NCBI RefSeq assembly: GCF_964204645.1 | Contig: NC_134028.1 | Coordinates: forward strand, 13,439,263 to 13,503,262 | Direction: 5' to 3' | Length of the DNA stretch: 64,000 nt | Source: Tubulanus polymorphus | Taxonomy: Eukaryota > Animalia > Nemertea | Shown here: piece after piece, positions 1-64,000 of the stretch | How the letters are laid out: the number at the start of each line of letters is the position of its first letter | Position numbering within the stretch: position 1 is the first letter of the stretch | Translations under genes and position numbers: made by a program | Notes under the pieces: model-generated | What the model saw: the letters and a program-made list of their open reading frames with translations, nothing else | What the model was told of the DNA's origin: nothing | Database searches by the model: none

Positions 1-693
1 GATAACATTTGCTCCTGTAAATGAAATTGTATTATCTAGCGTTAATAAAGATATGAGTTATAAATTATCGAATATATGTTTAGAATATGATACAGTAACT
101 GATGAAAATATTTCAAGTATAATTCAAACTAAATACAATCAAGGATTTTCATTATTATATGATTACATTGATAAATTTAAAACCGTAACTATTAATGCAA
201 ATGATGAAATAATTAATGAGAATATTAACTTCCCAAGAAGATCTATTAAAGGCATATTAATATTTTTTACCATTGCAACATATACTAATGGCGCAATAAA
301 TGTTGATAATTATTATAATCCTGAAATGACAAAAGTAGAAATAACTATCGAAGGAATAGCAAATAAATTATTTTGTCAAGGAATGAGAATGATTGATCAA
401 TGGCCAGAAATTAGAAAACATTGTATGAATGAAAAAGTAAAATCATCTGAAATTGTAACATTAATCAAATTGATTATTATACCGGCAATAGATATGCATT
501 ATGGTTAGATTTTAGAACAACAGAGGATAATTCACTACATGGTTCTGGAAAAAAATTACAAAACACTAAAGATGGAATACAATTATTCATGACAAAGAAT
601 AAAGGAATCAAAAATTTTAAAATGCACATTTATATTATATCTGACGCGCAATTAAATATTGTAAATTCTCAATTGAATAGTGTTATGTATTAA
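1..693 (+). pseudogene. Major capsid protein (double jelly-roll/hexon-like), C-terminal half, frameshifted near 450
   Basis: ORF 53..508 and its continuation match 39102..39743 and 19254..19565. It is beta-rich and lies in the Polinton structural block. Confidence 0.75.
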
Positions 694-725
694 AATTTTA
701 ACTTTAATAAAAATATATATAATAA

Positions 726-1490
726 ATGGAAGGAGGTAAAGTATATAAACATATTCCATACATCGATACACATGAAAATAATGACGGTTTATATTATGTA
801 ATACCTTGTAATATAGCTTTGATATTTGATCCTATTTTCAAAAATTATAAAACTAAACTAATAGATATCGATAATAATAAAAGTGAAGTTGTTGATAATT
901 TAAGTAATGTAATTGATAATAATGTAATACCTACTACAGTAATACCTACTACTTCTAATAATGTAATACATTCTACATCTAATAATGCAATAATATTAAA
1001 TGTTAGTAAAAGTAGAAATTATTGTGAATTATTGTAAAGGTGAATTTTCAAACGCTCCATCAAATTGGAATAAACATATGAATACAAATTCACATATTAC
1101 TAATGTTATAGAACGTGTTGGTTTAAAAGAATTTATAGAACACCCATTTAGATATGTTACAAAGTTTGTTTCAAATAAAAAAGTAAATGGTAAAGAATTA
1201 TATGAAGATTTTTTATTAGCAACACCTAATAAAGATGAATAAGATTTAACCGATGCTAATGAAATATTAGGATCAAACACTGTAAATGAAATATTAGTAG
1301 CAAACACTAATAAAGATTCTATGAAACATAAAGTAGAAAATAATGATAACTTTGATTGGATGAATAAGCATAACAATGAAACAACTATTGATGATTCGGT
1401 AAAAAAGGTGAAAAATAAGTATAAAAATTATGAAGAAAAGATACGGTAGAGAAATTGAATAGCTTGTTAGGGTCTGATAGTGAAAGTGAT
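726..1490 (+). pseudogene. Hypothetical Polinton protein with a C2H2-like Zn finger (fragmented homolog of 38161..39069)
   Basis: ORFs 726..1037 and 1000..1242 align with the intact 302-aa ORF in copy C (YCxxCKGEF...H...H). Confidence 0.7.
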
Positions 1491-2350
1491 TCAGAAAGTA
1501 ATTATCTAACACTCAAAAAGTAATAAAGGTTGAAAATTGTATAAAATAATAGTAAATAAAAAAGGGGGTTTTAAGTATTTAAGGTATCTAATAGGGTATC
1601 AGGTATTAGGGTATCAGGTATTAGGGTATCTAATGGGGTATCAGGTATTGGGGTATCTAATACATAGATATATAAATAGTTATTTTATAAATTTATATTC
1701 ATAGGGAAATTGTAGTCTCAGTAATAATTTTGAACCTTTATTATTCTTTAATTTATTCATATATTCATCATCTAATTCAGTAGGTATAATTTGATTTTCT
1801 TCCAATGATTGTTGCATAGATTTTTTATCTTTGTTATAAAATAAAACTAGAAATCTTATATTCTCCCTAAAGTCTTTAACAATTGAATTATATTTTTATG
1901 AAGAAAAGATACGGTAGAGAAATTGAATAGCTTGTTAGGGTCTGATAGTGAAAGTGATTCAGAAAGTAATTATCTAACACTCAAAAAGTAATAAAGGTTG
2001 AAAATTGTATAAAATAATAGTAAATAAAAAAGGGGGTTTTAAGTATTTAAGGTATCTAATAGGGTATCAGGTATTAGGGTATCTAATGGGGTATCAGGTA
2101 TTGGGGTATCTAATACATAGATATATAAATAGTTATTTTATAAATTTATATTCATAGGGAAATTGTAGTCTCAGTAATAATTTTGAACCTTTATTATTCT
2201 TTAATTTATTCATATATTCATCATCTAATTCAGTAGGTATAATTTGATTTTCTTCCAATGATTGTTGCATAGATTTTTTATCTTTGTTATAAAATAAAAC
2301 TAGAAATCTTATATTCTCCCTAAAGTCTTTAACAATTGAATTATATTTTT
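1429..2350. repeat. Tandem duplication (~468 + ~453 bp) containing GGGTATC/GTATTA short repeats and the ATPase 3' end
   Basis: TATGAAGAAAAGATACGG starts at ~1429 and again at ~1897. The second copy has one fewer 15-bp GGGTATCAGGTATTA unit. Confidence 0.9.
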
Positions 2351-2744
2351 GATTTAAAACCCATGTTGTTATCCCGAAATGTCTCCCAGAGAAAGCTAAA
2401 TAACATAACTCACTTTCTCTCACTTTTGAATCATGTAAATTGGCGCAATCATCTATAATGAATAATGTATTTGATCCGTTATAAGTATCAATTGCTATTT
2501 TAATACAATTATCTAAATTTTCTTTTACTGTTTTAGGATCTAATATAATAAACTTTTTCATCTTAACTATGTCTCTATTATATGTTTTATTCATTTCATA
2601 AGTAGGACAGAATAATATTATATTATCAAAATGATTCTTATAAATAGTTTCTAACAAGTCTAATATGAAATGTGTTTTACCACAATTGGTTACTCCAGTA
2701 ACTAACATATTATGTGGTTCAAATATAAATAAATCTTTATTCAT
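2133..2744 (-). CDS. A32/FtsK-HerA family genome packaging ATPase
   Basis: Walker A GVTNCGKT, Walker B FIIDD, GRH arginine-finger motif, and NQ sensor. Confidence 0.92.
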   Translation of the reverse strand: MNKDLFIFEPHNMLVTGVTNCGKTHFILDLLETIYKNHFDNIILFCPTYEMNKTYNRDIVKMKKFIILDPKTVKENLDNCIKIAIDTYNGSNTLFIIDDCANLHDSKVRESELCYLAFSGRHFGITTWVLNQKYNSIVKDFRENIRFLVLFYNKDKKSMQQSLEENQIIPTELDDEYMNKLKNNKGSKLLLRLQFPYEYKFIK

Positions 2745-3849
2745 TTATTCTTTTAATTTTACTAGATAAAATCCATTCATTAAATTTATCATCATATCCT
2801 TTATATTTCACCAAAGAATACTTTTTTCCTTTAAGAGTTTTTGTTTTCAATACTTTTTCTATTTTGTATTCTATTTCATCTGGATTTGGTACAAGTGATA
2901 ATTCTTGTTCGTAGAAATAACCTAATATTTCTTCATCTTTTAGATCTTCTAATTTATAAACAAATGGTTTAGTTAATATTATCTTTTTAATCTTGAATAT
3001 TTCTTCTGTAAAATTAGGGGTATAACCTTTATAAAAGGTTTTTCTATATTTAGATATTCTAACGTGTTGTCTAATTTTAAATTTAGGTTCACCGAAATCA
3101 TGTGTGACAAATGCTCCATATAAATTATTCCAAACTATTTCTGAATTATCTTGTTTTCTAGCTGGTATAGGTTTCATATTTATAGAACTATGTTTAGAAT
3201 TATTATAACCTTTCACTAAATCATCTAACACATCGATATATTTATATGTTTCATTAGCAGTAAAGTATTTCCACATTCTAGTTTTCAATGTTTTATTAAA
3301 TCTTTCTATAATAGATGCTTTTTTATCTGAGTGGGTTGAAAAATAGTCTACATCGTTATCAGATAATAGTTTTTTAGAATGTTTGTTATAAAATTCCTTA
3401 CCTTCATCAAATTGTATCTTATCTGGAATAGCTTCTTTAAATATAGATTTAAAGGCATTTGTTACTTCTATACCAGTTTTATTTTTGATTGGAATTGACC
3501 ATGCGTATCTACTGAATATGTCTATAACATTAAGTATCCAGAAATATCCTTTGTTGTATTCCTCTAAGTTCTTCATGTCAATTAAATCTGCTTGCCATTG
3601 TTGATCGATATATGAAACCATAACTTTTCTTGTTAAATAAGTTTTATCCATTTTCTTGTGGATTTGATATGTTGGTTGATTTTGTAACCATGATTTTAAT
3701 TCACTATATTTTATACCACCATGTGGGTGCCATACGGCACCATCACCATTATCAGATTTAATTTTATTCCATAATTCTGAAACGTTAGAATATGATAGTT
3801 CACTTTCTGGGTTATAATATAAATCTCTTAAATATTGTTCTTTTTTCAT
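2737..3849 (-). CDS. Retroviral-like (RVE, DDE) integrase with C-terminal chromodomain
   Basis: WQADLIDM, IDIFSRYAW, FDEGKEF and ERFNKTLK motifs; C-terminal YKIEKVL...VKYKGYDDKFNEWI chromodomain. Confidence 0.95.
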   Translation of the reverse strand: MKKEQYLRDLYYNPESELSYSNVSELWNKIKSDNGDGAVWHPHGGIKYSELKSWLQNQPTYQIHKKMDKTYLTRKVMVSYIDQQWQADLIDMKNLEEYNKGYFWILNVIDIFSRYAWSIPIKNKTGIEVTNAFKSIFKEAIPDKIQFDEGKEFYNKHSKKLLSDNDVDYFSTHSDKKASIIERFNKTLKTRMWKYFTANETYKYIDVLDDLVKGYNNSKHSSINMKPIPARKQDNSEIVWNNLYGAFVTHDFGEPKFKIRQHVRISKYRKTFYKGYTPNFTEEIFKIKKIILTKPFVYKLEDLKDEEILGYFYEQELSLVPNPDEIEYKIEKVLKTKTLKGKKYSLVKYKGYDDKFNEWILSSKIKRINE

Positions 3850-3855
3850 TCTATT

Positions 3856-4245
3856 TTAATCCATTAATAATAATTTAGATTTAGTTTCAATGGCTTTATG
3901 ATTTGACTTATCTTCTGGTATGATAGGTTTACTGTCTGTACACGGATAACTAAGTTTCCGATTGTCATTGGAATCATCTTTATCATTAGATTTGAATTTT
4001 GATTTATATATTACACCGGATAATATAATAACTGTTACTAATCCAATTGTAATATATAATTTATAATTACTTCCAGCATTAGAAGAATCAGGTGGATTAT
4101 TATTTGAATCAATATCAGATAATTCATTTATGTCAGTTAATTTCTTTTTCTTAGCTTTTTTTAATTCTGAAGATCTTTTACCTAATTCTCTTGCCCATTT
4201 AATTTGTTTCTCGGATCTAGCCTTTTTCTTAACTCCATCACTCAT
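3856..4245 (-). CDS. Small Polinton protein with basic N-terminus and a single TM helix
   Basis: Hydrophobic LYITIGLVTVIILSGVIY segment; homologs at 34921..35289 and 16265..16660. Confidence 0.75.
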   Translation of the reverse strand: MSDGVKKKARSEKQIKWARELGKRSSELKKAKKKKLTDINELSDIDSNNNPPDSSNAGSNYKLYITIGLVTVIILSGVIYKSKFKSNDKDDSNDNRKLSYPCTDSKPIIPEDKSNHKAIETKSKLLLMD

Positions 4246-4846
4246 TTATTTTAGTTAATTTTTGTTCTGATTCATTTTCTGTTTCGACGTCTGGTTGTAG
4301 TACATCTGTTTCGTTCTTACCTGATTTATATTCCATAGGTTTGATGTTCGAAAATGTTATGACGCCAGTAGAAATTAATGTCATTACCGATCCTAGTTGA
4401 AATGAAGCATATCCAACCCATTTTTGTAATTCAGTCATAACTAAGTAGTCATTTTTCAAATCACTATATAATTTATTTTCATCATCAATTGGTATTAACT
4501 GGTTACATAACTTAGAATAACATTTGACAATACCATTCGAAATAGAATCATTTATTTTAGCTAATCTTGCCTCTTCATAAATCTTAAAATATTTTATTAC
4601 TTTATCTGGTTTCATAGCATCTAATTCTTGAAAAGTTATAATTTTTCCCAAGAAATCCTTAGATTTCCCTCCAGCAATCAATAGTTCAAGATGATGCTTA
4701 CAATATAAATAGTATTCATAATCTATATTACAATTAACTTGAATATTATTTTCAATTTTGGCCGGAATATCCTTATTATCGCTAATGCCCAAATCATCTA
4801 ATGTCTTTTCAATATCAATACTATTCTTATTAGATTTCTTTGACAT
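4238..4846 (-). CDS. Conserved hypothetical Polinton protein
   Basis: Intact 202-aa ORF with homologs in copies B and C and a TAAATG start. Confidence 0.75.
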   Translation of the reverse strand: MSKKSNKNSIDIEKTLDDLGISDNKDIPAKIENNIQVNCNIDYEYYLYCKHHLELLIAGGKSKDFLGKIITFQELDAMKPDKVIKYFKIYEEARLAKINDSISNGIVKCYSKLCNQLIPIDDENKLYSDLKNDYLVMTELQKWVGYASFQLGSVMTLISTGVITFSNIKPMEYKSGKNETDVLQPDVETENESEQKLTKINE

Positions 4847-5094
4847 TTATATTAGAGAAAAAAAGCAAAAAAAATATTATAAGTATTATAAAATGATACT
4901 AGCTTGTTAAAACTAAAGAATTCTCGTATTGACTACTGATACTAGCTATTTGAACTTAAAGAATTTCTATTTGAATCTATTCAAAATATAAAGTATTCTC
5001 TTTTTAAAAAGAAAGTATTAAAAAAACAATAACTAATACTAGCTAGTTGAAGATATGTAATTTTTAATACTTTTTATTTAAATTCTATTATTCT

Positions 5095-5763
5095 TTAACC
5101 ACTCATTAAAGACTCAACATATTGTTCATTATTTGGATTATTGTTCCATTGATCAATAAATTTCTTTGCCTTTGTTAACTGTTCTAAATATAACTGTAAA
5201 TCTAGTTTATTAGATTTAATTATGTTTTCCTTCTTTTCTAAAGGTCTTAAATTCTTCCAATTCCAAATAAGTTTTTTATTGTATTCATCATTCATGTTAA
5301 ATTTAGATATTGGTAACACGTGATCAATATGGTAATAATCCCCATAATTATCTATATTTATTTTATCATCGAATTGATATATTATCCATGATTTTAAGAA
5401 TTCATCTGAGCAACCCAATAAATTAGATAGTGTTTCTGAATGTGTTTCTTTGTTGAATAATTGTGTTAATCTAGTCCTTAAGCATTGTTTCAATCTAAAA
5501 TTAAGATCTGTTTTATATTTTTCTCTCATATATTCTGCCATATAATAATTATAATGTTCTATATTATCTTCTCGGTATTGTTTGGTATATAGTTTAAAAC
5601 AAGTTTTACAGCAATATTGAAAACCATCTTTGCTAATCTTACGCTTACTAAATTCTGTTGAAGCTAATTTATCTAATTCACATTTAGAACACTTCTTGTA
5701 GTATATGTTTATAACGCCAGTGTTATTTGTAATATTGATAATTTGTGGTTGTTCTGGTTCCAT
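5095..5763 (-). CDS. HNH endonuclease with N-terminal Zn ribbon (phage/giant-virus type)
   Basis: KKCSKC...CCKTC, HIDHVLPISKF and NLRPLEKKENIIKSNK motifs. Confidence 0.8.
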   Translation of the reverse strand: MEPEQPQIINITNNTGVINIYYKKCSKCELDKLASTEFSKRKISKDGFQYCCKTCFKLYTKQYREDNIEHYNYYMAEYMREKYKTDLNFRLKQCLRTRLTQLFNKETHSETLSNLLGCSDEFLKSWIIYQFDDKINIDNYGDYYHIDHVLPISKFNMNDEYNKKLIWNWKNLRPLEKKENIIKSNKLDLQLYLEQLTKAKKFIDQWNNNPNNEQYVESLMSG

Positions 5764-6779
5764 TTATTATACGTATTTTTTTACTAAATTGGTTAATATT
5801 TTAGAATCCTCTTCCATTTCTTCGACCAACGTCATCCTTTTTCATTCCTCGCTGCTTTTGATAAGTTGTTTCGATTCCCTGATATCTAAATAATACCAGT
5901 GGGTAAAAGCGCGTATTCGTGCGCGGTTTTGCTTAATGCGCATGCGTTAATCATAATTATATATTCATTCTATAAATTCTGTAAAATAGAAACAACCGAA
6001 CACAGAAAATATCAAAACGTGTTCGCATTAGGCAAACCGCGCATTCATGCGCGCTTTTGCTTAACGCGCATGCGCTAATTATAATTGAAACGAATCATTA
6101 TTGAAACGACTGAACATAAAAATTCACCAAGTAGATTTACACAATACATATACAAGTATGTTCAGTCGTTTCTTCCAATACATCATTTGATTTCTATAAA
6201 TACAATTTATAATTACAAACATTTTTTCAATTGCTGGTAAATATTTAATTATATCAACAAATGTTAAACTTAATCATTGGAGTCTTAATGTTTTTGAAAT
6301 TCTTATATAGTTTCTTCGTCGATCTTTTGGTGATTCTATTGGTTTAATATCCATTGCTGTTGATTCCTCAGTCAGAAAGAGTATCTTGAGTTTCTCTATC
6401 ACTTCTTGATGCGTATGGCGTTTTATTAATCTAAAAGATATTAGCGGCAACTCTAGCCATCTAAAAGATATACTAAATACACTTAAATATATCTAAAGGT
6501 TTCATATTTAATAGCCCTAATAACTACAACAAACAGTACTTACATTTAGATTTATAATTGTAAACTATAAACTCCTAATTTCGTTTCGAAAGATAGAATA
6601 TCCTGAGCACAATGTTACGGCGTATGTTCATTTCTTGCCACGTCATCTGGTTCCGGTTCTAGAGTGTTCTCTGCACGTTTGCAATAATGATTCATAAGTC
6701 TCGGCGTCATAGTAACAGCTGTAACAGCTGTGAATTTATAGATTTATTCCATAGCTCTGTACATTGAATGTATATAGGT

Positions 6780-7031
6780 TCAAATAGAATCATGTTCTAG
6801 TAAAAATATCGGATCCTTGATATCAAATTCCTCAACGTATTGTTCATTATTTGGATCATTATTCCATAATTCAATAAATTTCTTTGCCTTTGTTAACTGT
6901 TCTGAATATAACTGTAAATATTCTAGTTTCAATTTATTCTCTAAATGTGTTTTAGTTTTATTGTGTCTTGCTTTTTGGGATTTATCTATATTGATTTTAC
7001 ATGTTGGACAGTAGTACTTATTTGCTTCCAT
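6780..7031 (-). pseudogene. Deletion chimera: pPolB N-terminal Zn finger joined to an HNH gene tail
   Basis: The first 38 aa are nearly identical to 48111+ (MEANKYYC). The rest matches the C-terminus of 5095..5763 (LQLY.EQLTKAKKF). Confidence 0.8.
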
Positions 7032-7079
7032 TTTAATAATAAAATTTTTATTAAAATTGATTTTAAAAGTTCAATGATT

Positions 7080-7515
7080 TAAATGTTATTCATTTATATG
7101 AATATTTTAAGAGTAATAGGGGTAATGGGCTTTCGGGTTAAAGGTTGAATGGTCGAGTTCATTAAAAACAAATATTAAAAGTAATTTAAAACTATAATAT
7201 ATTTTCATAACCGTGTGTATTTCAGTTGAATAATAGAATAATTATTATTATTTGAATATATTTGATTATATGAATTTGTGTATTGTAAATAAATCAATTG
7301 GTCGCGGAGCGGAGCGGTAGCGAAGTGGAGCGACCAATTGATTTAATACAATATGCTTTTTAAATTATTGATATCTTAGTATAAATATTTAGTTATAATA
7401 TAAAATGCACACGGTTATGAAAATATATTATAGTTTTTAATTACTTTTAATGTTTTGTTTTTTAATGAGCTCGACCGTTCGACCTTTGATCTGAAAGCCC
7501 ATTACCCCTATTACT
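7080..7515. repeat. Terminal inverted repeat of copy A; 7112-7515 is itself a palindrome
   Basis: AGTAATAGGGGTAATGGGCTTTC at 7112 with its reverse complement ending at 7515. It matches 32761-33142 in inverted orientation and 46090-46425 directly. Confidence 0.9.
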
Positions 7516-8552
7516 CTGAACAAAGAAGATATCATATCGTATTATATATACATGAATAGATGGAATGATAATGTAGTAGTTTTAAATGTTTCGTAGCTGC
7601 TGTCCACTGACCACAGATCAAAGCTAATTGCCTGATATGAAATATATTTTTGTTATATATTTTATAGAGATGTAGTAGATCAGTGAGAATTCAAACTTAT
7701 GGTTAATTTTGAGTGATCACAACGCTAACCAATAGAGAAAGCTGTAAGGCCTAAGAAAAGATGCATTAAGTATAACATATCTTTCAATATATGATGAAGT
7801 ATTCAACTGGCCATCTGATCACATCAACAATAGTTTGACTTATTGAAAAATACCGGAGTGTTAATAGGAAAACCTTGAATTCGAAACAATTCCACACTCA
7901 ATCGTTTACTTTGAAAACACAATTTGCATTTTGTGGACATGTATTTTTTTCTGCACCAAAAGCATGAAGTATATTATCTTTGCTTGTAAAAATTTGAAAT
8001 TTTGGGGAAGATTTTTGGCCTCGTTAACCTGTGAGCACGTCCTTCATATATTTTCTAAGACCGACCCTTGAAATAATGCTGAGAGTTTCGAGGATAATTT
8101 TGGTAGGATGTAAACTTTGGCTGCTTCGTATCCGTGGAGGGTTGCTAATTATTGATTCTATACACAATAATCATAAGTACCATGAGATTCGATAGAATAT
8201 CGTTTTTCAATCATACGTACACGAATTATCGCGATATAAAGATAAATAATATGTTCATATATTTTTTACGTCTTATACTTTTTACGTCTTATACTTATAT
8301 TTCTTTAGTAGTATAAATAAAGAGGGGATCAGCAGGCCACCTGAGACCATTCCACGATCTAAGGTCAGTTGCCAAAAGTTAGTAAGTTTACCAGTGGATA
8401 GTTAACATTTATAATGACGATTAAATTTTCATTGCTAAAATAACTTTGTACTTGTTGACTCAATTCAAAAAGATTATCTCTAGTGAGAGATCGAACGTTG
8501 TGTCGTAATTTTCTAATGATAAAACATGGTTTGAAATTTGAAATGTGTACAT
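7516..8552 (+). repeat. ~1-kb interspersed repeat or segmental duplication, copy 1
   Basis: Near-identical to 14388-15441. Confidence 0.9.
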
Positions 8553-11260
8553 AGTTGATATTTTTCAGTGTATTTAGTCATGTATCATATTGGATGATGG
8601 TTAATTTAAACTATCTTTTGAGAAACGGGTCCCAGAGCTGTATCCTTTACTCCTGTAATAGAGGATGCAATCTATTTGCGACAAACAGCTAGTGCAAATA
8701 GCTAGGAAAGGTAACAATAGTGCATTGGGAAACTTAGAGCAAGCGTACATTGGTTGTGCAGGTTTTTCGAAGAGGAGAATTTGTTGGAAAATTAATCATT
8801 ACTGAGATATATCCGTGGCGAGCTTTTCCAGGGATTTAAAAAGTTGAGCTGTACACAAGGAATTTTGTGTAGTCCAATATCCGTGATTACCTCTGGCGTG
8901 GAGAGATACAATCTAAAACCAACCCTAGAGTAAAATATTTTACCACAATTTTTTATGATCAATAAAAATATTGAGTAATAGACATTCAAATAGTATTATC
9001 TAAATTCCACTCCATTTTAAACTCATTCATCTCTACACAAACTCCAACTTGTTGAACAGTCCACATTAGAATTAGGGACTACTATTCTTGCTCATCTACA
9101 CTGGCTACCAATCTAACAAAGGATTAAATTTGAGTGTTTGATGTTATAACAATACCAGACTGAGTTATGGATTCGGTTTCTTCTTTTTAATTGAATATTT
9201 ATATCACATATTGGGCATCATTTTTACCAGTATATATGGAATAACCTATCCATATATCATGTTCAATTTTATATAATCTGACTTTTGAGATGTCATTCAA
9301 TCAATGCATTCACACGCGGCCGTCGCTTTCAATAGCCACCACGGACTGGGTCCTTGTTATTTCTTTGGTGATACCATTGGCGGACGATTCCACACGTTTC
9401 TTGCTCCAGCCCTAGAATGCTCAATATTCGCCATGAACACCGATTTGAGTTTAAATTCAAAATACTCCTAAAACACACCTGTTAACTAGATTACTCTAAA
9501 ACACCTTTATGTGCAAGAATCAGTGAAATTGGCGCTTTATCAGTTGTATTCATCATTCGTACCCACGAATCTCGTATCGTATCCTATGAATGTGGAGACC
9601 CATCCTCGTAAAGTGAATGAATAGGCTCTGTTGCGTTCATAATCATTTGATATGAGGCTACGTGTCATCTTCAATTGAAATCACGTTGTTTTTTTCAAGG
9701 GTGGGCGAGAATATATTCTTATGTTTTTGTTTCTCTGAATGTTGCTATTTAAGAGTTCAATAATTTCAGTCTACCAAACAAAGAATTTTCCGTATGTTTC
9801 GTGACATGTTTTTCCATAACCCTAGGAGAGAATTTTAGGTATTTTTTGCGGATGACCGAAAGCTGCTGTCCCTTTCTAGTAATTTGATGATATCCGTCGA
9901 AATCTAAATTCTAAAAAGGAATCAGGCATATCTTCCTGTTTGACTAAATATGAACTCAACAACAAGTGACACTCCCTTCAAAGGCACCGAAGTAAAATCA
10001 TGTGCCGAGTGGAGATGATATTGTGTCAGAATTTCTTCAAAATCGGAGAAAATTGAATATTTTGAAAATAATCATTTTACATGTATGTTTAAATCCGTTA
10101 TAACTGGAGCAATTTTCATGAAAAAATATCTATGGAATCAGCGAAATGTAATTAAGAAAAATACTATGTTTAAAAAGTTATCAAAGACATTTGAAAAAAG
10201 TTTTCTGAATTCGTCAACTGTTAAACTAGTAACAACCAGATGTGTTCCCATTAAACCACCGACCGCGAGCCGAGTCGATGTGAGATGTGCCCTACACTGA
10301 AAATCTCAAGTGCTATACAACCGGTTTTTTAGGTGCCTCTGAATGTCGGCCGTTAAAAAACTGAACAGTTCCCATTTGGAAAGGGCCTACGTAGTTAGAG
10401 AAAATTCAAGATGTGTATAACGTGTGATACAGGCTCCATATTTCATGTGTGTTTGGAATTTAACCTTGTTTATAACGAAACACGCATGTATTTATGCTAT
10501 TTTAGACTTAAAAAGAGCGCACGAAAGTGTTTCATGAGACCCGCAAATAACGTCAAGTTATTCATGCATTTTTGATTTATATGAATAAATTTCGCTTCGA
10601 AATCTTTAAATTTCTCAGGTGGATTATTCAATAAATTCACAACAGTCCATTATGGTTTAGTTTGATGCCAATCGTTCTTTTAAAGATCTTTCTTTCTCGA
10701 AGAAAGATTTTCTTGAAAACTTTGATTATGGCGAATCTTTTATGTGTCCGATAGTTAAACCTTCCGGTATTATACTAGAACACAAATTTTTTAAGATATT
10801 CATAACATACTGAAGGATATCACAGTTTATACCCGAAGATATGCAGTTGGATAGATATTTTTGTTTCGACTCGCATGCGACAGTAAAAACGGTACTTGAT
10901 ATAATAAGTGAACTTCATCATTGATATTTTCACTAATCTACTTGAATTCCAAAAAAAGAACTGACAATGAAAAAGGGTTACAGCTGTGACTGATATCACT
11001 CCAAATTTCAATTCCTATGAACACTTTTCATATAAAGAAAACTATTAACGAAACAGTTTTTAGAGGCGAAGAATCCGCGTTACCATCGAATTTTCAAAAC
11101 TTGAAGGAATGGTTAATGCCTCGGTGACCACTGGTCTAGTACGCGGTTTTCTGAAATGATATGGCCAAGTCTAAAGAACAACTATTGTATCACATGATTT
11201 CAAATGTTAGGAACCCAATGCGTTTAATGGTTTAATTGATTGGTATCGCGCAGATTGGTT

Positions 11261-12921
11261 GAAAGACGAGTGTTAGTCACCTTGTGATTTAATTGTTTTT
11301 CATGCATCGATTAATTAATCTTATTATAACTTATTTGTAGGCGCTTCCCGCAAACATTTTCTATTCGTTGAGTTTTCAATCGCAGTACTGTTCAGATGAT
11401 TCGAGTCAAGTAGTAAAAAAGTTTATGTATTAGCATTACTATGCAGTGAAAATAACGCACTGCGGTAAGTGAGGTGATGCGATCCAGATGTGTAACCCAT
11501 TTATGGGTAATAAATTTCCATCATGTCAACGCCATTCAAAAAAAGTAGCAAAACTTTCTGCTGGTTTCTAGAAATAGCAATACGACGACAAGCACTTTCG
11601 AATTCGACCACGATATTTGAGAAGTTTCACTTGGGCAGTGGTGGTCAGTGATGGTCAATTTATGAATTTTAATGGCGAATCCTTTCTAGTTTCACACCAA
11701 ATGCGGTACCGGTATATCGTTCTTTCAAGAAGTTTCAATTGGTCAGTGGTGGTCAGTGATGGTCAATTTATGAATTTTCAATGGCGACTCCTTTCTAGTT
11801 TCACATCAAATGCGGTACCGGTATATCGTTCTTTCAAGAAGTTTCAATTGGTCAGTGGTGGTCAGTGATGGTCAATTTATTAATTTTCAATGGCGAATCC
11901 TTTCTAGTTTGACACCATAACGCGGCATATCGTTTTCATATTCGAGAAGTTTGAATTGGTCATTGGTGGTCAGTGATGGTCAGTGATGAATTTGCAATGA
12001 TGATTCCTTAGTAGTTTGAAAACAAACATTACATGATGAATTTCCGAATTTCGAAGTCAAGTGTTCAGACTCGGGAATATCTCAATTGGTCAGTTACTGA
12101 CCATCATGGTGTCATTATTGTGGTCTATAGCTCAAATGAAACGTGTGGAACCGACGAAGGGGCCCAAAAGCGTTAAGTCATTTCCTGGAGTGACGTGATC
12201 CAAAAATGCCCTAACTGGAAAAGGCAGTCTCTCAATTGGATGAAACCAAATCGGACAGGACAATTAAAATTTGGGAAGGTCACAGGCAGTGGTCTTTCTA
12301 CGAAGCCCACGCGGTGAGTGTATTATTATGAATTAAACCACCATGTACCACGAAGTAATAAGCATCGTTGTAAGCACTTGAAACAGCCATTCACCACTTG
12401 AAACTGTCAGATCAAACATCATACCGCATCCCCGCAAAGAGGGGTGGTTCAGCAAACCGGAGTTTTCATTGGCCTCTCTAGACTACCCCGCCAGTACGGG
12501 TAGCCGAGCAAACCGGAAAACTCATAATGTCACTAACCACCACCGCCCAAGTGAAACTTCTCGAATACCCTGGTCGAATTCGAAAGTGCTTGTCGTCGTA
12601 TTGTTATTTCTACAGCAGTATGTTTTGCTACTGTGAATGGCGTTGACAGGATGGAAATATATTACCCATAAATAGGTTACACATCTGGATCACTGCAACC
12701 TCACTTGCCGCAGTGCGTTATTTTCACTACATAGTAATGCTAATACATAAACCTTTTTACTACTTGACTCGAAGCTTGACTCGAATCATCTGAACAGTAC
12801 TGCGTTTGAAAACTCAACGAATAGAAAATGTTCGCCTACAAATAAGTTATGATGAGATTAAATCTATGGTTAATCGATGCTTAAAAACAATTAAATCACA
12901 AAATGACTAACACCCGACTTT
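11261..12921. mobile_element. Foldback-like structure: ~390-bp inverted arms (11261-11650 / 12530-12921) enclosing ~109-bp tandem repeats
   Basis: The arms are reverse complements. AGAAGTTTCAATTGGTCAGTGGTGGTCAGTGATGGTC units occur at ~11620, 11729, 11838 and 11946. Confidence 0.7.
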
Positions 12922-13043
12922 AGTAAATGGGAATTAGTTGTTTCATACCAAAGGTCGAAAGGTCGAAAAATAAATTCTCGCACACTCGAATTTATTTTTC
13001 GACCGTTCAACCTTTGATACAAAACAACTAATTCCCATATACT
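12922..13043. repeat. 122-bp palindrome with AGTA...TACT ends, related to the Polinton termini
   Basis: AGTAAATGGGAATTAGTTG...CAACTAATTCCCATATACT; shares the AAAGGTCGAA.GGTCGA motif with the A/C TIR. Confidence 0.65.
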
Positions 13044-13049
13044 TCTATA

Positions 13050-13420
13050 TAATCACAAGTCTCATAATTTACAAGCCTCAAACACGTTGAGTATTGCGTA
13101 ATGCATGTTGATTCTAGATGGTTCTAGATGGAGGATGGTTCTAGAAAACTACCAATCACAGTTGAGTATTACTCTATCCAATCACAGTTGAGTATCCCCA
13201 GTCAATCACAGTTAAGTATTACTCTTTCCAATCACAGTTGAGTATTCCAAGCCAATCACAGTTGAGTATTACTCTATCCAATCACAGTTGAGTATTCCAA
13301 GCCAATCACAGTTGAGTATTACTCTATCCAATCACAGTTGAGTATTACTCTATCCAATCACAGTTGAGTATTCCCTTTTACTCTATCCAATCACAAGCCT
13401 CATAATTTACAAGCCTCAAC
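13050..13420 (+). repeat. Tandem 24-26-bp repeats CCAATCACAGTTGAGTATT(ACTCTAT/CCAAG)
   Basis: About nine consecutive units, bracketed by two AATCACAAG(T/C)CTCATAATTTACAAGCCTCAA direct repeats. Confidence 0.9.
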
Positions 13421-14387
13421 ACGCAGCTGGGTTTTCCCCACTGTTGAGCATTATGAGAATGCCGGTTTGCTAGCGTATCTATTTAACACCCGTAATGCTC
13501 GGGTTAGTTTTACTATCAACGGGTGGCGCTGTATGTAAATTTCACATAAATCAACGATTTTCGGCTATTAGCGGTACTTAAGACCACTTGAAAACATCAT
13601 AGTCAATTACGGTAGTAGTGAACATAAAAAGATACAGTACAAAGATACAGTACGGTGTACAGTTAAGGACATGATTCCATAGCACCCATACCAGAGACAT
13701 TTTGTTCAGACAAGGACTATTAGTTAAACACTAATCTTCATTTTCAGCAATTAACGATCTGGTGAATTAATTAGTGATTCGGTCTTTCGGTGGTTCGAGA
13801 TAAAATGCCCACAAAATAAGAACCTAACGAACCAGGGCTGACCACAAATTGCCCAACAGATAAATTTTCGAAACGACACAATCCAATCATGTTTGGTATC
13901 AAATGTGGCGTGGACCATGGTCTTTTAACTTACCAATGCATGACCAGTACTGACCATATAGATAAATTATTTGATTGCAAACAATTAAGTTGTTTGGTGT
14001 CAAATAACTAGATATGATGTGGGCATTAATCTAAAAATTGTTTAACTGACCAATGCTTGACCAGTACAGACCAGTTACCAGTGCTAACCAGAACCCCCAT
14101 AAGTAATTTATATGTTTAGTGAATCCTTCGTTAGTACTACTAGCTCTTACATTTAAATCTGTCGCTTGAAAAAGTCTTGTCCGATTCTTGTTGTAGGTAG
14201 CGAAGTAACTTCGAAATTCCGCTAAAATGCATAAGATTTTTACGTAGGGTTTTGAACGAACAACGTTTCCATTTGTAATTGTAACGTGCGCATTTGAGCC
14301 TGTAACGTGCACATTTCACTCGCGTGAACGTGCGTATCGGCACCAACATGCGAAACTTGTCAAACTTTTACGATCAAGACTTTTAAA

Positions 14388-15441
14388 CTGAACAAAGAAG
14401 ATATCATATCATATTATATAAACATGAATAGATGGAATGATAATGTAGTAGTTTCAAATGTTTCGTAGCTGCTGTCCACTGACCACAGATCAAAGCTAAT
14501 TGCCTGATATGAAATATATTTTTCTTATAGAGATGTAGTAGATCAGTGAGGATTCAAACTTATGGTTAATTTTGAGTGATCACAGCGCTAACCAATAGAG
14601 AAAGCTGTAAGGCCTAAGAAAAGATGCATTAAGTCTAACATATCTTTCAATATAATGATGAAGTATTCAACTGGCCATTACAACAATAGTTTGACTTATC
14701 TTATTGAAAAATACCGGAGTGTTAATGGGAAAACATTGAATTCGAAACAATTCCACACTCAATCGTTTACTTTGAAAACACAATTTGCATTTTGTGGACA
14801 TGTATTTTTTTCTGCACCAAAAGCATGAAGTATATTATCTTTGCTTGTAAAAATTTGAAATTTTGGGGAAGATTTTTGGCCTCGTTAACCTGTGAGCACG
14901 TCCTTCATATATTTTCTAAGTCCGACCCTTGAAATAATGCTGAGAGTTTCGAGGATAATTTTGGTAGGATTTAAACTTAGGCTGCTTCGTATCCGCGGAG
15001 GGTTGCTAATTATTGATTCTATACACAATAATCATAAGTACCATGAGATTCGATAGAATATCGTTTTTCAATCATACGTACACGAATTATCGCGATATAA
15101 AGATAAATAATATGTTCATATACTTTTTACGTCTTATACTGTATATTTCATTAGTAGTATAAATAAAGAGTGGATCAGCAGGCCACCTGAGACCATTCCA
15201 CGATCTAAGGTCAGTTGTCAAAGTTTACCAGCGGATAGTTAACATTTATAATGACAATTAAATTTTCATTGCTAAAATAACTTAGTACTTGTTGACTCAA
15301 AAGCAAAGAATTGAAAATACGATAATACGATACGAAAACTCAGTGTACAAATTCAAAGAGATTATCTCTAGTGAGAGATCGAACGATGTGTCGTAATTTT
15401 CTAATGATAAAACATGGTTTGAAATTTGAAATGTGTACATA
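14388..15441 (+). repeat. ~1-kb interspersed repeat, copy 2, cut off by the left end of Polinton B
   Basis: Similarity to 7516-8552 stops at ATGTGTACATA, where AGTAATT begins. Confidence 0.9.
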
Positions 15442-15778
15442 AGTAATTAGAAGATGGCGTTTTCAGATCAGAGTACTAGAGTACTAGACACCACTCATCA
15501 CAGCTAGGCTCTAGTGAGAACGGACGATTGCTCTGTGACACACATATACAGTGAGTGCGCGTAACAACAACTGCGCGTGGATAGATCGATACAGTGAGTC
15601 TCTACTGAGAACGGTTATTAACGCGTGTGTTATTACTGTAGTACAGTGATTGCGTGTCAACTGTGCCCAGATAAATAGATGCTGTGAGGCTTGGGTGAGA
15701 ACGGTTAATAGCGTGTTTGTTATATACAGGGGGAAGTAATCCCCACTCATCACCACAAGTAATTTGTTTTCCTTATAA

Positions 15779-16104
15779 ATGGGAGATAGAAAAACATTCT
15801 TAGCAACAATAAATAACAGAATTAAACCAGCAAAAAACAATTTGAAATAAAAAAGTTAGTTGATGTTACAAAAGAAATTGAACATAAAATATTGAAATTA
15901 GAAAAGATAAAAACTAAATATGGAGAGAAAGTATCAGCGAATTTAAGCTACTGTAATGTTAGTACATCGCGAGAATTTAAAGTATTTTTACCTGATAAAT
16001 GGGTTTCATTGAGTACAGAGGAATTAAAAGATTTAGAAGGATTTAAAATAATCTATCATGGAAAAAATGAAGATGGCCATCATGATTTAGAAATTGTTGA
16101 TTAA
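15779..16104 (+). pseudogene. Small Polinton protein (KYG...FLP motif; possibly OB-fold ssDNA-binding)
   Basis: Homologous to 45403..45756. The TAAATG start at 15779 is followed by a premature stop. The OB-fold call is inference. Confidence 0.6.
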
Positions 16105-16264
16105 ATTTAAAAAAAATAAATTAATAAAAATAATGAATATCTGGAATCCGAAATGACTTATCTGGACAATTTAATTGCTCCGCATAGATTGACAAAAGTA
16201 GTGAGATGGTGCTGTATGGCACCCACATTGTGATATTCAATTAATATTCAATTAATTAAAAAAA

Positions 16265-16660
16265 TTATTTTTTTTGCTTTTTTTCTAAAATATTCATCCA
16301 TTTTTTTATTGTCATTTTTGGAATTTCAGAATTATTTTTATTTTTGATAGCAGTTGTTTCAGAATTATTAATATCATGAATTTTATTTGATTTCTTATAC
16401 CAATTACACCCAATCAAAATGAATGCAATTACAAATCCAACTGTAAAATATAAATATTTATCAAATATTCTATTATCAGAAAGAGTAGAAATAACAATAT
16501 TTTCACCATTTTTATTAACATTTTTATTACTTATTTTTTCTTTTACAGCTTTTTTATATTCTTGTGATTTAATTCCTAATTGCCGAGACCATTCAATTTG
16601 TTTCTGTGATCTCGGTTTTTTCTTCACAGTTAAATCCTTCACTTCTTCCACCTCGCTCAT
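16265..16660 (-). CDS. Single-TM basic protein (homolog of 3856..4245)
   Basis: KKKPRSQKQIEWSRQLG motif plus a hydrophobic helix. Confidence 0.7.
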   Translation of the reverse strand: MSEVEEVKDLTVKKKPRSQKQIEWSRQLGIKSQEYKKAVKEKISNKNVNKNGENIVISTLSDNRIFDKYLYFTVGFVIAFILIGCNWYKKSNKIHDINNSETTAIKNKNNSEIPKMTIKKWMNILEKKQKK

Positions 16661-16663
16661 TTA

Positions 16664-17197
16664 TTATAGAAAAATTTTTACTTTAATATTTGAAAATGTT
16701 ATAACCCCAGTTGATAATAATGTCATAAATCCACCTAAGTGAAATGATAAATATCCAATCCATTTATTTAATTCGGTCATAACTAAATAATCATTTTTTA
16801 AATCGGAATATAATCTATTTTCATCTTCAATTGGTAGTATAAAATTACATAATTTACTATAACCTTTTACTACATTTTCTGATATCGCGTCATTAATTCT
16901 AGCTGTTCTCGAGGCTTCATAAGTCTTAAATAATCTAATAATTTCATCTGATTTCATTGTATCTTATTCATTATAAGTTAAATTTTTACCGACAAAATTT
17001 TTACATTTTCCAGATGCTATTAATATTTCTAATTGATGTTTACAGTAAAGTTAATATTCATAATTATTATTTGTTGTAACATTATTTAAAGCACCATCAT
17101 CTGGAATTAATTTGTTTTCTGTTATTCCTAAATCATCTAAAGTTTTTTCAATTGGAACATCACCTTTTTTAGATTTTATTTTCTTTCCACCTACCAT
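16664..17197 (-). pseudogene. Homolog of 4238..4846, interrupted by stops
   Basis: LYSDLKNDYLVMTEL is shared; TAAATG start at 17197. Confidence 0.7.
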
Positions 17198-17227
17198 TTA
17201 TATAACAAAAAAATTAGTTGTGATGTT

Positions 17228-17500
17228 GCAACTAGAATTCAACTAGAACGTAACTAGAATTCAACTAGATTAACAAGCTAGTTGAAATATTGTTGTTTTT
17301 GTTTATATCTTGTTAAATCTAGTTGATTTTTGTTTCAACTACTAACAACTAGAATTCAACTAGAATGTAACTAGAATTAAACTAGATTAACAAGCTAGTT
17401 AAAATATTGTTAAATCTAGTTGATTTTTGTTCCAACTACCAATAACTAGAATTCAACTAGAACGTAACTAGAATTCAACTAGATTAACAAGCTAGTTGAA
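17228..17500 (+). repeat. Intergenic nested repeats (11-bp AACTAGAATTC subunits in three larger blocks)
   Basis: AACTAGAATTCAACTAGAACGTAACTAGAATTCAACTAGATTAACAAGCTAGTT occurs at ~17230, ~17347 and ~17443. Confidence 0.85.
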
Positions 17501-17501
17501 T

Positions 17502-18108
17502 TTAAATAAATTCATATTTAAATGGGTGTTGTAATCTAAATAGTAATTTTGATCTTTTAATATTTTTCAACTTATCCATATATTCATTATGTAAATCATG
17601 TGGAATAATATCATTTTCCTCAAGTGCATTTTTCATCGATTTTCTATCTTTATTGTAGAATAAAACTAGAAATCTAATGTTTTCTCTAAAGTCTTTAACA
17701 ATTGAATTATATTTTTGATTTAAAACCCAAGTTGTTATCCCAAAATGTCTACCAGAAAAAGCTAAATAACATAACTCACTCTCTCTAACTTTTGAATCAT
17801 GTAGATTAGCACAATCATCTATAATGAATAATGTATTTGATCCTTTAAATATCTATTGCTATTTTAATACAATTATCTAAATTTTCTTTTACTGTTTTAG
17901 GATCTAATATAATAAATTTATTATTTCTAGTAATATTTCTATCATAAGTTTGATTAAATTCATATGTTGGACAAAATAATACCATATTATCAAAATAGTT
18001 TTTATAAACAGTTTCTAATAAATTTAATATAAAATAAGTTTTTCCACAATTTGTTACACCAGAAATTAACATATTATGAAGCTCAAATATGAATAATTCC
18101 TTATTCAT
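17502..18108 (-). pseudogene. Packaging ATPase, copy B (premature stop at 17845)
   Basis: GVTNCGKT motif; downstream DNA matches the ATPase of copy A. Confidence 0.85.
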
Positions 18109-19223
18109 TTATATATTTTTAATTTTACTTGATAATATCCATTCATTGAATTTATCTGGCCATCCAACCCATTTTACTAAAGAATATTTTTTTCTTTTAA
18201 TAGTTTTTGTTTTTAATATTTTTTCAATTTTATATTCTTGTTCTAGATTTTCAGTAGTTAAACTCAATTCTTCTTCGTAAAAGTAGCCATCAACTTCTTC
18301 ACCATCTAAATCTTCTAATTTATAGACATATGGTTTTGTTGTTATTACCTTTTTTATTTTATATATTTCCCTAGTAAAATTTCGATCGTATCCTTTGTCA
18401 AATATCTTTTTATACTTAGAAATTCTAACATTTTGACCAACTTTAGGTTCACCAAAATCATCTCCAAGAAATGCTCCATATAAATAATTCCAAACAATTT
18501 CAGCATTTTCAGGTTTTCTAGCATCAATAGGTTTCATTCCAATAGAAGAATGATAAGAATTATTATATCCTTCTATCAATTTTGGTAAAACATCAATCCA
18601 TTTAAAAGTATTATTTGCTGTAAAATATTTCCACATTCTTGTTCTTAATGTTCTATTAAACAACTGCTGCTTTTTTATCCGATTTTGTTGAAAAATATTT
18701 AATATTATGATTATCTAAGAGTTCATGAACAAGTGAATTATCAAACTCTTTTCCATCATCAAATTGTATTTTTTTCTGGTTTTAGTTTATCATCCGAAAG
18801 AAATTTTCTTAAAACATTTGATGTTTGTACAGCATCTTTTCTATAAAGTGGGAAGCTCCATACATAACGACTAAAAATATCAATTATATTCAATAACCAC
18901 CAATAATCATCATTATCTTTCTTAACATTTTTCATATCAATTAAATCTCCTTGCCACTGTTGATCTACATAACTTACCATAGTTTTACGAGTTTTATATT
19001 TTCTAACAATTTTTTTATGTGTTGTGTATGTTGGTTGTTCTAACATAAATTCATTTATATCTTTATATTTAACTAAATTTTGTGGGATAATCTTATCTAA
19101 TCTATCTTGTTTTACTTGACGCCATATATTTTTAGTAGAAGAATAAGCAACCGAACTCTCAGGGTTGTAATATAAATTTCCTAAATATTGTTCTTTAGTA
19201 TTAGGAGTTTTTTTACCACCCAT
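18109..19223 (-). pseudogene. RVE integrase plus chromodomain, copy B (frameshifted, divergent allele)
   Basis: WQGDLIDM, IDIFSRY, FNRTLRTRMW and VKWVGWPDKFNEWI motifs. Confidence 0.9.
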
Positions 19224-19253
19224 TTATATATCCTTAATTTTAACTTTATATTT

Positions 19254-20504
19254 CTAATATTGAATACTATCTAATTGTGAATTTACAATATTTAATTGCG
19301 CGTCAGATATAATATAAATATGCATTTTGAAATTTAGGCTTCCTTTTTTCTTTGTCATGAATAATTGTATTCCATCTTTAGTGTTCTGTAGTTTTTTTCC
19401 AGAACCATGTAATGAATTATCCTCTGTTGTTCTAAAATCTAACCATAATGCATATTTATTGCCGGTATAATAATCAATTTGATTAATATTACAATTTTCA
19501 AATGATTTTACTTTTTCATTCATAAAATGTTTTCTAATTTCTGGCCACTGATCTATCAATCTCATTCCTTGACAAAATATTTTATTTGCTATTCCTTCGA
19601 TAGTTATTTCTACTTTTGTTATTTCAGGATTATAATAATTATCAACCTTTATTGCGCCATTAGAATATGTTGCAATGGTAAAAAATATTAATGTACCTTA
19701 ATAGATCTTCTTGGGAAGTTAATATTCTCATTAATTATTTCATCATTTGCATTAATAGTTACAGTTTTAAATTTATCAATATAATCAATCATATAATAAT
19801 AAAAATCCTTGATTGTATTGAGTTTGAATTGTGCTAGCAATATTTTCATTAGTTACTGTGTCATATTCTAAACATATATTCGATAATTTATAACCCATAT
19901 CTTTAACAACGCTAGATAATACAATTTCATTTACATGAGCAAATGTTATCTCAAATATAATATCTTCTTGAATTGCGTATTTATATAAAGGTGCATTATT
20001 ATTTATCAATTCAAAGTCTAATGGAATTTTATATTTGCTTCCATAAATCTTTTTAATCAAATTATCTGTGGCACGAGTTACTATTGCGTCATTAGCTCCT
20101 GATCTTAATTTATTATGGTTTTCCGATTGAATACCCTGAAATATCATATTATTTCTATTTTCTTTAGTTAACCATAAATCTTTATAATGCATAAATAAAT
20201 TATAATCATCTAATGAGAAAAATGTTTCTGGACCAATCTTTATAGTTAATTTTTTAATCAAATATCTCCCAACATTATCAACAACATAATTATTATCATG
20301 ACCAATAACTTTTATATCAGCTGATAAATAAATACTATTTGGAACATAAAAAGTATTTTGTGTTAATCTAGGAATTCTAACATATAAAGTTTCATCGGGA
20401 TTAATATTTGAAGGATTATGAGTAATTATATGATGTGATCTTTCTGCTTTAATAGCATTAGATATTCTAGAAATCTTAGAAGGACTTATATAACTCCCAC
20501 TCAT
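19254..20504 (-). pseudogene. Major capsid protein, copy B (frameshifted)
   Basis: ORFs 19785..20504 and 19254..19565 together give a ~415-aa beta-rich protein (HNPSNINPDETLYVRIPRL). Confidence 0.75.
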
Positions 20505-20524
20505 TTATTTAACAAAAAAATTAA

Positions 20525-21954
20525 TTATTTATTTTTAATCATATTCACTAACCCAAAAATAATAGCACTTACAACTGTAATTAAAAATAAAATAATATGT
20601 TCAGCAGCAAAGTTAAGAATATTCCCAGCAGATTTCAATATAAAACCAACAATTGATGCAATAACTCCGGGTAAAGCTGCAGCAGATTTTTTAGATAGTT
20701 CCCATAAATATTTTGCTAATTTCTTTAAACCATCTTTAACTTTATCTTGTATAGAATTATCATTCGGGGGTTTATCCGGTTTATTGGGAGTAGGAGTAGA
20801 TTTTAAAGCATTTGATAATGCTAAACCAATTGTTGTAAATAACATAGTTACAGCTGTTAGAATTGAAAGAATTGTTATTCCTTCTAATTTAAATAATAAC
20901 TTTATTCTATCTTTCAATGATATTTCAGAATTTGGTTTTATCAACAAATCTTTAAAAATAACTTTTAATCTATTTATATTATAATCGTATGATTTTAACA
21001 ATAATTTAATTTCTTCTTTTTGTAATTCTATGTTATATTCTAAATCATCAATTTCCTTTTCTAAATATGCATTTCTTTTTTTAAATTCAATTTCTTCAAT
21101 AACTTTATTATCTCTATCTAATTTTAATTGTTCTATTTCTTTATTTTTATCAGTTAATTCTTTTTCTAAAGTTCTAATTTTTAAATCTCTTATACTTTTA
21201 TCATGCGCAATTTTATCAGCTTCATTTCTTATACTAATCATTTCTCTTATTGCTTTATCAGAAAATATATTATTTAAATCTTCTAATTCTTGATCTGTTG
21301 CATCAATTAATCCATTCGGTAAAAGTTTTTCAGTTTGAACTTCACTTGAATTAGGTTTACTAGTTTTGGAATTATCAGCTTCTTTAGTAATTGTTTCTGG
21401 TTCTAAATTTTCATTAATTATCTTAAAAAAATAATCATTTCTTTTTTTAAATTCTCTTATATTAACATCTCTTTCTTCTTGTGTAACATCAGTTATAACA
21501 TCATTAATGATTTTCTTAATTCTATCTGGTTTTAATAAATTAAAAGTTGATTGTGTTATTATTTTATCGAGACTTTTATTAGAAGAAATCTTAAAATAAT
21601 AATCATCTTTCAAATGCCAATAATAATCACCATTTGAATATTTTAAATCTTCTACTAAATAATCCATACCTTTATTTGTTATATTGAAACCAGATTTTCT
21701 TAATATTGGTTTAAAATCACTAGCAATTTCATTATATTTAAATTTTTTTCTATTAATTCTGTTACTTCATTTTCAATACTTATCTTTGAACGTGTTTTAT
21801 CAATAAATTCAGGTGTAGTTAAATTAGAATTACTTCCTGGCTCATTACCGTCATTAAAACTTGTTTCACTAAAATCAGGTTGTTGTTCATCAGTTATGCC
21901 AGGTTCATCAAAATTATCCATTCCAATATCTTCTCCACCTCCTTCTACATCCAT
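20525..21954 (-). pseudogene. Acidic N-terminus / coiled-coil / C-terminal membrane-helix protein
   Basis: 380-aa ORF with a long coiled coil and 2-3 hydrophobic segments. ORF 21700..21954 is its frameshifted N-terminus. Confidence 0.7.
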
Positions 21955-21977
21955 TTATATATTAAAGAAATTAAAAT

Positions 21978-23345
21978 TTAAAATATAATGTTCCTCCTAT
22001 AACAATTCCTATACAAGTTAAAGCTAATTAAGTATTTTCATGGAATTTATTATCATTATCAGTTTTAATTATATCATGTTGAATATTATCAGTTTTAATA
22101 TTTTCTGTAGTATTTTAATCTTTTATTTTAGAATCATTATTTAATTTAATATTCTTAGTTTTAGTTTCTGTTGATTGAATATGTTTTTTATTTTTTTCAC
22201 CTTCCATTAATTTTGGAGCAGTGATAATCTTTTTATTTATATCATTTAATCCAAATGAATTATTTATTGTTGCAGTTTTAATTAGATTATTGTAACCAAT
22301 TATGTTTCCCATCTTTAGTACTAAATCATTAGAAATAATTAATAGATTAGGTCCTATACAATAATTTAATCTAATATGTGCTTTTGATATCTTACAATGT
22401 TTTCTGGAATCGATCTATTTTTATCATTATGAATGGAATCTTCAAATTAAACTTTGAATTGTTTCTGCGCATCGAATGAAGTGTTATCATTTCCAATTAT
22501 TGGGGATCTTGTTTCAACTTGCGCACCTAAAATACATATCAAATAAGTTCTAATAGATTGATTTATTCTTTGTATACCTGATTTTGTAAAACCTTCATTA
22601 TTTTCTAAAATGAAATAAACCCAACCATTATTGTTTTCTTGTTTTAAATTATCATAAAATGTCGGTAATTTATTGAAATTTAATGTTTCAAAATCCTTAG
22701 TTTCTATTTTACCATAACCTAATTTATTACTATAGATATTATACAAACTATTAGATGGTATGGGAAGTGCACAATATTCTGCAATCTTTTTAGGGCAAGG
22801 AAGTGATCTTATTGTTCCCTTTTTGTTCTAAAATCAGAATTATTTATATCTATATTAAATTCATTACAAATGTTATAAAACTTTGATAAATTAATTTTAT
22901 TATCTAATTCTTTAAAATACCTAGATCCTGGTAAAGCGCACTCTAATTCATTTAATATTATTCTGATTTGAAAGTATGTATGAAATCTAAATAAACTTTG
23001 AATTAATTTATATTTAGAATTATTCAAATGATCATTCCAACTAATTCCACATCCTGTTGTTGCACAATAAACAGCAAAATTTAATTGGTTCTGCCAATAC
23101 TTCATATTAGATTTTAATAACCATTGTTTTTCATCTTTCAATTTTTTAAAATTAATTAAATATACATGAAATATATTTTCCATCTTTGCATTAAAATTAT
23201 TAGTTTCAGTAACATAAATTTCTAAATTAGTTAATGAATCTAAAACTTCATTTCTATATGTAATATCTTTATTAAAATATATTGCTGGAATATTATATTT
23301 AATTGATTTATTATATTGGAAAGCTTTTGGAAAACCATCTACCAT
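21978..23345 (-). pseudogene. Conserved Polinton protein (WQNQLNFAVYCATTGCG motif) with C-terminal TM helix, fragmented
   Basis: Three ORF pieces collinear with 41823..43118. Confidence 0.7.
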
Positions 23346-23373
23346 TTATTTAATTAAAAAATTAATAATTTAT

Positions 23374-23796
23374 TTATTCTTTTAATAATTTATCTTGTTC
23401 TTCAACTGTGATATGACCATTTAAACTTATTATATAATCTAATGTATTCTTTAATTTATTAATTTCTTTAATATTAGTTTTAATTTTTTCTTGATTACTT
23501 TTTATATTTAATTTTGAACTTATACCAGTTAAAACACTTGAACTTAATCCTAATACACCAATTGATATAGCTAAAGGTGTTAATGGACTGAATATTGCTA
23601 GAAATGTTATTACAGAACTAATTGTAACCGAACCACTGATAATAAGATAATATATAATTTTACTTTTTAAATATTTTTTCTTTTTCATCTTTAAGTCACT
23701 TTCAAATTCTAATATTTGTTTTTCTAAATATATTTTTAATTTAGTTTTATTTATATCATGAGGAATAATATCAATACTATCAACTTTATCTTCCAT
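23374..23796 (-). CDS. Two-TM-helix protein
   Basis: Two adjacent hydrophobic helices; near-identical to 43135..43569. Confidence 0.75.
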   Translation of the reverse strand: MEDKVDSIDIIPHDINKTKLKIYLEKQILEFESDLKMKKKKYLKSKIIYYLIISGSVTISSVITFLAIFSPLTPLAISIGVLGLSSSVLTGISSKLNIKSNQEKIKTNIKEINKLKNTLDYIISLNGHITVEEQDKLLKE

Positions 23797-23816
23797 TTAT
23801 TTAGAAAAAAAAATTA

Positions 23817-24279
23817 CTAGTTAGTAAATTTATATGCTACAAATATAACAATAACAGTTCCACCTAAAATCCAAATTATTTCATATTTCTGTTGTTCTTT
23901 ACTTGGGGTATAATAATCTGATAATTTAGGTTTGTATAGATGTAATTTTTCTTTCTTGGTTACCGCGTTATATAAACTCATTGCATCATCAACTGATTGA
24001 AAATCTCTATGTGAAATCTTCTGATCATATAATTCCTTGTTAATATAATCCATATAGTTTTGTCGTTTTTCTCTGTATTCTTCTGCTGTTTATTATATTT
24101 CTCTTATGCATAGTTTTATCCGATATATTATAACAAGAATTACATAAACTTATATTTACTAATTTTAAATCAACACAATTCTTAAATTCTCTATCTAATT
24201 GAACTAGTAAATTATGTGATTTATAATTTGTAAGTTTTCTAGAATCAACAAATATTCTGTATTCTTTTAGTTCTACCAT
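23817..24279 (-). pseudogene. Deletion junction: 5' end of the minor capsid gene joined to the 3' part of the 43590..44012 homolog
   Basis: 24279-24115 matches 45385-45220 and 24105-23817 matches 43876-43590, so about 1.35 kb is missing. Confidence 0.8.
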
Positions 24280-24347
24280 TATTTATAACATAAAAAAATT
24301 ACCGCTCATCACTAAAAATTAATTTTAATAAAATTTGTCCTTAATAA

Positions 24348-25664
24348 ATGGATGAGAAGATACCATGCGAAATTTGTGGTGAACTTCTAAGAAAAAGTAA
24401 TATGGCTCGACATATGAAAAAACATGATGAAAATTATAAACCCCCTAAACTAAACTGTCCAAAATGTAATAAATTATTCTCAAGAAATTATGTTAAAAAA
24501 CATTCAGAGAAGTGTAAAATTAATGGTGCAACGGCTAATGTTGATAGTAATGAAAGTAATAGTAATTCTGCTGAAGTTGTACCTGAAATTATTTGGAAAA
24601 GACCTTTCTTATTCTATGATAAGGATAATATAAAAGATCATTTCTGCGAGCCTTGTCGAGTAAAATATAGCCCTGAAATATAGAAGATTGGGAGAATCAT
24701 CAATTTCGTAAAGTACATATAGATAAAATTTCTTATAAATTTGAAACTGAATTCAATGAAAGAAAAATAGTTTATTAGAAAAAATTAAATATGAGAAAAC
24801 GTTAACAGTTGAAAAGTTAGAAAAACAATATAATGAATTAACAAGAAAAACATATTATTGTAAATATTGTAAATTGATTATTACAACAAGTAATTCAAAT
24901 CTACATAATAGAACAATAAAGCATAAAGAAAACGTAAGAAAATACCAAGAGCTTAATGAAGATCTATTACCAATAAATTATAAACGAAAATGCCCACAAT
25001 GTAATTACGCGACCTTAAGACAAGAAGGTACTGTGTTATTTTGTGTTGATTGTGGATGGCAAAGGAATTTATGGGGTGAAGAAAAAACTAGAAATTTTCT
25101 CATAGAACCAAAATTAAATTATCTAGATGAAATTTTTAAAATATTTTCTATAGAAGATCATACACCGGAATATATGCAATGGCTTGAAAAAATGAAAATA
25201 ATAGAAAATAAAAATGGTGAAATAACTAAAAAAGATATTATAAAAACAATTATTCCGTCAACATTTAACACAAAACAAAAGAAAATGTATTTATATTTAT
25301 TATTTAACGATTATTATGATAAAACCTAAATTAACAGAAGAAGATATGGAAAATATAAAAAAAAATATTCAAACAAATATTAATGTATCATTTGGAAAAT
25401 AGAATAACAGATTCAATTAATTATGAATTCTTTTTAAATAAGATTGTAAATTATTTAAACATAGATATTATAATTCCATTTGACGAATTAACAAACAAAA
25501 AGAAACAAAGAGAGCGAGATGAAATGTGGAACATGATAGAACTTTATTTAAATGAGAAAAATGAAATGGAAGAAGAACCTAAACAAATTATACAAGAACA
25601 ATTATATGAAAATGAAGAAGCCAATAGTGATTTCGAGTATGATGATATTGATTTTATGTTTTAA
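24348..25664 (+). pseudogene. C2H2 Zn-finger region followed by a poxvirus A2L/VLTF3-like late transcription factor domain (frameshifted)
   Basis: CPQC-x13-CVDC ribbon, KTRNFLIEPKLNYL, SINYEFFLNKI and RDEMWNMI. These match recalled VLTF3 motifs (CSGC...CIFC, SNFHVSNKLIHL, TINYSFFLDKI, and a terminal W). Confidence 0.72.
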
Positions 25665-28600
25665 TGGCCATAAGGTAATGTTTTTATACCATCATCTAAA
25701 ATATGCCTTTTATCATCAAATGGATTCAAACTAGTTTTTTCAACTTCATTAATGTACATCTCGTGATCTTCTGATCTTAAACAATTCATTTTGTGTTTCA
25801 TTACAATTGATTTATATAAACACTTTATATAATCTTGAAATTCTATATGTTTATCAACCACATGTTTTGTTATTCCTTTTAACTTTTTAGCTTCATGATC
25901 TTTTGTTCTGTAACTATACATTTTACTTCTTATCCCAACAAATTCAATCATTTCATCACCCCCTAATTCATCTTTAAACTTACCAGGAATCTGTTTATTA
26001 TCATTGCTAAATAGTTCATGATCTTTGGGATAATTGTTAAAATCAAAATGATGTTTTGATGTTTTTAAGTCTTTTGTTATGTCATTTGTCTTGATTTTTA
26101 GTATGTAGGCGTCAGTATTTTTGGCTATTAATGGAAATCCACAGTTAAATGTACCATCTTCAGTTGATAAATCATAAACATAATCTGTTGGGTTATATAT
26201 TTCAAATAAATCTTTAACTTCATCTGTTACCTCATTTTCTACATGGCTTAAATTAAAGCAATTTGGTTTAGATTTAATCAATCCAATATTCATATCAAAA
26301 CCTAATGAATTGCATAATATATTCAATCCTGATATAGCAACTTTTCCTTTTTGAGCTAAAGATATTGTTTTGCGATTTTTGAAACTTTTAGTACCATCTG
26401 CTGCGTAGAATCCAATGAAGAACCATTTTCTTAAATTATTTTTTACATTTAATACATAATCTGGAACTATCTTTTCTTTAGTTGAAGTATTACTTTTCAC
26501 TATTGCATGAATATAGAATTCGTCATTATATTTTATAGCAAAATCTTTAGGATTATTCACATGTATTCTATAACATTGCGATGATTTCATAACATCTATG
26601 ATTTTGAATGTTTTATGTGAATAAACTTCTTCACAGAATTTCTTTATTCTTTCTAATAATTTCAAATCTTGATTGCATAAATACCAGCAATATTGAGTGC
26701 GATTAACATAATTATACAAACCTGCTGAACCATCACCCATGAAAAATCCTTTGATAAAATATTCTTTTTCTTCTAATGTTTCGGGTTCTATATTATAAAT
26801 ATTATCAATAATTTCATCAAATGACATATGATTCATTCTTTGGAAAAATCTTTTATGTAATAATTCATCTCCAATTTTTATATCAGTTGGTTTTATTTCA
26901 TCACCATTTCGTTTAATCAAACTATGATCTTCTGTAACGTCTACAAACCTTAATTTAGTTCTAACTCTATAGATTTTCTTATTTGTTTTATGCTTAATAA
27001 TATTCTTTAATTTTTTCCATCCATTTCTTGTCCAAACATCCATTAATCCATTTATTTGTATTAATTCTTTTTCACCATATGAAATATAACATTAATTTTG
27101 TTTTGGAATTATTTCTGAAATTCTTCTTATCAATATTTTATCATTACATTTTAATAATATTGGGGTGTCAGCTGTTACAGAATCAAAATATAATATTTCA
27201 ATATGATTTTCCCCAAAAAGTGGTTGTAAAACCTTAATAATTTTAATACTTCTAAAACAGTTGAACCAATGAATATAGGTTTATTAAATTTCATTGACGT
27301 TCTTTTTAATTTAACTGCTGTTAAATAATCTTCAAATCTTTTATTTCCTAAATGTCTAGGACTTGATTGTAAATGTCTTAATCGTTCAGAATTATTTACT
27401 AATTCAATATTATTTCTATTTCTAATATTTTCACATGTTTTACCATAAAAACTATTATTCATTAATTTGAAGAAATCTTTTTCAAAATCTGTTTTTGATA
27501 TTGTTCTCTGTTGAGTATTGAAATCTATATATTTTTCTAACCACTTCGATTGATTAAATTCAATATATCTATGTACTTTCTTTAATTTCATTCCTTGTTT
27601 TAGATAAAATTTTAACATTTTATAATGAACAATATAATTGTATTTATTATTTTGAGTAAGTATTAATTTTTCTGTAAAAACATGATCTTTCGGTTTTATT
27701 TTCTTCTGGTATTCACTTAAATAACTATCATCTACAGTTAAATGTTCTGGGCAATAAGGTAAGTTTCTTGTTTTAAACTTTATATTTTCAGGATATTCTA
27801 AATCAACTACAAAGAAATAACCAATTGGTGCTTCATCTTTTAAACTCGCAATTGCGCTTTCCCAATTAGTTTTATCATCATTTTCAACGTCTGTTAATAT
27901 AAAATTTTTATATGGTTGAGGTTGCATCATTGCCCAACCATATAAATTATTGGCGTCAATATATAATAATTTATATTCATCATTTGCTTTAAAATACCTA
28001 TCTCCCATAACACCACTAATTCCTCCTCTAATTGATTTTTCAAATAATAAAACCATATCTGGTTCTTTTAATAAATCTAATTCTACATTTGTATATTTTA
28101 AACCACATTGCCAGGTTAAACCAGGACTAGAGTAGCAATAACAAGGATCAACATGAAAATGATTCAAATTAACTTCTCTAAATTTTTCAAATATGTCAGC
28201 CAATATCATAACATCTGATTTTAAATACAAATCAACTAATTCACCATGATTTTTCATCTTAAAATGGTTCCAAATATTTAATGTTCTATTAAACACTTCG
28301 TCTTTCACATACTCCTCTTTCAATTGATCATAAAATGGATCTTTTAATAATTCTGTTACATTAAAATCATTGTGTGTTTTATAAAATGAATAAGGAATTG
28401 CGCCTTTATATCTCAATAATTTAAAATCTTGTTCATTTGGATAATAATATCGAGTTATAACAAAATCATTATCAACTAAACTTTTTGATAAATTATCTAA
28501 TGAACTTGCTAGAAATCTATAAGAATTTAAAAATCTAATGCAACCAAATTGAAATGAAATATAATTTTCAGATGTTTTAGCTAATAGTTTAAAATCATAT

Positions 28601-29770
28601 TTTCTTACATTTACACCATTAATAGCATTATATTCTTCTAATTCTTGATTAATTGCGCCCAATTTCTTTGATAATTGTTTTATAAATAGATGGGTATCAT
28701 AGCCTGATAAATTATGAAATAATATTGGTACGAAATTAACTTTCTTAGCTTGTAAATTACAATCTTCATGAGCAGCTCAACGATATTTTGAATTTAAATG
28801 ATCATGATCTCTAACTTTTTTATCAAATGAATAAAAACGTTTTTCACAATAACAACAATGAGTTGCATAATTAAAATCAATTTCATCTTCTTTTGTCATA
28901 ACTATTCTTTTATTTTTGTTTAATAATTTTGCAAAATCACTTTCTAATTCAATCATTTTGTTACAAAAATCATTAACTACATCTTCACCTCTAAAAGAAA
29001 TATATTGACTTTCATATAATTCAGGATAATTTGATTTTATATAAATTCCATAAGCAGCAGCTCTTTGATGAACTTTTTTAATTGTATTTATAATTGGCGG
29101 GTCTTGTGTTGTGTCTTCATTTAATTCATTTCCTTTATCCATTGATTTTAATAATTGCTTTTTGTTATATATTTCTTTTCTATCTTGATCAGTTAATTCT
29201 TTATTCAACGATTCAAAATCCCCATAAATTACAAATGGAACAATATTCTTAAATTTATTTTTAGTAAATTTCAATTTATAATCTTTTTCTGTTGGCATTA
29301 TTAATTTACAAAAATCTTTATTATCACATAATTCTTTATGTTTTAATAATGTATTCTTAGTCATAAATTTAGATAAACATTTTCTACATAGATAAATTTT
29401 ATGATGATGATCACTTTCTGTTCTAAAGAATAAATCAATTTTTTATCATCAAAATAATCTTTTCCTAAAACATTATTACTCAAATTTTGATGGTGTTTTT
29501 GTGATTCGAGATGTCTATTATAATTCCTTTTTACTATAAATTCATTACAAACTTCACATTTTATTTCATCCACATTCATATTTTCTAATCTTTCTTTTCT
29601 TTCATTGGAATTTTCTGGAGTTTCAAAATCTATTACATTTTTTATATGATTTGCAGTTTTTTCATGTCGTGTTTTATGAGATGTATTGATTTATTTTTTT
29701 TATAATATGTGCAATAATATTGATTTTTATAAACATTATTATTTTCTGGCTGGTGTTCATTCTCCCCCAT
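25661..29770 (-). pseudogene. polB: Protein-primed family B DNA polymerase (pPolB), copy B, intein-containing, with stops, frameshifts and an N-terminal deletion
   Basis: YGDFES exonuclease I, VRDHDH endoVII-like motif, YIDANNLYGWAM, KLMNNSFYGK, YFD/TD and KLKGI. Confidence 0.92.
26117..27181 (-). mobile_element. Intein (355 codons) with LAGLIDADG homing endonuclease at the pPolB motif C site
   Basis: LYFD|SVTADTPILL, block B VTEDH, GFFMGDG and GFYAADG, YVYDLSTEDG...IAKN|TDAY. One in-frame TAA at 27092-27094. Confidence 0.93.
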
Positions 29771-29857
29771 TTATTGGGAAAAAAAATTACTTGTGGTGAT
29801 GAGTGGTGTTTCGCCCGCTCCCCGCTGATCTGAAAGCCCACTTTCCCAATTACTACT

Positions 29858-32760
29858 AATCTATAAAATGAAACCTGATTTAACACAACTTATTTCCTGA
29901 ACAGTTACTGCACATAGTCATTGTAACGCGATGGTGGTCTCACCACTCTACCCGATCGAGTGGTAGTTAGTTCAGTTTGTGCATCATCCGAAGCCGTAGT
30001 CATTGACTCTGGAACTGACAAGTCATCGATGGTTGCCGGAAAGTGTTCCTCCTGTGTTCTGCTCAACTGACGCCTATTTCTGCGATAATATTGTCCTGAT
30101 TCAGCGACAACATTGTACGAACGCGGTTGTGGTGGAGAGCTAACCACGCGAGCTGGTTTCCATCGCTTATTATCACGAATTCGAACGCCAATCGTTAGAG
30201 GTTGCGCTCGCTCCACGATCGTAGTATCTCTTTTGCCGCCAGCGTTTCTCCTCTATGTTACGACGCGTTGTAGTTGGATCGCTGACTCTCGGACACAACA
30301 TGTTTTCAGTTGCAGGTATGATTGAGTTTAATCTGCGATTCATCAATACCTGACTCGGTCACGATCGATTGGAGTATTTCGGTACCCCAGAAGCGCTAGG
30401 TACGGATCGTTTCCGCTTTCCTTACACTTTGTGAGTATGGTTGAATCCCCATTCTCATGAGAATCGCTTAAACTCCTGTGAGCTGTACTGTGGACCGTTG
30501 TCACTTACAACCTCCTTAGGAATTCCATGTCTCGCGAAGAGAGATTTCATATGTGTAATCACGGTAAGCGATGTTTTATTTGACAGTTTCGCTATTTCTG
30601 GATAACGTGAGAAATAATCCACCACGCGAACGTAATCGCCACCGTCCCATTCAAACAAATCCGACGCGACCACTTCCCATGGTCTTGCCGGAACGACGTG
30701 TGACATCATCGGCTCTTTTACATTCGCGTTTTGATGTTCTAGACATATTTACTGAGACACCATATCTTTGACCTGGGCCGTCATGCCTGGCCAAAATAAC
30801 AGATCGCACGCACGCTTGATGCTCTTTTTCTACGCCAAAATGACCAACGTGTATTCGCTAAAGCATTTCTTTGCGTAACGCTTTGGGAGCTAGGATTCGA
30901 TTTCCTTTCAGAATCAGTCCGTCTACTACAGTTAACTCGTTTCGCACACTGTAGTACGTGTTCAATTCCAACGGTAATTTCTCTCGCTTTGTCGCCCAAC
31001 CGGTTGCTATCTCATGTGTTAATTGACACATGGACTGGTCTCTACCCAATTCCGACTTAAGCTCCTGTAGCTTTTCATGTGACATACGTTCGTTCGCTAC
31101 GACCATGTTGACATATTCTTCGACTTCATTGTCCATGTTTCCCGATGTGTCTGGCAGTGGTGCCCGGGATAACATGTCCGCTATTAATAGTAGCTTTCCG
31201 GGTTTATATCGCACTACAAACGAGTATCGCTGAATACGTAATAACATTCTCTGTAGACGCGGGGGTGCTGCTGCTAGAGGCTGTTTTAGTATTGCCTCTA
31301 GAGGCTTATGACCCGTTTCGATGTCAACCGTTTGACCGCAAGTGTATTGGTTGAATCGTTCCAACCCAAACACGATGGCTAACAGTTCTTTCTCAATCTG
31401 CTTATAGTTCATCTCCGCTTTTGTCAACGAACAAGATGCGTATGCAACAGGACGATTTTCCTGTAGCAGAACTGAGCCCGGACGAAACTGAGAAGCATCA
31501 CCACTCACAGTGACCGGTTTCGTCACATCGAAGTACGTCAAGACTGGTCCCGGCTCACGCGTTAACACATCCTTCAGTACTTTGAATGCTTCGATCTGAG
31601 GTTTTTGCCACGCAAATTCCACATCATCGTGTAGTAACTCTCAAATCGGTGCTGTAATTTTCGACATATTTGGCACGAACTTAGCCAAATAGTTAACAGT
31701 GCCCAACAGACGTTGCACTCCCTGCTTATCGGTGGGTGCCGGCATCTCGCTGATTGCCGTGATTTTCGCTTGCTGCGGTCTTACACCGTTAGCGGTAAAC
31801 GTGTGACCAATGTAATCGATCTCTGGAACCGAGAACTCACACTTCGGTAGATTAAGTGTCAGTCCTATTTCTTTACGACGTTGCAATACCGCATGTAACC
31901 GCTGGTCGTGTTGCTGTTGATTTACGCCCCACACGATCATGTCGTCTATGTCCGTTTCGACACCCTCGATATCGTCGAAAAGTTTTGCTATACGCTTTTG
32001 GAACAATTCCTGCGCCGATTTGATCCCGAATGGCATGCGACGAAACGCATATCGCCCGAACGCGCAATTAAAAGTGGTTAGTAGCTGCGAACCTTCATCT
32101 AACGGTATCTGCCAGTATCCCGAGTTCGCGTCGAGTTTTGAGAATACTTTAGCTCCTGACATCCGCGATGCAATTTCCTCGACCGTGGTTAACTGGTAAT
32201 GATCCCGTTTTATTGCGTTGTTGAGGTCTCTGCTGTCTAAACATGCGTAAATCTCCCGATTTTTTAGCTACTATAACAATATTGCTCACCCAATCTGTGG
32301 GTTCCTCGACTTAACGGATTACTCCGTCGCTTTCCATTTTGCCTAATGTCACTTTTAATTTATCTCGTAACGCAATCGGTTCTTTTCTGGGTGGCCTGAT
32401 CACCGGTTCGATCGACTCATCCACTGTGATCTTGTATGGCTCTTCCAAACAACCCAAGCCCGTGAATACCAACTTGTTTTCTTCAACTATGTTGTTTGTA
32501 CTAATGTTCATTACGACGTTTATCAGCTCCAAATCCCGCGACGCACAAAATTCGAGGACTGGAGTCTGATCTGTTTCTACCACATAAAACTTTAAGAACT
32601 TTCCTCCGCATCTAATCACGCACGTACCCGTTACCGGTATGTTATTGCCGCTAGTCAACTTGGTTTTTGCCGCTGTCAGTTTGGGAGCCCGTTTATTGCA
32701 CTGTAGTTGTCTAAAGTTCTTAGCTGGAAGTATGTTTACCTGAGACCCTGTGTCAATATA
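29858..32760 (-). mobile_element. pol: Ty3/Gypsy retrotransposon, pol part (integrase, RNase H, RT, protease C-half), decayed
   Basis: LDANSGYWQ, MPFGI, DIDD, DASQF...YAS, EKELLAIVFG, PWEVVASDLF and SDNGPQY. GC content is much higher than in the Polintons. Confidence 0.93.
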
Positions 32761-33142
32761 AGTAATAGGGGTAATGGGCTTTCAGGCCAAAGGTCGAACG
32801 GTCGAGCTCATTAAAAAACAAAACATTAAAAGTAATTTAAAACTATAATATATTTTCATAACCGTGTGTATTTCATAACCGTTGGTCGCTCCACTTCGCT
32901 GCCGCTCCGCTCCGCGACCAATTGATTTATTTGCAATACACAAATTCATATAATCAAATATATTCAAATAATAATACTTATTCTATTATTCAACTGAAAT
33001 ACACACGGTTATGAAAATATATTATAGTTTTAAATTACTTTTAATATTTGTTTTTAATGAACTCGACCATTCAACCTTTAACCTGAAAGCCCATTACCCC
33101 TATTACTCTTAAAATATTCATGTAAATGAATAACATTTAAAT
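32761..33142. repeat. Left TIR of copy C (palindromic 32761-33107)
   Basis: Inverted copy of 7080-7515 with a small internal deletion. Confidence 0.9.
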
Positions 33143-33197
33143 TCACAGATTATTCAATATAAAAGTGTAAGCTCTTATAGAATAGATATATAGATAG

Positions 33198-33809
33198 TTA
33201 TTTTATAAATTTATATTCATATGGAAATTGTAGTCTCAGTAATAATTTTGAACCTTTATTATTCTTTAATTTATTCATATATTCATCATGTAATTCAGTT
33301 GGTATAATTTGATTTTCTTCCAATGATTGTTGCATAGATTTTTTATCTTTGTTATAAAATAAAACTAGGAATCTTATATTCTCCCTAAAGTCTTTAACAA
33401 TTGAATTATATTTTTGATTTAAAACCCATGTTGTTATCCCAAAATGTCTCCCAGAGAAAGCTTAATAACATAACTCACTTTCTCTCACTTTTGAATCATG
33501 TAAATTTGCGCAATCATCTATAATGAATAATGTATTTGATCCTTAATAAGTATCAATTGCTATTTTAATACAATTATCTAAATTTTCTTTTACTGTTTTA
33601 GGATTTAATATAATAAACTTTTTTATCTTAACTATATCTCTATTATATGTTTTATTCATTTCATAAGTAGGACAGAATAATATTATATTATCAAAATGAT
33701 TCTTATAAATAGTTTCTAACAAATCTAATATGAAATGTGTTTTACCACAATTGGTTACACCAGTAACTAACATATTATGCGGTTCGAATATGAATAAATC
33801 TTTATTCAT
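33198..33809 (-). pseudogene. Packaging ATPase, copy C (premature stops)
   Basis: Near-identical to 2133..2744. Confidence 0.88.
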
Positions 33810-34914
33810 TTATTCTTTTAATTTTACTAGATAAAATCCATTCATTGAATTTATCATCATATCCTTTATATTTCACCAAATAATACTTTTTTCCTTTAAG
33901 AGTTTTTGTTTTCAATACTTTTTCTATTTAATATTCTATTTCTTCTGGATTTGGCACAAGTGATAATTCTTGTTCATAGAAATAACCTAATATTTCTTCA
34001 TCTTTTAGATCTTCTAATTTATAAACAAAAGGTTTAGTTAATATTATCTTTTTAATCTTGAATATTTCTTCAGTAAAATTTGGGGTATAACCTTTATAAA
34101 ATGTTTTTCGATATTTAGATATTCTTACGTGTTGTCCTATTTTAAATTTAGGTTCTCCGAAATCATGCGTAACAAACGCACCATATAAATTATTCCAAAC
34201 TATTTCCGAATTATCTTCTTTTCTAGCTTGTATAGGTTTCATATTTATAGAACTATGTTTAGAATTATTATAACCTTTCACTAAATCATCTAATACATCG
34301 ATATATTTATATGTTTCATTAGCAGTAAAATATTTCCACATTCTAGTTTTCAATGTTTTATTAAATCTTTCTATAATAGATGCTTTTTTATCTGAGTGTG
34401 TTGAAAAATAATCTACATCGTTATCAGATAATAGTTTTTTAAAATGTTTGTTATAGAATTCCTTACCTTCATCAAATTGTATCTTATCTGGAATAGCTTC
34501 TTTAAATATATTCTTAAAAGCATTTGTTACTTCTATGCCAGTTTTATTTTTGATTGGAATTGACCATGCGTATCTACTGAATATGTCTATAACATTTAAT
34601 ATCCAGAAATATCCTTTGTTGTATTCTTCTAAGTTCTTCATGTCAATTAAATCTGCTTGCCATTGTTGATCAATATATGAAACCATAACTTTTCTTGTTA
34701 AATAAGTTTTATCCATTTTCTTGTGGATTTGATATGTTGGTTGATTTTGTAACCATGATTTTAATTCACTATATTTTATATCACCATGTGGGTGCCGTAT
34801 GGCACCATTTTCATTATCAGATTTAATTTTACCCCATAATTCTGTAACGTTAGAATATGATACTTCACTTTCTGGGTTATAATATAAATCTCTTAAATAT
34901 TGTTCTTTTTCCAT
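33802..34914 (-). pseudogene. RVE integrase, copy C (stop at 33928 removes the chromodomain)
   Basis: Near-identical to 2737..3849; the DDE core is intact. Confidence 0.9.
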
Positions 34915-34920
34915 CTTATT

Positions 34921-35289
34921 CTAATCCATTAATAATAATTTAGATTTAGTTTCAATAGCTTTATGATTTGACTTATTTTCTGGTATAATAGGTTTATTAT
35001 CATTGGAATCATCTTTATCATCAGATTTGAATTTTGATTTATATATTACACCGGATAATATAATAATTGTGATTAACCCAATTGTAATATATAAGTAATT
35101 ATTTCTTCCACTATTAGAAGAATCAGATGGATTATTACTTGAATCAATATCAGATAAAGTCTGTGATTCATTTATATCAGTTGATTTCTTTTTCTTAGCT
35201 TTTTTTAACTCTGAAGATCTTTTACCTAATTCTCTTGCCCATTTAATTTGTTTTTCAGATCTAGCCTTTTTCTTAACGCTATCACTCAT
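34921..35289 (-). CDS. Single-TM basic protein
   Basis: Homolog of 3856..4245. Confidence 0.75.
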   Translation of the reverse strand: MSDSVKKKARSEKQIKWARELGKRSSELKKAKKKKSTDINESQTLSDIDSSNNPSDSSNSGRNNYLYITIGLITIIILSGVIYKSKFKSDDKDDSNDNKPIIPENKSNHKAIETKSKLLLMD

Positions 35290-35888
35290 TTATTTTAGTT
35301 AATTTTTGTTCTGATTCATTTTCTGTTTCGACGTTTGGTTGTAGTACAGCGTCATCTGTTTCGTTCTTACCTGATTTATATTCCATAGGTTTGATGTTCG
35401 AAAATGTTATGACGCCAGTAGAAATTAATGTCATAACCGATCCTAATTGAAATGAAGCATAGCCGACCCACTTTGTAATTCAGTCATAACTAAATAGTCA
35501 TTTTCAAATCACTATATAATTTATTTTCATCATTAATTGTCATTAACCGGTTACATAATTTTGAATAACATTTTATAATACTATCTGAAATAGAATCATT
35601 TATTCGAGCCAATCTAGCTCCTTCATAAATCTTAAAATATTTTATTACTTTATCTGGTTTCATAGCATCTAATTCTTGAAAAGTAATTATTTTCCCGATA
35701 AACTGATTACATTTCCCACCAGCAATTAATAATTCTAGATGGTGTTTACAATATAAATAGTATTCATAATCAATATCACAATTAATATTATTTTCAATTT
35801 TGATTGGAATATCCTTATTATCACTAATGCATAAATCATCTAATGTTTTTTCAATGTTGGTATTATTCTTATTAGATTTCTTTGACAT
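35282..35888 (-). pseudogene. Homolog of 4238..4846, frameshifted
   Basis: Collinear DNA similarity. Confidence 0.75.
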
Positions 35889-36999
35889 TTATATTAGAGA
35901 AAAAAGCAAGAAAAATATTATAAATATTCTTCAAATGATACTAGCTAGTTAAAGCTAAAGAATTTCTATTTGAATCTATTCAAAATATAAAGTATTCTCT
36001 TTTGAAAAGAAAGTTTTAAAAATATAATAGAATTCACTAGCTAGTTGAAGTTAGTTTTTTAAATACTTTTTATTTAAATTAGGATTTAGATTATCTCACT
36101 ACTATTGTTTATCTATTAGGAGCAGTAATTATAACTGTCCAGATAAGTCATTTCGGATTCTCGATAAATAAATCCTAAAACTGAAAATAAATTCAAAGAA
36201 ACGACTGGTGGAAATACTATTTCATAAACACACATATATTTTATTCTACAATCATTATCGATTTCCACATTCCAAGCCGCTCAACTCAGGCCCGGTAAGT
36301 TATGCGTGGAATGCAGGAATCAATAAAATACAATACAACATCTGTCACTGTGTGTCATTAACAACAGCTTAATGACGCAATTGAAATTCCGACAAACGTA
36401 ATGCATTGAAAGCCTATACAGTATGGCTAAACTGCTACAGTCTCATGAGTTGAAATATCCATTATTTCTGATTCCACGTCCATATATCTTCACTTTCTTG
36501 ATTCAATGGTCTTCATTTTGTTATCTAAAAGATAAATATCTAGCGTAGAATAAAACTAACTTGAAGTTGTAGTTGTAAAATATTAATTACAGCACTTAAA
36601 CATAGCCATTCGTGGCGCATCTTTGTCCGATAAGTTTTACATGTTTAGCGTTTCCCAACGCCTTAATAACAACAAAAACAGTACTTACATTTATAACTGT
36701 AAAATTGTGTTTATAGAGAGAATATCCTATACGTTCCTATGCTTATGTGCTGCGCGCTTATAACTGCCAGTTATTCACTAGCTAAACACTGTCTGATACA
36801 ACATATGTTCCTTCCTTTGTAATATAATTGATTAATCCTTTTCAACTGCAATAGAACATTCGATCGATATTCAAATGAGATACACCCTATTCAACTGAAT
36901 ATAACGTGCGACAGATGCTTTTGTAAACAACCTAATACAATTACATACAGGCGGTTTGACATAGATCGAGAGTAACCGGTTTTCTAAGCGGTTAACATT

Positions 37000-37615
37000 C
37001 AACGTATTTTTCATTATGTGTTGAATTCCATCATTCAACAAATGTCTTTGCTTTATCCAGTTGATCTAAATATAATTTCATATCTAGTTTATTAGATTTA
37101 AAGGTCTTAAATTTTTCCAGCTCCATATTAGCTTCTTATTATAATCATCATTCATGTTAAATTTAGAAATCGGCAACACATGATCAATATGAAAGTATTC
37201 ACCATAATTATCTATATTCATTTTATCATCGAATTGATATATTATCCATGATATGAAAAATTCATCTGAACAGATTAGATAGTGTTTCTGAATGTGTTTC
37301 TTTGTTGAATAATTGTGTTAATCTAGATCTTAAGCATTGTTTCAATCTAAAATTAAGATCTGTTTGATATCTTTCTCTCATATATTCTGCCATATAATAA
37401 TTATAATGTTCTATATTATCTTCTCGATATCGTTTGGTATATAGTTTAAAAGAAGTTTTACAGCAATATTGAAAACCATCTTTGCTAATCTTACGCTTAC
37501 TAAATTCTGTTAAAGCTAATTTATCTAATTCAAATTTAGAACACTTCTTGTAGTATATATTTATGACACCAGTGTTATTTGTAATATTGATAGTTTGTGG
37601 TTGTTCTGGTTCCAT
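37000..37615 (-). pseudogene. HNH endonuclease, copy C, frameshifted
   Basis: ORF 37262..37615 is near-identical to the N-terminus of 5095..5763. The HIDHVLP motif is readable near 37180. Confidence 0.8.
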
Positions 37616-37784
37616 TTATTATACATTTATTATTTTTTTACTAAATTGATTTTAGAAGTTATTCATTTATATGTTATTCATGAATATATATGAATTATTT
37701 CAATAAAACTTTACTAACACTTTTAATGTTTAAAAATCTAACTCATACAAATATAAATATTGAAATATGTTTAAAATATACCTA

Positions 37785-38145
37785 TGTATTAGATACCCTA
37801 TTAGATACCATATTAGATACCCTAATACCTGATACCCTATTAGATACCTTAATTACTTAAAATCCCCTTTTTAAAAATAAATATTATTTATACAATTTTC
37901 AACCAATTTATTTTTATTTTTTAACTAATATATGAATTAGTTTGAAAATAATAAAGGTTATTTATTATTACTGAGGTTTCAATATAATTTAAGTTATTTT
38001 CAAATAATATGTATTAAATACGTATTAGATATGTATTAAATACGTATTAGATATGTATTAGATACGTATTAGATATGTATTTGATACCTTAATACTTAAA
38101 ACCCCCTTTTTTATTTACTATTATTTTATACAATTTTCAACCTTT
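37785..38145. repeat. Intergenic GTATTAGATAC-type short tandem repeats in two related blocks
   Basis: 11-bp units at 37785-37850 and 38030-38090; inverted counterpart of 1560-1670. Confidence 0.8.
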
Positions 38146-38160
38146 ATTACTTTTTGAGTG

Positions 38161-39069
38161 TTAGATAATCACTTTCTGAATCACTTTCATCATCACTCTC
38201 CTCCAATTCATCATCACACACTTATTCTTCACCCTTTTTACCGTATCTTCATAAATAATTGGTTTATTGATATACTTATTAGTCATCTCAACTATATCTT
38301 TATTTTCTGATTTAAGTTTCATAGAATCTTTATTATCAATGCGCTTTCCTGTAACTATATCACCATGTGGGTGCCATACAGCACCATTTTCATTATTATC
38401 TTTATTAGTGTTTGCTCCTAATATTTCATTTACAGTGTTTGATTCTAATATTTTATTAGCATCGGTTAAATCTAATTCATCTTTATTAGGTGTTGCTAAT
38501 AATAAATCTTTATATAATTCTTTACCATTTACTTTTTGATTTGAAACAAACTTTGTAACATATCTAAATGGGTGTTCTATAAATTCTTTTAAACCAACAC
38601 GTTTTATAACATTAGTAATATGTGAATTTGTATTCATATGATTATTCCAATTTGATGGAGCGTTTGAAAATTCGCCTTTACAATAATCACAATAATTTCT
38701 ATTTTCACTAACATTTAATATTATTTCATTATTAGATGTAGAAGGTATTACATTATTAGATGTAGAAGGTATTACATTATTAGATGTAGAAGGTATTACA
38801 TTATTAGATGTAGAAGGTATTACATTATTAGATGTAGAAGGTATTACATTATTAGATGTAGAAGGTATTACATTATTATCAATTACATTACTTAAATTAT
38901 CAACAACACCACTTTTATTATTATCGATTTCTATTAGTTTAGTTTTATAAATTTTGAAAATAGGATCAAATATCAAAGCTATATTACAAGGTATTACATA
39001 ATATAAACCATCATTATTTTCATGTGTATCGATGTATGGAATATGTTTATATACTTTACCTCCTTCCAT
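38161..39069 (-). CDS. Hypothetical Zn-finger protein with a 24-bp tandem repeat (VIPSTSNN x6)
   Basis: Open 302-aa ORF; repeat at ~38730-38880. Confidence 0.75.
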   Translation of the reverse strand: MEGGKVYKHIPYIDTHENNDGLYYVIPCNIALIFDPIFKIYKTKLIEIDNNKSGVVDNLSNVIDNNVIPSTSNNVIPSTSNNVIPSTSNNVIPSTSNNVIPSTSNNVIPSTSNNEIILNVSENRNYCDYCKGEFSNAPSNWNNHMNTNSHITNVIKRVGLKEFIEHPFRYVTKFVSNQKVNGKELYKDLLLATPNKDELDLTDANKILESNTVNEILGANTNKDNNENGAVWHPHGDIVTGKRIDNKDSMKLKSENKDIVEMTNKYINKPIIYEDTVKRVKNKCVMMNWRRVMMKVIQKVII

Positions 39070-39101
39070 TTATTATATAAATTTTTATTAAAGTTAAAAT
39101 T

Positions 39102-40349
39102 TTAATACATAACACTATTCAATTGAGAATTTACAATATTTAATTGCGCGTCAGATATAATATAAATATGCATTTTGAAATTTAGGCTTCCTTTTTTCTT
39201 TGTCATGAATAATTGTATTCCATCTTTAGTGTTCTGTAGTTTTTTTCCAGAACCATGTAATGAATTATCCTCTGTTGTTCTAAAATCTAACCATAATGCA
39301 TATTTATTGCCGGTATAATAATCAATTTGATTAATATTACAATTTTCAAATGATTTTACTTTTTCATTCATAAAATGTTTTCTAATTTCTGGCCACTGAT
39401 CTATCAATCTCATTCCTTGACAAAATATTTTATTTGCTATTCCTTCGATAGTTATTTCTACTTTTGTTATTTCAGGATTATAATAATTATCAACCTTTAT
39501 TGCGCCATTAGAATATGTTGCAATGGTAAAAAATATTAATGTACCTTTAATAGATCTTCTTGGGAAGTTAATATTCTCATTAATAATTTCATCATTTGCA
39601 TTAATAGTTACAGTTTTAAATTTATCAATATAATCATATAATAATGAAAATCCTTGATTGTATTGAGTTTGAATTATACTTGAAATATTTTCATCAGTTA
39701 CTGTGTCATATTCTAAACATATATTCGATAATTTATAACTCATATCTTTATCAACGCTAGATATTACAATTTCATTTACAGGAGCAAATGTTATTTCGAA
39801 TATAACGTCTTCTTAAATTACGTATTTATATAAAGGTGCATTGTTATTTATCAATTCAAAGTCTAATGGAATTTTATATTTGATTCCATATATACTTTTT
39901 ATCAATTTATCTACAGCATTAGTTAATATTGCGCTATTAGCTTCTGATCTTAATTTATTTTGGTTTTCTGATTGGATTCCTTGAAATATCATATTATTTC
40001 TATTTTCTTTAGTTAACCATAAATTTTTATAATGCATAAATAAATTATAATCATCTAATGAGAAAACAGTTTCTGGACCAATCTTTATAGTTAATTTTTT
40101 AATCAAATATCTCCCAACATTATCAACAACATAATTATTATTATTACCGGTTACTTTTATATCGACTGATAAATAAATACTATTTGGAACATAAAAAGTA
40201 TTTTGTGTAAATCGAGGAATTCTAACATATAAAGTTTCATCGGGATTAATATTAGAAGGGTTATGAGTAATTATATGATGTGATCTTTCTGCTTTAATAG
40301 CATTAGATATTCTATGATTTTTCGAAGGATTGATATAACTCCCACTCAT
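39102..40349 (-). pseudogene. Major capsid protein, copy C (stop at 39813)
   Basis: Two in-frame ORFs homologous to 19254..20504. Confidence 0.78.
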
Positions 40350-40369
40350 TTATTTAACAAAAAAATTAA

Positions 40370-41801
40370 TTATTTATTTTTTATCATGTTTACTAATCCA
40401 AAAATAATAGCACTTACAACTGTAATTAAAAATAAAATAATATGTTCAGCAGCAAAGTTAATAATGTTTCCTGCAGATTTCAATATAAACCAACAATTGA
40501 TGCAATAATTCCTGGTAATGCTGCAGCAGATTTTTTAGATAGTTCCCATAAATATTTTGCTAATTTCTTTAAACCATCCTTAACTTTATCTTGTATAGAA
40601 TTATTATCTGGGGGTTTATCTGGTTTATTTCGAGTAGGAGTAGATTTTAAAGCATTTGATATTGCTAAACCAATTGTTGTAAATAGCATAGTTACAGCTG
40701 TTAGAATTGAAAGAATTGTTATTCCTTCTAATTTAAATAATAACTTTATTCTATCTTTTAATGATTTTTTAGAATCTGGTTTAATCAACAAATCTTTAAA
40801 AACAACTTTTAATCTATTAATATTATAATCATATGATTTTAATAATAATTTAATTTCTTCTTTTTGTAATTCTATGTTATATTCTAAATCATCTTTTTCT
40901 TTTTCTAAATACGCATTTCTTTTTTTAAATTCGATTTCTTCAATAACTTTATTATCTCTATCTAATTTTAAAGTTCTAATTTTTAAATCTCTTATACTTT
41001 TATCATGCGCAATTTTATCAGCTTCATTTCTTATACTAATAATTTCTCTAATTGCTTTATCGGAAAGTATATTATTTAAATCTTCTAATTGTTGATCTGT
41101 TGCATCAAGTAATCCATTTGGTAAAAGTTTTTCAATTGGAACTTTATTTGATTTCAGTTTACTAGCTTTGGAAGTTATATTCTGTTCAGAGTTTCTTTCT
41201 GGTTCTAAATTATTATCGATTGTTTCAAATAATTTATTAATTCTTTGTTTAAATACTCTTTCATTTTTAATAATTTCTTCTTGTGTTACATCTTCTGGTT
41301 CATTACTATTTCTTATTCTTTTAATTCTAGATAGGTCTAACTTAAGCAAAGTTGATTCTGCTAATATTTTTTCTTGTTTTTTATAAGAGATATCAATATA
41401 ATAATCATCTTTCGAACGATAATAATATTCACCATCTAAAAACTTTAATTCTTGTACTAAAAGTCTAGCGCCTCTGTCATTTATATTATATCCAGATTTT
41501 TCAAATATAGGTTTGAAAATTATAAATTTTTAGGTTTTAAATTATAAATATATTCATTATATTCTAAATTTTGTTTTACTAAATCTGGATTTTCATTTTC
41601 AGGAGGTATTCTCGACCTAGTTCTTCTATCAAATTCATCTGTTGATGGGGCTTTAGAACCACTATCTGCTAAATTAGAATTATATGCTGATTCATTACCA
41701 TCATCAATATTAGTTTCTGCATCATTATAATCATCATCAATATATCCTTCATTATTATTTCCCATGCCTTCCATTTCATAATCTTCTCCACCTTCTGCCA
41801 T
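40370..41801 (-). pseudogene. Acidic / coiled-coil / membrane protein, copy C, frameshifted
   Basis: Homologous to 20525..21954. Confidence 0.7.
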
Positions 41802-41822
41802 TTACTTAATAAAAAATTAAAA

Positions 41823-43118
41823 TTAAAAATATAATATTCCTCCGATTACAATTCCTATACAAGTTAAAGCTAATTTAGTATTTTCATGGGATTTATTATC
41901 ATCATTTAGTTTAATTATATCATGTTGAATATTATCAGTTTTAATATTTTCTGATGTATTGTAATCTTTTATTTTAGAATCATTATTTAATTTAATATTA
42001 TTAGTTTTAGTTTCAGTTGATTGAATGTGTTTTTTATTTTTTTCACCTTCCATTAATTTTGGAGCAGTGATAATCTTTTTATTTATATCATTCAATCCAA
42101 ATGAATTATTTATTGTTGCAGTTTTAATTAGATTATTATAACCAATTATATTTCCCATCTTTAATACTAAATCATTAGAAATAATAAATAGATTAGGGCC
42201 TATACAATAATTTAATGTAATATGTGATTTATCTAAATAATTTTGATATCTTACAATGTTTTCTGGAATCGATCTATTTTTATCATTATGAATTAAATCT
42301 TCAAATAATACTTTAAATTGTTTCTGCGCATCGAATGAAGTGTTATCATTTCCAATTATTGGTGATCTTGTTTCAACTTGCGCACCTAGAATACATATCA
42401 AATAACTTCTAATAGATTGATTTATTCTTTGTATACCTGATTTTGTAAAACCTTCACCATTTTCTAAAATGAAATTAACCCAACCATTATTATTATCAAT
42501 TTTATAATTATGATAAGCTCCAATTCTATGAATATAATCAATTCTTTTTATTTCATACTCTTCACCAACACCTTGCAATTTACCATGCGCTCTAAAATCG
42601 GAATTAATATTTATATTAAATTCATTACATATTTTATAAAACTTAGATAGATTAATATTATTATCCAATTCTTTAAAATATTTAGACCCGGGTGAAGGAC
42701 ATTCTAATTAATTTAATATTATTCTGATTTGAAAATATGTGTGAAATCTAAATATTGTGTGAATTAATTTTAAATCAGAATACTTCAAATTTTTATCTAA
42801 GTTATTTAAATGATCATTCCAACTAATTCCACATCCTGTTGTTGCACAATAAACAGCAAAATTTCATTGATTCTGCCAATATTTCATATTAGATTTTACT
42901 TTATATATATGGTATTCATCTCGAGTAAAAGTAACTTCATATGTATTAAATATATTTTCCATTTTAGAAATAAAAAACTGTGATTCAGTAACATAAATTT
43001 CTAAATTAGTTAATGAATTTAAAACTACATTTCTATATGTAATATTTTTCTTAAAATCTATTGTAGGAATATTATATTTAATTGATTTATTATATTGGAA
43101 AGCTTTTGGAAACCCCAT
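41823..43118 (-). pseudogene. Conserved Polinton protein with C-terminal TM helix, copy C
   Basis: ORFs 42864..43118 and 41823..42668; C-terminal LALTCIGIVIGGILYF. Confidence 0.7.
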
Positions 43119-43134
43119 TTATATAATTAAAAAA

Positions 43135-43569
43135 TTAATAATTAACTAATTCTTTTAATAATTTATCTTGTTCTTCAACTGTTATATGACCATTTAAACT
43201 TATTATATAATCTAGTGTATTCTTCAATTTATTAATTTCTTTTATATTAGTTTTAATTTTTTCTTTATTACTTTTTATATTTAATTTTGAACTTATACCA
43301 GTTAAAACACTTGAACTTAATCCTAATACACCAATTGATATAGCTAAAGGTGTTAATGGACTGAATATTGCTAGAAATGTTATTACAGAACTAATTGTAA
43401 CCGAACCACTTATAATCAAATAATATATAATTTTAGATTTTAAATATTTTTTCTTTTTAACTTTTAAGTCACTTTCAAATTCTAATATTTGTTTTTCTAA
43501 ATATGTTTTTAATTTAGTTTTATTTATATCATGAGGAATAATATCAATATTATCAACTTTATCTTCCAT
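43135..43569 (-). CDS. Two-TM-helix protein
   Basis: Intact 144-aa ORF with two hydrophobic helices. Confidence 0.78.
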   Translation of the reverse strand: MEDKVDNIDIIPHDINKTKLKTYLEKQILEFESDLKVKKKKYLKSKIIYYLIISGSVTISSVITFLAIFSPLTPLAISIGVLGLSSSVLTGISSKLNIKSNKEKIKTNIKEINKLKNTLDYIISLNGHITVEEQDKLLKELVNY

Positions 43570-43589
43570 TTATTTAGCAAAAAAAATTA

Positions 43590-44012
43590 CTAATTAGTAA
43601 ATTTATATGCTACAAATATTACAATAACAGTTCCACCTAAAATCCATATTATTTCATATTTCTGTTGTTCTTTACTCGGGGTATAATGATCTGATATTGT
43701 AGGTTTATGTAGATGTAATTTTTCTTTATTTGTTACCGCGTTATATAAACTCATTGCATCATCAACTGATTGAAAATCTCTATGTGAAATCTTCTGATCA
43801 TTTAATTCTTTATTGATGTAATCCATATAGTTTTGTCGTTTTTCTCTATATTCTTCCGCTGCTTTATTATATTTCTCTAATGCTAAGTTATGTCTTTTTT
43901 GTTCTGTTAATGAACCATTTTTATCAATATGCTTGAATAAATAACCACCACCAGTAAATGCTAAAGCGTTAACAATTGCCGATCCTATAATAGTTATAAT
44001 TGCAGAAGCCAT
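43590..44012 (-). CDS. Small protein with hydrophobic N- and C-terminal helices
   Basis: MASAIITIIGSAIVNALAFTGGGYLF...IIWILGGTVIVIFVAY. Confidence 0.78.
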   Translation of the reverse strand: MASAIITIIGSAIVNALAFTGGGYLFKHIDKNGSLTEQKRHNLALEKYNKAAEEYREKRQNYMDYINKELNDQKISHRDFQSVDDAMSLYNAVTNKEKLHLHKPTISDHYTPSKEQQKYEIIWILGGTVIVIFVAYKFTN

Positions 44013-44036
44013 TTATTTAGCAAAATAATTACGCAT

Positions 44037-44258
44037 TTATATGGGAGGAATATATTTTTGTTTTTCCAAATAATCAATAGTTAAATTAGATAAAGTAACT
44101 GCTAACGTTAATTTTAAAATATCATTGATATCAAATCTATCAACATTAACACTTCCCATTTTAAATACTTTTTTTAATACCATTGAATAACCAACAGTTC
44201 CAACTGATAGTAATGCGCCATTATATAATCCAGTTATTATCCACTTATTATCACTCAT
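44037..44258 (-). CDS. Small hydrophobic protein
   Basis: 73 aa, TAAATG start, two hydrophobic or amphipathic segments. Confidence 0.65.
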   Translation of the reverse strand: MSDNKWIITGLYNGALLSVGTVGYSMVLKKVFKMGSVNVDRFDINDILKLTLAVTLSNLTIDYLEKQKYIPPI

Positions 44259-44615
44259 TTATTTATCAAAAAAATTACTATCATCAAAATATTTAGTTAT
44301 CTTATTTATGATTAATTCAACATTTATTTCATTACTAGTTTCATTTGTATATATTTCAATTATTATTTTTTTAATATCATCGATGATAAAATCTTCATCT
44401 AATTCATAAAATCTTAAAGATTCTCTAATTAAATTAGTAATCTTTTCTACATTTAAAGTTTCTTTATCTATTGTTGTTTCATACTCAAATGTTGTTTCAT
44501 TAGAAAATGTAATATTTTTGATATGTGTAATTACATCAGTAATGTTAAATTTCATTTCTTTCTCATGTTTAAAATCAAACCCAAAACATATACTCGGCCC
44601 AACAGTTATATTCAT
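44259..44615 (-). CDS. Hypothetical protein
   Basis: 118-aa ORF with a TAAATG start, packed within the gene block. Confidence 0.6.
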   Translation of the reverse strand: MNITVGPSICFGFDFKHEKEMKFNITDVITHIKNITFSNETTFEYETTIDKETLNVEKITNLIRESLRFYELDEDFIIDDIKKIIIEIYTNETSNEINVELIINKITKYFDDSNFFDK

Positions 44616-44630
44616 TTATATAGTGAAAAA

Positions 44631-45385
44631 TTACTCTTTACATCTTATAACTAATTCATATATCACAGGAAAGTTATTCAAATCAATTAAATAACCATTA
44701 TGATTTCTTATTTCTAATTTAAAATTATTGAAATGTGGAATACAAGGTTTGAAATCACATTCTGTTAAATTATAATTTATTTGAGTTCCAAATTGTTTAA
44801 CATTTTTTAACGGTAAAATATTTAGTATACTAGAACTACAAATTGTTTCTTTAGTTGCTTCGAAAGTTTTTGTAGGCTCGATTAAATTGCAATAAATATA
44901 AAAGTGTGTAAAAGGTAATATATTTGGCGTAGTATCAACATTTGAATAAATTCATTTGGATTAACTCCTAGCATTTTAGCTAATGGTTTTCTTACTATGA
45001 ATTTATATTGTTCATTAGTTAACTTTATTCTTATTTTATTAGTACTATTGATTTTATTAAATTTAATGTTAAACCCAACAGATTCACCCACTTTTAACCG
45101 AGCTCTTCTATTAATTTCTTGTGCTAATGTATCTAAATTGTATAATCCTGGTCTTAGAAATAGATGATATTATTTATCCATATTTCTATCATGAATCATA
45201 AACAATCTATGATCAAAACTTTTATCCGATATATTATAAAAAGAATTACATAAACTTATATTAACTAATTTTAAATCTACACAATTCTTAAATTCTCTAT
45301 CTAATTGTACAAGTAAATTATGAGATTTATAACTAGTAAGTTTTCTTGAATCAACAAATATTCTGTATTCCTTTAATTCCGCCAT
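44631..45385 (-). pseudogene. Minor capsid protein (penton, single jelly-roll), fragmented
   Basis: IFVDSR, SFYNIS, RPGLYNLDTL, YIYCNLIE and EIRNHNGYLIDLNNFPVIYEL, a pattern typical of Polinton/PLV minor capsid proteins. Confidence 0.75.
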
Positions 45386-45402
45386 TTATTTTACATATTT
45401 TC

Positions 45403-45756
45403 TTATTCGAAATCTATTTCATGGTGCCCCTTTTCATTCTTACCTTTGTATACGAAATAGAAATCTCCAGAACATAATTCTTCTAAGTCTTCACTTGATA
45501 ATCTATGAAATCTATCCGGTAAATATGTTCTGAATTTATACGTATTTCCTTTTAATCCTTCATATTCTAAGTGTATAACTAATCTATCTCCATATTTGTT
45601 AGTAACTCTATCAATATTTGTAATTAGACATTTCTTATAGATTATTAATTCTTTTAACTTCTTAAATTTATAATCTACTGATTTGACATTTGAAATATCT
45701 TTTATTCTATCTAGAAATGATTTGTTGTTCTCACTGTGCGCTTGTTTACTCTCCAT
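45403..45756 (-). CDS. Small Polinton protein (possibly OB-fold ssDNA-binding)
   Basis: Intact 117 aa with TNKYGDRLVIHL...YLPDRF; homologs at 15779 and 47867. Confidence 0.7.
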   Translation of the reverse strand: MESKQAHSENNKSFLDRIKDISNVKSVDYKFKKLKELIIYKKCLITNIDRVTNKYGDRLVIHLEYEGLKGNTYKFRTYLPDRFHRLSSEDLEELCSGDFYFVYKGKNEKGHHEIDFE

Positions 45757-45785
45757 TTTAATAACATATTTTTATTAAAATTTGA

Positions 45786-46082
45786 TTAACACGTTAGAAT
45801 TCTTTTCATTATCTCGTTCTCTTTTGTTTCTTCTCTTTTAAATTTTAAGTATTCATCTAAATTACAACCATAAGCAACTGTATGAATTCCATCATCTAAA
45901 ATATATCTTTTATCATCCAATGGGTTTAGACTTATCTTTTCAATTTCTTCAATAAATATTTCATGATCTTCAGATCTTAAACATCTCATCTTATGTTTTC
46001 TAACTTCTTCATTGAATATACAATTGATGTAATCTTTGAAATGAATATTCTTTTCTACTACACTTTTGGTTATTCCTTTGAT
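45786..46082 (-). pseudogene. polB: pPolB C-terminal remnant abutting the right TIR
   Basis: KGITKSVVEKNIHF...SLNPLDDKRYILDDGIHT. Upstream sequence is TIR. Confidence 0.88.
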
Positions 46083-46089
46083 GAAATCT

Positions 46090-46425
46090 TCAAAACTATA
46101 ATATATTTTCATAACCGTGTGTATTTCAGTTGAATAATAGAATAATTATTATTATTTGAATATATTTGATTATATGAATTTGTGTATTGTAAATAAATCA
46201 ATTGGTCGCGGAGCGGAGCGGTAGCGAAGTGGAGCGACCAATTGATTTAATACAATATGCTTTTAAAATTTAAATTATTAATATCTTAGAATAAATATTT
46301 AGTTATAATATGAAATACACACGGTTATGAAAATATATTATAGTTTTAAATTACTCTTAATGTTTTGTTTTTTAATGAGCTCGACCGTTCGACCTTTGGC
46401 CTGAAAGCCCATTACCCCTATTACT
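46090..46425. repeat. Right TIR of copy C (inner arm truncated by the pPolB deletion)
   Basis: Matches 7188-7515. Confidence 0.9.
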
Positions 46426-47020
46426 AATATTGAATCTGATCTTTGTACCATTACAGTACAATGTTACGTAGCACTGTTCATTTGCTACCTCGGTGCTATT
46501 CACTGAACCGACAAAGAGTTCATCTTCCGATGCATTACTATTTTCCTCAGTCTCAACTCTCTGTACTTCCCTTCTGCGACATACTTTACGAAAATGTCCT
46601 ATCCCCTTGCATTTAAGACATTCTTTGCCATATGCTGGACACTGGCGTTTCCCGTGACGTGTCCCGCATTTTCCGCAGTTGAAAATGTCAGATCTCGTTT
46701 GCTGCTTCGCCGACGCCAGCTTATGCGTACCTGAACGCCGCTCTCGTGTCTTCGGTTTTTCCCTTGTTGACTGCTTGAACCTCTGACAATGTTCCGCCTG
46801 CCTCGAAAGAAATATCTTTTACTTGTTTCAATGGCAGTTCATTTGCTCGGCATATTGTGACTGCCTTTCCGAGAGTTAGATCTACTTCTCGCAACAGTCT
46901 CTCTTTTACTCTTTCGTTATCATATCCGCATACTATTCTGTCGCGCACAAGTTCATAGTAAAATGCACCAAAATCACAGTTCTTGGCTATCAAAAGTAGC
47001 TCGGTGACATACTGATCAAT

Positions 47021-47318
47021 CATCCTCCCCCGGCAGGGATTCGAACCTGATGGCATCGAGATTGCCACGGCACGAAACCCTGCCATAATCGACCGTGTGC
47101 GCAGATACATGCGCGGTTCAAATCCCGGGTATTCCCATTTATAGGTCTTCCTGGAAATTTGCCTCAACGATTATACAACGAGCAATCTGATTGGTGCTGC
47201 CAGTTTTCGTTCGGAAAGCTGCGCATGTACCTGCGCGCCCGGTCTACTGATGCAGGGGTTCGTGCCGTGGCTGAGTGTAACGATGCCATCAGGTTCGAGT
47301 CCCTGCAGAAGAAGGATG
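47021..47318. mobile_element. 298-bp MITE-like palindromic insertion in gag
   Basis: ~100-bp imperfect inverted arms CATCCT.../...AGGATG. Removing it restores gag ...KSDES|IDQYVTEL. Confidence 0.8.
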
Positions 47319-47713
47319 ACTTTCGTCTGATTTCTTCTTGCGAGTGTTGAATTTATACTTCTCCACTGTAACGTTTTTACGTGGTTCGCAATAGTCATCG
47401 AAAGCTTTCAGCACTGCGACTATTCTGTTGCTATCCGCTACCGACAATTGCAACGTATTGTATATGTCCCTACCTTCTTGACCTATGATATACAGGAATG
47501 CTGAACATTTCTCTGCATCTGTCTTGTCTTTCATCACTAGGTCTAGGTATAGTCTCATGGACTGCTTCCACTTTTTCCATCTCTCCGAGAGGTTTTCATC
47601 GGAGAAATTTAGTTCACACGGCGGTTTTAAATGTTCCTTTCTACTGACTTTTATAGTCTTCCAAACATCTATTTACCCCGTACCGGCCTTGTCTGGTATT
47701 TACAGGTTCGGTA

Positions 47714-47724
47714 CGCTGCCACCA
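47714..47724 (-). promoter_or_regulatory. Primer-binding site TGGTGGCAGCG (probably tRNA-Leu)
   Basis: Directly follows the LTR on the minus strand and is complementary to a ...CGCTGCCACCA tRNA 3' end. Confidence 0.75.
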
Positions 47725-47866
47725 TGTAACATAACGAACAAGTAACACACCATTAACTTGATTCTAGTTTTTTATTTCACTTCTTACTACAGTCTACGTG
47801 GCAGCCATTATCTTACACCACTAGATGGCAGCACTAGCTGGTTATATTCGATCATCTACTGTTACA
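47725..47866 (-). repeat. Gypsy 5' LTR (142 bp)
   Basis: TGTAACA...TGTTACA termini, minus-strand AATAAA and adjacent PBS. No second LTR was seen in the window. Confidence 0.85.
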
Positions 47867-50800
47867 GTTACTAACAAATATGGAGATAAATTAGTTATCC
47901 ACTTACAATATGAAGGATTAAAAGGAAATAAATGTAAATTCAGAACATATTTACCAGATAGATTTCATAGATTATCAAGTGAAGATTTAGAAGAATTATG
48001 TTCTGGTGATTTCTATTTCATATATGAGGGTAAGAATGAAAAAGGGCACCATGAAATAGATTTCGAATAAAATATGTAAAATCAATTTTAATAAAAAAAT
48101 GGATATTAAAATGGAAGCAAATAAGTACTACTGTTCAACATGTAAAATTGATATAGATAAATCTCAAAAAGCAAGACATAATAAAACTAAAACACATTTA
48201 GAGAATAAATTGAAATTAGAATATAAAGATGATATATTAGAAACTAAATTAGATGGAACATACAAATGTGACACATGTAATCAATCATTCAGTGAAAAAT
48301 GATATTATGAATAACATTTAAAATCTAAAAGTCATATTAGAAATATGAATAATGATATTTTAGGTGAACATTATTTTGATAATAATAATAATAAACCGAA
48401 GACAATTAAAAGAATAAAAGATACTCTAAATAATGAGAAATCATATATGGAAAATGTTAGAAATTATATTAATTCATTAGATAATAAAAAGGAAATAGAA
48501 ATAACCGAAGCATTCAAAAGTGATATTGGTCCAGCAGTTATCGAGTTTAAATTTCATAAAGGAAAAACATTAGAAGAAAATAAAAAACATTTAGAAAATA
48601 TGAAAAATATTATAAAAATAATAAAAGATGTTGAAAACCTTAAAATTAGTATATCTTCTAAAGTTAAATTTATAAAATCTGAAGATAAACCAATATATAA
48701 TATAAATTCTCATTCACAAAATATTATTTCAAAACAACATATAGATGATAAATTAGATAAATGTTATAATGAAGTAAAAACTAAAATAGAAGAGAAAGAT
48801 TTTGAAGGATCTGGTTTAATATTTGATGAAATAATATTAATGACTTTACATGTTTATACCACAAAATATAATAAGTTAACTAAATCAAAACCAATTGATG
48901 AAAATAATTTATCATATTATGAAGATGATAGTATAAATGGATCAAGTTATATCAAACTACCATTTAAAACAAATGCTGTTATAAATGTACAAAATTTTGA
49001 TGATAAATGTTTTCTATGGACAATTATAAGTTGCTTACATCCAACAAAAGATATTACACATACTTTTAGATTAACCAATTATAAACCATTTGACAATAAT
49101 TATAAGATAGATAATTACCTTTATACCTATCAAAATATTATGATTCAAATGATGTAATAGATATATCATATTATGAGAATCATTATATGTGGATTAAACA
49201 AATCGATTTATTTTTTAGAAGAGAAAATAACCACAATAAAATATATCTACGTAGAAAATGTTTACATATATTCAGTAATGAAAGTACATTATTAAATAAT
49301 AAACAATTATGTGAAAATCATGATTATTGTAAAATAGTTTTACCAAATGAAAAGGATAAAATATTAGAATTCAAAAAATATGATTACAAGAATAAAGTAC
49401 CATTTGTTATATATAGAGATTTTGAATCATTAAATAAAGAATTAACTAATCAAGATGGAACAGAAATTTATCATAAAAGAAAGAAATTAAATTCTAATAA
49501 AAATGATATAATTGATTATTCAAAATCCTCTAATAACAAATACTATTAAAAAGATTCATCAATCAGCTGCAGCTTTTGGATTATATATTAAATCTGATTA
49601 TCCAGAACTAATCAAAAGTGAGTATAATTATTACAGAAATGAAAATGTTATCAATCATTTTTGTGACTTATTAATTGAGTATGAAATAAAATTTAGTAAA
49701 CTATTAGATACAAATATAGAAATTATAATGAGAGAAGAAGATAAAGAAGCATTTGAGTTTGCAGATAAATGTTATTATTGTGAAAAGATATTTAATCTAA
49801 AAGACAAAAAAGTAAGAGACCATGATCATTTGAATGGAAAGTTTAGAGGTGCAGCGCATGAGAATTGTAACTTACAAGCTAAGAAAATTAACTTTGTTCC
49901 AGTAATATTTAATAATTTATCAGGATATGACGCACATTTATTTATCAAACAGCTATGTCATAAAATAGAAAGATTAAATTCAAATAGATTAAAAAATAAA
50001 ATACCAACTTATAAATTTAAAATGTTAGCTAAAACATCTGAGAATTATATATCATTCCAATTTGGGTGTCTAAGATTTATAGATTCATATAGATTTTTAG
50101 GTAGTTCATTAGATAACTTATCAAAATCATTAGTTGATGATGAATTAAGAATATTAAAACAACACTATCCAAATAATGATGATTTTCAATTAATGAGATA
50201 TAAAGGCGCAATACCATATTCATTTTATAAATCACATAATGATTTCAACATTACTGAATTATTAAAAGAACAATTCTATGATGAATTAAAAAATGAATAT
50301 GTTAAAGATGAAGTATATAATAGAACATTGAATATTTGGAATCATTTTGGAATGAAAAATCATGGACAATTAGTAGATTTATATTTAAAATCAGATGTAT
50401 TATTATTATCGGATATATTCGAAAGGTTTAGAGATGTAAATTGTAGCATGATAGCAACAGAATAGTCGCAGTGCTAATTGTAAGATGTTATTCATCACCA
50501 GGATTAACTTGGGATTGTGGTTTAAAATTTACAGATATAAAAATGGATTTGTTTACAAATATAGATCAAGTATTATTATTTGAAAAATCTATAAGAGGAG
50601 GAGTTTCAGGTGTATTAGGTGATATATATTTCAATGTAAATGATAATCCTGGATATAAGTTATTATATATAGATGCAAATAATCTATATGGTTGGGCAAT
50701 GATGGAACCACAACCTTATGGATTATTTGAAATAAGTGAAGTTTTACAACATGAAAATAATGATAAATTCGATTGGAAGAAAAGAATCCTAGATATTGCA

Positions 50801-51510
50801 GATGATTCAGATACTGGTTACTCCTTTGTTGTAGACTTGGAATATCCTGAACATATCAAATTTAAATCTAGAAATCTAGCATACTGTCCAGAACATAAAA
50901 CTGTGACACATAATGAATTATCAAATTATCAAAAAAGAATTAAACCCGAAAATCATATTCATACAGAAAAGTTAATGCTAACTCAGGAAGATAAATATAA
51001 TTATGTAGTACATTATAGAATGTTAAAGTTTTATCTAAAACAAGGAATGATCCTTAAAAAAAGTACATAGATATATTTCATTTAGTCAATCTAAATGGTT
51101 AGAAAAATATATAGATTTCAACACCAAATAGAGAACTAAAGCTAAAACTGATTTCGAAAAAGATTTCTTCAAGTTAATGAATAATGCATTCTATGGAAAA
51201 ACTTGTGAAAATATAAGAAATAGAAATGATATTGAGTTAGTCAGTAATGGTAAAAGAATTATACATTTACAAACATATCCTAAATTTATGGGTAACAGAA
51301 TATCTGATGAAAATTTAGCTGCAGTTAAAAGGAGGAGAACTTCTATGAAATTTAATAAACCAATTTATGTTGGAGCTACAGTTTTAGAATTATCAAAGTT
51401 ATTAATGTATGAATTCTATTATAACATATTACAACCTCATTTTGGAGAAAAACATATAGAAATCTTATATTTTGATACTGACAGTTACATATTAAAGATA
51501 ATAAAGTGAT
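47867..51510 (+). mobile_element. Polinton copy D fragment
   Basis: The 3' half of the small KYG gene (cut by the LTR), followed by pPolB truncated after motif C. Confidence 0.88.
48111..51509 (+). pseudogene. polB: pPolB, copy D, intein-free, fragmented
   Basis: N-terminal Zn fingers, EGSG...GSSYIKLP...INVQNFDDKCFLW, VRDHDH, NLSGYDAH, YIDANNLYGWAM, MNNAFYGK and YFDTDS. Confidence 0.92.
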
Positions 51511-52889
51511 TACACCCTATTACAATGATTAGAGAACACAAAAGGCAACGCAGAAGAGTAATTATTAGGCCAGCCGTAGGCTGAGCCTATTACTATACAA
51601 ATGGAGCGAATTTAAATGACATGGTTTCCACACAAAAGGCTCTTTTGCTTGCCAAGTGAGGGCATATTCGAACAAATCACGTATTTAAGCGTAATCCATT
51701 CTCGGAATCGTAGCGAGCAGAATTTTGAAATAGGGTCTCATAAAAATGTTTTCTGCATTTTTCACGAAAGTTAAATCGGGAAAATTTCAATTTTTATCAG
51801 CCAATCAGGAAGTTGTGTCTTCCCTGTGATTGGTTTATCTGAAAATATCAGCAGCTGTTCACGTGAATAATCGCGATTTCATTACTGGCGCTTTTGCGCA
51901 TGACGTCATGTATCAACACGCGACAATACTTCCGCGTTCGCTACGTGTTCGCTGATTGGCCCATTTACTGGGAAATTCCACAGAAGCCTAATGTGGTTTG
52001 TTACAAGCGCTGTGATTGGCCCGACCCGATTCTGGCATGGCTTTAGCTTAGTGGGTTCGAATCCCTTGACGGGTGAAGATGATGGATCCTATCAATATCT
52101 ATTGAAACAAATAAGTTTCCCGGTTGGGCAGCCGCGGATATCTACCGGAAGTGTTCCGGTTCGATATTTCGAGGTTTCTTTGAATTTTGGAGTGATATTG
52201 AAGTCCGGTAAATACCAGCGGTAGATTGTGAAAACCCATTGCATGATATTTGTATTACTTAATCAACGAAAAGCGTCGGGGCCGCGCCAGGAGTTTTCGT
52301 GATTCAAGTAGCGCAATAGCCTACTTCTTCGTGTTCGTCCACCTCAATTTTCACTCCGCCGATCTCTGACACGGCTCTGTCCCCGTCGGCGCTGTGATTG
52401 CACTTTCGTACCACCAAAATTTTTTATTTCTATATCAGGGAGGTTTGGAGAATAAAAAAGTCAAAATTTGGATATCACATAGACCTGATTTCATCGAATA
52501 AGTCGACCATGGTCGTTATGTTTCCGTACTTATTACCACCTAAAACCGTCTGAACAATTTTGTCACAACCAACATTTCGTTTACAGAAATCAGGTGTTCA
52601 CGTGAATCCGCGGTATCGTCTACTGTTTTACTTCCGGGTTTTATTTTAAGATTTAAAATTGTATTTCAAGAACGATTTCAATGAAGCCTTTAGTTGATTT
52701 GGTGTTTGGGAGGAATTTTTATTTGCTCTACAGAAAATTCATCCTTGACAATTGCGCAAGGTTCGCGAAAAAAAGGTTTTACCAAATCGGGTGTATGACC
52801 TTGATATGCTAATTAGCCATGTGCCCGAATTGCAAATTCAATCAAATTTTATTCTGCCAAAAAATGTTAAATACAATTCGCTTTCCGAG

Positions 52890-53000
52890 AGTTAATGGTA
52901 TGCTGCATGGAACAAAGTTGTTTTGAGATGGGTCTTGAAGCTATTGAGGTCGAGAGATAACCATCTAGATAGTTCGTGAGAGTTCCAAAGTTTTGAAGAC
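52890..53000 (-). mobile_element. LINE 3'-end remnant
   Basis: KLWNS...LNSFKTHLKTTLF is typical of L2/CR1 ORF2 C-termini. Confidence 0.55.
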
Positions 53001-53169
53001 GCTTCAAGGTAATGTCTTGATATTTGTTTTATACGTGTATCTACCCTAGACACATCTTCAGGCCAAAAACTGGCCCTGTCAGATTCAAGATGGCCGACTG
53101 GCAGCCATTGTTGTTCGCCAAAATCAGCACTTTTCACACATTTTTGAAGTTTTCGAGGGAAATTTTGAA

Positions 53170-53802
53170 GACACTTTTATCAATAACCTTGATCATTCGT
53201 ATATATTTGTATCCCCCGAGGGCCCATCGGCATGAGAAAAATTAAGTCGATCGGACTCAAGATGGCCGTACTGTGACCTTTTTTGTTCCCAAAAATGTCA
53301 ATTTTGGCCTGAATTCTGAGTACTGTAGCTTTCTAATGGTGCGCCATGTTTCATTGCAATTTGTAATGGGTATTCTTTGGAAAGGGATCTTTTATATCCG
53401 AGAGGGTATTTTTGACCAGGCAATTATGACGCACTTGGCAGCCATCTTGGGGTCATCAGTACTCATTCGTAGGTGGAAAAAAAGTTTTTCCACATCATAA
53501 TTGATACTTAAGCATATTTTGCTACTATAATCAATTGGAAAGTTGTAGCTCATGAACATGTTCTATGATCGAGGTGAGTTTCAAGCTCATTGGTTTTTTT
53601 ATGGCCACCAGGGGGCGTTGAACAATACAATAACTTAATATTTCTATATTACATTCGTTCCTGCTGTCTGTGTTAACACACGATTTTACTATGTAAATGA
53701 TATTGAGCAGGGAGTGTATATTGATAAATATAACCCACAGATTACATCATTTATAAAAAGCAAATCTGACAGGCTGGCCATTGTGCCCCTTGGGGCTCTT
53801 GT
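53170..53802 (-). mobile_element. Non-autonomous interspersed repeat (Helentron/HINE-like)
   Basis: Inverted homolog of 55390-55850; its end reads ACAAGAGCCCCAAGGGGCAC on the minus strand. Confidence 0.5.
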
Positions 53803-54084
53803 AGTACATTAATATTGAGACAAGAGGGGGCGCTTATAGTGGAATTTGAAAGATTGAACAGAGGATTTATTCCTTATATCAAGTGGAATATTGTTCCGAG
53901 TTTTTGGACCTAGGATACTAATAGAGAACGATCGCTTAGTAGTACGAGAAAATGGAACACTCAAATCGTTACGGTTCCTTAATACTCTAGCTTGGTTTGA
54001 GAACCTGAAGTTACAAATATAATTAAAAATATAGCTGCAAAGCAGCGATAACGGGTTTTCTGCACAGTCTTAGAATCCTGTTCA

Positions 54085-54320
54085 ACGGTGGATTTCAACA
54101 AAGCATTTGATAAGGCTCAACATCGGCATTACTAAAGAGGCTATTAGGAAACAGTATCAATGATAGGTCGTTTAAATGGCTCAGCAGTTATCTCTGAACG
54201 GAAACTTGTAACCGAAATCAACGGAACGCCTCATCTTGGAATGAGACGGTCTAACTAGTGGAGTCACGCAAGGTAGTATCCTAAGTCGTCTTCTGTTTAA
54301 TGTCCTGACAAATGACATAC
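54085..54320 (+). pseudogene. Decayed non-LTR RT fragment
   Basis: VDFNKAFDK and SGVTQGSIL can be read. Confidence 0.6.
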
Positions 54321-54404
54321 ACAGTAATCCAAAATAAACCAGACCGAGTAAATTTCCAAAACAACCTTAACACACTGTTCGACCAAAAACTTAATGTTCC
54401 GACA

Positions 54405-54706
54405 AAACCACGGGCGACAAAACCAAAATTATGAATTGTCGCGGGTGACAAAACCAAAATATTGAATTGTCACGGGCGACAAAACAAAAATAATGAATTG
54501 TCGCGGGCGATAAAACCAAAATAATGAATTGTCGCGGGCGATAAAACCACAATAATGAATTGTCGCGGGCGTTAAAACCACAATATTGAATTGTTGCGGG
54601 CGATAAAACCAAAATAATGAATTGTCGCGGACGACAAAAACAAACTATTGAATTGTTGCGTGCGACAAAACCAAAATAATGAATTGTCGCGGGCGACAAA
54701 ACAAAA
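54405..54706 (+). repeat. 31-bp satellite, short block
   Basis: GCGACAAAACCAAAATAATGAATTGTCGCGG units. Confidence 0.92.
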
Positions 54707-55870
54707 CTAGGGGTCCAGGGACACCATGCTCACTTGGGCAGTGGTTTCAAATGCTCAACAATCTAACAATTTCAATACATAACGCCCTCTAGTGACCATA
54801 TACAAAAAACCAATGACCTTGAATCATAGAACATGTGACCTCAATCATAGAACATGTGAGCAGCTATGATTTTGTAATTGATTGTGATAACAAAATATGC
54901 CTCGTTACCAATTTAATATGGAAATACTAAATTATTCTACTATTCAACGCCCCCAGGTGACCATATGCAAAACCCAATGACCTTAAAACTCACCACAATC
55001 GTAGTACATGTCATGAAATACAACTTTGCAATTGATCATAGTAACAAAATATGCCTAGGTACCAATCTAATAAGGAAATACTAAGCCATTCTACTATTCA
55101 GCGCCCCCTGGTGACTATATGGAATAACTAATGTCCTTAAAAACTCACCACAATCATAGACGATGTCATGAACTACAACTTTGCAATGGATCATGGTAAT
55201 AAACTATGCCTAGTTACCAATCTAATAAGGAAAAACTAAGCTTTTCTACTATTAATCGCCCCCTGGTGACTATATGGAATAACTAATGTCCTTAAAAACT
55301 CACCACAATCATAGACGATGTCATGAACTACAACTTTGCCATTGATCATGGTAACAAAATATGCCTTGGTACAAATATAATATAGCGATACTAAGTTATT
55401 GTATTATTCAACGCCCCCTGATGGCCACATACAAAAACCAATGACCTTGAAACTCACCAAAATCATAGAACACGTTATGGGCTACAACTTTCCAATTGAA
55501 TATAGTAACACAATTTGCTTAGGTATCAATAATTTGTGGAAAAACTTTTTCCCACCTACGAATGAGTACTGATGACACCAAGATGGCCGCCAATTGCGTC
55601 ATAATTGGCTGATCAAAAATACCTGTCCCAGGTATAAAACATCCCTCTCTAAAGAATATCCATCAGCAATTGCAATGAGAAATGGCAAACCAGTAGGAAG
55701 CTACAGGACCTAGAATTCTGGCCAAAATTGACATTTTAGGGCACTAAAAAGGTCATAGGACGGCCATCTTGAGTCAGATCGACCCAATTTTCTTATGCTG
55801 ATGGGCCTTTGATAGATTCATATATAAACGAAAGATCAAGGTAATTGATCAAAGCGTCTTAAAGCGTCTT
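54707..55870 (+). mobile_element. HINE-like element with ~155-bp internal tandem repeats, between the two satellite blocks
   Basis: CGCCCCC(TGGTGAC) units at ~54783, 54948, 55102, 55257 and 55412. The 3' part is homologous to 53170-53660 in inverted orientation. Confidence 0.6.
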
Positions 55871-55874
55871 TCTT

Positions 55875-58800
55875 CGGGCGACAAAACCAAAATAATGAAT
55901 TGTCGCGGGTGCCCAAAAACAAAATATAAAACCAAAATAATGAATTGTCGCGGGCGTCGAAACCAAAAGAAGAATTGTCGCGGGCGACAAAACCAAAATA
56001 ATGAATTGTCGCTGGAGATAAAACCAAAGTAATGAATTGTCGTGGGCGATAAAACCAAAATATTGAATTGTCGCGGGCGACAAAACCTAACTAATGAATT
56101 GTCGCGGGCGACAATGCCAAAAAAAGACTTGTGGGGGCAACAAAACCAAAATAATGAGTTGTCGCGGGCGACAAAACCAAAATGGTGAATTATCCAGGCG
56201 ACAAAACCAAAATAATGAATTGTCGCGTGCGACAAAACCAAAAAGAAGAATTGTAGCGGGCGACAAAACCAAAATAATGAATTGTCGCTGGAGATAAAAC
56301 CAAAGTAATGAATTGTCGCAGGCGACAAAACCAAAATATTGAATTGTCACGGGCTACAAAACCAAAATATGGAATTGTCGCGGGCGACAAAACCAAACTA
56401 ATGAATTGTAGTGGGCGACAAAACCAAAAAAAGAATTGTCGGGGCGACAAAACCAAAATAATGAATTGTCGCGGGCGATAAAACCAAAAAAATGAATTGT
56501 CGCGGATGACGAAACCAAAATGGTGAATTGTCGCGGGCGACAAAACCAAAATGGTGAATTGTCGCGGGCGACAAAACCAAAATAATGAATTGTCGCGGGC
56601 GACAAAACCAAAAAGAAGAATTGTCGCGGGCGACAAAACCAAAGTAGTGAATTGTCGCGGGCGATAAAACCAAAAAATTGAATTTTCGTGGGCGACAAAA
56701 CCAAAATAATGAATTGTCGCGGGCGACAATACCAAAATAATGAATTGTCGCGGGCGACAAAACCAAAAAAAGAATTGTGGGGGCGACAAAACCAAAATAA
56801 TGAATTGTCGCGGGCGACAAAACCAAAATGGTGAATTGTCCAGGCGACAAAAACAAAATGGTGAATTGTGAAACCAAAATAATGAATTGTCGCGGGCGAT
56901 AATACCAAAATATTGAATTGTCGCGGGCGATTAAACCAAAATAATGAATTGTCGTGGGCGACAAAACCAAAATATTGAATTGTCGCAGGCGACAAAACCA
57001 AAAAAAAAATTGTCGCAGGCGACTAAAACAAAATATAAAACCAAAAAAATTAATTGTCGCGGGCGAAAAAACCAAAACGAAGAATTGTCGCGGGCGACAA
57101 AACCAAAATAATGAATTGTCGCTGGCGATAAAACCAAAATATTGAATTGTCGCAGGCGACAAAACGAAAATATTGAATTGTCGCGGGCGACAAAACCAAA
57201 CTAATAAATTGTCGCGGGCGACAAAACCAAAAAAAGAATTGTCGCGGGCGACAAAACCAAAATAATGAATTGTCGCTGGAGATAAAACCAAAATATAGAA
57301 TTGTCGCAGGCGACAAAACGAAAATATTGAATTGTCGCGGGCGACAAAACCAAACTAATAAATTGTCGCGGGCGACAAAACCAAAAAAAGAATTGTCGGG
57401 GCGACAAAACCAAAATAATGAATTGTCGCGGGCGATAAAACCAAAATAATGAATTGTCGCGGGCGATAAAACCAAAATAATGAATTGTCGCGGGTGACAA
57501 AACCAAAATATTGAATTGTCGCTGGCGATAAAAGCAAAGTAGTGAATTGTCGTGGGGGATAAAACAAAAATATTGAATTTTCGCGGGCGACAAAACCAAA
57601 ATATTGAATTGTCGCAGGCGACAAAACCAAAATAATGAATTGTCGCAAGCGACAAAACCAAACTTATGAATTGTCGCAAGCGACAAAACCAAAAAAAGAA
57701 TTGTGGGGGCGACAAAACCAAAATAATGAATTGTCGCTGGCGATAAAAGCAAAGTAGTGAATTGTCGTGGGGGATAAAACAAAAATATTGAATTTTCGCG
57801 GGCGACAAAACCAAAATATTGAATTGTCGCAGGCGACAAAACCAAAATAATGAATTGTCGCAAGCGACAAAACCAAACTTATGAATTGTCGCAAGCGACA
57901 AAACCAAAAAAAGAATTGTGGGGGCGACAAAACCAAAATAATGAATTGTCGCGGGCGACAAAACCAAAATGGTGAATTGTCCAGGCAACAAAACCAAAAT
58001 GGTGAATTGTCGCGGGCGACAAAACCAAAATAATGAATTGTCGCGGGTGATAAAACCAAAAAGATGAATTGTCTCGGGCAACAAAACCAAAATTATGAAT
58101 TGTCGCGGGCGATAAAACCAAAATAATGAATTATCGCCGGCGCTAAAACCAAAATATTGAATTGTCGCGGGCGATTAAACCAAAATAATGAATTGTCGCG
58201 GGCGACAAAACCAAAATATTGAATAGTCGCGGGCGACAAAACCAAAAAAAATATTGTCGCGGGCGACTAAAACCAAATATAAAATCAAAATAATGAATTG
58301 TCGCGGGCTACAAAACCAAAAAGAAGAATTGTGGCGGGCGACAAAACCAAAATAATGAATTGTCGCTGGAGATAAAACCAAAGTAATGAATTGTCGTGGG
58401 CGATTAAACCAAAATATTGAATTGTCGCGGGCGCAAAACCAAAATAATGAATTGTCGCGGGCGACAATACCAAAATAATGAATTGTCGCGGGCGACAAAA
58501 CCAAAAAAAGAATTGTGGGGGCGACAAAACCAAAATAATGAATTGTCGCGGGCGACAAAACCAAAATGGTGAATTGTCCAGGCGACAAATACAAAATGGT
58601 GAATTGTCGCGGGCGACAAAACCAAAATAATGAATTGTCGCGGGCGATAATACCAAAATATTGAATTGTCGCGGGCGATTAAACCAAAATATTGAATTGT
58701 CGCAGGCGACAAAACCAAAAAGAAGAATTGTGGCGGGCGACAAAACCAAAATAATGAATTGTCGCTGGAGATAAAACCAAAGTAATGAATTGTCGTGGGC

Positions 58801-61098
58801 GATTAAACCAAAATATTGAATTGTCGCGGGCGACAAAACCAAAAAGAAGAATTGTCTCGGGCAACAAAACCAAAATTATGAATTGTCGCGGGCGATAAAA
58901 CCAAAATAATGAATTATCGCCGGCGCTAAAACCAAAATATTGAATTGTCGCGGGCGATTAAACCAAAATAATGAATTGTTGCGGGCGACAAAACCAAAAT
59001 ATTGAATAGTCGCGGGCGACAAAACCAAAAAAAATATTGTCGCGGGCGACTAAAACAAAATATAAAACCAAAATAATGAATTGTCGCGGGCTACAAAACC
59101 ACAAAGAAGAATTGTGGCGGGCGACAAAACCAAAATAATGAATTGTCGCTGGAGATAAAACCAAAGTAATGAATTGTCGTGGGCGATTAAACCAAAATAT
59201 TGAATTGTCGCGGGCGACAAAACCAAAATAATGAATTGTCGCGGGCGACAATACCAAAATAATGAATTGTCGCGGGCGACAAAACCAAAAAAAGAATTGT
59301 GGGGGCGACAAAACCAAAATAATGAATTGTCGCGGGCGACAAAACCAAAATGGTGAATTGTCCAGGCGACAAATACAAAATGGTGAATTGTCGCGGGCGA
59401 CAAAACCAAAATAATGAATTGTCGCGAACGATAATACCAAAATATTGAATTGTCGCGGGCGATTAAACCAAAATAATGAATTGTCGCGGGCGACAAAACC
59501 AAAATATTGAATTGTCGCAGGTGACAAAACCAAAAAAAAAATTGTCGCAGGCGACTAAAACAAAATATAAAACCAAAAAATTAATTGTCGCGGGCGAAAA
59601 AACCAAAACGAAGAATTGTCGCGGGCAACAAAACCAAAATAATAAATTGTCGCTGGAGATAAAACCAAAATATTGAATTGTCGCAGGCGACAAAACCAAA
59701 AAGAAGAATTGTGGCGGGCGACAAAACCAAAATAATGAATTGTCGCTGGAGATAAAACCAAAGTAATGAATTGTCGTGGGCGATTAAACCAAAATATTGA
59801 ATTGTCGCGGGCGACAAAACCAAAAAGAAGAATTGTCGCGGGCGACAAAACCAAAGTAGTGAATTGTCGCGGGCGATAAAACCAAAATATTGAATTTTCG
59901 CGGGCGACAAAACCAAAATAATGAATTGTCGCGGGCGACAATACCAAAATAATGAATTGTCGCGGGCGACAAAACCAAAAAAAGAATTGTGGGGGCGACA
60001 AAACCAAAATAATGAATTGTCGCTGGAGATAAAACCAAAGTAATGAATTGTCGTGGGCGATTAAACCAAAATATTGAATTGTCGCGGGCGACAAAACCAA
60101 AAAGAATTGTCGCGGGCGACAAAACCAAAGTAGTGAATTGTCGCGGGCGATAAAACCAAAATATTGAATTTTCGCGGGCGACAAAACCAAAATAATGAAT
60201 TGTCGCGGGCGACAATACCAAAATAATGAATTGTCGCGGGCGACAAAACCAAAAAAAGAATTGTGGGGGCGACAAAACCAAAATAATGAATTGTCGCGGG
60301 CGACAAAACCAAAATGGTGAATTGTCCAGGCGACAAAAACAAAATGGTGAATTGTCGCGGGCGACAAAACCATAATAATGAATTGTCGCGGGCGATAATA
60401 CCAAAATATTGAATTGTCGCGGGCGATAATACCAAAATATTGAATTGTCGCGGGCGATTAAACCAAAATATTGAATTGTCGCAGGCGACAAAACCAAAAA
60501 AAAAATTGTCGCAGGCGACTAAAACAAAATATAAAACCAAAAAAATTAATTGTCGCGGGCGAAAAAACCAAAACGAAGAATTGTCGCGGGCGACAAAACC
60601 AAAATAATGAATTGTCGCTGGAGATAAAACCAAAATATTGAATTGTCGCAGGCGACAAAACGAAAATATTGAATTGTCGCGGGCGATAAAACCAAACTAA
60701 TAAATTGTCGCCGGCGACAAAACCAAAAAAAGAATTGTCGCGGGCGACAAAACCAAAATAATGAATTGTCGCTGGAGATAAAACCAAAATATTGAATTGT
60801 CGCAGGCGACAAAACGAAAATATTGAATTGTCGCGGGCGACAAAACCAAACTAATAAATTGTCGCGGGCGACAAAACCAAAAAAAGAATTGTCGGGGCGA
60901 CAAAACCAAAATAATGAATTGTCGCGGGCGATAAAACCAAAATAATGAATTGTCGCGGGCGATAAAACCAAAATAATGAATTGTCGCGGGTGACAAAACC
61001 AAAATGGTGAATTGTCGCGGGCGACAAAACCAAAATAATGAATTGTCGCTGGCGATAAAACCAAAATAATGAATTGTCGCGGGCGACAAAATCAAAAT
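55875..61098 (+). repeat. 31-bp satellite array (~5.2 kb) with higher-order repeats
   Basis: Continuous 31-bp period; each unit contains the hairpin TTGTCGC-GG-GCGACAA. Confidence 0.97.
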
Positions 61099-62191
61099 CA
61101 TCGTTTTCTCGCGTTATTTTAGTTTTATCGTTTCGTCGTAATGTCGCCCTCATTTGCATATTCGTGTTTTTTTATCTTATCAGCCACCATACTAAAGCCT
61201 TAAGGTCGCGTAAAACTCGATAAACACTTCAAGCGACACAGCGAACGATCTCCTTTTCCCTGCAGCGAACGCTTACTCCGAATGTCAAGTGTGAGTCCAG
61301 CATACGGATAGGAGTGTGTTATATACTTGTATTTAGTAAATACCTTGTGCATTTGACAATGATCGGTATGTACTGTAGGAAATATAGAGTATTGATAAAT
61401 GGTTGAAGCCCGCGGCCGAATAAAGTAATATATTCTTTTATTTTGATACCTCGTCGACATGACAGCTTTTCTCCGCCATATCTCTTCGGCCTGTTTAGTT
61501 TAGGCCTACGATTCCCCGGTACACTAAAGATTTATCTTAGTAAATACACGGTTAATTCGGTAAAGAAAAATAGGTATTGTTAAACTAACTCCTTGAAACC
61601 CGCAGCCAAATCACTGGTAGTAATAAATTAATTTGTACTCGATTTGATTCTCATGATGAGGAGAAACTCGCAGCTGATCCCCGGAACGACGATGTAGTAA
61701 CACACGTCGATTCGTCGATGTTTACGGCTCGACAGTGCTTTTAAAATCTAAAGTAGTAAATTTCCAGTGTATCGGTAATATGATTTGATGAGGAAAATGG
61801 GCTATTGTTAAAATCACTGCTTGAAGACCGCGACTGAATGTGAAGTCTGCGGCAATAAATTAGTTCATTTATACTTGAATTGATAATCGAAGTGACAGTT
61901 GGCCTGCGGGTTGATTTCGGGATGACGACTCGAAAAACATGTCGCCCCATTGAATGGGGCTAAATTTTCGATGTTTACAGCCCGACAGCGCTTTTGTAAC
62001 GATGATTCGTGAAAAAACACGCGGGCTATTTGTAGATCTCAGTGAGCTGAACGATATTATATGGATTGTATATGAAACAGCGGTAAGGTAACAAAGCCTA
62101 TGTTCTTTTGTTAAAAAAAGTGTGGAAGAAAATAATAATAATAATAATCACGCGGATATCAATAGGGTTTTCTGTGAAATAACAGAAAACC

Positions 62192-64000
62192 CTAATTATT
62201 TGGTAAATGATTATTAACGAGTTTATACATAAAGATAGCTATCTGTAATTTGTTCATATCAATTAAATTAAATATTTTACCTTTTTTAAGTAAAGGGGCA
62301 GTGTGAGCAAGATACGGAGCATTAAAAATAAGACGAACTGTCCGCTTAAGCAAAGTACTTAGATGATGTAGCCGTATAGAATAGTTGGCACCCCATACAA
62401 TATTAGCATATTGCATGTAAGGTAAAAGTAGAGAATTGAAAATGGTAGGGAGAATATAAGCTGGTAAGGATTTACGTACTTTATATAAGATGCCAATAGC
62501 ATGCGATACTTTGTTGGACGTCATTTTAATATGGGGAGCCCAAGTAAGATTGTCATCCTCTATAACACCAAGAAACTTGGATTCTTGACACCTTACAATG
62601 GTGACATTATCAATTTTGATACGAAAATCATGAGGAACACGGATATTGCCGAAAATTACATAATTAGTTTTACTTATATTAAGAGATAACTTGTTAGCTC
62701 TAAACCACATGACTAGGTTTTTCAATTCGGAATTAATGATGGCATTTAATCTAAGTGGCTCCTTATCACCAAAAAAGATAGTTGTGTCGTCTGCAAATAG
62801 AATAAAGTTGAGTAGATGAGATGTACGGATAATGTCATTAATGTAAAGTATGAACAGTAGCGGACCAAGAATAGAACCTTGAGGCACACCGCAATTTATT
62901 GGAAGTGTTATTGAAGAACACCTTTCACAAGAGACAAACTGATATCGATTAGATAGATAATTACTAAACCAGGCCAACGCAATCCCGCGTATACCGTATC
63001 GTAGCAGCTTATCTAAAAGTATGGAGTGGTCAATAGTGTCAAAGGCCTTTGACAAATCTATGAAAATACTCACTGTTAGATGACCGTCTTCTGTAAGTTT
63101 CGAAATGCGATCAGCGAAATCGAGTAATGCCATTTCTGTGGAACGGTTCTTACGAAAGCCATATTCGTTTGGACAAAGAATTCTATTTTTATCAATATGC
63201 GAGATAAGACGGCAATGGGTTAGGCGTTCAAGAATTTCAGAGAAACATGGCAGAACAGAAATTGGTCGGTAATTAGTAATATTATCAGTAGCTCCGGACT
63301 TAAATAAAGGCGTAACCCTGGCTATCTTAAGCGCATCTGGAACTATACCTGTAATATAAGACCTAATAAATATATGCAGTAGTGGAGACAGGATTTCATT
63401 AATTGAGCATTTAATAATTGTAGGTTTTATATCATCAGGGCCAGCTCCTTTGTTAGCATCTACAGAGTTTACAATAGCAAAAATGTCTTCTTGAATAATC
63501 GGCCTGAAAAATAAACTATCGGGACTATCGGTTGGTAGATACTGAGTTGGTAAGACATCAGCCCTGGGAATGTTTGATGCAAGCCTTCTCTCAATATCAA
63601 TAAAAAAGAAATTAAATTTATCAGCAATTTCTTGTGAGCTTAATTTTCGCCCATTGTCAGTCTTGAACTCAGGAAGTATGAGGTTTTGCTTAGCAGTACC
63701 AATGACACTTCTTAGGACATCCCATGTTTTTTTCAAATTATGTTTCACATTAAATAAGGATTCCGCATAATAACGCTTTTCAGCAACTCTAAGCAATCTG
63801 TGTAACTTATTACGGTATACCCTATATTGTTCGAAATGACAGGGTCGCTTTGTTCTTTTATATTTTCGGTAGTATTTACTCTTAGTTCTGATAGACCGAA
63901 GAAGACGTGTTAGCCAATGTTAGCCATGGCTTGCGGGTATTTCGTTTGATAGTTTTAGCACAAACCGGAAATACTTGGTCATATAATAATTTATATTTAT
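62192..64000 (-). mobile_element. Non-LTR retrotransposon (CR1/L2 group) ORF2 reverse transcriptase
   Basis: GPDDI, NYRPISVLP, FIDLSKAFDTIDH, GVPQGSILGPLLF, FADD and KFLGV in the 534-aa ORF 62192..63796. Confidence 0.93.

Follow-up and report, generated by a model that had tools for sequence, protein, structure and literature searches.

What reads the genes of a virus-like element that is integrated in an animal genome? The 64,000-nt stretch of Tubulanus polymorphus DNA that we analysed (the window) contains copies of a Maverick, and most genes of this Maverick clade start at TAAATG, with a run of Ts or of As about one helical turn upstream. A first-pass annotation had proposed that the A-runs are a second class of promoter, resembling the intermediate promoters of poxviruses, and that replication and regulatory genes are expressed from them before the capsid genes are.

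Maverick copies and their genes

The window encodes the hallmark proteins of Mavericks (or Polintons), with matches to DNA_pol_B_2 for the protein-primed polymerase pPolB (E = 2.9e-6), the rve integrase (E = 1.2e-8), and Pox_A32 for the packaging ATPase (E = 4.3e-12). The putative major capsid gene, which in a Maverick should encode a double jelly-roll protein, has only a weak match to Capsid_N (E = 0.016). The penton, a single jelly-roll protein, was modelled with low confidence (pLDDT 52) from its ortholog in L004, a related element, and the model matches the penton of mavirus (E = 1e-4) as well as Sputnik and a capsid chain of PBCV-1; profiles of the major capsid and penton proteins had no match among PDB sequences. 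Among 46 proteins scanned, from degraded copies and partial relatives, there was no adenovirus-type cysteine protease, and none of the element ORFs scanned was an RNA polymerase gene. Read depth over the element ranges from several hundred to about 1100 (1.9 Gb of host reads), which points to a high copy number.

Copy B has terminal inverted repeats (TIRs), a 41-nt inverted pair at 15743-15783 and 29766-29806, with an AGTAGT end on the right. It is the only copy in the window with a VLTF3-like gene (24348..25664, + strand), which is broken over three frames that encode a C2H2 finger, a U1 finger with a Cys ribbon, and a Pox_VLTF3-like C-terminus. The match to the Pfam model Pox_VLTF3 is partial and falls under the 25-bit cut-off (22.7 bits, E = 9e-5). 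The KYG gene (45403..45756, - strand) is predicted to encode an OB-fold, single-stranded-DNA-binding protein (SSB-like); its top match, which is weak, is the SSB P12 of phage PRD1 (E = 6.6e-3).

A second, A-rich class of gene starts

The first-pass annotation cited seven starts with A[AG]TAAA at 10-13 nt before TAAA(A)TG, and we found the motif at all seven. The sites are TTT-AATAAA-N11-TAAATG for the Zn-finger gene with its ATG at 726 (703..728, + strand; kept in the relatives L001 and L002) and a full site, also with an 11-nt spacer, for the Zn-finger gene at 39069 (39067..39092, - strand); AATAAA-N12-TAAATG for the VLTF3-like gene at 24348 (24324..24350, + strand); TTT-AGTAAA-N13-TAAATG for the HNH gene at 5763 (5761..5788, - strand); AATAAA-N10-TAAAATG for the KYG gene at 45756 (45754..45779, - strand); AATAAA-N11-TAAAATG for the broken pPolB of copy D at 48111 (48087..48113, + strand); and a full core with N11-TAAAATG at 7031 (7029..7055, - strand). 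Three of these starts (7031, 48111, and 45756) use TAAAATG, as had been stated. The ORF at 7031 (6780-7031) had been taken for pPolB; it is instead an 83-aa chimera of the N-terminal zinc finger of pPolB and the C-terminal tail of HNH. Because 726 and 39069 are duplicates, and so are 7031 and 48111, the seven sites represent five gene families.

The same motif is found on genes that the annotation did not mention. These are the packaging ATPase, at 2744 (AGTAAA-N10-TAAATG; 2742..2763, - strand, inside the coding end of the integrase), at 18108 in copy B (AGTAAA-N12-TAAATG; 18106..18129, - strand), and at 33809 in copy C (33807..33828, - strand); and a transmembrane (TM) gene that starts at 16660 (16658..16682, - strand), where AGTAAA-N13-TAAATG is part of a hybrid A/T site. 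Since the ATPase and TM cores sit in coding sequence, their conservation may be due to protein constraint. The HNH start of copy C (37613..37645, - strand) has the full core at a spacer of 18 and a second AATAAA at a spacer of 7.

Across the window and five relatives, the A-class motif is present at 18 of 62 gene starts, as compared to 4 of 194 TAAA(A)TG sites that are not gene starts. The window alone has it at 11/31 gene starts and at 1/93 non-gene sites in viral regions (p = 5e-7), and the relatives (L001-L004 and L013) have it at 7/31 and 3/101 (p = 0.0015). Where the motif matched, the spacer was 10-13 nt, with a mode of 12, in 18/25 cases at gene starts and in 4/26 cases at background sites. 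The full core, TTTA[AG]TAAA, is at 11/67 starts and just 1/194 non-gene sites, mostly on the pPolB, SSB-like KYG, VLTF3-like, HNH, and Zn-finger genes. All A-class starts carry the TAAA initiator at the start codon. T-runs are also enriched (32/62 gene starts vs. 6/194 non-gene sites); an example is the putative major capsid gene, with a T-run and TAAATG at 20502..20523 (- strand) and likewise at 40349.

A two-class mixture described the starts better than expected by chance: the gain was 73.2, as compared to 22.5 ± 2.6 for column shuffles (n = 60, maximum 29.8) and 46.5 ± 4.2 for size-matched sets of non-gene sites (n = 30, maximum 54.9). If the classes are defined by positions that we picked after inspecting the data, then T-class starts have T at -10 (26/29) and at -9 (29/29), while A-class starts have A at -13 (23/23) and have T at -10 in 10/23 cases. 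Orthologs, which share promoters by descent, were of the same class in 52 of 64 pairs (permutation mean 32, p = 2e-4). In the other 12 pairs, the penton, HNH, TM, G44615, and integrase genes switch class between elements.

Two other accounts of these motifs were rejected. T-runs are not the early terminator of poxviruses (TTTTTNT) serving an upstream gene, given the T-class starts that are divergent or lie in a TIR (24279, 10981 of L004, 29770, and 15779). Nor are stops and starts coupled, as the TAA is the upstream gene's stop codon in only 3 of 52 starts.

Conservation across copies and relatives

The first-pass annotation's case depended on the spacing being conserved across copies. We sampled other genomic copies through sequencing reads, and the A-class spacing is kept both in the relatives and across the roughly 200 reads. 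At 24348, no indel was listed between the core and TAAATG in about 200 reads (3% threshold). At 45756, about 28% of reads have offsetting indels that preserve the distance from the core to the ATG. In the distant element L018, the genes for the Zn finger, pPolB, and a weakly SSB-like protein have a common core of their own, TTTTATWCAATA, which is 7 nt before TAATAAATG.

TAAATG starts are bound to a lineage: they occur in 15 of 16 rows in one integrase clade (SH-aLRT 99, from a quick tree) and in 0 of 33 rows from the canonical Maverick branch. More distant relatives, represented by 58 starts on short contigs that mostly lack replication genes, have one AATT-type core, with T at -11 in 49/58 starts and only 2 strict matches to the A core. 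Among viral contigs, scans with the major capsid protein, its alignment, or pPolB found no relatives, and an integrase alignment found 3 distant loci. A search of genome contigs found 14 loci, of which the 9 with ORFs listed are distant Maverick-like pieces that lack regular TAAATG starts.

Class and gene function

The sequence of events in the first-pass annotation, with replication genes and the late factor first and capsid genes after, is unsupported in that form. In most copies, the genes for the penton, which is a minor capsid protein, and for the A32 ATPase belong to the A-class (2/3 and 5/5, respectively). The penton gene at 45385 has an A-run start (45383..45406, - strand), unlike the T-tract start of the copy-B penton gene (24279). 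Replication genes are not always A-class either: the pPolB and SSB genes of copy B and the SSB and nucleoside kinase genes of L004 are T-class. The copy-B pPolB gene had been noted as an exception, and its T-tract start, at 29770, does sit in the right TIR arm (29766..29806, - strand). We also observed a T-tract start, at 15779, for the broken KYG/SSB gene in the left arm (15743..15783, + strand), which the annotation did not mention.

For families of tested function, 4 of 6 non-structural families and 1 of 3 structural families were A-class (p = 0.52), and the split reaches p = 0.013 only if we assume that eight unknown genes are structural and that the Zn-finger gene is regulatory. The two classes do not divide cleanly into copying and capsid genes. 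In copies C and D and in L003, the pPolB, SSB, and HNH genes are A-class and the capsid block is mostly T-class. In copy B and L004, the pPolB and SSB genes have T-class starts, which in copy B lie in the TIR, and the VLTF3-like gene keeps the full A core. The two-stage cascade is only partly supported and is the weaker half of our finding.

How might these starts be read?

We propose that the A-run and the T-run behind TAAATG are two classes of promoter that are read by the poxvirus-like RNA polymerase of a co-infecting large DNA virus, with an intermediate-like A-class that acts earlier and a late-like T-class. We hold this at slightly short of even confidence. Transcription would initiate within TAAAT and slippage would add a 5' poly(A) leader; the element would rely on the helper's polymerase; and the classes would be used in a temporal order that is not simply replication before capsid.

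The first-pass annotation gave the poxvirus intermediate promoter as AAANAA-N11-13-TAAA, and the layout of the A-class (an AT core, about 12 nt, and TAAA) does match that of intermediate promoters in vaccinia. In the available text of PMC12917281, the core of these vaccinia promoters is 12 bp upstream of TAAA, which the viral polymerase reads directly, and is described as lacking a strict consensus; a scaffold for G8R is printed as TTT-AAATAA-N12-TAAAATG. The available text of PMC11980589 places an AT-rich stretch 15-19 upstream and then a T in intermediate promoters, and, in late promoters, a T that is conserved 10 bases ahead of TAAAT. With no strict consensus for the vaccinia core, a resemblance to it in DNA with 22% GC is weak evidence. 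As far as these sources and PMC5294985 describe vaccinia, it shares with the element the TAAA or TAAATG initiator that overlaps the ATG, the AT-rich core about 12 nt upstream, and the T before the core, as well as the T at -10 of the T-run class. A2L, the vaccinia counterpart of VLTF3, is an intermediate gene (PMC11980589), as had been claimed, and the VLTF3-like gene has an intermediate-type site. The element differs in that its core is AATAAAA rather than AAATAA; its A-class often keeps a T at -9, while the late T is absent from the intermediate promoters of vaccinia; its capsid gene is T-class, while vaccinia D13L is intermediate; and none of its ORFs that were scanned encodes an RNA polymerase. 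With D13L and A32L both intermediate in vaccinia, the analogy does not predict that capsid genes are late.

A different reading is that there is just one stage, with promoters of two strengths. All starts would be late-type TAAAT with an A-to-T step and a T at -9, and T-runs would be strong (for abundant virion proteins) and A-runs weaker (for low-copy enzymes, the penton, the ATPase, and regulators). Because a T at -9 is frequent in the A-class (16/21 of its TAAATG starts, as compared to 51/136 background sites, p = 0.001), we give this reading some credence, even if we doubt it. It would also account for several hybrid A/T sites (including the VLTF3-like gene, the TM gene at 16660, and 7031), for the orthologs that switch class, and for the single AATT core of the distant relatives, with its T at -11. 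The penton and the ATPase, which are A-class, are low-copy parts of the virion, and Davison and Moss reportedly found in 1989 that late promoters of vaccinia are more active with T-runs than with A-runs. However, a fixed TTT-A[AG]TAAAA core on five unrelated gene families is more structure than mere weakening needs, the distribution of scores is bimodal, and the replication genes of L018 share a separate core. In addition, SSB, which should be abundant, is A-class in copy C, while the copy-B pPolB and the nucleoside kinase, which should be scarce, are T-class.

It is unlikely that the host's RNA polymerase II reads these genes in the nucleus, perhaps with the element's VLTF3-like protein and without any helper, with TAA-ATG acting as a translational insulator and the A or T runs as bendable promoter DNA. 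The elements are integrated, encode an rve integrase, and are apparently present in many copies, and a helper was not found. But the core is about 20 nt before the ATG, which is too close for a TATA box, whose start lies 25-30 nt downstream; 59/67 starts have a T at -3, which makes for a poor Kozak context; the TAA is rarely an upstream stop; and canonical Mavericks lack TAAATG. We think it very improbable that AATAAA or AGTAAA is just the upstream gene's poly(A) signal, with the spacing due to tight packing of genes, which the first-pass annotation had raised as an objection to its own reading. AATAAA is the canonical signal, it lies 9-19 nt past the upstream stop at 726, 45756, and 48111, and T-class initiators often contain it themselves. 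But the VLTF3-like site has no upstream gene on the same strand because that gene is head-to-head with the penton gene (as it also is at 11054 of L004), and 7031 has no upstream gene on its strand. Furthermore, the distance from stop to core varies from -27 to +84 nt (12 cases, one of which is relative to a spurious antisense frame), while the distance from core to TAAA clusters at 10-13 nt; and AATAAA occurs within 90 nt of 5 of 15 gene ends examined, near the roughly 25% expected from the motif's density.

We searched viral contigs for a helper using the full core with TAAATGG, which gave at least 120 loci. Among the matches listed, 21 had an open ORF of at least 80 aa, and none of these held a homolog of any of 27 window proteins, so they offer no helper candidate.

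Implications and comparison with known systems

Promoters of two poxvirus-like classes would bear on what transcribes the Mavericks of animals and on whether such elements depend on a helper virus. The two-class model makes sharp predictions: transcripts should begin inside TAAAT and carry a 5' poly(A) leader, and the two classes should differ in the factors that they need. TAAATG itself is a signature by which a Maverick lineage can be recognized without experiments. More speculatively, the whole clade in animal genomes could be virophages of poxvirus-like viruses, in which a first wave of expression (the VLTF3-like factor and, in one module, replication genes) would depend on the intermediate machinery of the helper, and a second wave on its late machinery, which their own VLTF3 would redirect in part. 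An element of 15-20 kb would then encode a two-step postreplicative cascade, and pox-related viruses of the hosts would await discovery; we consider this reading rather doubtful.

We found no description of such promoters in Mavericks in the literature. Polinton-like viruses associated with entomopoxviruses are also polinton-like elements in animals that are tied to poxviruses; as described in the available text of PMC11296320, they differ in encoding a cysteine protease and either a tyrosine recombinase or no integrase, and the words "promoter", "motif", and "VLTF" do not occur in the main text available. The pGKL virus-like elements of yeast are linear, and their TAAAN initiator leads to 5' poly(A) leaders; unlike the Maverick, they have their own reduced RNA polymerase and an early-type upstream element (PMC6211774, available text). 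The closest parallels in lifestyle are virophages and polinton-like viruses paired with large DNA viruses (Gezel-14T and PgV, mavirus and CroV, Sputnik and mimivirus). As far as the available text of 10.1101/2022.07.28.501842 and 10.64898/2026.07.28.741278 describes them, these are small integrating or satellite dsDNA viruses that lack an RNA polymerase and whose genes bear the motifs of large DNA viruses; for example, the polymerase gene of Gezel-14T bears its helper's early motif. In those systems the hosts are protists, the motifs are of the mimivirus family, and the helpers are known or suspected, while our element has pox-type postreplicative motifs in two classes, lies in an animal genome, and has a putative helper. 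Copying of the helper's promoters is already known for the virophages of protists; two classes of pox-type postreplicative promoters would name the kind of helper.

Maverick pieces in the window

Four pieces of Maverick/Polinton DNA, all degraded and rearranged and with a GC content of 21-27%, lie in the window: A (about 1-7100), B (15740-29870), C (33140-46110) and D (47857-51510). The surrounding host DNA, of 33-47% GC, contains retrotransposon fragments and satellite. Pfam confirmed the rve integrase, the A32 ATPase and protein-primed PolB (pPolB), and the gene at 24348 has a partial Pox_VLTF3 match at its C-terminal end (VLTF3-like). None of the 46 proteins scanned gave a match to TBP. The ORF at 7031 is a chimera of a pPolB zinc finger and an HNH tail. 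The putative capsid gene was called from its size, its conservation and a weak Capsid_N match. The gene starting at 45385 is a predicted penton: its ortholog in L004, a related locus from another contig, gave a low-confidence model whose matches are vertex proteins, among them the mavirus penton (E = 1e-4). The small KYG gene (45403-45756) probably encodes an OB-fold SSB, as it falls in a phi29-SSB-like cluster (0.85; a lead) and its top fold match is PRD1 SSB P12 (E = 6.6e-3).

The pieces have other features as well. LTR-retrotransposon fragments that separate them, a satellite of 31 bp and, in the Zn-finger gene, an in-frame repeat of 24 nt lie at 30400-32700, 46440-47800, 54400-61000 and 38698-38913. 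Three copies of a self-complementary unit of ~350-410 bp, whose ends are Maverick-like, lie at copy junctions or close to them (7107-7520, 32753-33142 and 46089-46433); the unit is either a MITE-like element or back-to-back termini. The pPolB of copy B contains an intein with a LAGLIDADG domain (25661-27091, minus strand; Intein_splicing E = 5.5e-6, LAGLIDADG_3 E = 2.2e-6), and pPolB-D has an Endonuclease_7-like stretch (49728-50465, E = 2.8e-5) that is also present in L003. In L004, a deoxynucleoside kinase gene (10340-10981, dNK E = 1.7e-31) and the VLTF3-like gene stand head-to-head. Where the ATPase and Zn-finger genes converge, there are short palindromes or tandem repeats whose sequence differs per element (window ~1960-2130; L001 3010-3168; L002 3526-3692), possibly a terminator.

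Two classes of gene start

The first-pass annotation had reported an A-rich core before TAAA(A)TG at seven sites on several genes. Our scan confirmed all seven; the spacers measure 10-13 nt, and three of the sites have TAAAATG. Since 726/39069 and 7031/48111 are pairs of duplicates, the sites represent just five gene families, and the 7031 ORF is the chimera. The same motif, not listed previously, precedes the packaging ATPase (3 copies) and one transmembrane gene in the window.

An integrase alignment search gave metagenome loci (the best 80 of 442), 3 viral loci and 14 genome loci. Of these, L001-L004 and L013 are close relatives (among the copies and L001, L002 and L004, ATPases are 70-89% identical and capsids 73-83%). 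We scored 68 gene starts, 34 from the window and 34 from relatives; the class counts do not include start 15779, a later find. TAAA was at the start in 67 of the 68, and 62 had TAAATG or TAAAATG. A[AG]TAAA with a spacer of 10-13 preceded 18 of these 62 starts (vs. 4 of 194 non-gene sites), and a T-run preceded 32 (vs. 6 of 194). Of 67 starts, 59 had T at -3 of the ATG. Once 10 near-duplicates were removed, 52 starts went into an unsupervised model with two classes, which gained 73.2 log units, more than all 60 column shuffles (maximum 29.8) or all 30 non-gene sets (maximum 54.9), and it yielded an A-run class (n = 23) and a T-run class (n = 29). Orthologs were in the same class in 52 of 64 pairs (p = 2e-4). 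In these comparisons the positions were picked after inspection, and orthologs have promoters in common by descent. Two spaced, conserved classes of core precede TAAATG.

Which genes carry which core

The A-rich class had been proposed to mark replication and regulatory genes, with capsid genes expressed afterwards. The full core, TTTA[AG]TAAA, was found at 11 of 67 starts (vs. 1 of 194 background sites): Zn-finger (four), pPolB (two), VLTF3-like (two), HNH, SSB-C and the L004 penton. All five capsid starts were T-class, as were six genes without assigned function throughout and the L004 nucleoside kinase. ATPase (5/5) and transmembrane (4/5) genes have a looser A-run within upstream coding sequence, penton C has an intergenic one, and pPolB-B, SSB-B and the L004 SSB are T-class, so the element type that carries VLTF3 has T-class replication genes. 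At the level of families, the split was 4/6 vs. 1/3 for tested functions (p = 0.52) and 5/7 vs. 1/11 if assumed functions are included (p = 0.013). pPolB-B had been noted as an exception with a T-tract start inside the TIR, and indeed both TIR arms of copy B (15743-15783 and 29766-29806) include the T-tract and ATG. A single promoter thus serves both ends, with SSB at one and pPolB at the other. Adjacent zinc-finger, pPolB and weakly SSB-like genes in L018, a more distant locus, have their own related common core, which favors the replication-gene idea for that module.

Two replication modules lie under a common capsid block: the SSBs (45403-45756 vs. L004 125-469) are 32% identical and pPolB B and D 66%, vs. 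73-89% for capsid proteins.

Conservation across genomic copies

In 1.9 Gb of host reads, depth over the elements ranged from several hundred to ~1100. Spacing was conserved: at the VLTF3-like site, ~200 reads had no listed indel between the core and TAAATG, and the substitutions among the rows listed were mainly in the spacer and flank (core, 11/199 and 3/195). At 45756, 192 of 682 reads have an insertion that is balanced by a deletion in 173 of 624, and the result reads TAAATG; the TAAAATG of this site is therefore allelic and not a mark of class. At 24280, where the penton starts, 308 reads depart from the arrangement of copy B and continue like copy C, which makes the A-class start of the penton the commoner one in the genome.

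Spread among Mavericks

In a quick integrase tree (68 rows, from loci with at least 3 ORFs and no short match), TAAATG starts were found in 15 of 16 rows of one clade (SH-aLRT 99), in a second branch in 4 of its 8 rows, and in 0 of 33 rows of the canonical Maverick branch. Across the wider clade, 58 starts from short contigs that mostly lack replication genes shared one core, of AATT type and with T at -11 to -9; the strict A-core matched just 2 of them.

Five loci with other gene sets (L021, L022, L029, L039 and L068) also start most genes at TAAATG; four are in the second, mixed branch and L021 is outside the tree. Head-to-head genes, mostly ATPase and integrase, share one palindromic initiator, CATTTAAATG at L006 1137/1142, L007 2137/2142 and L018 187/192, and CATTTATAAATG at L016 1058/1065. 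L085 and L086 are canonical-looking Maverick gene blocks within a bacterial metagenome-assembled genome, probably from misbinning.

How the starts might work

A helper's pox-like polymerase probably initiates transcription within TAAAT. That A-class starts are intermediate-like and used earlier is close to an even bet. The main rival, a single late-type stage with two strengths of promoter, seems less likely to us; T at -9 in A-class TAAATG starts (16/21 vs. 51/136 in the background), hybrid sites and class switches speak for it. That A[AG]TAAA is instead the poly(A) signal of the upstream gene is very improbable: both VLTF3-like sites are head-to-head with their neighbors, 7031 has no upstream gene, the distance from stop to core spans -27 to +84, and AATAAA is within 90 nt of only 5 of 15 gene ends, near chance. 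Overall, the A-rich class is confirmed as observed, and its interpretation as an earlier stage is partly supported.

Comparison with poxvirus promoters

Outside subscription journals and bioRxiv supplements, our searches turned up no paper that describes TAAATG promoters for Mavericks. The main text of the entomopoxvirus-PLV paper (PMC11296320) has no promoter analysis, and the word "promoter" is absent from the egovirus and mosaicism preprints. Mimicry of helper promoters is known for protist virophages (10.1101/2022.07.28.501842; 10.64898/2026.07.28.741278). The asfarvirus initiator differs (PMC7163114). In vaccinia, TAAAT(G) marks late promoters together with a T that is conserved ten bases before it (PMC11980589; layout in PMC5294985), while intermediate promoters lack the late T and are AT-rich at 15-19 (PMC11980589). 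The slippage leader is described for yeast pGKL elements (PMC6211774). A2L, as the first-pass annotation had it, is an intermediate gene, and so are D13L and A32L (PMC11980589). The intermediate promoter has a 12-bp spacer and a core without consensus that is read by shape, and the polymerase reads TAAA (PMC12917281). By analogy, the A-class may work like a poxvirus intermediate promoter, with which it shares the TAAA initiator and an AT-rich core ~12 bp before it, and we do not class it as a member.

Follow-up and report, generated by a model that had tools for sequence, protein, structure and literature searches.

TAAATG gene starts resembling poxvirus post-replicative promoters on decayed Polintons of Tubulanus polymorphus

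Results

Four decayed Polinton copies lie in the window

The stretch of DNA analyzed here (the window) comprises 64,000 nt of one strand from Tubulanus polymorphus (GCF_964204645.1 NC_134028.1:13439263-13503262). It contains four decayed Polinton copies, A to D, which are broken relics of once-intact elements and have a GC content of 22–26% (Table 1). These elements encode a protein-primed family B polymerase (pPolB; PF03175, E = 1e-18), an rve integrase (PF00665, E = 1e-8), and an A32 ATPase (PF04665, E = 4e-12). A relative of the major capsid protein (MCP), P0001, which is 54–55% identical to the pieces in the window, folds as a double jelly roll (E = 6e-14); this fold is nearest to the PBCV-1 and iridovirus type and is therefore uninformative on a link to poxviruses. 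A low-confidence model of the penton (pLDDT 42) matches minor capsid proteins (E = 3e-8). Copy C has terminal inverted repeats and the AG...CT ends of a Polinton, and its flanks, AATATA and AATATT, match at 5 of 6 positions and are likely a target-site duplication. Based on the polymerase, integrase, ATPase, capsid and penton proteins, and end repeats, the element is a Maverick/Polinton (Polintoviricetes in the broad sense).

When 35 + 27 + 23 proteins were scanned with Pfam, no protease family was found, in contrast to group 1 Mavericks or adintoviruses in the strict sense, which carry an adenain-type cysteine protease; the gene may be diverged or deleted in these copies. The scanned ORFs, from a sample that includes no complete intact element, also contained no RNA polymerase (or subunit of one) and no capping enzyme, as is the case for virophages. 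Of the other genes, g8 has a weak SLATT match, g7 had no match in the ESM Atlas, and g3, g4, g6, g7, g9–g11, and the MEGGK gene received no assignment.

Table 1. Polinton copies in the window and the sequence context of their gene starts
Feature	Position	Strand	Description
Polinton copy A	1..7515	.	left part beyond window edge; MCP remnant, MEGGK gene, ATPase, integrase, g3, g4, HNH, polB 5' remnant, terminal palindrome
MEGGK gene, A	704..728	+	TAAATG, A-rich core
A32 ATPase, A	2742..2766	-	TAAATG, A-rich core within integrase 3' end
Integrase, A	3847..3871	-	exception, no TAAATG; same at 34914 in copy C
g3, A	4243..4267	-	TAAATG, no T run
g4, A	4844..4868	-	TAAATG, T run
HNH/endonuclease VII gene, A	5761..5785	-	TAAATG, A-rich core
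polB N terminus, A	7029..7053	-	variant TAAAATG, A-rich core
Polinton copy B	15730..29857	.	left end eroded, boundary approximate; most genes broken; SSB-like, g3, g4, ATPase, integrase, MCP, g6–g9, penton remnant, VLTF3-like, intein-bearing pPolB
SSB-like gene, B	15757..15781	+	TAAATG, interrupted T run, in left end repeat
g3, B	16658..16682	-	TAAATG, A run then T run
g4, B	17195..17219	-	TAAATG, T run
ATPase, B	18106..18130	-	TAAATG, A-rich core; TAA doubles as integrase stop
Integrase, B	19221..19245	-	TAAATG, no T run
MCP, B	20502..20526	-	TAAATG, T7 run
g6, B	21952..21976	-	TAAATG, interrupted T run
g7, B	23343..23367	-	TAAATG, T run
g8, B	23794..23818	-	TAAATG, T run
Divergent 68-bp spacer, B	24277..24350	.	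penton (minus) versus VLTF3-like (plus)
Penton start, B	24279	-	TAAATAATG, T run; exception
VLTF3-like start, B	24348	+	TAAATG, A-rich core
VLTF3-like gene, B	24348..25664	+	one broken gene, pieces across frames
Likely polB start, B	29768..29792	-	TAAATG, T run, in right end repeat
Polinton copy C	32761..46425	-	ends AGT...ACT; most of polB deleted
ATPase, C	33807..33831	-	TAAATG, A-rich core
g3, C	35287..35311	-	TAAATG
g4, C	35886..35910	-	TAAATG, T run
HNH, C	37613..37637	-	TAAATG, A-rich core
MEGGK gene, C	39067..39091	-	TAAATG, A-rich core
MCP, C	40347..40371	-	TAAATG, T7 run
g6, C	41799..41823	-	TAAATG, T run
g7, C	43116..43140	-	TAAATG, T run
g8, C	43567..43591	-	TAAATG, T run
g9, C	44010..44034	-	TAAATG, interrupted T run
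g10, C	44256..44280	-	TAAATG, T run; TAA doubles as g11 stop
g11, C	44613..44637	-	TAAATG, T run
Penton, C	45383..45407	-	TAAATG, A-rich upstream
SSB-like gene, C	45754..45778	-	variant TAAAATG, A-rich core
Polinton fragment D	47825..51509	+	SSB-like remnant, broken pPolB with endonuclease VII insert
polB, D	48089..48113	+	variant TAAAATG, A-rich core

TAAATG is found at gene starts of every family

The initiation codon lies within TAAATG at 29 of the 35 gene starts in the window, and 33 of the 35 have TAAA(T/A) within 3 nt. The first-pass annotation of this DNA had listed 19 ATGs preceded by TAA; all 19 read TAAATG, on the minus strand, and the exceptions it named (3849, 34914, and 24279) are real. 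Its restriction of the motif to structural and packaging genes was wrong, as shown by ten TAAATG starts that it overlooked (726+, 5763-, 15779+, 24348+, 29770-, 33809-, 35289-, 35888-, 37615-, and 39069-): all 17 gene families, including those of the polymerase, the endonuclease, and the VLTF3-like factor, have the motif in at least one copy. As had been claimed, the TAA is rarely the stop codon of the previous gene (2 of 19 sites, 18108 and 44258; at 16660 the previous stop directly precedes the TAA).

The predicted enrichment was borne out against the starts of short ORFs. When ORFs of the element segments were picked without regard to the motif, the first ATG followed TAA in 19 of 37 ORFs of at least 100 aa and in 66 of 972 ORFs shorter than 40 aa (Fisher p = 1e-13 versus other ATGs). 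Because copies A, B, and C are homologous (74–91% DNA identity), the 19 listed sites amount to about 13 independent observations; when each gene family is counted once, TAA is present in 13 of 17 (binomial p = 1e-12).

A T- or A-rich core lies upstream of the motif

The starts also differ from the 70 other TAAATG sequences in the elements in what precedes them. A run of five T residues is present at 14 of 29 start sites versus 3 of 70 other sites, the pattern T6-N7-9-YAAAW (TAAAT at starts) at 11 of 29 versus none of 70, and an A-rich core at 12 of 29 versus 8 of 70, with the core phased at -19 to -12. The T run that the first-pass annotation had placed about 6–10 nt upstream of most of its starts is present at a majority of them (at least five T residues in the 22 nt before TAA at 12 of 19, at least four at 14 of 19) and mostly ends 5–8 nt before TAA, but it is absent at five (both ATPase starts, 4245, 19223, and 45385). 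Across 71 starts, the hexamer whose last base is the A of the ATG reads AATAAA 37 times, TATAAA 24 times, and ATTAAA 2 times, and G occupies +4 in 55 of 80 starts. The T run provides no splice acceptor, as no AG follows it.

The T run is found on the capsid gene and g4–g11, and the A core on polB (A and D), SSB-like (C), VLTF3-like, HNH, and ATPase genes. A neat intermediate/late split by gene function holds only partly, as the polB and SSB-like genes of copy B carry a T run, whereas those of copies A, C, and D have an A core, and the penton is mixed; a clean intermediate-then-late cascade is accordingly retained only in part. The proposed match to vaccinia late promoters stands for the architecture, which is that of published poxvirus post-replicative promoters and is conserved in four related lineages (below). 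It does not stand in full, since the initiator is on every gene class, no T tract precedes the packaging ATPase, and at about half of the starts the core is A-rich and takes the place of the T run.

The motif is conserved in four lineages of relatives

Among 13 loci of metagenomic relatives, TAAATG is present at 46 of 55 long ORF starts, and T occupies -3 in 48 of the 55. Before counting, L007 and L013 (near copies of L006 and L012) and L020–L023 (decayed 28–33% fragments without starts) were dropped. The motif-positive relatives form four lineages, each with 100/100 support, and include loci at 40–44% GC. A sister lineage (30% GC) has TAAATG at 0 of 12 long ORF starts and TATA in its place, which gives 46 of 67 for all 17 counted loci together; the positive and negative groups were drawn after the motif was seen, and the negative group is one lineage. 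The triplet before the starts of the motif-positive relatives is TAA in 46 cases, TGA in 1, and TAG in 0, and the same genes' own stops are TAA, TGA, and TAG in 37, 8, and 6. In L004, L005, L006, L011, L012, and L013, divergent gene pairs have TAAATG on both sides only 19–30 bp apart. As possible marks of cytoplasmic transcription, AATAAA, splice donors, and TTTTTNT were counted in coding strands: the observed/expected ratio of AATAAA is 0.87 in the motif lineage versus 0.58 in the sister lineage (9 counts, a small sample), and T runs are depleted, but A runs are as well.

Three AT-rich giant-virus-like loci (L024, L026, and L029) had TAAATG at 1 of 22 starts. A promoter-pattern scan of viral contigs returned 7 loci, which served as controls; all were chance matches in phages or giant-virus-like contigs, with no poxvirus and no Polinton among them. 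No relatives of the element were found in viral contigs, prokaryote genomes, or phage records, and contigs from four sequencing runs compared with copies C and D yielded only short pieces, <90%, on element genes.

Copy B contains a VLTF3-like gene

The broken VLTF3-like gene of copy B is colinear with an intact relative, P0133, and encodes zinc fingers, a zinc ribbon, and a VLTF3-like late transcription factor domain. Its match to Pfam Pox_VLTF3 (E = 9e-5) is below the cut-off, and P0133 has no match to this family. In the ESM Atlas, the protein falls in VLTF3 clusters (score 0.93, 198–200 of 256 features), and its neighbors belong to Preplasmiviricota and generic Nucleocytoviricota rather than to poxvirus A2. 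HMMER found one true relative, and a word search found no shorter VLTF3 relatives. Some Polintons are known to have VLTF3 genes (PMC11131425).

Discussion

The TAAATG motif and its constant placement at the ATG, the upstream core, the conservation in four lineages, the VLTF3-like gene, and the lack of an RNA polymerase among the scanned ORFs together suggest that these starts are probably poxvirus-type post-replicative promoters read by the RNA polymerase of a helper virus, as for virophages. In poxviruses, TAAAT over the ATG is described as templating a poly(A) head by slippage (PMC4542343), and post-replicative promoters as having a T-rich core 5–7 bp upstream (PMC5294985); in the window, 14 of 29 starts have such a core, and the remainder are mostly A-rich. 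Virophages are described as using the same late promoter as their helper (PMC6428243), and Polinton-like viruses of another kind occur in entomopoxvirus occlusion bodies (PMC11296320).

The alternative that survives best, although we regard it as unlikely, needs no helper: the element's own zinc-finger/VLTF3-like protein would recruit the host's RNA polymerase II, which would start at or near TAAAT, and the likeness to poxviruses would reflect shared ancestry of the factor or convergence. The element does encode both a candidate transcription factor and an integrase, some other Polintons have VLTF3 genes, and the search of viral contigs for a helper virus found none. Yet the closely spaced divergent genes leave no space for normal leaders on either side, and a start within AAA gives a leader of 0–2 nt with T at -3, which would serve cap-dependent initiation in the host poorly without the addition of a poly(A) head. 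In addition, the VLTF3-like gene itself begins with the motif, so it could not bootstrap the system alone.

Much less probable is a signal for translation, in which an in-frame TAA just ahead of the ATG, within an A-rich start context, would prevent read-through or link termination with re-initiation along long mRNAs. The near-exclusive use of TAA before starts argues against this reading, as 14 of 51 stops of the same genes are TGA or TAG, and it leaves the phased core unexplained, even though the TAA is in frame, the preference for G at +4 shows selection on start context, and at 2 of 19 sites a stop codon truly adjoins the start. That the T run and AATAAA/TATAAA serve the gene upstream as its U-rich element and poly(A) signal (or as a T-run terminator), abutting the next start, is more doubtful still: the genes are mostly co-oriented and the hexamer at the ATG is usually one of these two, but exact phasing on the ATG is not required for such a signal, and ATTAAA, a common poly(A) signal variant, is rare here. 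The back-to-back TAAATG pairs argue strongly against both of these explanations, since the motif occurs there, and for the poly(A) signal also at terminal-repeat starts, with no upstream gene. Chance from AT bias and copy duplication is negligible, for although the elements are AT-rich and the copies homologous, the background is 6–7%, the family-level p value is 1e-12, and the motif persists at 40–44% GC and is absent both from the sister lineage, at 30% GC, and from viral contigs at 22% GC. As the first-pass annotation had argued for overlap, neither overlap with the previous gene nor a poly(A) signal nor AT bias accounts for the motif.

If a helper reads these promoters, intact elements would replicate as virophage-like parasites of a poxvirus-like virus whose RNA polymerase, during co-infection, transcribes their genes, presumably in the helper's cytoplasmic factory once element DNA is released. 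Transcription would begin inside the AAA of TAAAT, and slippage of the polymerase would provide the mRNA with a poly(A) leader at its 5' end, which takes the place of the T at -3 and makes a leaderless start translatable. The VLTF3-like protein may bias or supplement the helper's late factors. A naked satellite genome can use only the helper's trans-acting post-replicative machinery, and all of its gene classes would therefore need the initiator, as is seen here.

TATA is the late initiator of African swine fever virus. More tentatively, and somewhat less probably than helper reading itself, this animal Polinton lineage may consist of virophages of poxvirus-type viruses, with every gene under the control of the helper's post-replicative polymerase, their own VLTF3-like factor competing for that polymerase, and the initiator tagging the helper; the sister lineage would have changed over to a helper of the asfarvirus type, and the marine relatives would bring to light poxvirus-like viruses that are so far unsampled.

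It has long been asked how animal Polintons are expressed and how they spread: their virions have never been seen (bioRxiv 10.64898/2026.06.19.733378), and helper dependence of Polintons has been left open (PMC5499653). Our literature search found no published report of poxvirus-type starts on Polintons. A poxvirus-type initiator ahead of all genes tells which kind of helper to seek, and a helper-specific promoter would explain why integrated copies are expected to be silent. Promoter type could also serve to match thousands of endogenous elements with their helpers, and to predict large DNA viruses of invertebrates that have yet to be seen.

Comparison with known systems

The vaccinia and other poxvirus intermediate and late promoters share with these starts TAAAT over the ATG and a T-rich core ending ∼5–8 nt upstream, and the vaccinia concatemer resolution site, described as strongly resembling a late promoter, has a spacing similar to that of the starts here (PMC5294985, PMC4542343, PMC8956199). 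Unlike in poxviruses, the putative promoter is here on a 14-kb integrating element without an RNA polymerase and lies before every gene class.

The stony coral Maverick/Polintons with VLTF3 (PMC11131425; Polintoviricetes) resemble the element in pPolB, rve integrase, A32 ATPase, double jelly-roll capsid, penton, terminal inverted repeats, and a VLTF3-like gene, and differ in that no protease was detected here; that paper has no promoter analysis (0 occurrences). The entomopoxvirus-associated Polinton-like viruses (Barth et al. 2024, PMC11296320) are likewise proposed parasites of poxviruses, but by that paper's description they carry a protease and lack an rve integrase; promoter, transcription, motif, and VLTF occur 0 times in its main text.

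Mavirus and Sputnik are, like this one, small capsid-coding elements, and have a promoter motif in common with a large DNA virus of the cytoplasm, a relation that here is one of motif likeness; mavirus also has pPolB and an rve integrase and integrates (PMC6428243). Their motifs match Mimiviridae helpers in protists, whereas the host here is probably an animal, a repeat-rich eukaryote, and the element differs from them in the lack of a detected cysteine protease; its capsid fold is nearest to the PBCV-1 and iridovirus type. Among yeast linear elements, the smaller pGKL element depends on the polymerase of the larger one. Like the elements studied here, pGKL1/2 are protein-primed and have a TAAAN initiator, with 5' poly(A) leaders made by slippage (PMC6211774); they differ in encoding their own RNA polymerase and capping enzyme, in using an early-type upstream conserved sequence, and in being capsid-less and non-integrating. 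Because TAAAN initiators occur in these yeast virus-like elements as well, the motif marks a type of polymerase rather than Poxviridae.

TAAATG at gene starts in the decayed Polinton copies

The TAAATG pattern at gene starts in the window is real, and it is both strong and conserved. All 19 start codons that the first-pass annotation had listed as preceded by TAA read TAAATG, on the minus strand; as that annotation had held, the TAA is mostly not the stop of the previous gene (the two coincide at only 2 of the 19), and most of these starts (12 of 19) follow a run of at least 5 T. When starts were defined by homology to intact relatives, TAAATG was present at 29 of 35 in the window, TAAA(T/A) occurred within 3 nt in 33 of 35, and each of the 17 gene families carried TAAATG in at least one copy. 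Because two of the 29 starts (15779 and 29770) were first noticed through the motif and then assigned to genes by peptide likeness, the unbiased figure is the motif-blind count, in which 19 of 37 ORFs of at least 100 aa in the window elements had TAAATG, compared with 66 of 972 short ORFs (13 of 17 with one vote per gene family, p = 1e-12).

The polymerase, endonuclease, copy B integrase, and VLTF3-like genes also carry TAAATG, so the motif is not confined to structural genes. The original interpretation, a poxvirus late-like promoter (T tract plus TAAATG) before structural and packaging genes, therefore errs in restricting the signal to late structural genes; in outline, as a predicted function, it is likely.

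The genes belong to four decayed Polinton/Maverick-type copies, AT-rich segments (22-26% GC) within repeat-rich eukaryotic DNA, the repeats of which suggest an animal host. Every copy is broken, so we regard them as relics and not as active elements. Pfam matches in these elements were to an A32 ATPase, an rve integrase with a chromodomain, and a protein-primed polymerase, and a Pfam scan of the window and of the relatives' proteins found no protease. The capsid protein of a relative, 54-55% identical to pieces in the window, folds as a double jelly roll; the penton is a tentative assignment from a low-confidence model, and another gene is one that we take to be SSB-like from the look of its sequence. 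Copy C ends in AGT...ACT, and its flanks match at 5 of 6 positions.

The repeat that terminates copies A and C is itself an imperfect palindrome, 400 bp long, carrying AGT...ACT at each end. Folding gives a single long hairpin (-121.8 kcal/mol, z -20), and the repeat could represent a hairpin terminus, a junction after resolution, or a terminus that was doubled. In the pPolB of copy B, an intein with a LAGLIDADG domain (Pfam PF14890 and PF14528) lies immediately ahead of the catalytic TD motif; the pPolB of fragment D lacks this insert. Copy B has an 11-bp box, CC(A/G)CTCATCAC, in each of its end repeats and again in the divergent spacer between the penton and VLTF3-like genes; the box is possibly a binding site.

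Features of the window and their positions
Feature	Position	Strand	Detail
Polinton copy A	1-7515		
ATPase duplication, copy A	1428-2350		3' end in tandem, 453 bp; adjoined by short 15/27-bp repeats, also near 37790
End repeat, copies A and C	7112-7515, 32761-33107, 46089-46425		
Polinton copy B	about 15730-29857		
11-bp box	15743, 24302, 29806, also 15491		
VLTF3-like gene, copy B	24348-25664		
pPolB with intein, copy B	25661-27091	-	
LTR retrotransposon piece	30858-32162		host-type repeat; RT, RNase H
Polinton copy C	32761-46425		
Polinton fragment D	47825-51509		
31-bp satellite	55928-61098		host-type repeat; about 150-170 copies
Reverse transcriptase ORF	62192-63796		host-type repeat

The motif and a VLTF3-like gene in related loci

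Alignment of the capsid yielded 23 metagenomic loci, from which two near copies were dropped before counting, as were four decayed fragments. TAAATG was found at 46 of 55 long ORFs in 13 loci (null, 74 of 1215) and at 0 of 12 in four further loci. The motif-positive loci form four lineages, each with 100/100 support and one including the copies in the window; the motif-negative loci form one separate lineage, for which only L015 stands in the tree.

This sister lineage (L015, L016, L018, and L019; 100/100 support) has the same genes without TAAATG. TATA lies at most 12 nt from the ATG in 7 of 8 of its starts versus 46 of 358 ATGs (p = 7e-6), a post hoc comparison in which two rows are one gene family. 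The late initiator of African swine fever virus is given as TA(+1)TA (PMC7163114).

The VLTF3-like region of copy B is a single broken gene, colinear with an intact 697-aa relative (P0133), the start of which corresponds to L008:11054. [quoted passage not shown] Whole P0133 gives no match to the Pfam VLTF3 model. VLTF3 has already been reported in some Polintons (PMC11131425). Divergent from the VLTF3-like gene of locus L008 is a deoxynucleoside kinase gene (10343-10981, minus strand; PF01712, E = 2e-31) with a T-run TAAATG start. One capsid relative, P0027, is labeled Bartonella by its source and is probably host DNA within a bacterial assembly.

Anatomy of the putative promoter

Over 80 starts from the window and its relatives, the consensus, counted from the ATG, runs T(-19) A A W W W T T(-12), then a loosely defined spacer, and then A W A T A A ATG G. 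T5 precedes 14 of 29 start TAAATG versus 3 of 70 other TAAATG in the elements; the corresponding figures are 11 and 0 for T6-N7-9-YAAAW and 12 and 8 for an A-rich core. T-run cores occur at the capsid gene and its neighbors (g4 and g6-g11), and AATAAAA-type cores at polB (copies A and D), the SSB-like gene (copy C), and the VLTF3-like, HNH, MEGGK, and ATPase genes. The names MEGGK and g3-g11 are our own working designations. Set beside the core consensus of intermediate poxvirus promoters, the T-run and A-rich cores resemble late and intermediate promoters, respectively. A two-stage cascade is a lead only, because in copy B the end repeats supply T-run starts for polB and the SSB-like gene, and the penton core is of mixed type. 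Back-to-back promoters, where the T run of one strand is the A run of the other, can be an alternative source of the two classes.

A proposed helper polymerase and its alternatives

The motif, its core, their conservation, and the VLTF3-like gene, all directly observed, are consistent with a poxvirus-type promoter that would, on balance, probably be read by the RNA polymerase of a co-infecting helper virus; the promoter's activity, transcription start, and leader, and likewise the helper and the cell compartment, are predictions from sequence. The element would then be a parasite of that polymerase, the simplest reading because the signal is on every gene, the ORFs scanned include no RNA polymerase of the element's own, and there is no room for leaders. 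Host ribosomes start poorly at an ATG with T at -3, but a poly(A) head would take the place of that T. In poxviruses, TAAAT is described as overlapping the start codon in late genes and in most intermediate ones, and as the template from which slippage makes a poly(A) head (PMC4542343), and late cores as having T residues 5-7 bp upstream (PMC5294985).

A private promoter used in the nucleus is possible but considerably less probable. In codon shuffles of the coding strands, made as tests of cytoplasmic transcription, the observed/expected ratio of AATAAA was 0.87 in the motif lineage (121 counts) versus 0.58 in the sister lineage (only 9 counts), and that of TTTTTNT was 0.37, yet A6 (0.67) and A7 (0.41) were low too. 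TAAATG is unlikely to be a translation signal acting through stop-start coupling, as the triplet before 55 starts in the relatives is TAA 46 times, TGA once, and TAG never, whereas the same genes stop with TAA, TGA, and TAG 37, 8, and 6 times, and at six loci the two genes of a divergent pair each begin with TAAATG, just 19-30 bp apart. These pairs make a poly(A) signal of the upstream gene very improbable. Against base bias, the motif is kept in relatives at 40-44% GC, and three AT-rich giant-virus-like control loci have it at 1 of 22 starts. The GC range, divergent pairs, and triplet counts leave little room for any of these last three explanations.

Comparison with known systems

A literature search with thin coverage of subscription journals found no publication on a TAAATG poxvirus-type promoter in Polintons/Mavericks, and none describing viruses of poxvirus-like type from molluscs or cnidarians; in the main text of PMC11296320, on entomopoxvirus-associated elements, the words promoter, transcription, motif, and VLTF are absent. 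Yeast virus-like elements are described with the same initiator type (PMC6211774), so the helper polymerase proposed here could be an unsampled one of that type and not that of a true poxvirus. Mavirus and Sputnik are reported to have late motifs in common with their helpers (PMC6428243), which we offer as a parallel for the element. Because promoter sharing with a helper is already known for protist virophages, the poxvirus-type case would extend a known phenomenon rather than be wholly new.

What the first reader, a model, noticed from the sequence alone, without database searches (positions are those of the whole stretch)
7112..7515. Polinton termini are ~400-bp self-complementary hairpins, each carrying two 'ends'
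Each terminus has an outer and an inner AGTAATAGGGG end in inverted orientation (~115-bp arms). Between them is a perfect 15-bp stem (AAATCAATTGGTCGC) closing a loop of GAGC-like repeats. The outer arm (GGTCGAACGGTCGAGCTC) is outermost at all three ends, and the inner arm (GGTTGAATGGTCGAGTTC) is innermost at the two ends that retain it. The TSD lies outside the outer arms. Ordinary Polinton TIRs pair end to end only. This arrangement recalls parvovirus/poxvirus hairpin telomeres, a fossil end-to-end replication junction, or a composite transposon whose ends could move alone.
Basis: partly seen in the sequence, partly recalled or inferred. Interest (0 to 1): 0.78.

Follow-up and report, generated by a model that had tools for sequence, protein, structure and literature searches.

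The report
Double-ended hairpin termini of a Polinton
Each end of this virus-like jumping gene (a Polinton, probably from an animal genome) carries a second, reversed copy of its own tip about 400 bases inside, so the end is predicted to fold into a hairpin; sequencing reads show that sister copies share the design in one fixed orientation, and it likely helps the element start copying itself.

Summary
Terminus A (7112-7515) is an imperfect palindrome: two 113-115-bp arms (102 of 115 columns alike), each starting with the element's end motif, around a perfect 16-bp stem. It lies inside a ~440-bp terminal inverted repeat found at both ends of a Polinton family with protein-primed polymerase, integrase, ATPase and capsid genes. 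Raw reads of one genome run (8,896 laid) show diverse host flanks only at the outer end (2,401 reads); depth rises only 3% across the inner end. Solo hairpins, inner-arm ends and flip/flop are rare or absent, so the MITE, moving-ends, parvovirus and end-to-end-junction readings are not supported. Four pairs of frequent variants look compensatory between the arms (phase not shown), and 9 of 10 arm transitions give G.T pairs on the strand bearing the 3' end. The polymerase keeps a terminal-protein-like domain. Best reading (0.45): the 3' end folds back to rebuild a local duplex end for protein-primed copying; rival (0.3): neutral relic kept alike by arm-to-arm conversion. Terminal palindromes are in print for protist virophages and PLVs, and this scan noted Polinton end hairpins on other genomes. 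New variant of a known kind.

The parts
7077..7515 (.). Terminus A: whole terminal inverted repeat (439 bp), polymerase-side end; true end at 7515
   Evidence: matches 33142-32761 reversed; diverse flanks in reads behind 7515/7516
7077..7111 (.). 35-bp part of the terminal repeat inside the inner end motif
   Evidence: 34 of 35 alike to 33108-33142; 550 reads leave at 7077 into a sequence like B's interior
7112..7224 (+). A inner arm, 113 bp, begins with an exact copy of the end motif
7225..7289 (.). A inner spacer, AT-rich, not complementary to the outer spacer beyond chance
   Evidence: 1181 of 2000 shuffles score as well
7290..7345 (.). A central stem-loop: perfect 16-bp stem 7290-7305/7330-7345, 24-nt purine-rich loop 7306-7329
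7346..7400 (.). A outer spacer, AT-rich
7401..7515 (-). A outer arm, 115 bp, ends at the host junction
   Evidence: empty paralogous site at 14387/14388
6918..7019 (-). start of the polymerase gene next to terminus A (broken off at 6918 in this copy)
   Evidence: tblastn of relative P0121; 660 reads leave at 6918 into sequence matching 48225-48254
2133..3849 (-). A32-type ATPase (2133-2744) and rve integrase with chromodomain (2737-3849) of the element that ends at A
   Evidence: Pfam PF04665 4e-12, PF00665 1e-8
32755..32760 (+). left target-site duplication copy AATATA
32761..33142 (.). Terminus B, ATPase-side end: outer arm 32761-32875, 8-bp stem 32882-32889/32914-32921, inner arm 32995-33107, 35-bp inner part 33108-33142; outer spacer deleted
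33143..46088 (-). decayed Polinton body between B and C: ATPase, integrase (33928-34914), capsid-like gene in pieces (39102-40349), last part of the polymerase (45786-46112)
   Evidence: sister capsid ORF 19785-20504 has jelly-roll look-alikes
46089..46425 (.). Terminus C: inner arm cut at 46089, 16-bp stem 46194-46209/46234-46249, outer arm 46311-46425
46426..46431 (+). right target-site duplication copy AATATT
48077..51509 (+). broken copy of the family's polymerase gene; piece 48345-49157 holds a terminal-protein-like domain with conserved Ser156 and an OTU-like Cys222
29780..29857 (-). comparator: end of a related Polinton (AGTAGT motif) that shares the first ~30 bp but has no fold-back
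   Evidence: -12.9/-15.6 kcal/mol for 158 nt; one copy of its motif in the window

Best explanation
The palindrome is a fixed part of this Polinton family's terminal repeat, and it likely works by letting the strand that carries the element's 3' end fold back on the inner copy, rebuilding a double-stranded end locally for protein-primed copying. Shown: the anatomy, its presence at both end types, integration at the outer end only, fixed orientation, sharing by many copies, and a terminal-protein-like domain in the polymerase. Inferred: that the fold forms when the element is single-stranded (strand displacement, or a host fork passing the integrated copy); that the polymerase initiates on the folded 3' end and copies through it, which keeps the orientation and gives no flip/flop; that the same fold could let the integrase trim host DNA off the 3' end; and that arm-to-arm copying or selection keeps the arms matched. 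In this reading the hairpin does over 400 bases what the standard model asks of two repeats about 17 kb apart.
For: Outer end is the only integration end: 1,964 + 437 reads with unlike flanks (agreement 0.34, 0.35) at 7515/7516, a depth step of 3.4% at the inner end. Of 23 frequent arm variants listed, 8 form four pairs at partner positions with close frequencies (7122/7505 30/22%, 7127/7500 35/34%, 7150/7477 18/18%, 7214/7411 24/27%), 7 turn a wobble or mismatch into a standard pair, 2 make a G.T. 9 of 10 non-redundant inner-outer transitions in A and B give G.T on the 3'-terminal strand (two-sided p 0.021), which folds better than its complement (A -118.6 against -106.3, B -121.2 against -111.8). 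None of the 12 listed variants between 7249 and 7397 falls in the 16-bp stem. Depth at the inner end (2,207) is about twice that of the middle (1,119-1,396), and joints link the inner end to 7459-7470, so sister subfamilies seem to keep two ends with shorter middles. Stem deletions are rare: 36 reads in three joints, 13 more in four small rows, at depth ~1,300. Polymerase N-terminus: model pLDDT 78, beta-sheet with two helices, Ser156 in the loop before the last strand in 76 of 83 relatives, best solved-structure matches Y-family little-finger domains (E 3.5e-3 and weaker), as described for Polinton terminal proteins (PMC11161782 sections 6-7). Analogy: Streptomyces 3' telomere overhangs fold back and are templates for terminal-protein priming (PMC4513846 passages).
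Against: No function was tested and no free DNA form was seen (one search lists no place where many molecules begin or end). A related Polinton in the same window has a plain end, so the hairpin is not needed by every family. 6 of the 23 arm variants break a pair with no partner change listed (37 of 77 variant rows hidden), and 150-nt reads cannot phase the two arms. The wobble bias rests on 10 sites, 5 shared by A and B (p 0.06 for those alone), and strand-biased cytosine deamination would give the same pattern. Both ends of the one TSD-bounded copy have damaged hairpins. The reads come from one run of a species label that I cannot prove is the window's species. No terminus was found in 37 related loci (36 scanned; L037 not scanned), so conservation beyond this genome was not tested.
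Confidence: 0.45

Rival explanations
1. Neutral relic: one copy-back (template-switch) event duplicated the end in inverted form, repeat-to-repeat homogenisation spread it to both ends, and fold-back-templated conversion keeps the arms alike without any benefit.
For: A related element has no fold-back; the spacers show no symmetry; rare reads switch between arm types (9, 9 and 7 reads at three joints); conversion alone explains matched variants; B and C are both damaged.
Against: Arms and central stem stay paired while spacers do not; deletions are about 3-4% of middle depth; subfamilies with different middles appear to keep the inner end; strand-biased wobble.
Confidence: 0.3
2. Self-priming hairpin: the folded 3'-OH primes synthesis directly, as in parvoviruses and as proposed for Halocafeteria virophages, with a resolution step that keeps orientation (perhaps by the endonuclease-VII-like domain in the polymerase).
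For: The fold puts the last base exactly opposite the first base of the inner copy; bias for the 3'-terminal strand; Endonuclease_7 hit in the polymerase; model in bioRxiv 10.64898/2026.07.28.741278 section 7.
Against: No flip/flop; terminal-protein-like domain with conserved Ser retained; no Rep/HUH family among the 25 ORFs scanned of 70 listed; the endonuclease-like stretch is also present in the plain-ended relative (sequence).
Confidence: 0.12
3. Composite element: a ~400-bp non-autonomous mini-Polinton inserted near an older end and took over as terminus; the units can still move alone or be cut at the inner end.
For: The unit has the layout of a miniature element (arms facing in, asymmetric middle); 35 bp of repeat lie inside it; solo ends are known in KolobokP (PMC9587614 section 8).
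Against: As an origin it is not excluded; as present behaviour it is not supported.
Confidence: 0.08
4. Assembly artefact or unrelated high-copy MITE.
For: Palindromes can be mis-assembled.
Against: Three copies with consistent arm-specific differences; continuous raw-read depth over every bin and only 32 of 8,896 reads fitting two places.
Confidence: 0.01

Closest known systems
Polinton/Maverick (adintovirus-type polintovirus) terminal inverted repeats (PMC8097293 section 7 and passages)
   Same: TIR of 439 bp within the reported 46-1,447 bp, 6-bp TSD, AGT-type end, pPolB, rve integrase, ATPase, capsid
   Different: End is AGTAAT, not (AGT)2; the repeat holds an inverted copy of its own first 115 bp. 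'hairpin' and 'palindrom' occur 0 times in that paper's main text, and 0 times in the nematode and coral surveys.
Terminal palindromes of Halocafeteria seosinensis virophages and PLV subtype 4 (bioRxiv 10.64898/2026.07.28.741278, passages and section 7)
   Same: Palindrome within the TIR next to the TSD in integrated Polinton-related elements; hairpin role proposed, accident offered as alternative
   Different: 52 nt in the subtype shown and mostly in elements without pPolB; here ~400 bp, imperfect, Y-like, in a family that keeps pPolB with a terminal-protein-like domain
Streptomyces telomeres (PMC4513846 passages)
   Same: Terminal-protein-primed end whose 3' strand can fold its last bases back on an internal complement
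   Different: Bacterial, 13-nt fold-back among several short palindromes, bound by Tap; no homology; used for end patching
Parvovirus/AAV ITRs and poxvirus flip-flop telomeres (search listing only; mechanism recalled)
   Same: Long terminal fold-back that places the 3' end at the base of the stem
   Different: No flip/flop in reads, no Rep found, integrated by an rve integrase with a 6-bp TSD
KolobokP composite-like transposons (PMC9587614 abstract and section 8)
   Same: ~450-bp terminal units that each carry their own inverted ends
   Different: KolobokP units are direct repeats with TIRs up to 18 bp and abundant solo copies; here inverted, 115-bp arms, no solo signal

Membership tests
Polinton/Maverick | protein-primed family B polymerase | tested here: met
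   PF03175 hits at 27175-28662 and 49512-50465; reads link A's interior to the 48225+ copy; gene broken in all window copies
Polinton/Maverick | terminal-protein domain with priming residue at the polymerase N-terminus | tested here: met
   predicted fold, Ser156 in 76 of 83, weak matches to Y-family little finger and to an adintovirus protein; activity not tested
Polinton/Maverick | rve integrase | tested here: met
   PF00665 1.2e-8
Polinton/Maverick | packaging ATPase | tested here: met
   PF04665 4.3e-12
Polinton/Maverick | double jelly-roll capsid protein | tested here: inconclusive
   atlas look-alikes at 0.96-0.97 with DJR/capsid families on 11-23% of members, recognition under the tool's threshold, for the sister ORF 19785-20504; no Pfam hit
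Polinton/Maverick | maturation cysteine protease | tested here: inconclusive
   none among 25 of 70 ORFs scanned; copies are decayed
Polinton/Maverick | terminal inverted repeats with AGT-type ends and 6-bp TSD | tested here: met
   439-bp TIR; TSD 5 of 6 alike
Parvovirus/poxvirus hairpin telomere | flip and flop orientations in similar numbers | tested here: not met
   same orientation in 3 of 3 window copies; opposite-strand joints at most 9 reads each
Parvovirus/poxvirus hairpin telomere | Rep/NS1 nickase or telomere resolvase | tested here: inconclusive
   no HUH family in 25 of 70 ORFs; an endonuclease-VII-like domain sits in the polymerase
Parvovirus/poxvirus hairpin telomere | free genome with self-priming or closed hairpin ends | not testable with these tools
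   needs extrachromosomal DNA
Composite transposon / MITE | solo units with their own TSD, or use of the inner end for integration | tested here: not met
   depth step 3.4%, no listed loose end at 7112, bound 13%; rare solos not excluded
Known structured RNA family | Rfam match | tested here: not met
   0 matches at E <= 1 in 6900-7700

The most novel reading that the evidence does not exclude
A class of Polinton whose ends each carry their own duplex origin: on single-stranded DNA the 3' end folds onto its inner copy, the integrase trims the host flank off that fold and the terminal-protein polymerase initiates there, so a new copy is peeled out of the chromosome end by end without the two termini ever meeting. 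This would replace the racket model for such families and explain how Polintons leave the chromosome.
Probability: 0.2. Interest if true: 0.85.

Novelty: new variant of a known kind. Interest (0 to 1): 0.55.

Why it matters
How an integrated Polinton gets out of the chromosome and starts copying has not been shown; the standing model is a single-stranded racket held by its two terminal repeats (seen only as summarised in PMC4196379). An end that can rebuild its own duplex over 400 bases, in a family that keeps protein priming and is present in many copies, gives a small, defined substrate for testing initiation and integrase trimming in vitro, and its natural variants give a test of selection on DNA structure. 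If the hairpin is neutral, it is still a clear case of arm-to-arm concerted change and a trap for repeat annotation, since each end looks like a MITE.

Tried and rejected
No whole genome is held, so the copy census was done on reads. Pattern and protein scans of viral contigs found nothing usable. 36 metagenome loci with related ATPases held no recognisable terminus or terminal palindrome; the one genome-collection locus was not scanned. Rfam: no match. Look-ups of earlier findings by this DNA, by the integrase and by genome were empty. Kapitonov and Jurka 2006 and Krupovic and Koonin 2015 are not held. Rejected: end-to-end junction (motifs face inwards); AAV Rep-binding likeness of the loop (5-nt period; AAV motif recalled); cross-mapping of outer-arm reads as the source of matched variants (it would put hundreds of loose ends at 7112; none among the rows shown, 32 of 8,896 reads fit two places). 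The first fold of the polymerase piece, on 4 sequences, was poor (pLDDT 46) and was replaced by the 83-sequence model. The wide structural search was not run.

Full report
Observation. The end motif occurs five times in the window against 0.70 expected, at three termini: A 7112-7515, B 32761-33107 and C 46089-46425. In A the inner arm (7112-7224) and outer arm (7401-7515) share 102 of 115 columns, in B 106 of 115. A folds at -118.6 kcal/mol with z -25. The central stem is 16 bp in A and C and 8 bp in B, each with a 24-nt loop. The spacers between arms and stem are no more alike than shuffles (1181 of 2000). Inner arms resemble inner arms (112 of 113) and outer arms resemble outer arms (109-114 of 115) more than each other (102-106 of 115). 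The terminal repeat extends 35 bp inside the inner motif, 439 bp in all.

Context. A closes an element with an A32 ATPase and an rve integrase that runs off the window's start; a paralogous empty site fixes its junction at 7515/7516. B and C bound a 13.7-kb decayed element inserted in Gypsy-like sequence with a 6-bp duplication, 5 of 6 alike. A lies beside the polymerase start and B beside the ATPase end, so both end types carry the same hairpin. B has lost its outer spacer and C most of its inner arm together with most of the polymerase gene. A related Polinton in the window ends at 29857 in a plain AGTAGT end that shares about 30 bp and does not fold back. The host is a eukaryote, probably an animal (inference from gene content and repeats).

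Copies in reads. No genome is held. Of six runs listed four were laid; only X6 has raw reads, about 12% of it read. It carries the host repeat's empty-site sequence (287 reads), so it is the same or a close species. In the closer lay (896 reads at 88% likeness) 1,964 and 437 reads leave at 7515 and 7516 into unlike flanks, 550 leave at 7077 into a sequence like B's interior, 520 at 7459 and 279 at 7496. No loose end at 7112 is among the six rows shown; 173 rows are hidden and are taken to be smaller. Depth rises by 76 of 2,207 across the inner end. Opposite-strand joints hold 9, 9 and 7 reads (15 joints shown, 11 hidden), so there is no flip/flop. A joint matching B's deletion has 3 reads and A's own flank has depth 8, against 1,119-1,396 in the middle of the hairpin, which points to hundreds of copies (rough inference; genome size unknown). 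Depth at the inner end is about twice that of the middle, and joints of 4-11 reads link 7121-7158 to 7459-7470: sister subfamilies appear to keep two ends around shorter middles, one of about 96 nt (inference from 11 reads).

Signs of maintained pairing. Of the 40 variant rows shown (37 hidden), 23 lie in the arms. Eight form four partner pairs with close frequencies (30/22, 35/34, 18/18, 24/27%), seven turn a wobble or mismatch into a standard pair, two make a G.T, and six break a pair with no partner change listed. Reads of 150 nt cannot phase the arms, and outer-arm depth includes other subfamilies. In the window, 9 of 10 non-redundant inner-outer transitions give G.T pairs on the strand that carries the 3' end (p 0.021; 5 of 5 shared sites, p 0.06), and that strand folds 9-12 kcal/mol better in A and B. 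Selection for folding and strand-biased deamination both predict this. Deletions through the central stem total 36 reads plus 13 in small rows at depth ~1,300.

Polymerase. 660 reads continue from A's interior into sequence matching the copy at 48225 onwards. A piece of that copy folds at pLDDT 78 into a beta-sheet with two helices, with Ser156 in the loop before the last strand in 76 of 83 aligned sequences and Cys222 in 78 of 83. Its best matches are an adintovirus protein (E 1.3e-7) and, weakly, Y-family little-finger domains (E 3.5e-3 at best). This fits the terminal-protein and OTU domains described in PMC11161782 (sections 6 and 7 and passages read). The family thus looks protein-primed, unlike most palindrome-ended elements of Halocafeteria.

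Mechanism. On the 3'-terminal strand the fold pairs the last base with the first base of the inner copy. Extension of that 3'-OH with parvovirus-type resolution would invert the hairpin each round (recalled), which the reads do not show. Protein-primed initiation on the folded end copies through it and keeps the orientation. I therefore favour a local duplex end for protein priming, possibly also a substrate for integrase trimming of the host flank (0.45, inferred). A neutral copy-back relic kept alike by conversion is the main rival (0.3), then self-priming with orientation-keeping resolution (0.12) and a captured mini-element (0.08).

What is known. Eight literature searches found one report of terminal palindromes in Polinton-related elements: bioRxiv 10.64898/2026.07.28.741278 (passages and section 7), 52 nt in the subtype shown and mostly without pPolB. 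The vertebrate (PMC8097293), nematode (10.1101/2023.08.22.554363) and coral (PMC11131425) surveys have no occurrence of 'hairpin' or 'palindrom' in their main texts. Bidnavirus repeats are said not to form hairpins (PMC4061559 passage). Also read as passages: PMC11296320, PMC6431247 (Teratorn internal TIRs), PMC4513846, PMC4196379; PMC9587614 abstract and section 8. The founding Polinton papers and Repbase entries could not be seen, and no supplements were read; either may describe such ends. This scan's unchecked notes report end hairpins of about 200 nt in Polintons on other genomes; my reading was written down before I saw them, and they are leads, not support.

Verdict. New variant of a known kind; interest 0.55.

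Noticed in passing
window 25661-27043 (-): The polymerase of the plain-ended Polinton carries an intein-like insert with a LAGLIDADG domain (Pfam 5.5e-6 and 2.2e-6). PMC11161782 mentions homing endonucleases in Polinton polymerases as likely intein remnants; this one keeps splicing-domain similarity.
   Followed up: partly
window 7121-7158 and 7459-7496, run X6: Read joints and loose ends point to sister subfamilies with shorter hairpins and a variant end that seems present in both the outer and inner copy (279 reads at 7496; 2 reads at the inner side).
   Followed up: partly
window 7054-7110 and 37635-37703: The 35-bp inner part of the repeat and the bases beside it resemble the region upstream of an internal ORF (80% over 71 columns); possibly a shared promoter.
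   Followed up: no
window 1-2350: The element ending at A has an internal inversion (1-1428 against the B-C copy) and a 468-bp tandem duplication.
   Followed up: no
window 29858-47857: Nested cluster: the B-C Polinton sits inside a Gypsy-like element that lies between two other Polinton pieces; four related Polinton copies in 52 kb.
   Followed up: partly
window 54400-61100: 31-bp satellite array of more than 160 units.
   Followed up: no
window 17229-17500 and 13152-13422: Short tandem arrays, one inside the plain-ended Polinton just after its ATPase gene.
   Followed up: no
L001:9082-9359, L002:3029-3105, L004:811-996, L005:3504-3695: Related metagenome loci have AT-rich self-inverted stretches directly after the ATPase stop codon; not termini as far as seen.
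   Followed up: no

Follow-up and report, generated by a model that had tools for sequence, protein, structure and literature searches.

A Polinton-like virus family with poxvirus-shaped promoters in the Tubulanus polymorphus genome: probable transcription by a large DNA virus

Introduction

Animal Polintons are usually regarded as nuclear, and endogenous virophages with helper-matched promoters are already established in protists. A 64-kb stretch of the Tubulanus polymorphus genome (the window) holds Polinton-like elements whose promoters resemble those of poxviruses. This raises the question of which RNA polymerase reads such elements, and in which compartment. A first-pass annotation of the sequence had proposed a poxvirus-like helper virus and a possible role of the elements as an inducible antiviral system.

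Results

Four fossil copies of one family

The window contains four decayed, nested copies (A to D) of one Polinton-like virus (PLV) family, arranged as follows.

1..7515: element C, partial and rearranged; major capsid protein remnant and Zn-finger ORF on the plus strand; ATPase, integrase, TM protein, orf202, HNH gene and pPolB N-terminal stub on the minus strand
5098..5763, minus: HNH gene of C, intact
7112..7515: palindromic end of C; AGTAAT arm, GC-rich stem at the centre and inverted arm, folding as a hairpin of about 200 bp
15442..29857: element A; AGTAAT/AGTAGT termini and short imperfect TIRs, each with an inward TAAATG
15778..16101, plus: small ORF of A, broken; homologue of 45406..45756 in B, 73% to the relative L001; putative SSB-like protein
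16268..19223, minus: integrase with chromodomain, A32 ATPase and orf202-like ORF of A, all broken, and TM protein
19257..20504, minus: major capsid protein of A, broken
20528..24279, minus: structural block of A; coiled-coil/TM protein, orf442, small TM proteins and candidate minor capsid remnant; promoters of a T-run plus TAAATG
24348..25661, plus: Zn-finger/VLTF3-like gene of A, broken; A-rich (intermediate-like) TAAATG promoter
25664..29770, minus: pPolB of A, broken; starts at the TAAATG within the right TIR
26119..27180 (approximate limits), minus: intein of the pPolB of A, located at the YxD/TDS site; contains a LAGLIDADG domain
29858..47854, minus: Gypsy LTR retrotransposon (RT, RNase H, rve), interrupted by B; single LTR of about 130 bp at 47725..47854
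32761..46425: element B, all genes minus, in the Gypsy protease region; flanked by a 6-bp duplication (AATATA/AATATT); pPolB mostly deleted
32761..33107: palindromic left end of B
36999..37615, minus: HNH endonuclease-like gene of B, broken
39105..40349, minus: major capsid protein of B, broken
40379..45756, minus: structural block of B up to the candidate minor capsid and putative SSB-like ORF; either TAAATG or TAAAATG at the ORF starts
46089..46425: palindromic right end of B, inner arm truncated
47855..51510, plus: remnant of element D, broken and truncated; putative SSB-like tail and pPolB without an intein

No copy in the window has kept its capsid or polymerase gene unbroken, and these copies are fossils. 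A satellite array adjoins the nested copies and the Gypsy element.

The GC content of the elements (0.21-0.27) is below that of the flanks (0.33-0.41, 1-kb bins), and most gaps between ORFs are shorter than 110 nt in the intact relatives described below, which bears out the AT-richness and tight packing reported by the first-pass annotation. The hairpin termini that it listed were recovered at C (z -25.3), and the same structure is present at both ends of B, whereas the left end of A scored z -0.6. Neither a hairpin nor a target-site duplication was found at the ends of A. Hairpin ends were therefore rejected as a trait of the whole family, only two copies (B and C) having them.

Pfam searches of the window detected pPolB (PF03175, E 1e-18), an rve integrase (PF00665, E 1e-8) and an A32 ATPase (PF04665, E 4e-12). 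The capsid protein of an intact relative was modelled as a double jelly-roll (DJR; pLDDT 82) and matches DJR capsids; in the structure ranking of the 415-aa capsid, iridovirus and PBCV-1 came ahead, with mavirus and Sputnik at ranks 42-46. In the window, the match to the NCLDV Capsid_N family of Pfam is weak, which is compatible with Aquintoviricetes PLVs. The candidate minor capsid protein gave a single-sequence model of pLDDT 39 with weak matches, several minor capsids among them. The combination of pPolB with rve integrase, A32 ATPase with DJR capsid, and the TIRs and 6-bp duplication of B corresponds to Polintoviricetes; the virophage-type capsid and protease of Maveriviricetes were not found. 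No Ulp1/adenain maturation protease was detected by Pfam in 69 ORF pieces of the window and 32 ORFs of relatives, nor by a crude motif scan, every element examined being incomplete. An RNA polymerase motif was absent from the window and from the relatives L001, L003, L005 and L102, and no TBP-like family was found by Pfam among the scanned ORFs of window and relatives.

Gene starts carry TAAATG

In the window, TAAATG was found at 28 of the 34 starts defined by homology and at 49 of 912 other coding-strand ATGs (p 1.7e-27; this p value, like the one given below for T at -12, is overstated since orthologous starts are not independent). Three further starts have TAAAATG. The start signals named in the first-pass annotation are thus real. 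The intact relatives, which come from metagenomic (environmental) DNA, have TAAATG at 57 of 67 gene starts, GC-rich relatives included (counts excluding the degraded and distant loci L018-L022). The frequencies were 31/35 starts against 29/505 other ATGs in L001-L005, and 26/32 against 8/399 in L006-L014 plus L017.

TAAATG exceeds both the AT-matched and the stop-start-overlap background. AT bias was rejected as its cause because the motif persists in loci of 41% GC (9/11 starts, 0/106 other ATGs) and occurs at only 1 of 25 starts in giant-virus DNA of 22% GC. Overlap of stop and start was likewise rejected, as the TAA is the upstream stop codon at 1/31 and 0/26 starts in the relatives; in the window it doubles as such at one of five tabulated junctions.

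A second position is conserved as well. T at -12 is present at 73 of 79 true starts, compared with 54 of 151 TAAATGs that are not starts (p 7e-18). It is fixed in divergent promoters and was found at all 18 hand-picked starts that lack a nearby upstream gene on the same strand, and the reading of the T-run as a remnant terminator was therefore rejected. In animals the Kozak base at -3 is a purine; here it is T at 79 of 89 starts. The motif covers the ATG, which leaves a templated 5' leader of near-zero length.

A TT(T/A)AATAAAA-type motif precedes 11 of 17 replication or regulatory starts, 1 of 44 structural starts and none of 28 others. This split is suggestive of the two promoter classes proposed by the first-pass annotation and goes no further than that, the classes having been set after the sequences were seen and the rows including orthologues.

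Comparison with viral promoters

In the vaccinia late promoter, TAAATG spans the start codon and the 10th nucleotide upstream is a conserved T, whereas the intermediate promoter has TAAA and an AT-rich stretch 15-19 nt upstream (PMC11980589). Counted from the T of TAAAT, the T of the elements stands 9 nt upstream, which agrees with the vaccinia register to within one base, the match being to the published logo description rather than to poxvirus DNA. Invertebrate iridovirus-type loci have TAAATG at 29 of 80 starts, and therefore the initiator is not specific to poxviruses. T at -12, however, was found at 72 of 78 starts in the elements against 12 of 29 in the iridovirus-type loci. Taken as a whole, the shape of the promoter is closest to the poxvirus type, though not uniquely so.

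The signals that bear on the compartment are mixed. The coding strands do not avoid the host poly(A) signal AATAAA, which occurs about as often as expected (135 observed, 136 expected; 5.7 per kb, about one in 175 nt). TTTTTNT is depleted (9 observed, 22.7 expected; 3 and 13.1); giant-virus controls show some depletion of it too (z -2.5). Mid-distance relatives are depleted in CpG (z -7.9), which suggests that they have spent time in nuclei.

VLTF3-like gene, intein and HNH gene

Of the VLTF3-like gene of A, only the C-terminal piece matches the Pfam family (E 9e-5), at 22.7 bits where the cut-off is 25, and a giant-virus VLTF3 is matched at E 0.002; a homologue search for it was empty. A match thus exists, as annotated at first, and is weak. 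The late factor that the first-pass annotation assigned to its element B is found in the element at 15442..29857 only, where the gene is broken; the element here called B lacks it.

The intein that the first-pass annotation called Mimivirus-type is indeed present in the pPolB of A, and D carries the empty allele. Giant-virus-type PolBs have this intein too, with identities of up to 42%, which may imply shared compartments. The nearest carriers outside Polintons are Pol-delta-like and not poxviral (2 of 2 checked), and the intein was therefore set aside as poxvirus evidence. It points to non-pox giant viruses whose genes do not use TAAATG; AT-rich giant-virus loci have this motif at 7 of 78 starts. 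The HNH protein, annotated as of giant-virus type, is 34% identical to a giant-virus-bin protein (one of three records) and about 30% identical to phage proteins (78 records). The likeness holds but is not diagnostic, and HNH was dismissed as a giant-virus marker.

Relatives form one capsid clade

In a FastTree capsid tree of 100 rows (identical rows and homologues outside 385-460 aa excluded) all TAAATG loci fell within one clade (SH 97-99). L015 lies outside it, and L015 and L016 together have TAAATG at none of eight starts, an outgroup of two contigs only. The relatives keep intact ORFs and the motif over about 50% capsid divergence, and L001 and L007 encode a deoxynucleoside kinase. Scans of IMG/VR found no clade member. 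A blind search for TAAATG promoters lying back to back returned at least 120 stretches, 80 of them with flanks; among the stretches listed, only L102 and L029 have most starts at TAAATG, and no poxvirus record occurs. A scan for the kinase gave one giant-virus-like locus (37%), few of whose starts have TAAATG, and did not lead to a helper.

Discussion

These observations make it probable that a co-infecting large DNA virus, most likely one with post-replicative promoters of the poxvirus type, supplies the RNA polymerase that transcribes the clade in the cytoplasm, and a virophage-like lifestyle is the best reading. Integrated copies would be silent to host Pol II. Once a helper begins DNA replication, its polymerase would read the A-rich, intermediate-like promoters of the pPolB, SSB-like, VLTF3-like, Zn-finger and HNH genes. 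Expression of the capsid and membrane genes from the T-rich, late-like promoters would follow, perhaps with help from the VLTF3-like factor that the element encodes, after which pPolB would replicate the genome, the A32 ATPase package it and the integrase re-insert it.

Dependence on a cytoplasmic large virus is the well-supported part of what the first-pass annotation had proposed. Its poxvirus-like identity is less firm, given the TAAATG of iridoviruses and the non-pox intein: a pox-like virus or another member of the Pokkesviricetes is our tentative choice, some other large virus is a doubtful one and an iridovirus a shade more doubtful. The proposed inducible antiviral system is unsupported for the window copies, because none keeps an intact capsid or polymerase gene. 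It is conceivable, although on balance unlikely, that the clade is widespread, integrates into animal genomes and consists of virophages of an undiscovered poxvirus-like lineage, probably of aquatic invertebrates, with an intermediate-to-late cascade, a late factor of their own and a borrowed helper polymerase, and that intact copies elsewhere in such genomes serve as inherited inducible anti-poxvirus agents, the animal counterpart of the EMALEs of Cafeteria.

Four other explanations have to be weighed. The elements could be autonomous nuclear Polintons or PLVs read by host Pol II, perhaps with the VLTF3-like factor, from a private compact promoter that happens to resemble that of poxviruses. 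The integrase with chromodomain, the 6-bp duplication and the CpG depletion of the mid-distance relatives fit this, as do the more distant relatives, which form clusters of 135-136 members, those listed lying on contigs as long as 1 Mb. It is nevertheless rather unlikely in view of the undepleted AATAAA, the T at -3, a motif placed on the ATG with hardly any templated leader, and the lack of a TBP-like family in the scanned ORFs. That the elements were once helper-dependent and are now relics or hitch-hiking transposons, with inherited promoters unused in the host lineage, agrees with the state of the four copies, all broken and nested, together with a Gypsy element, next to a satellite array. 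The intact ORFs and conserved motif of the divergent relatives need ongoing selection somewhere, and we hold this reading to be very unlikely for the clade; it may be true for this host only.

Slimmer still is the chance that the helper role falls not to a large virus but to a cytoplasmic pPolB element that encodes an RNA polymerase, as pGKL2 of yeast does. Yeast virus-like elements do have a pox-related polymerase, a TAAAN initiator and poly(A) leaders (PMC6211774). The upstream ATNTGA box that they require was not evident by eye in the aligned upstream regions, and no polymerase motif was seen in the loci searched. We know of no RNA-polymerase-bearing pPolB element of the yeast type in animals. 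Least probable of all is that TAAATG is no promoter but acts in translation or arises from tight packing and AT bias: a GC content of 22-25% and short gaps would favour this, but the counts at 41% GC, the rarity of stop-start overlap and of TAAATG in equally AT-rich giant-virus DNA, and the fixed T at -12 speak against it.

If transcription by a helper is correct, the provirophage lifestyle would extend to animals through a germ-line-integrating clade wired for cytoplasmic viral transcription, and an unsampled helper virus would be predicted in the hosts of the clade. TAAATG, T at -12 and the lack of AATAAA avoidance would together provide a sequence test that sorts nuclear from helper-dependent Polinton families.

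Comparison with known systems

The elements share with vaccinia intermediate and late promoters the TAAAT(G) on the start codon, the T-rich core, the short spacer and perhaps the A-rich variant (PMC11980589, PMC12917281, PMC5294985), but here these are predicted from sequence and lie on an integrating element of about 15-18 kb without a polymerase. Entomopoxvirus-associated PLVs are likewise small and linked to animal poxviruses, some have PolB, and one relative is integrated in a beetle genome (Barth et al., PMC11296320). We set them apart by their published description: all four have an adenovirus-type protease, which was not found here, and the two with PolB have no detected integrase, the others having a tyrosine recombinase. 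The main text of that paper uses neither 'promoter' nor 'motif'. Mavirus and the EMALEs of Cafeteria resemble the window elements in rve integrase, PolB and retrotransposon insertions, and their integrated copies are silent and carry the late promoter motif of the helper (PMC10945749). They differ in having a protist host, CroV as helper and a TCTA motif; reactivation and protection have been shown for them.

Animal Maverick/Polintons ('adintoviruses') have pPolB, rve integrase, A32 ATPase, capsids, TIRs starting with AGTA and a 6-bp duplication in common with the present family (PMC8502044; bioRxiv 10.64898/2026.06.19.733378), which is distinguished by the lack of a detected protease, the weak NCLDV Capsid_N match, the intein, the poxvirus-shaped promoters and the deoxynucleoside kinase of relatives. 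The only animal Polintons or PLVs that the preprint just cited places outside the Maverick groups are the Aquintovirus-like elements of Octocorallia, Hydrozoa and Bivalvia, which it treats in two sentences on the basis of ATPase trees, 'promoter' giving no hits in it (bioRxiv 10.64898/2026.06.19.733378). These are the likeliest candidate for a published home of the clade.

Four broken copies of one Polinton-like family

Self-comparison and translation delimited four pieces of the same family in the window:

1-7515, element C, same-family piece
15442-29857, element A, same-family piece
32761-46425, element B, inside a Gypsy element
47855-51510, element D, adjoining a Gypsy LTR

The family genes encode pPolB, an rve integrase with chromodomain, an A32 ATPase, a capsid protein (weak match to NCLDV Capsid_N), an HNH protein, Zn-finger ORFs and small membrane proteins. 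Neither a protease nor an RNA polymerase family was found among the 69 window ORF pieces or by motif. The capsid gene is broken in 3/3 copies that carry one and pPolB is broken or mostly deleted in 4/4. The window copies are thus fossils, for which the inducible antiviral role proposed in the first-pass annotation is unsupported.

B was inserted into Gypsy with a 6-bp duplication containing one mismatch. The right end of A lies within the Gypsy 3' region, and no target duplication was found around A. Nesting within 29858-47854 places D first, Gypsy next and B and the right end of A last, which reads as repeated insertions into a single spot beside satellite. A satellite (31-bp unit, about 170 copies) occupies 54411-61098 and includes a 155-bp repeat array at 54871-55530; the remnants at ~52.9-53.2 kb are presumably LINE-like. 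Together with the Gypsy element and the satellite, these remnants point to an animal as the probable host. A host segment of ~1 kb occurs twice (89%), directly after the end of C (7508-8553), where A's empty site is visible, and directly before A (14380-15441). Smaller repeats are a 453-bp tandem duplication at the C inversion junction (1428-2350), an in-frame 24-bp repeat in a B Zn-finger ORF (38722-38878) and 11-bp CAACTAGAATT repeats in a non-coding gap of A (17229-17497).

The hairpin termini noted earlier were recovered in C and B (350-400 nt), not at the left end of A. Speculatively, they perhaps serve hairpin priming beside protein priming. In the terminal palindromes (7112-7515, 32761-33107, 46089-46425) inner and outer arms carry identical C-to-T differences in C and B, which result in fixed G:T mismatches within the hairpin; these shared changes may be characteristic of the family or reflect old decay of methylated sites.

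Relatives and capsid

Capsid homologs numbered 50 among 251 candidates, mostly 414-419 aa; a search of the 50%-cluster library gave 890 (E ≤ 0.001). The capsid of an intact relative was modelled (pLDDT 82) as a double jelly-roll, with iridovirus and PBCV-1 capsids as top matches at an identity of only 9-14%. A metagenome scan gave 22 loci with relatives, including the largely intact L001 (11.5 kb), which is near-collinear with A and shares a deoxynucleoside kinase gene with locus L007; IMG/VR scans found no clade member. One related lineage is represented by the clusters P0207 (intein-bearing pPolB, 136 members) and P0062 (capsid, 135 members), on contigs up to 1 Mb and full-length in many of the members listed, which suggests a recent burst in some host.

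A late-type promoter signal at the gene starts

TAAATG stood at 28/34 window gene starts, with TAAAATG at 3 more, as against 49/912 other ATGs, which bears out the first-pass reading of these starts. It was found at 31/35 ORF starts in the relatives L001-L005, 26/32 in the relatives L006-L014 and L017 and, in 41%-GC loci, at 9/11 starts versus 0/106 internal ATGs; the further loci L015-L016 had it at 0/8 starts. Stop-start overlap was rejected as its source, accounting for 1/31 and 0/26 starts in relatives. In a capsid tree (FastTree) with a thin outgroup all TAAATG loci fell into one clade (SH 97-99), with L015 outside. A T at -12 accompanied 73/79 true TAAATG starts versus 54/151 non-start TAAATGs, and all 18 starts hand-picked as lacking a close same-strand upstream gene. 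An A-rich upstream motif marked 11/17 replication/regulatory, 1/44 structural and 0/28 other starts, in classes assigned post hoc with orthologues among the rows.

Published accounts of vaccinia describe a late promoter whose TAAATG overlaps the start codon and whose 10th nucleotide upstream is a conserved T, and an intermediate promoter in which TAAA is preceded, at 15-19 nt upstream, by an AT-rich stretch (PMC11980589, PMC5294985); it is the viral polymerase itself that reads the TAAA initiator (PMC12917281).

Back-to-back promoters occur in five relatives (L003, L009, L010, L011, L013), where paired TAAATG starts lie 19-35 nt apart and each retains its own T at -12. L102 (a viral contig of 9,034 bp), a different Polinton-like element, has an A32 ATPase, a pPolB-like ORF 40% identical to the protein P0206 and an ORF of 503 aa that combines rve and chromo domains and whose N-terminus looks protease-like by eye. 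With TAAATG at 7/7 ORF starts, and T at -12 in only 4/7, it is possibly a second lineage using a similar promoter.

Candidate helper and site of expression

The integrated copies are likely silent, and transcription would take place in the cytoplasm by the polymerase of a helper, a large DNA virus. Word frequencies were compared with codon-shuffled controls. Close relatives (135 vs 136), mid-distance relatives (20 vs 25) and the ORFs of the window (43 vs 46) showed no depletion of AATAAA; the Gypsy control (3 vs 1.6) is too small to reveal avoidance. TTTTTNT was depleted in all three sets (9 vs 22.7, 3 vs 13.1 and 5 vs 10.9), mildly in giant-virus loci (47 vs 63) and not in iridovirus-type loci (59 vs 64). 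CpG depletion in mid-distance relatives, however, counts against cytoplasmic expression. In L015 and L016, the nearest relatives without TAAATG, both AATAAA (5 vs 9.9) and CpG (z -6) were depleted; the sample is small, and its composition hints at a nuclear sister lineage.

The helper had been proposed to be poxvirus-like. An IMG/VR promoter scan included, among the matches listed, a genome with MSV199, DUF5757 and DUF5770 domains, from which we infer an invertebrate iridovirus type. In counts pooled from 4 of 14 relatives fetched, such loci had TAAATG at 29/80 gene starts versus 43/1067 internal ATGs, so TAAATG alone is not diagnostic of a poxvirus. In their motif positions -5 (A) and -6 (T) are fixed instead, with T at -12 in 12/29 versus 72/78 in the element clade, and because of this difference the full promoter shape fits the poxvirus description better. 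The iridovirus-type genomes (L149, L150, L154, L160) show a tight start motif, AxxTTAATAAATG, 28/29 TAAATG starts reading AATAAATG; the available text of two iridovirus reviews holds no description of it as a promoter, and one records 3'-end TAATG/CATTA hairpins. Marine invertebrates are known to harbour iridovirus-like particles (PMC5923455), and a fish poxvirus annotation has TAAATG at many core genes (PMC4542343).

The intein claimed for the polymerase is present and occupies the YxD/TDS site of pPolB. It matched related pPolBs best (43-62%), followed by RNA-primed PolBs (up to 42%). Both RNA-primed carriers checked were Pol-delta-like rather than poxviral, and loci of the carriers' relatives had TAAATG at 7/78 gene starts. 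The intein therefore indicates contact with giant viruses, not the promoter's source. Egoviruses, with basal branches from marine sediments, are reported to have donated one gene to Parabasalia polintons (bioRxiv 10.1101/2024.03.23.586382).

Of the putative VLTF3-like gene, a weak match confined to a C-terminal piece held up; the rest was unmatched and a homolog search returned nothing. Its promoter is of the A-rich, intermediate-like type. A title among the references of PMC11980589 classes vaccinia A2L as an intermediate gene needed for late transcription, and VLTF3 was previously reported in coral polintoviruses (PMC11131425). The HNH gene, first called giant-virus-type, matches a giant-virus bin and phages alike.

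Comparison with known systems

The most likely home of the clade would be among the animal PLVs that bioRxiv 10.64898/2026.06.19.733378 places outside the Maverick groups. PLVs found with entomopoxviruses are already published, without promoter analysis in the text available (PMC11296320), and no description of such promoters was found among the Polinton papers listed, as far as the main texts of the open literature go. The label 'virophage' would hold for lifestyle only: the clade differs from the virophage class in capsid and protease, and the Maverick protease was not found in it. As judged by analogy, it would work most like mavirus and the EMALEs, which are integrated and read by their helper's polymerase (PMC10945749).

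Follow-up and report, generated by a model that had tools for sequence, protein, structure and literature searches.

Which RNA polymerase transcribes a Polinton, and why should such an element carry a relative of a poxvirus late transcription factor? Both questions are raised by a locus of the nemertean Tubulanus polymorphus, which we analyzed within a stretch of 64,000 nucleotides, hereafter the window. A sequence-only reading had proposed that positions 24348 to 25664 hold a frameshifted gene related to poxvirus A2L/VLTF3, fused behind several zinc fingers and carried by a Polinton, whose product could redirect or compete for the RNA polymerase of a helper virus. Our analysis shows that such cargo is already known and that the copy carrying it here is dead; what appears to be new is the fusion to fingers and, above all, the poxvirus-type gene starts found across the element.

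The fusion gene and its Polinton carrier

The eukaryotic DNA of the window is rich in AT and contains several nested Polinton copies in a decayed state, as well as retroelements and a satellite. The gene lies in a copy that encodes an integrase with a chromodomain, an A32 ATPase, a capsid-like protein and a protein-primed polymerase B, which bears out the proposed carrier: protein-primed polymerase B together with a retroviral-type integrase is the hallmark pair of Polintons (Mavericks). The Pox_A32 match is above the cut-off, and the capsid assignment comes from a weak Pfam match and from the ESM Atlas, where the protein groups with jelly-roll and Preplasmiviricota clusters (0.97). No cysteine protease had a Pfam match among the 48 ORFs scanned, in a copy that is decayed, and no gene for an RNA polymerase, VLTF1 or VLTF2 was recognised in the element. 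The limits of the copy are tentative: 9 of 20 bases match at its ends, which are possibly misplaced or rearranged, and the termini checked had no inverted repeat beyond AGTAGT and no target duplication. The features are listed below.

1-6900, 16197-29857, 33100-46100 and 48000-51500: Polinton copies in the window (sequence comparison)
16197..29857, no strand assigned: Polinton copy with the gene, tentative extent (AGTAGT at each end)
17502..18108, minus: A32 packaging ATPase, broken (Pfam)
18109..19223, minus: retroviral-type integrase with chromodomain, broken (Pfam)
19254..20504, minus: major-capsid-like gene, broken (Pfam Capsid_N, E 0.016, weak; ESM Atlas 0.97)
24348..25664, plus: broken fusion gene, four zinc fingers and a predicted VLTF3 (poxvirus A2-like) domain (five frame pieces; intact relatives; hhalign)
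24348..24683, plus: piece 1, fingers C2H2 and C2HC and the start of the third (Pfam zf-C2H2, E 2.4e-5)
24677..24780, plus: piece 2, remainder of the third finger and linker, limits approximate (tblastn, P0001 residues 210-263, 37%)
24859..24924, plus: fourth finger, U1/matrin type (Pfam zf-U1, E 7.4e-9)
24991..25053, plus: four-cysteine zinc ribbon, start of the predicted VLTF3 domain (aligns with the cysteines of poxvirus and giant-virus-type VLTF3)
25054..25562, plus: predicted helical VLTF3 domain over pieces 3, 4 and 5 (Pfam Pox_VLTF3 on the last piece; hhalign; model of a relative)
25563..25664, plus: acidic C-terminal tail (sequence; P0001 is also acidic behind the domain)
25661..29770, minus: protein-primed DNA polymerase B, broken (Pfam DNA_pol_B_2; 82% to the L001 polymerase)
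about 26120-27181, minus: intein in polymerase B (Pfam Intein_splicing, LAGLIDADG_3)

Four frame breaks, near 24680, 24780, 25325 and 25375, interrupt the fusion gene, and the window copy of it is a pseudogene. The neighboring genes have frameshifts, in-frame stops and a deletion, so the whole copy is probably dead; because of these stops and the deletion, real decay is likelier than assembly error.

Intact relatives do exist. When 1.84 billion representatives were searched exhaustively for matches to the third piece, four emerged, two of which are true relatives, P0001 (697 aa) and P0002 (446 aa); the others, P0003 and P0004, were dropped as unrelated finger proteins. Each relative is a single frame in which four fingers precede the ribbon and then the helical domain, and the two cover the window pieces in order, as the proposed fusion behind fingers implies (37-57% identity to P0001 overall, and 50% over 56 aa for piece 1). 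They are only 36% alike, yet both keep the fusion. On the Polinton contig L001, the genes for P0001 and for a polymerase stand tail to tail; this polymerase is 82% identical to that of the window, whose fusion gene and polymerase are arranged in the same way. Another contig, L002, contains the fusion gene alone. Given single-frame relatives and a shared layout, the fusion was inherited and did not arise by chance during decay. Because the layout is that of L001, the site was not taken for a nuclease or giant-virus insert. The metagenome scan placed the fusion family at two loci at least, while word-indexed protein searches gave no relatives beyond P0001 and P0002, the viral contigs scanned for the family gave no match, phage records gave no meaningful match and NCBIfam gave none for the window protein. 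A sister copy (39066-46079) matches on both flanks of the gene, but its slot holds an unrelated 117-aa gene instead, and it keeps the TAAATG initiators described below; the factor is therefore accessory, that is, optional.

Several other observations concern the surroundings. Diverged Polinton copies, at least three or four in number and 72-96% alike, cluster within 52 kb of the window, some of them inverted, with pieces of Gypsy-type retroelements (reverse transcriptase, RNase H) among them at 29900-32780 and 46370-47670, and a long satellite of 31-bp units at 54400-61100. A gene for a SLATT-like two-helix membrane protein belongs to the capsid module (23374-23796 and 43135-43569, minus strand; weak matches). 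The intein, with its LAGLIDADG endonuclease, sits at the YFD/TD motif of the Polinton polymerase (26120-27181) but neither the L001 polymerase nor the copy at 48-51.5 kb has it; the available text of PMC11071308 mentions Polinton polymerases with endonuclease insertions. U1-type fingers recur where the polymerase begins and also in a small gene apart from it (29364-29690, 38161-39069, 48111-48299). The polymerase of this lineage begins with fingers similar to the fourth finger of the fusion, and the polymerase N-termini of L001 and of a further contig, L242, also bear U1-type fingers of this kind. The U1-type finger module seems to have been shuffled inside the element.

Relation of the helical domain to VLTF3

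The claim of homology began with six short motifs, a cysteine ribbon among them. All six are present in the order given, over three reading frames, and the CxxC-x13-CxxC spacing is correct, with the cysteines at 24991-25053. The A2 motifs cited for collinearity were likewise found in a fetched A2 protein confirmed by Pfam. The check proposed against Pfam Pox_VLTF3 gave a match below threshold: the last piece matches (E 6e-5 to 9e-5), but at 22.7-23.2 bits it does not reach the cut-off of 25, and P0001 and P0002 have no match, whole or as domains. Nor did A2L_zn_ribbon match the ribbon of the window gene or of its intact relatives.

Profile comparison gave a clearer answer. With hhalign, the family scored 97.3% against poxvirus A2 (E 2e-11; 193 of 200 columns, nearly gap-free) and 95.6% against giant-virus-type VLTF3, two families that reach only 4.6% when set against each other. 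Forty column-shuffle controls against A2 stayed at or below 2.4%. When the most conserved motif, which had served for selection, was removed with all that lies behind it, the score was still 78%; the middle part of the domain alone gave 2.5%. The window copy, P0001 and P0002 all retain the entire domain and its four ribbon cysteines.

References were fetched by a window-derived motif, present in 117 stretches; it lay within a frame of at least 88 aa in 38 of them, all pox A2-like. Pfam confirmed three pox A2-like references and three of those that, from a motif, we take to be of giant-virus type. The family profile gave 41-52 bits on 22 of 22 pox A2 proteins, against a median of 7.7 and a maximum of 40.2 on 65 giant-virus-type proteins. 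The ESM Atlas placed the domain at 0.93 with VLTF3 clusters, some mostly of Preplasmiviricota. A model of an intact relative's domain had a pLDDT of 88 from an alignment with 44 VLTF3 rows, and is thus partly circular; a fold made without those rows (pLDDT 43) was unusable. In a fold search with the model, entomopox (Q5GF29; Q9YW27, MSV065) and cowpox VLTF3 appear to be its closest counterparts. Foldseek against solved structures gave no match at E 0.001, and solved structures found by sequence were generic fingers and ribbons only.

The homology to VLTF3/A2 proposed at the outset is supported by the hhalign scores, and the partly circular fold search points the same way. Judged by these comparisons, the predicted domain is a VLTF3 homologue that has diverged and that, within the groups sampled, is most like the pox proteins; this placement is provisional, because the alignments were made without entomopox, asfar, irido, ego and mriyavirus sequences. 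A VLTF3 tree had three groups on very long branches and gives neither donor nor direction. Like poxvirus A2 (Pfam PF04947, PF08792), the protein has a four-cysteine ribbon followed by the same helical domain over 193 columns; unlike A2, to which it is about 20% identical, it carries four additional fingers ahead of the ribbon, ends in an acidic tail, falls below the Pfam cut-off, and is carried by a Polinton without a recognised RNA polymerase or other late factor.

Gene starts and upstream sequences

TAAAT is the intermediate/late initiator of vaccinia, according to the available part of PMC6211774. In the Polinton copies of the window, 19 of 37 ORFs of at least 100 aa start with TAAATG, frameshift fragments being counted as misses; most of the 18 misses are indeed fragments beginning at inner ATGs, and the 19 starts are not independent, because the copies are related. 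The same start heads 107 of 178 ORFs in 23 pox loci (60%), 3 of 70 in giant-virus-type loci below 30% GC (4%) and 17 of 173 in other AT-rich viral loci (10%), controls that comprise few if any animal Mavericks. Among true 5' ends the figure is 32 of 36, on a list hand-picked after the motif was seen. A link between TAAATG and poxvirus promoters in Polintons is not described in the literature text available to us, and poxvirus-type TAAATG starts across Polinton copies are, within that text, not found in print.

Two further readings of the motif concern stops and polyadenylation. A stop directly before such an ATG is TAA in 27 of 27 cases, against 54 TAA, 19 TGA and 10 TAG at ORF ends; only 2 of these 27 TAA end a long upstream frame, and the idea of a stop-start junction was rejected. 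AATAAA is missing at 15 of 29 starts, so TAAATG is not simply a poly(A) signal.

Upstream comparison suggested two classes of promoter-like sites.

24324..24350, plus: class I site of the VLTF3 gene, TTTAATAAAA, 11 bases, TAAATG (same layout in L001 and L002)
20502..20530, minus: class II site of the capsid-like gene, T-run, then TAAATG (upstream comparison)
23345, 23796, 17197 and 29770: further class II sites (upstream comparison)

Class I, TTTA(A/G)TAAAA at 8-16 bases before the initiator, lies ahead of the VLTF3 gene (window, L001 and L002), of two other small genes, of the gene in the VLTF3 slot of the sister copy and of another copy's polymerase; genes of the capsid module have a T-run upstream (class II). 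Six class I sites compare with a shuffled mean of 0.07 and 11 class II sites with 0.6, an optimistic null because both motifs were defined from the same starts. Class I resembles the DNA upstream of the poxvirus A1 and P4b genes in fetched loci, and neither exact motif was found in the five pox loci checked. Late promoters of poxviruses contain a T-run. Late-factor genes such as A1 have intermediate promoters, as stated in the accessible text of PMC8400408. Judged by these motifs, the two putative classes set the VLTF3 and polymerase genes apart from those of the capsid module, as in the poxvirus cascade.

It is conceivable that TAAATG merely results from genes being AT-rich and closely packed, with VLTF3 carried as neutral cargo. 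In keeping with this, the DNA upstream of the starts is 82% AT, and the sister copy lacks the VLTF3 gene, which is broken in the window copy. Equally AT-rich viral loci, however, give 4-10%, TAG and TGA never stand in the place of TAA before the ATG, and relatives as little as 36% alike still have the fusion with its class I site, all of which makes a by-product very improbable.

How far does the initiator extend beyond the window? Of 38 further loci whose polymerase is related, 27 had at least five ORFs that could be scored, and the initiator was enriched in three of these: L242 (7/7), L268 (5/14) and L273 (5/13). The remaining 24 had 0-2 TAAATG starts each, and L267, whose capsid and ATPase are the most similar, had none in 18. 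VLTF3 was found in none of the other Polinton-like loci, L242, L268 and L273 included, in the sequenced DNA examined. In a quick polymerase tree, in which the row L262 was out of frame, L242 groups with the lineage of the window at a support of 40 only. As to the loci themselves, L242 (1-9034) is a Polinton-like contig whose integrase frame has a long extra N-terminal part; L268 and L273 are near-twin Polinton-like elements binned into bacterial genomes, where most starts read TAAATG or TAAAATG, with an A-rich core upstream.

Transcription of the lineage and its possible helper

Gene starts that are mostly TAAATG, together with a poxvirus-like factor, point to the RNA polymerase of a poxvirus-like helper. 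That the lineage is transcribed by such a polymerase, with the fusion as its own optional late factor, is the reading we prefer, at a probability of about 0.5. The idea of a helper's polymerase in the earlier reading thereby gains support from the initiators found across the element; against it, L242, L268 and L273 have the initiator and, in the DNA examined, no VLTF3. The class I genes (VLTF3 factor, polymerase and other finger proteins) would be the first to be expressed, in the manner of poxvirus intermediate genes; the fusion would then join the other late factors and the polymerase of the helper, favoring the class II genes of the capsid module, and its added fingers may hold it on the DNA of the element itself or at its replication sites. 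In its fullest form, which we hold more tentatively, the lineage would be an integrated virophage of a poxvirus-like virus, running an intermediate/late programme on the helper polymerase and using a finger-tethered A2 homologue to steer late transcription to its own capsid genes. Its gene starts share the post-replicative promoter motif of a large virus, a virophage-like trait seen here as a resemblance of sequence.

The main rival to this reading is that the element is autonomous and nuclear, and the fusion its own late activator for host RNA polymerase II: the fingers would bind DNA, the ribbon and helical domain would act like TFIIB, the acidic tail would activate, and TAAATG would be either a remnant or the initiator used by that factor. 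The fusion has C2H2 fingers and an acidic tail, both of them typical features of activators of polymerase II. The integrase implies a nuclear stage, VLTF3 is present in viruses without an RNA polymerase (see below), and the model weakly resembles cyclin-fold proteins including TFIIB (Z 5.4-6.6, rmsd 3.3-8), a likeness that, at Z under 8, may reflect only a common helical arrangement. This proposal, however, has to account for an initiator that also heads the VLTF3 and polymerase genes, which are needed before the factor exists, and that persists in the sister copy without a VLTF3 gene. Moreover, the T three bases before the ATG would be unfavorable for a start, and with a TATA-like word right next to the ATG, transcription by polymerase II would begin inside the gene. 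We consider the proposal rather unlikely.

Another possibility is that the element needs a pox-like helper but that the fusion is a decoy: by poisoning or sequestering the complex with which the helper transcribes its late genes, it would benefit the element or the host. Low identity to A2 (about 20%), added fingers and optional presence would all suit a decoy, and virophages lower helper yield in the published cases we could consult. A decoy would not, however, explain why the window copy and its two relatives preserve the domain in full, with all four cysteines of the ribbon, and late transcription seems to be required for the capsid genes of the element itself. This too is improbable, more so than activation of polymerase II.

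The preferred reading, a lineage using the polymerase of a poxvirus-like helper, has partial precedents. Mavirus and CroV provide one for a shared late promoter (10.1101/068312): as far as the accessible text goes, mavirus likewise integrates, encodes polymerase B and an integrase, and has gene starts that mimic the late promoter of a large virus. Its helper, CroV, is a giant virus of a protist and is proposed to supply the late factor, whereas the lineage of the window has a poxvirus-type motif, a factor of its own and a helper that is only predicted. The available text on medusavirus and the mriyaviruses (PMC11253617, PMC8400408) describes VLTF3 without a viral RNA polymerase, the host's being thought to be used, and VLTF3 would therefore need no viral polymerase, a point against the preferred reading; these are Nucleocytoviricota, though, and the mriyaviruses also have VLTF2 and no DNA polymerase. 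The yeast cytoplasmic virus-like elements pGKL have TAAAN initiators similar to the poxvirus one (PMC6211774, in part) but, unlike the lineage of the window, encode their own RNA polymerase and capping enzyme.

The implied novelty of VLTF3 in a Polinton was overstated. It is already in print for polintoviruses of stony corals and, earlier, for a Polinton subgroup (PMC11131425, citing Krupovic and Koonin 2016), and for about 30% of the Polinton-like virus clusters VC123/VC126 (10.64898/2026.06.19.733378); it also appears in a figure legend on MELD viruses (PMC8502044). In the coral polintoviruses and in VC123/VC126, as here, VLTF3 is an accessory gene of a Polinton-type element; the portions of these sources available to us, compared by description only, describe no finger fusion, poxvirus affinity or promoter motif. 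VLTF3 was held to be undetectable outside Nucleocytoviricota, and diagnostic of them, in the accessible text of PMC11253617; its presence in a Polinton adds to the evidence against that view.

The locus bears on how Polintons are transcribed and on whether some of them need a helper. Virophage-helper pairs were recognised through promoter mimicry, and here the mimicry points to a poxvirus-like helper. If the lineage is indeed an integrated virophage of such a virus, it would have no predecessor among parasites of pox-type viruses in the searches made, and would offer a minimal system for asking what VLTF3 does. VLTF3 is a hallmark of large DNA viruses without a solved close relative, and the finger version carried by a 14-kb element may offer a simple handle on it.
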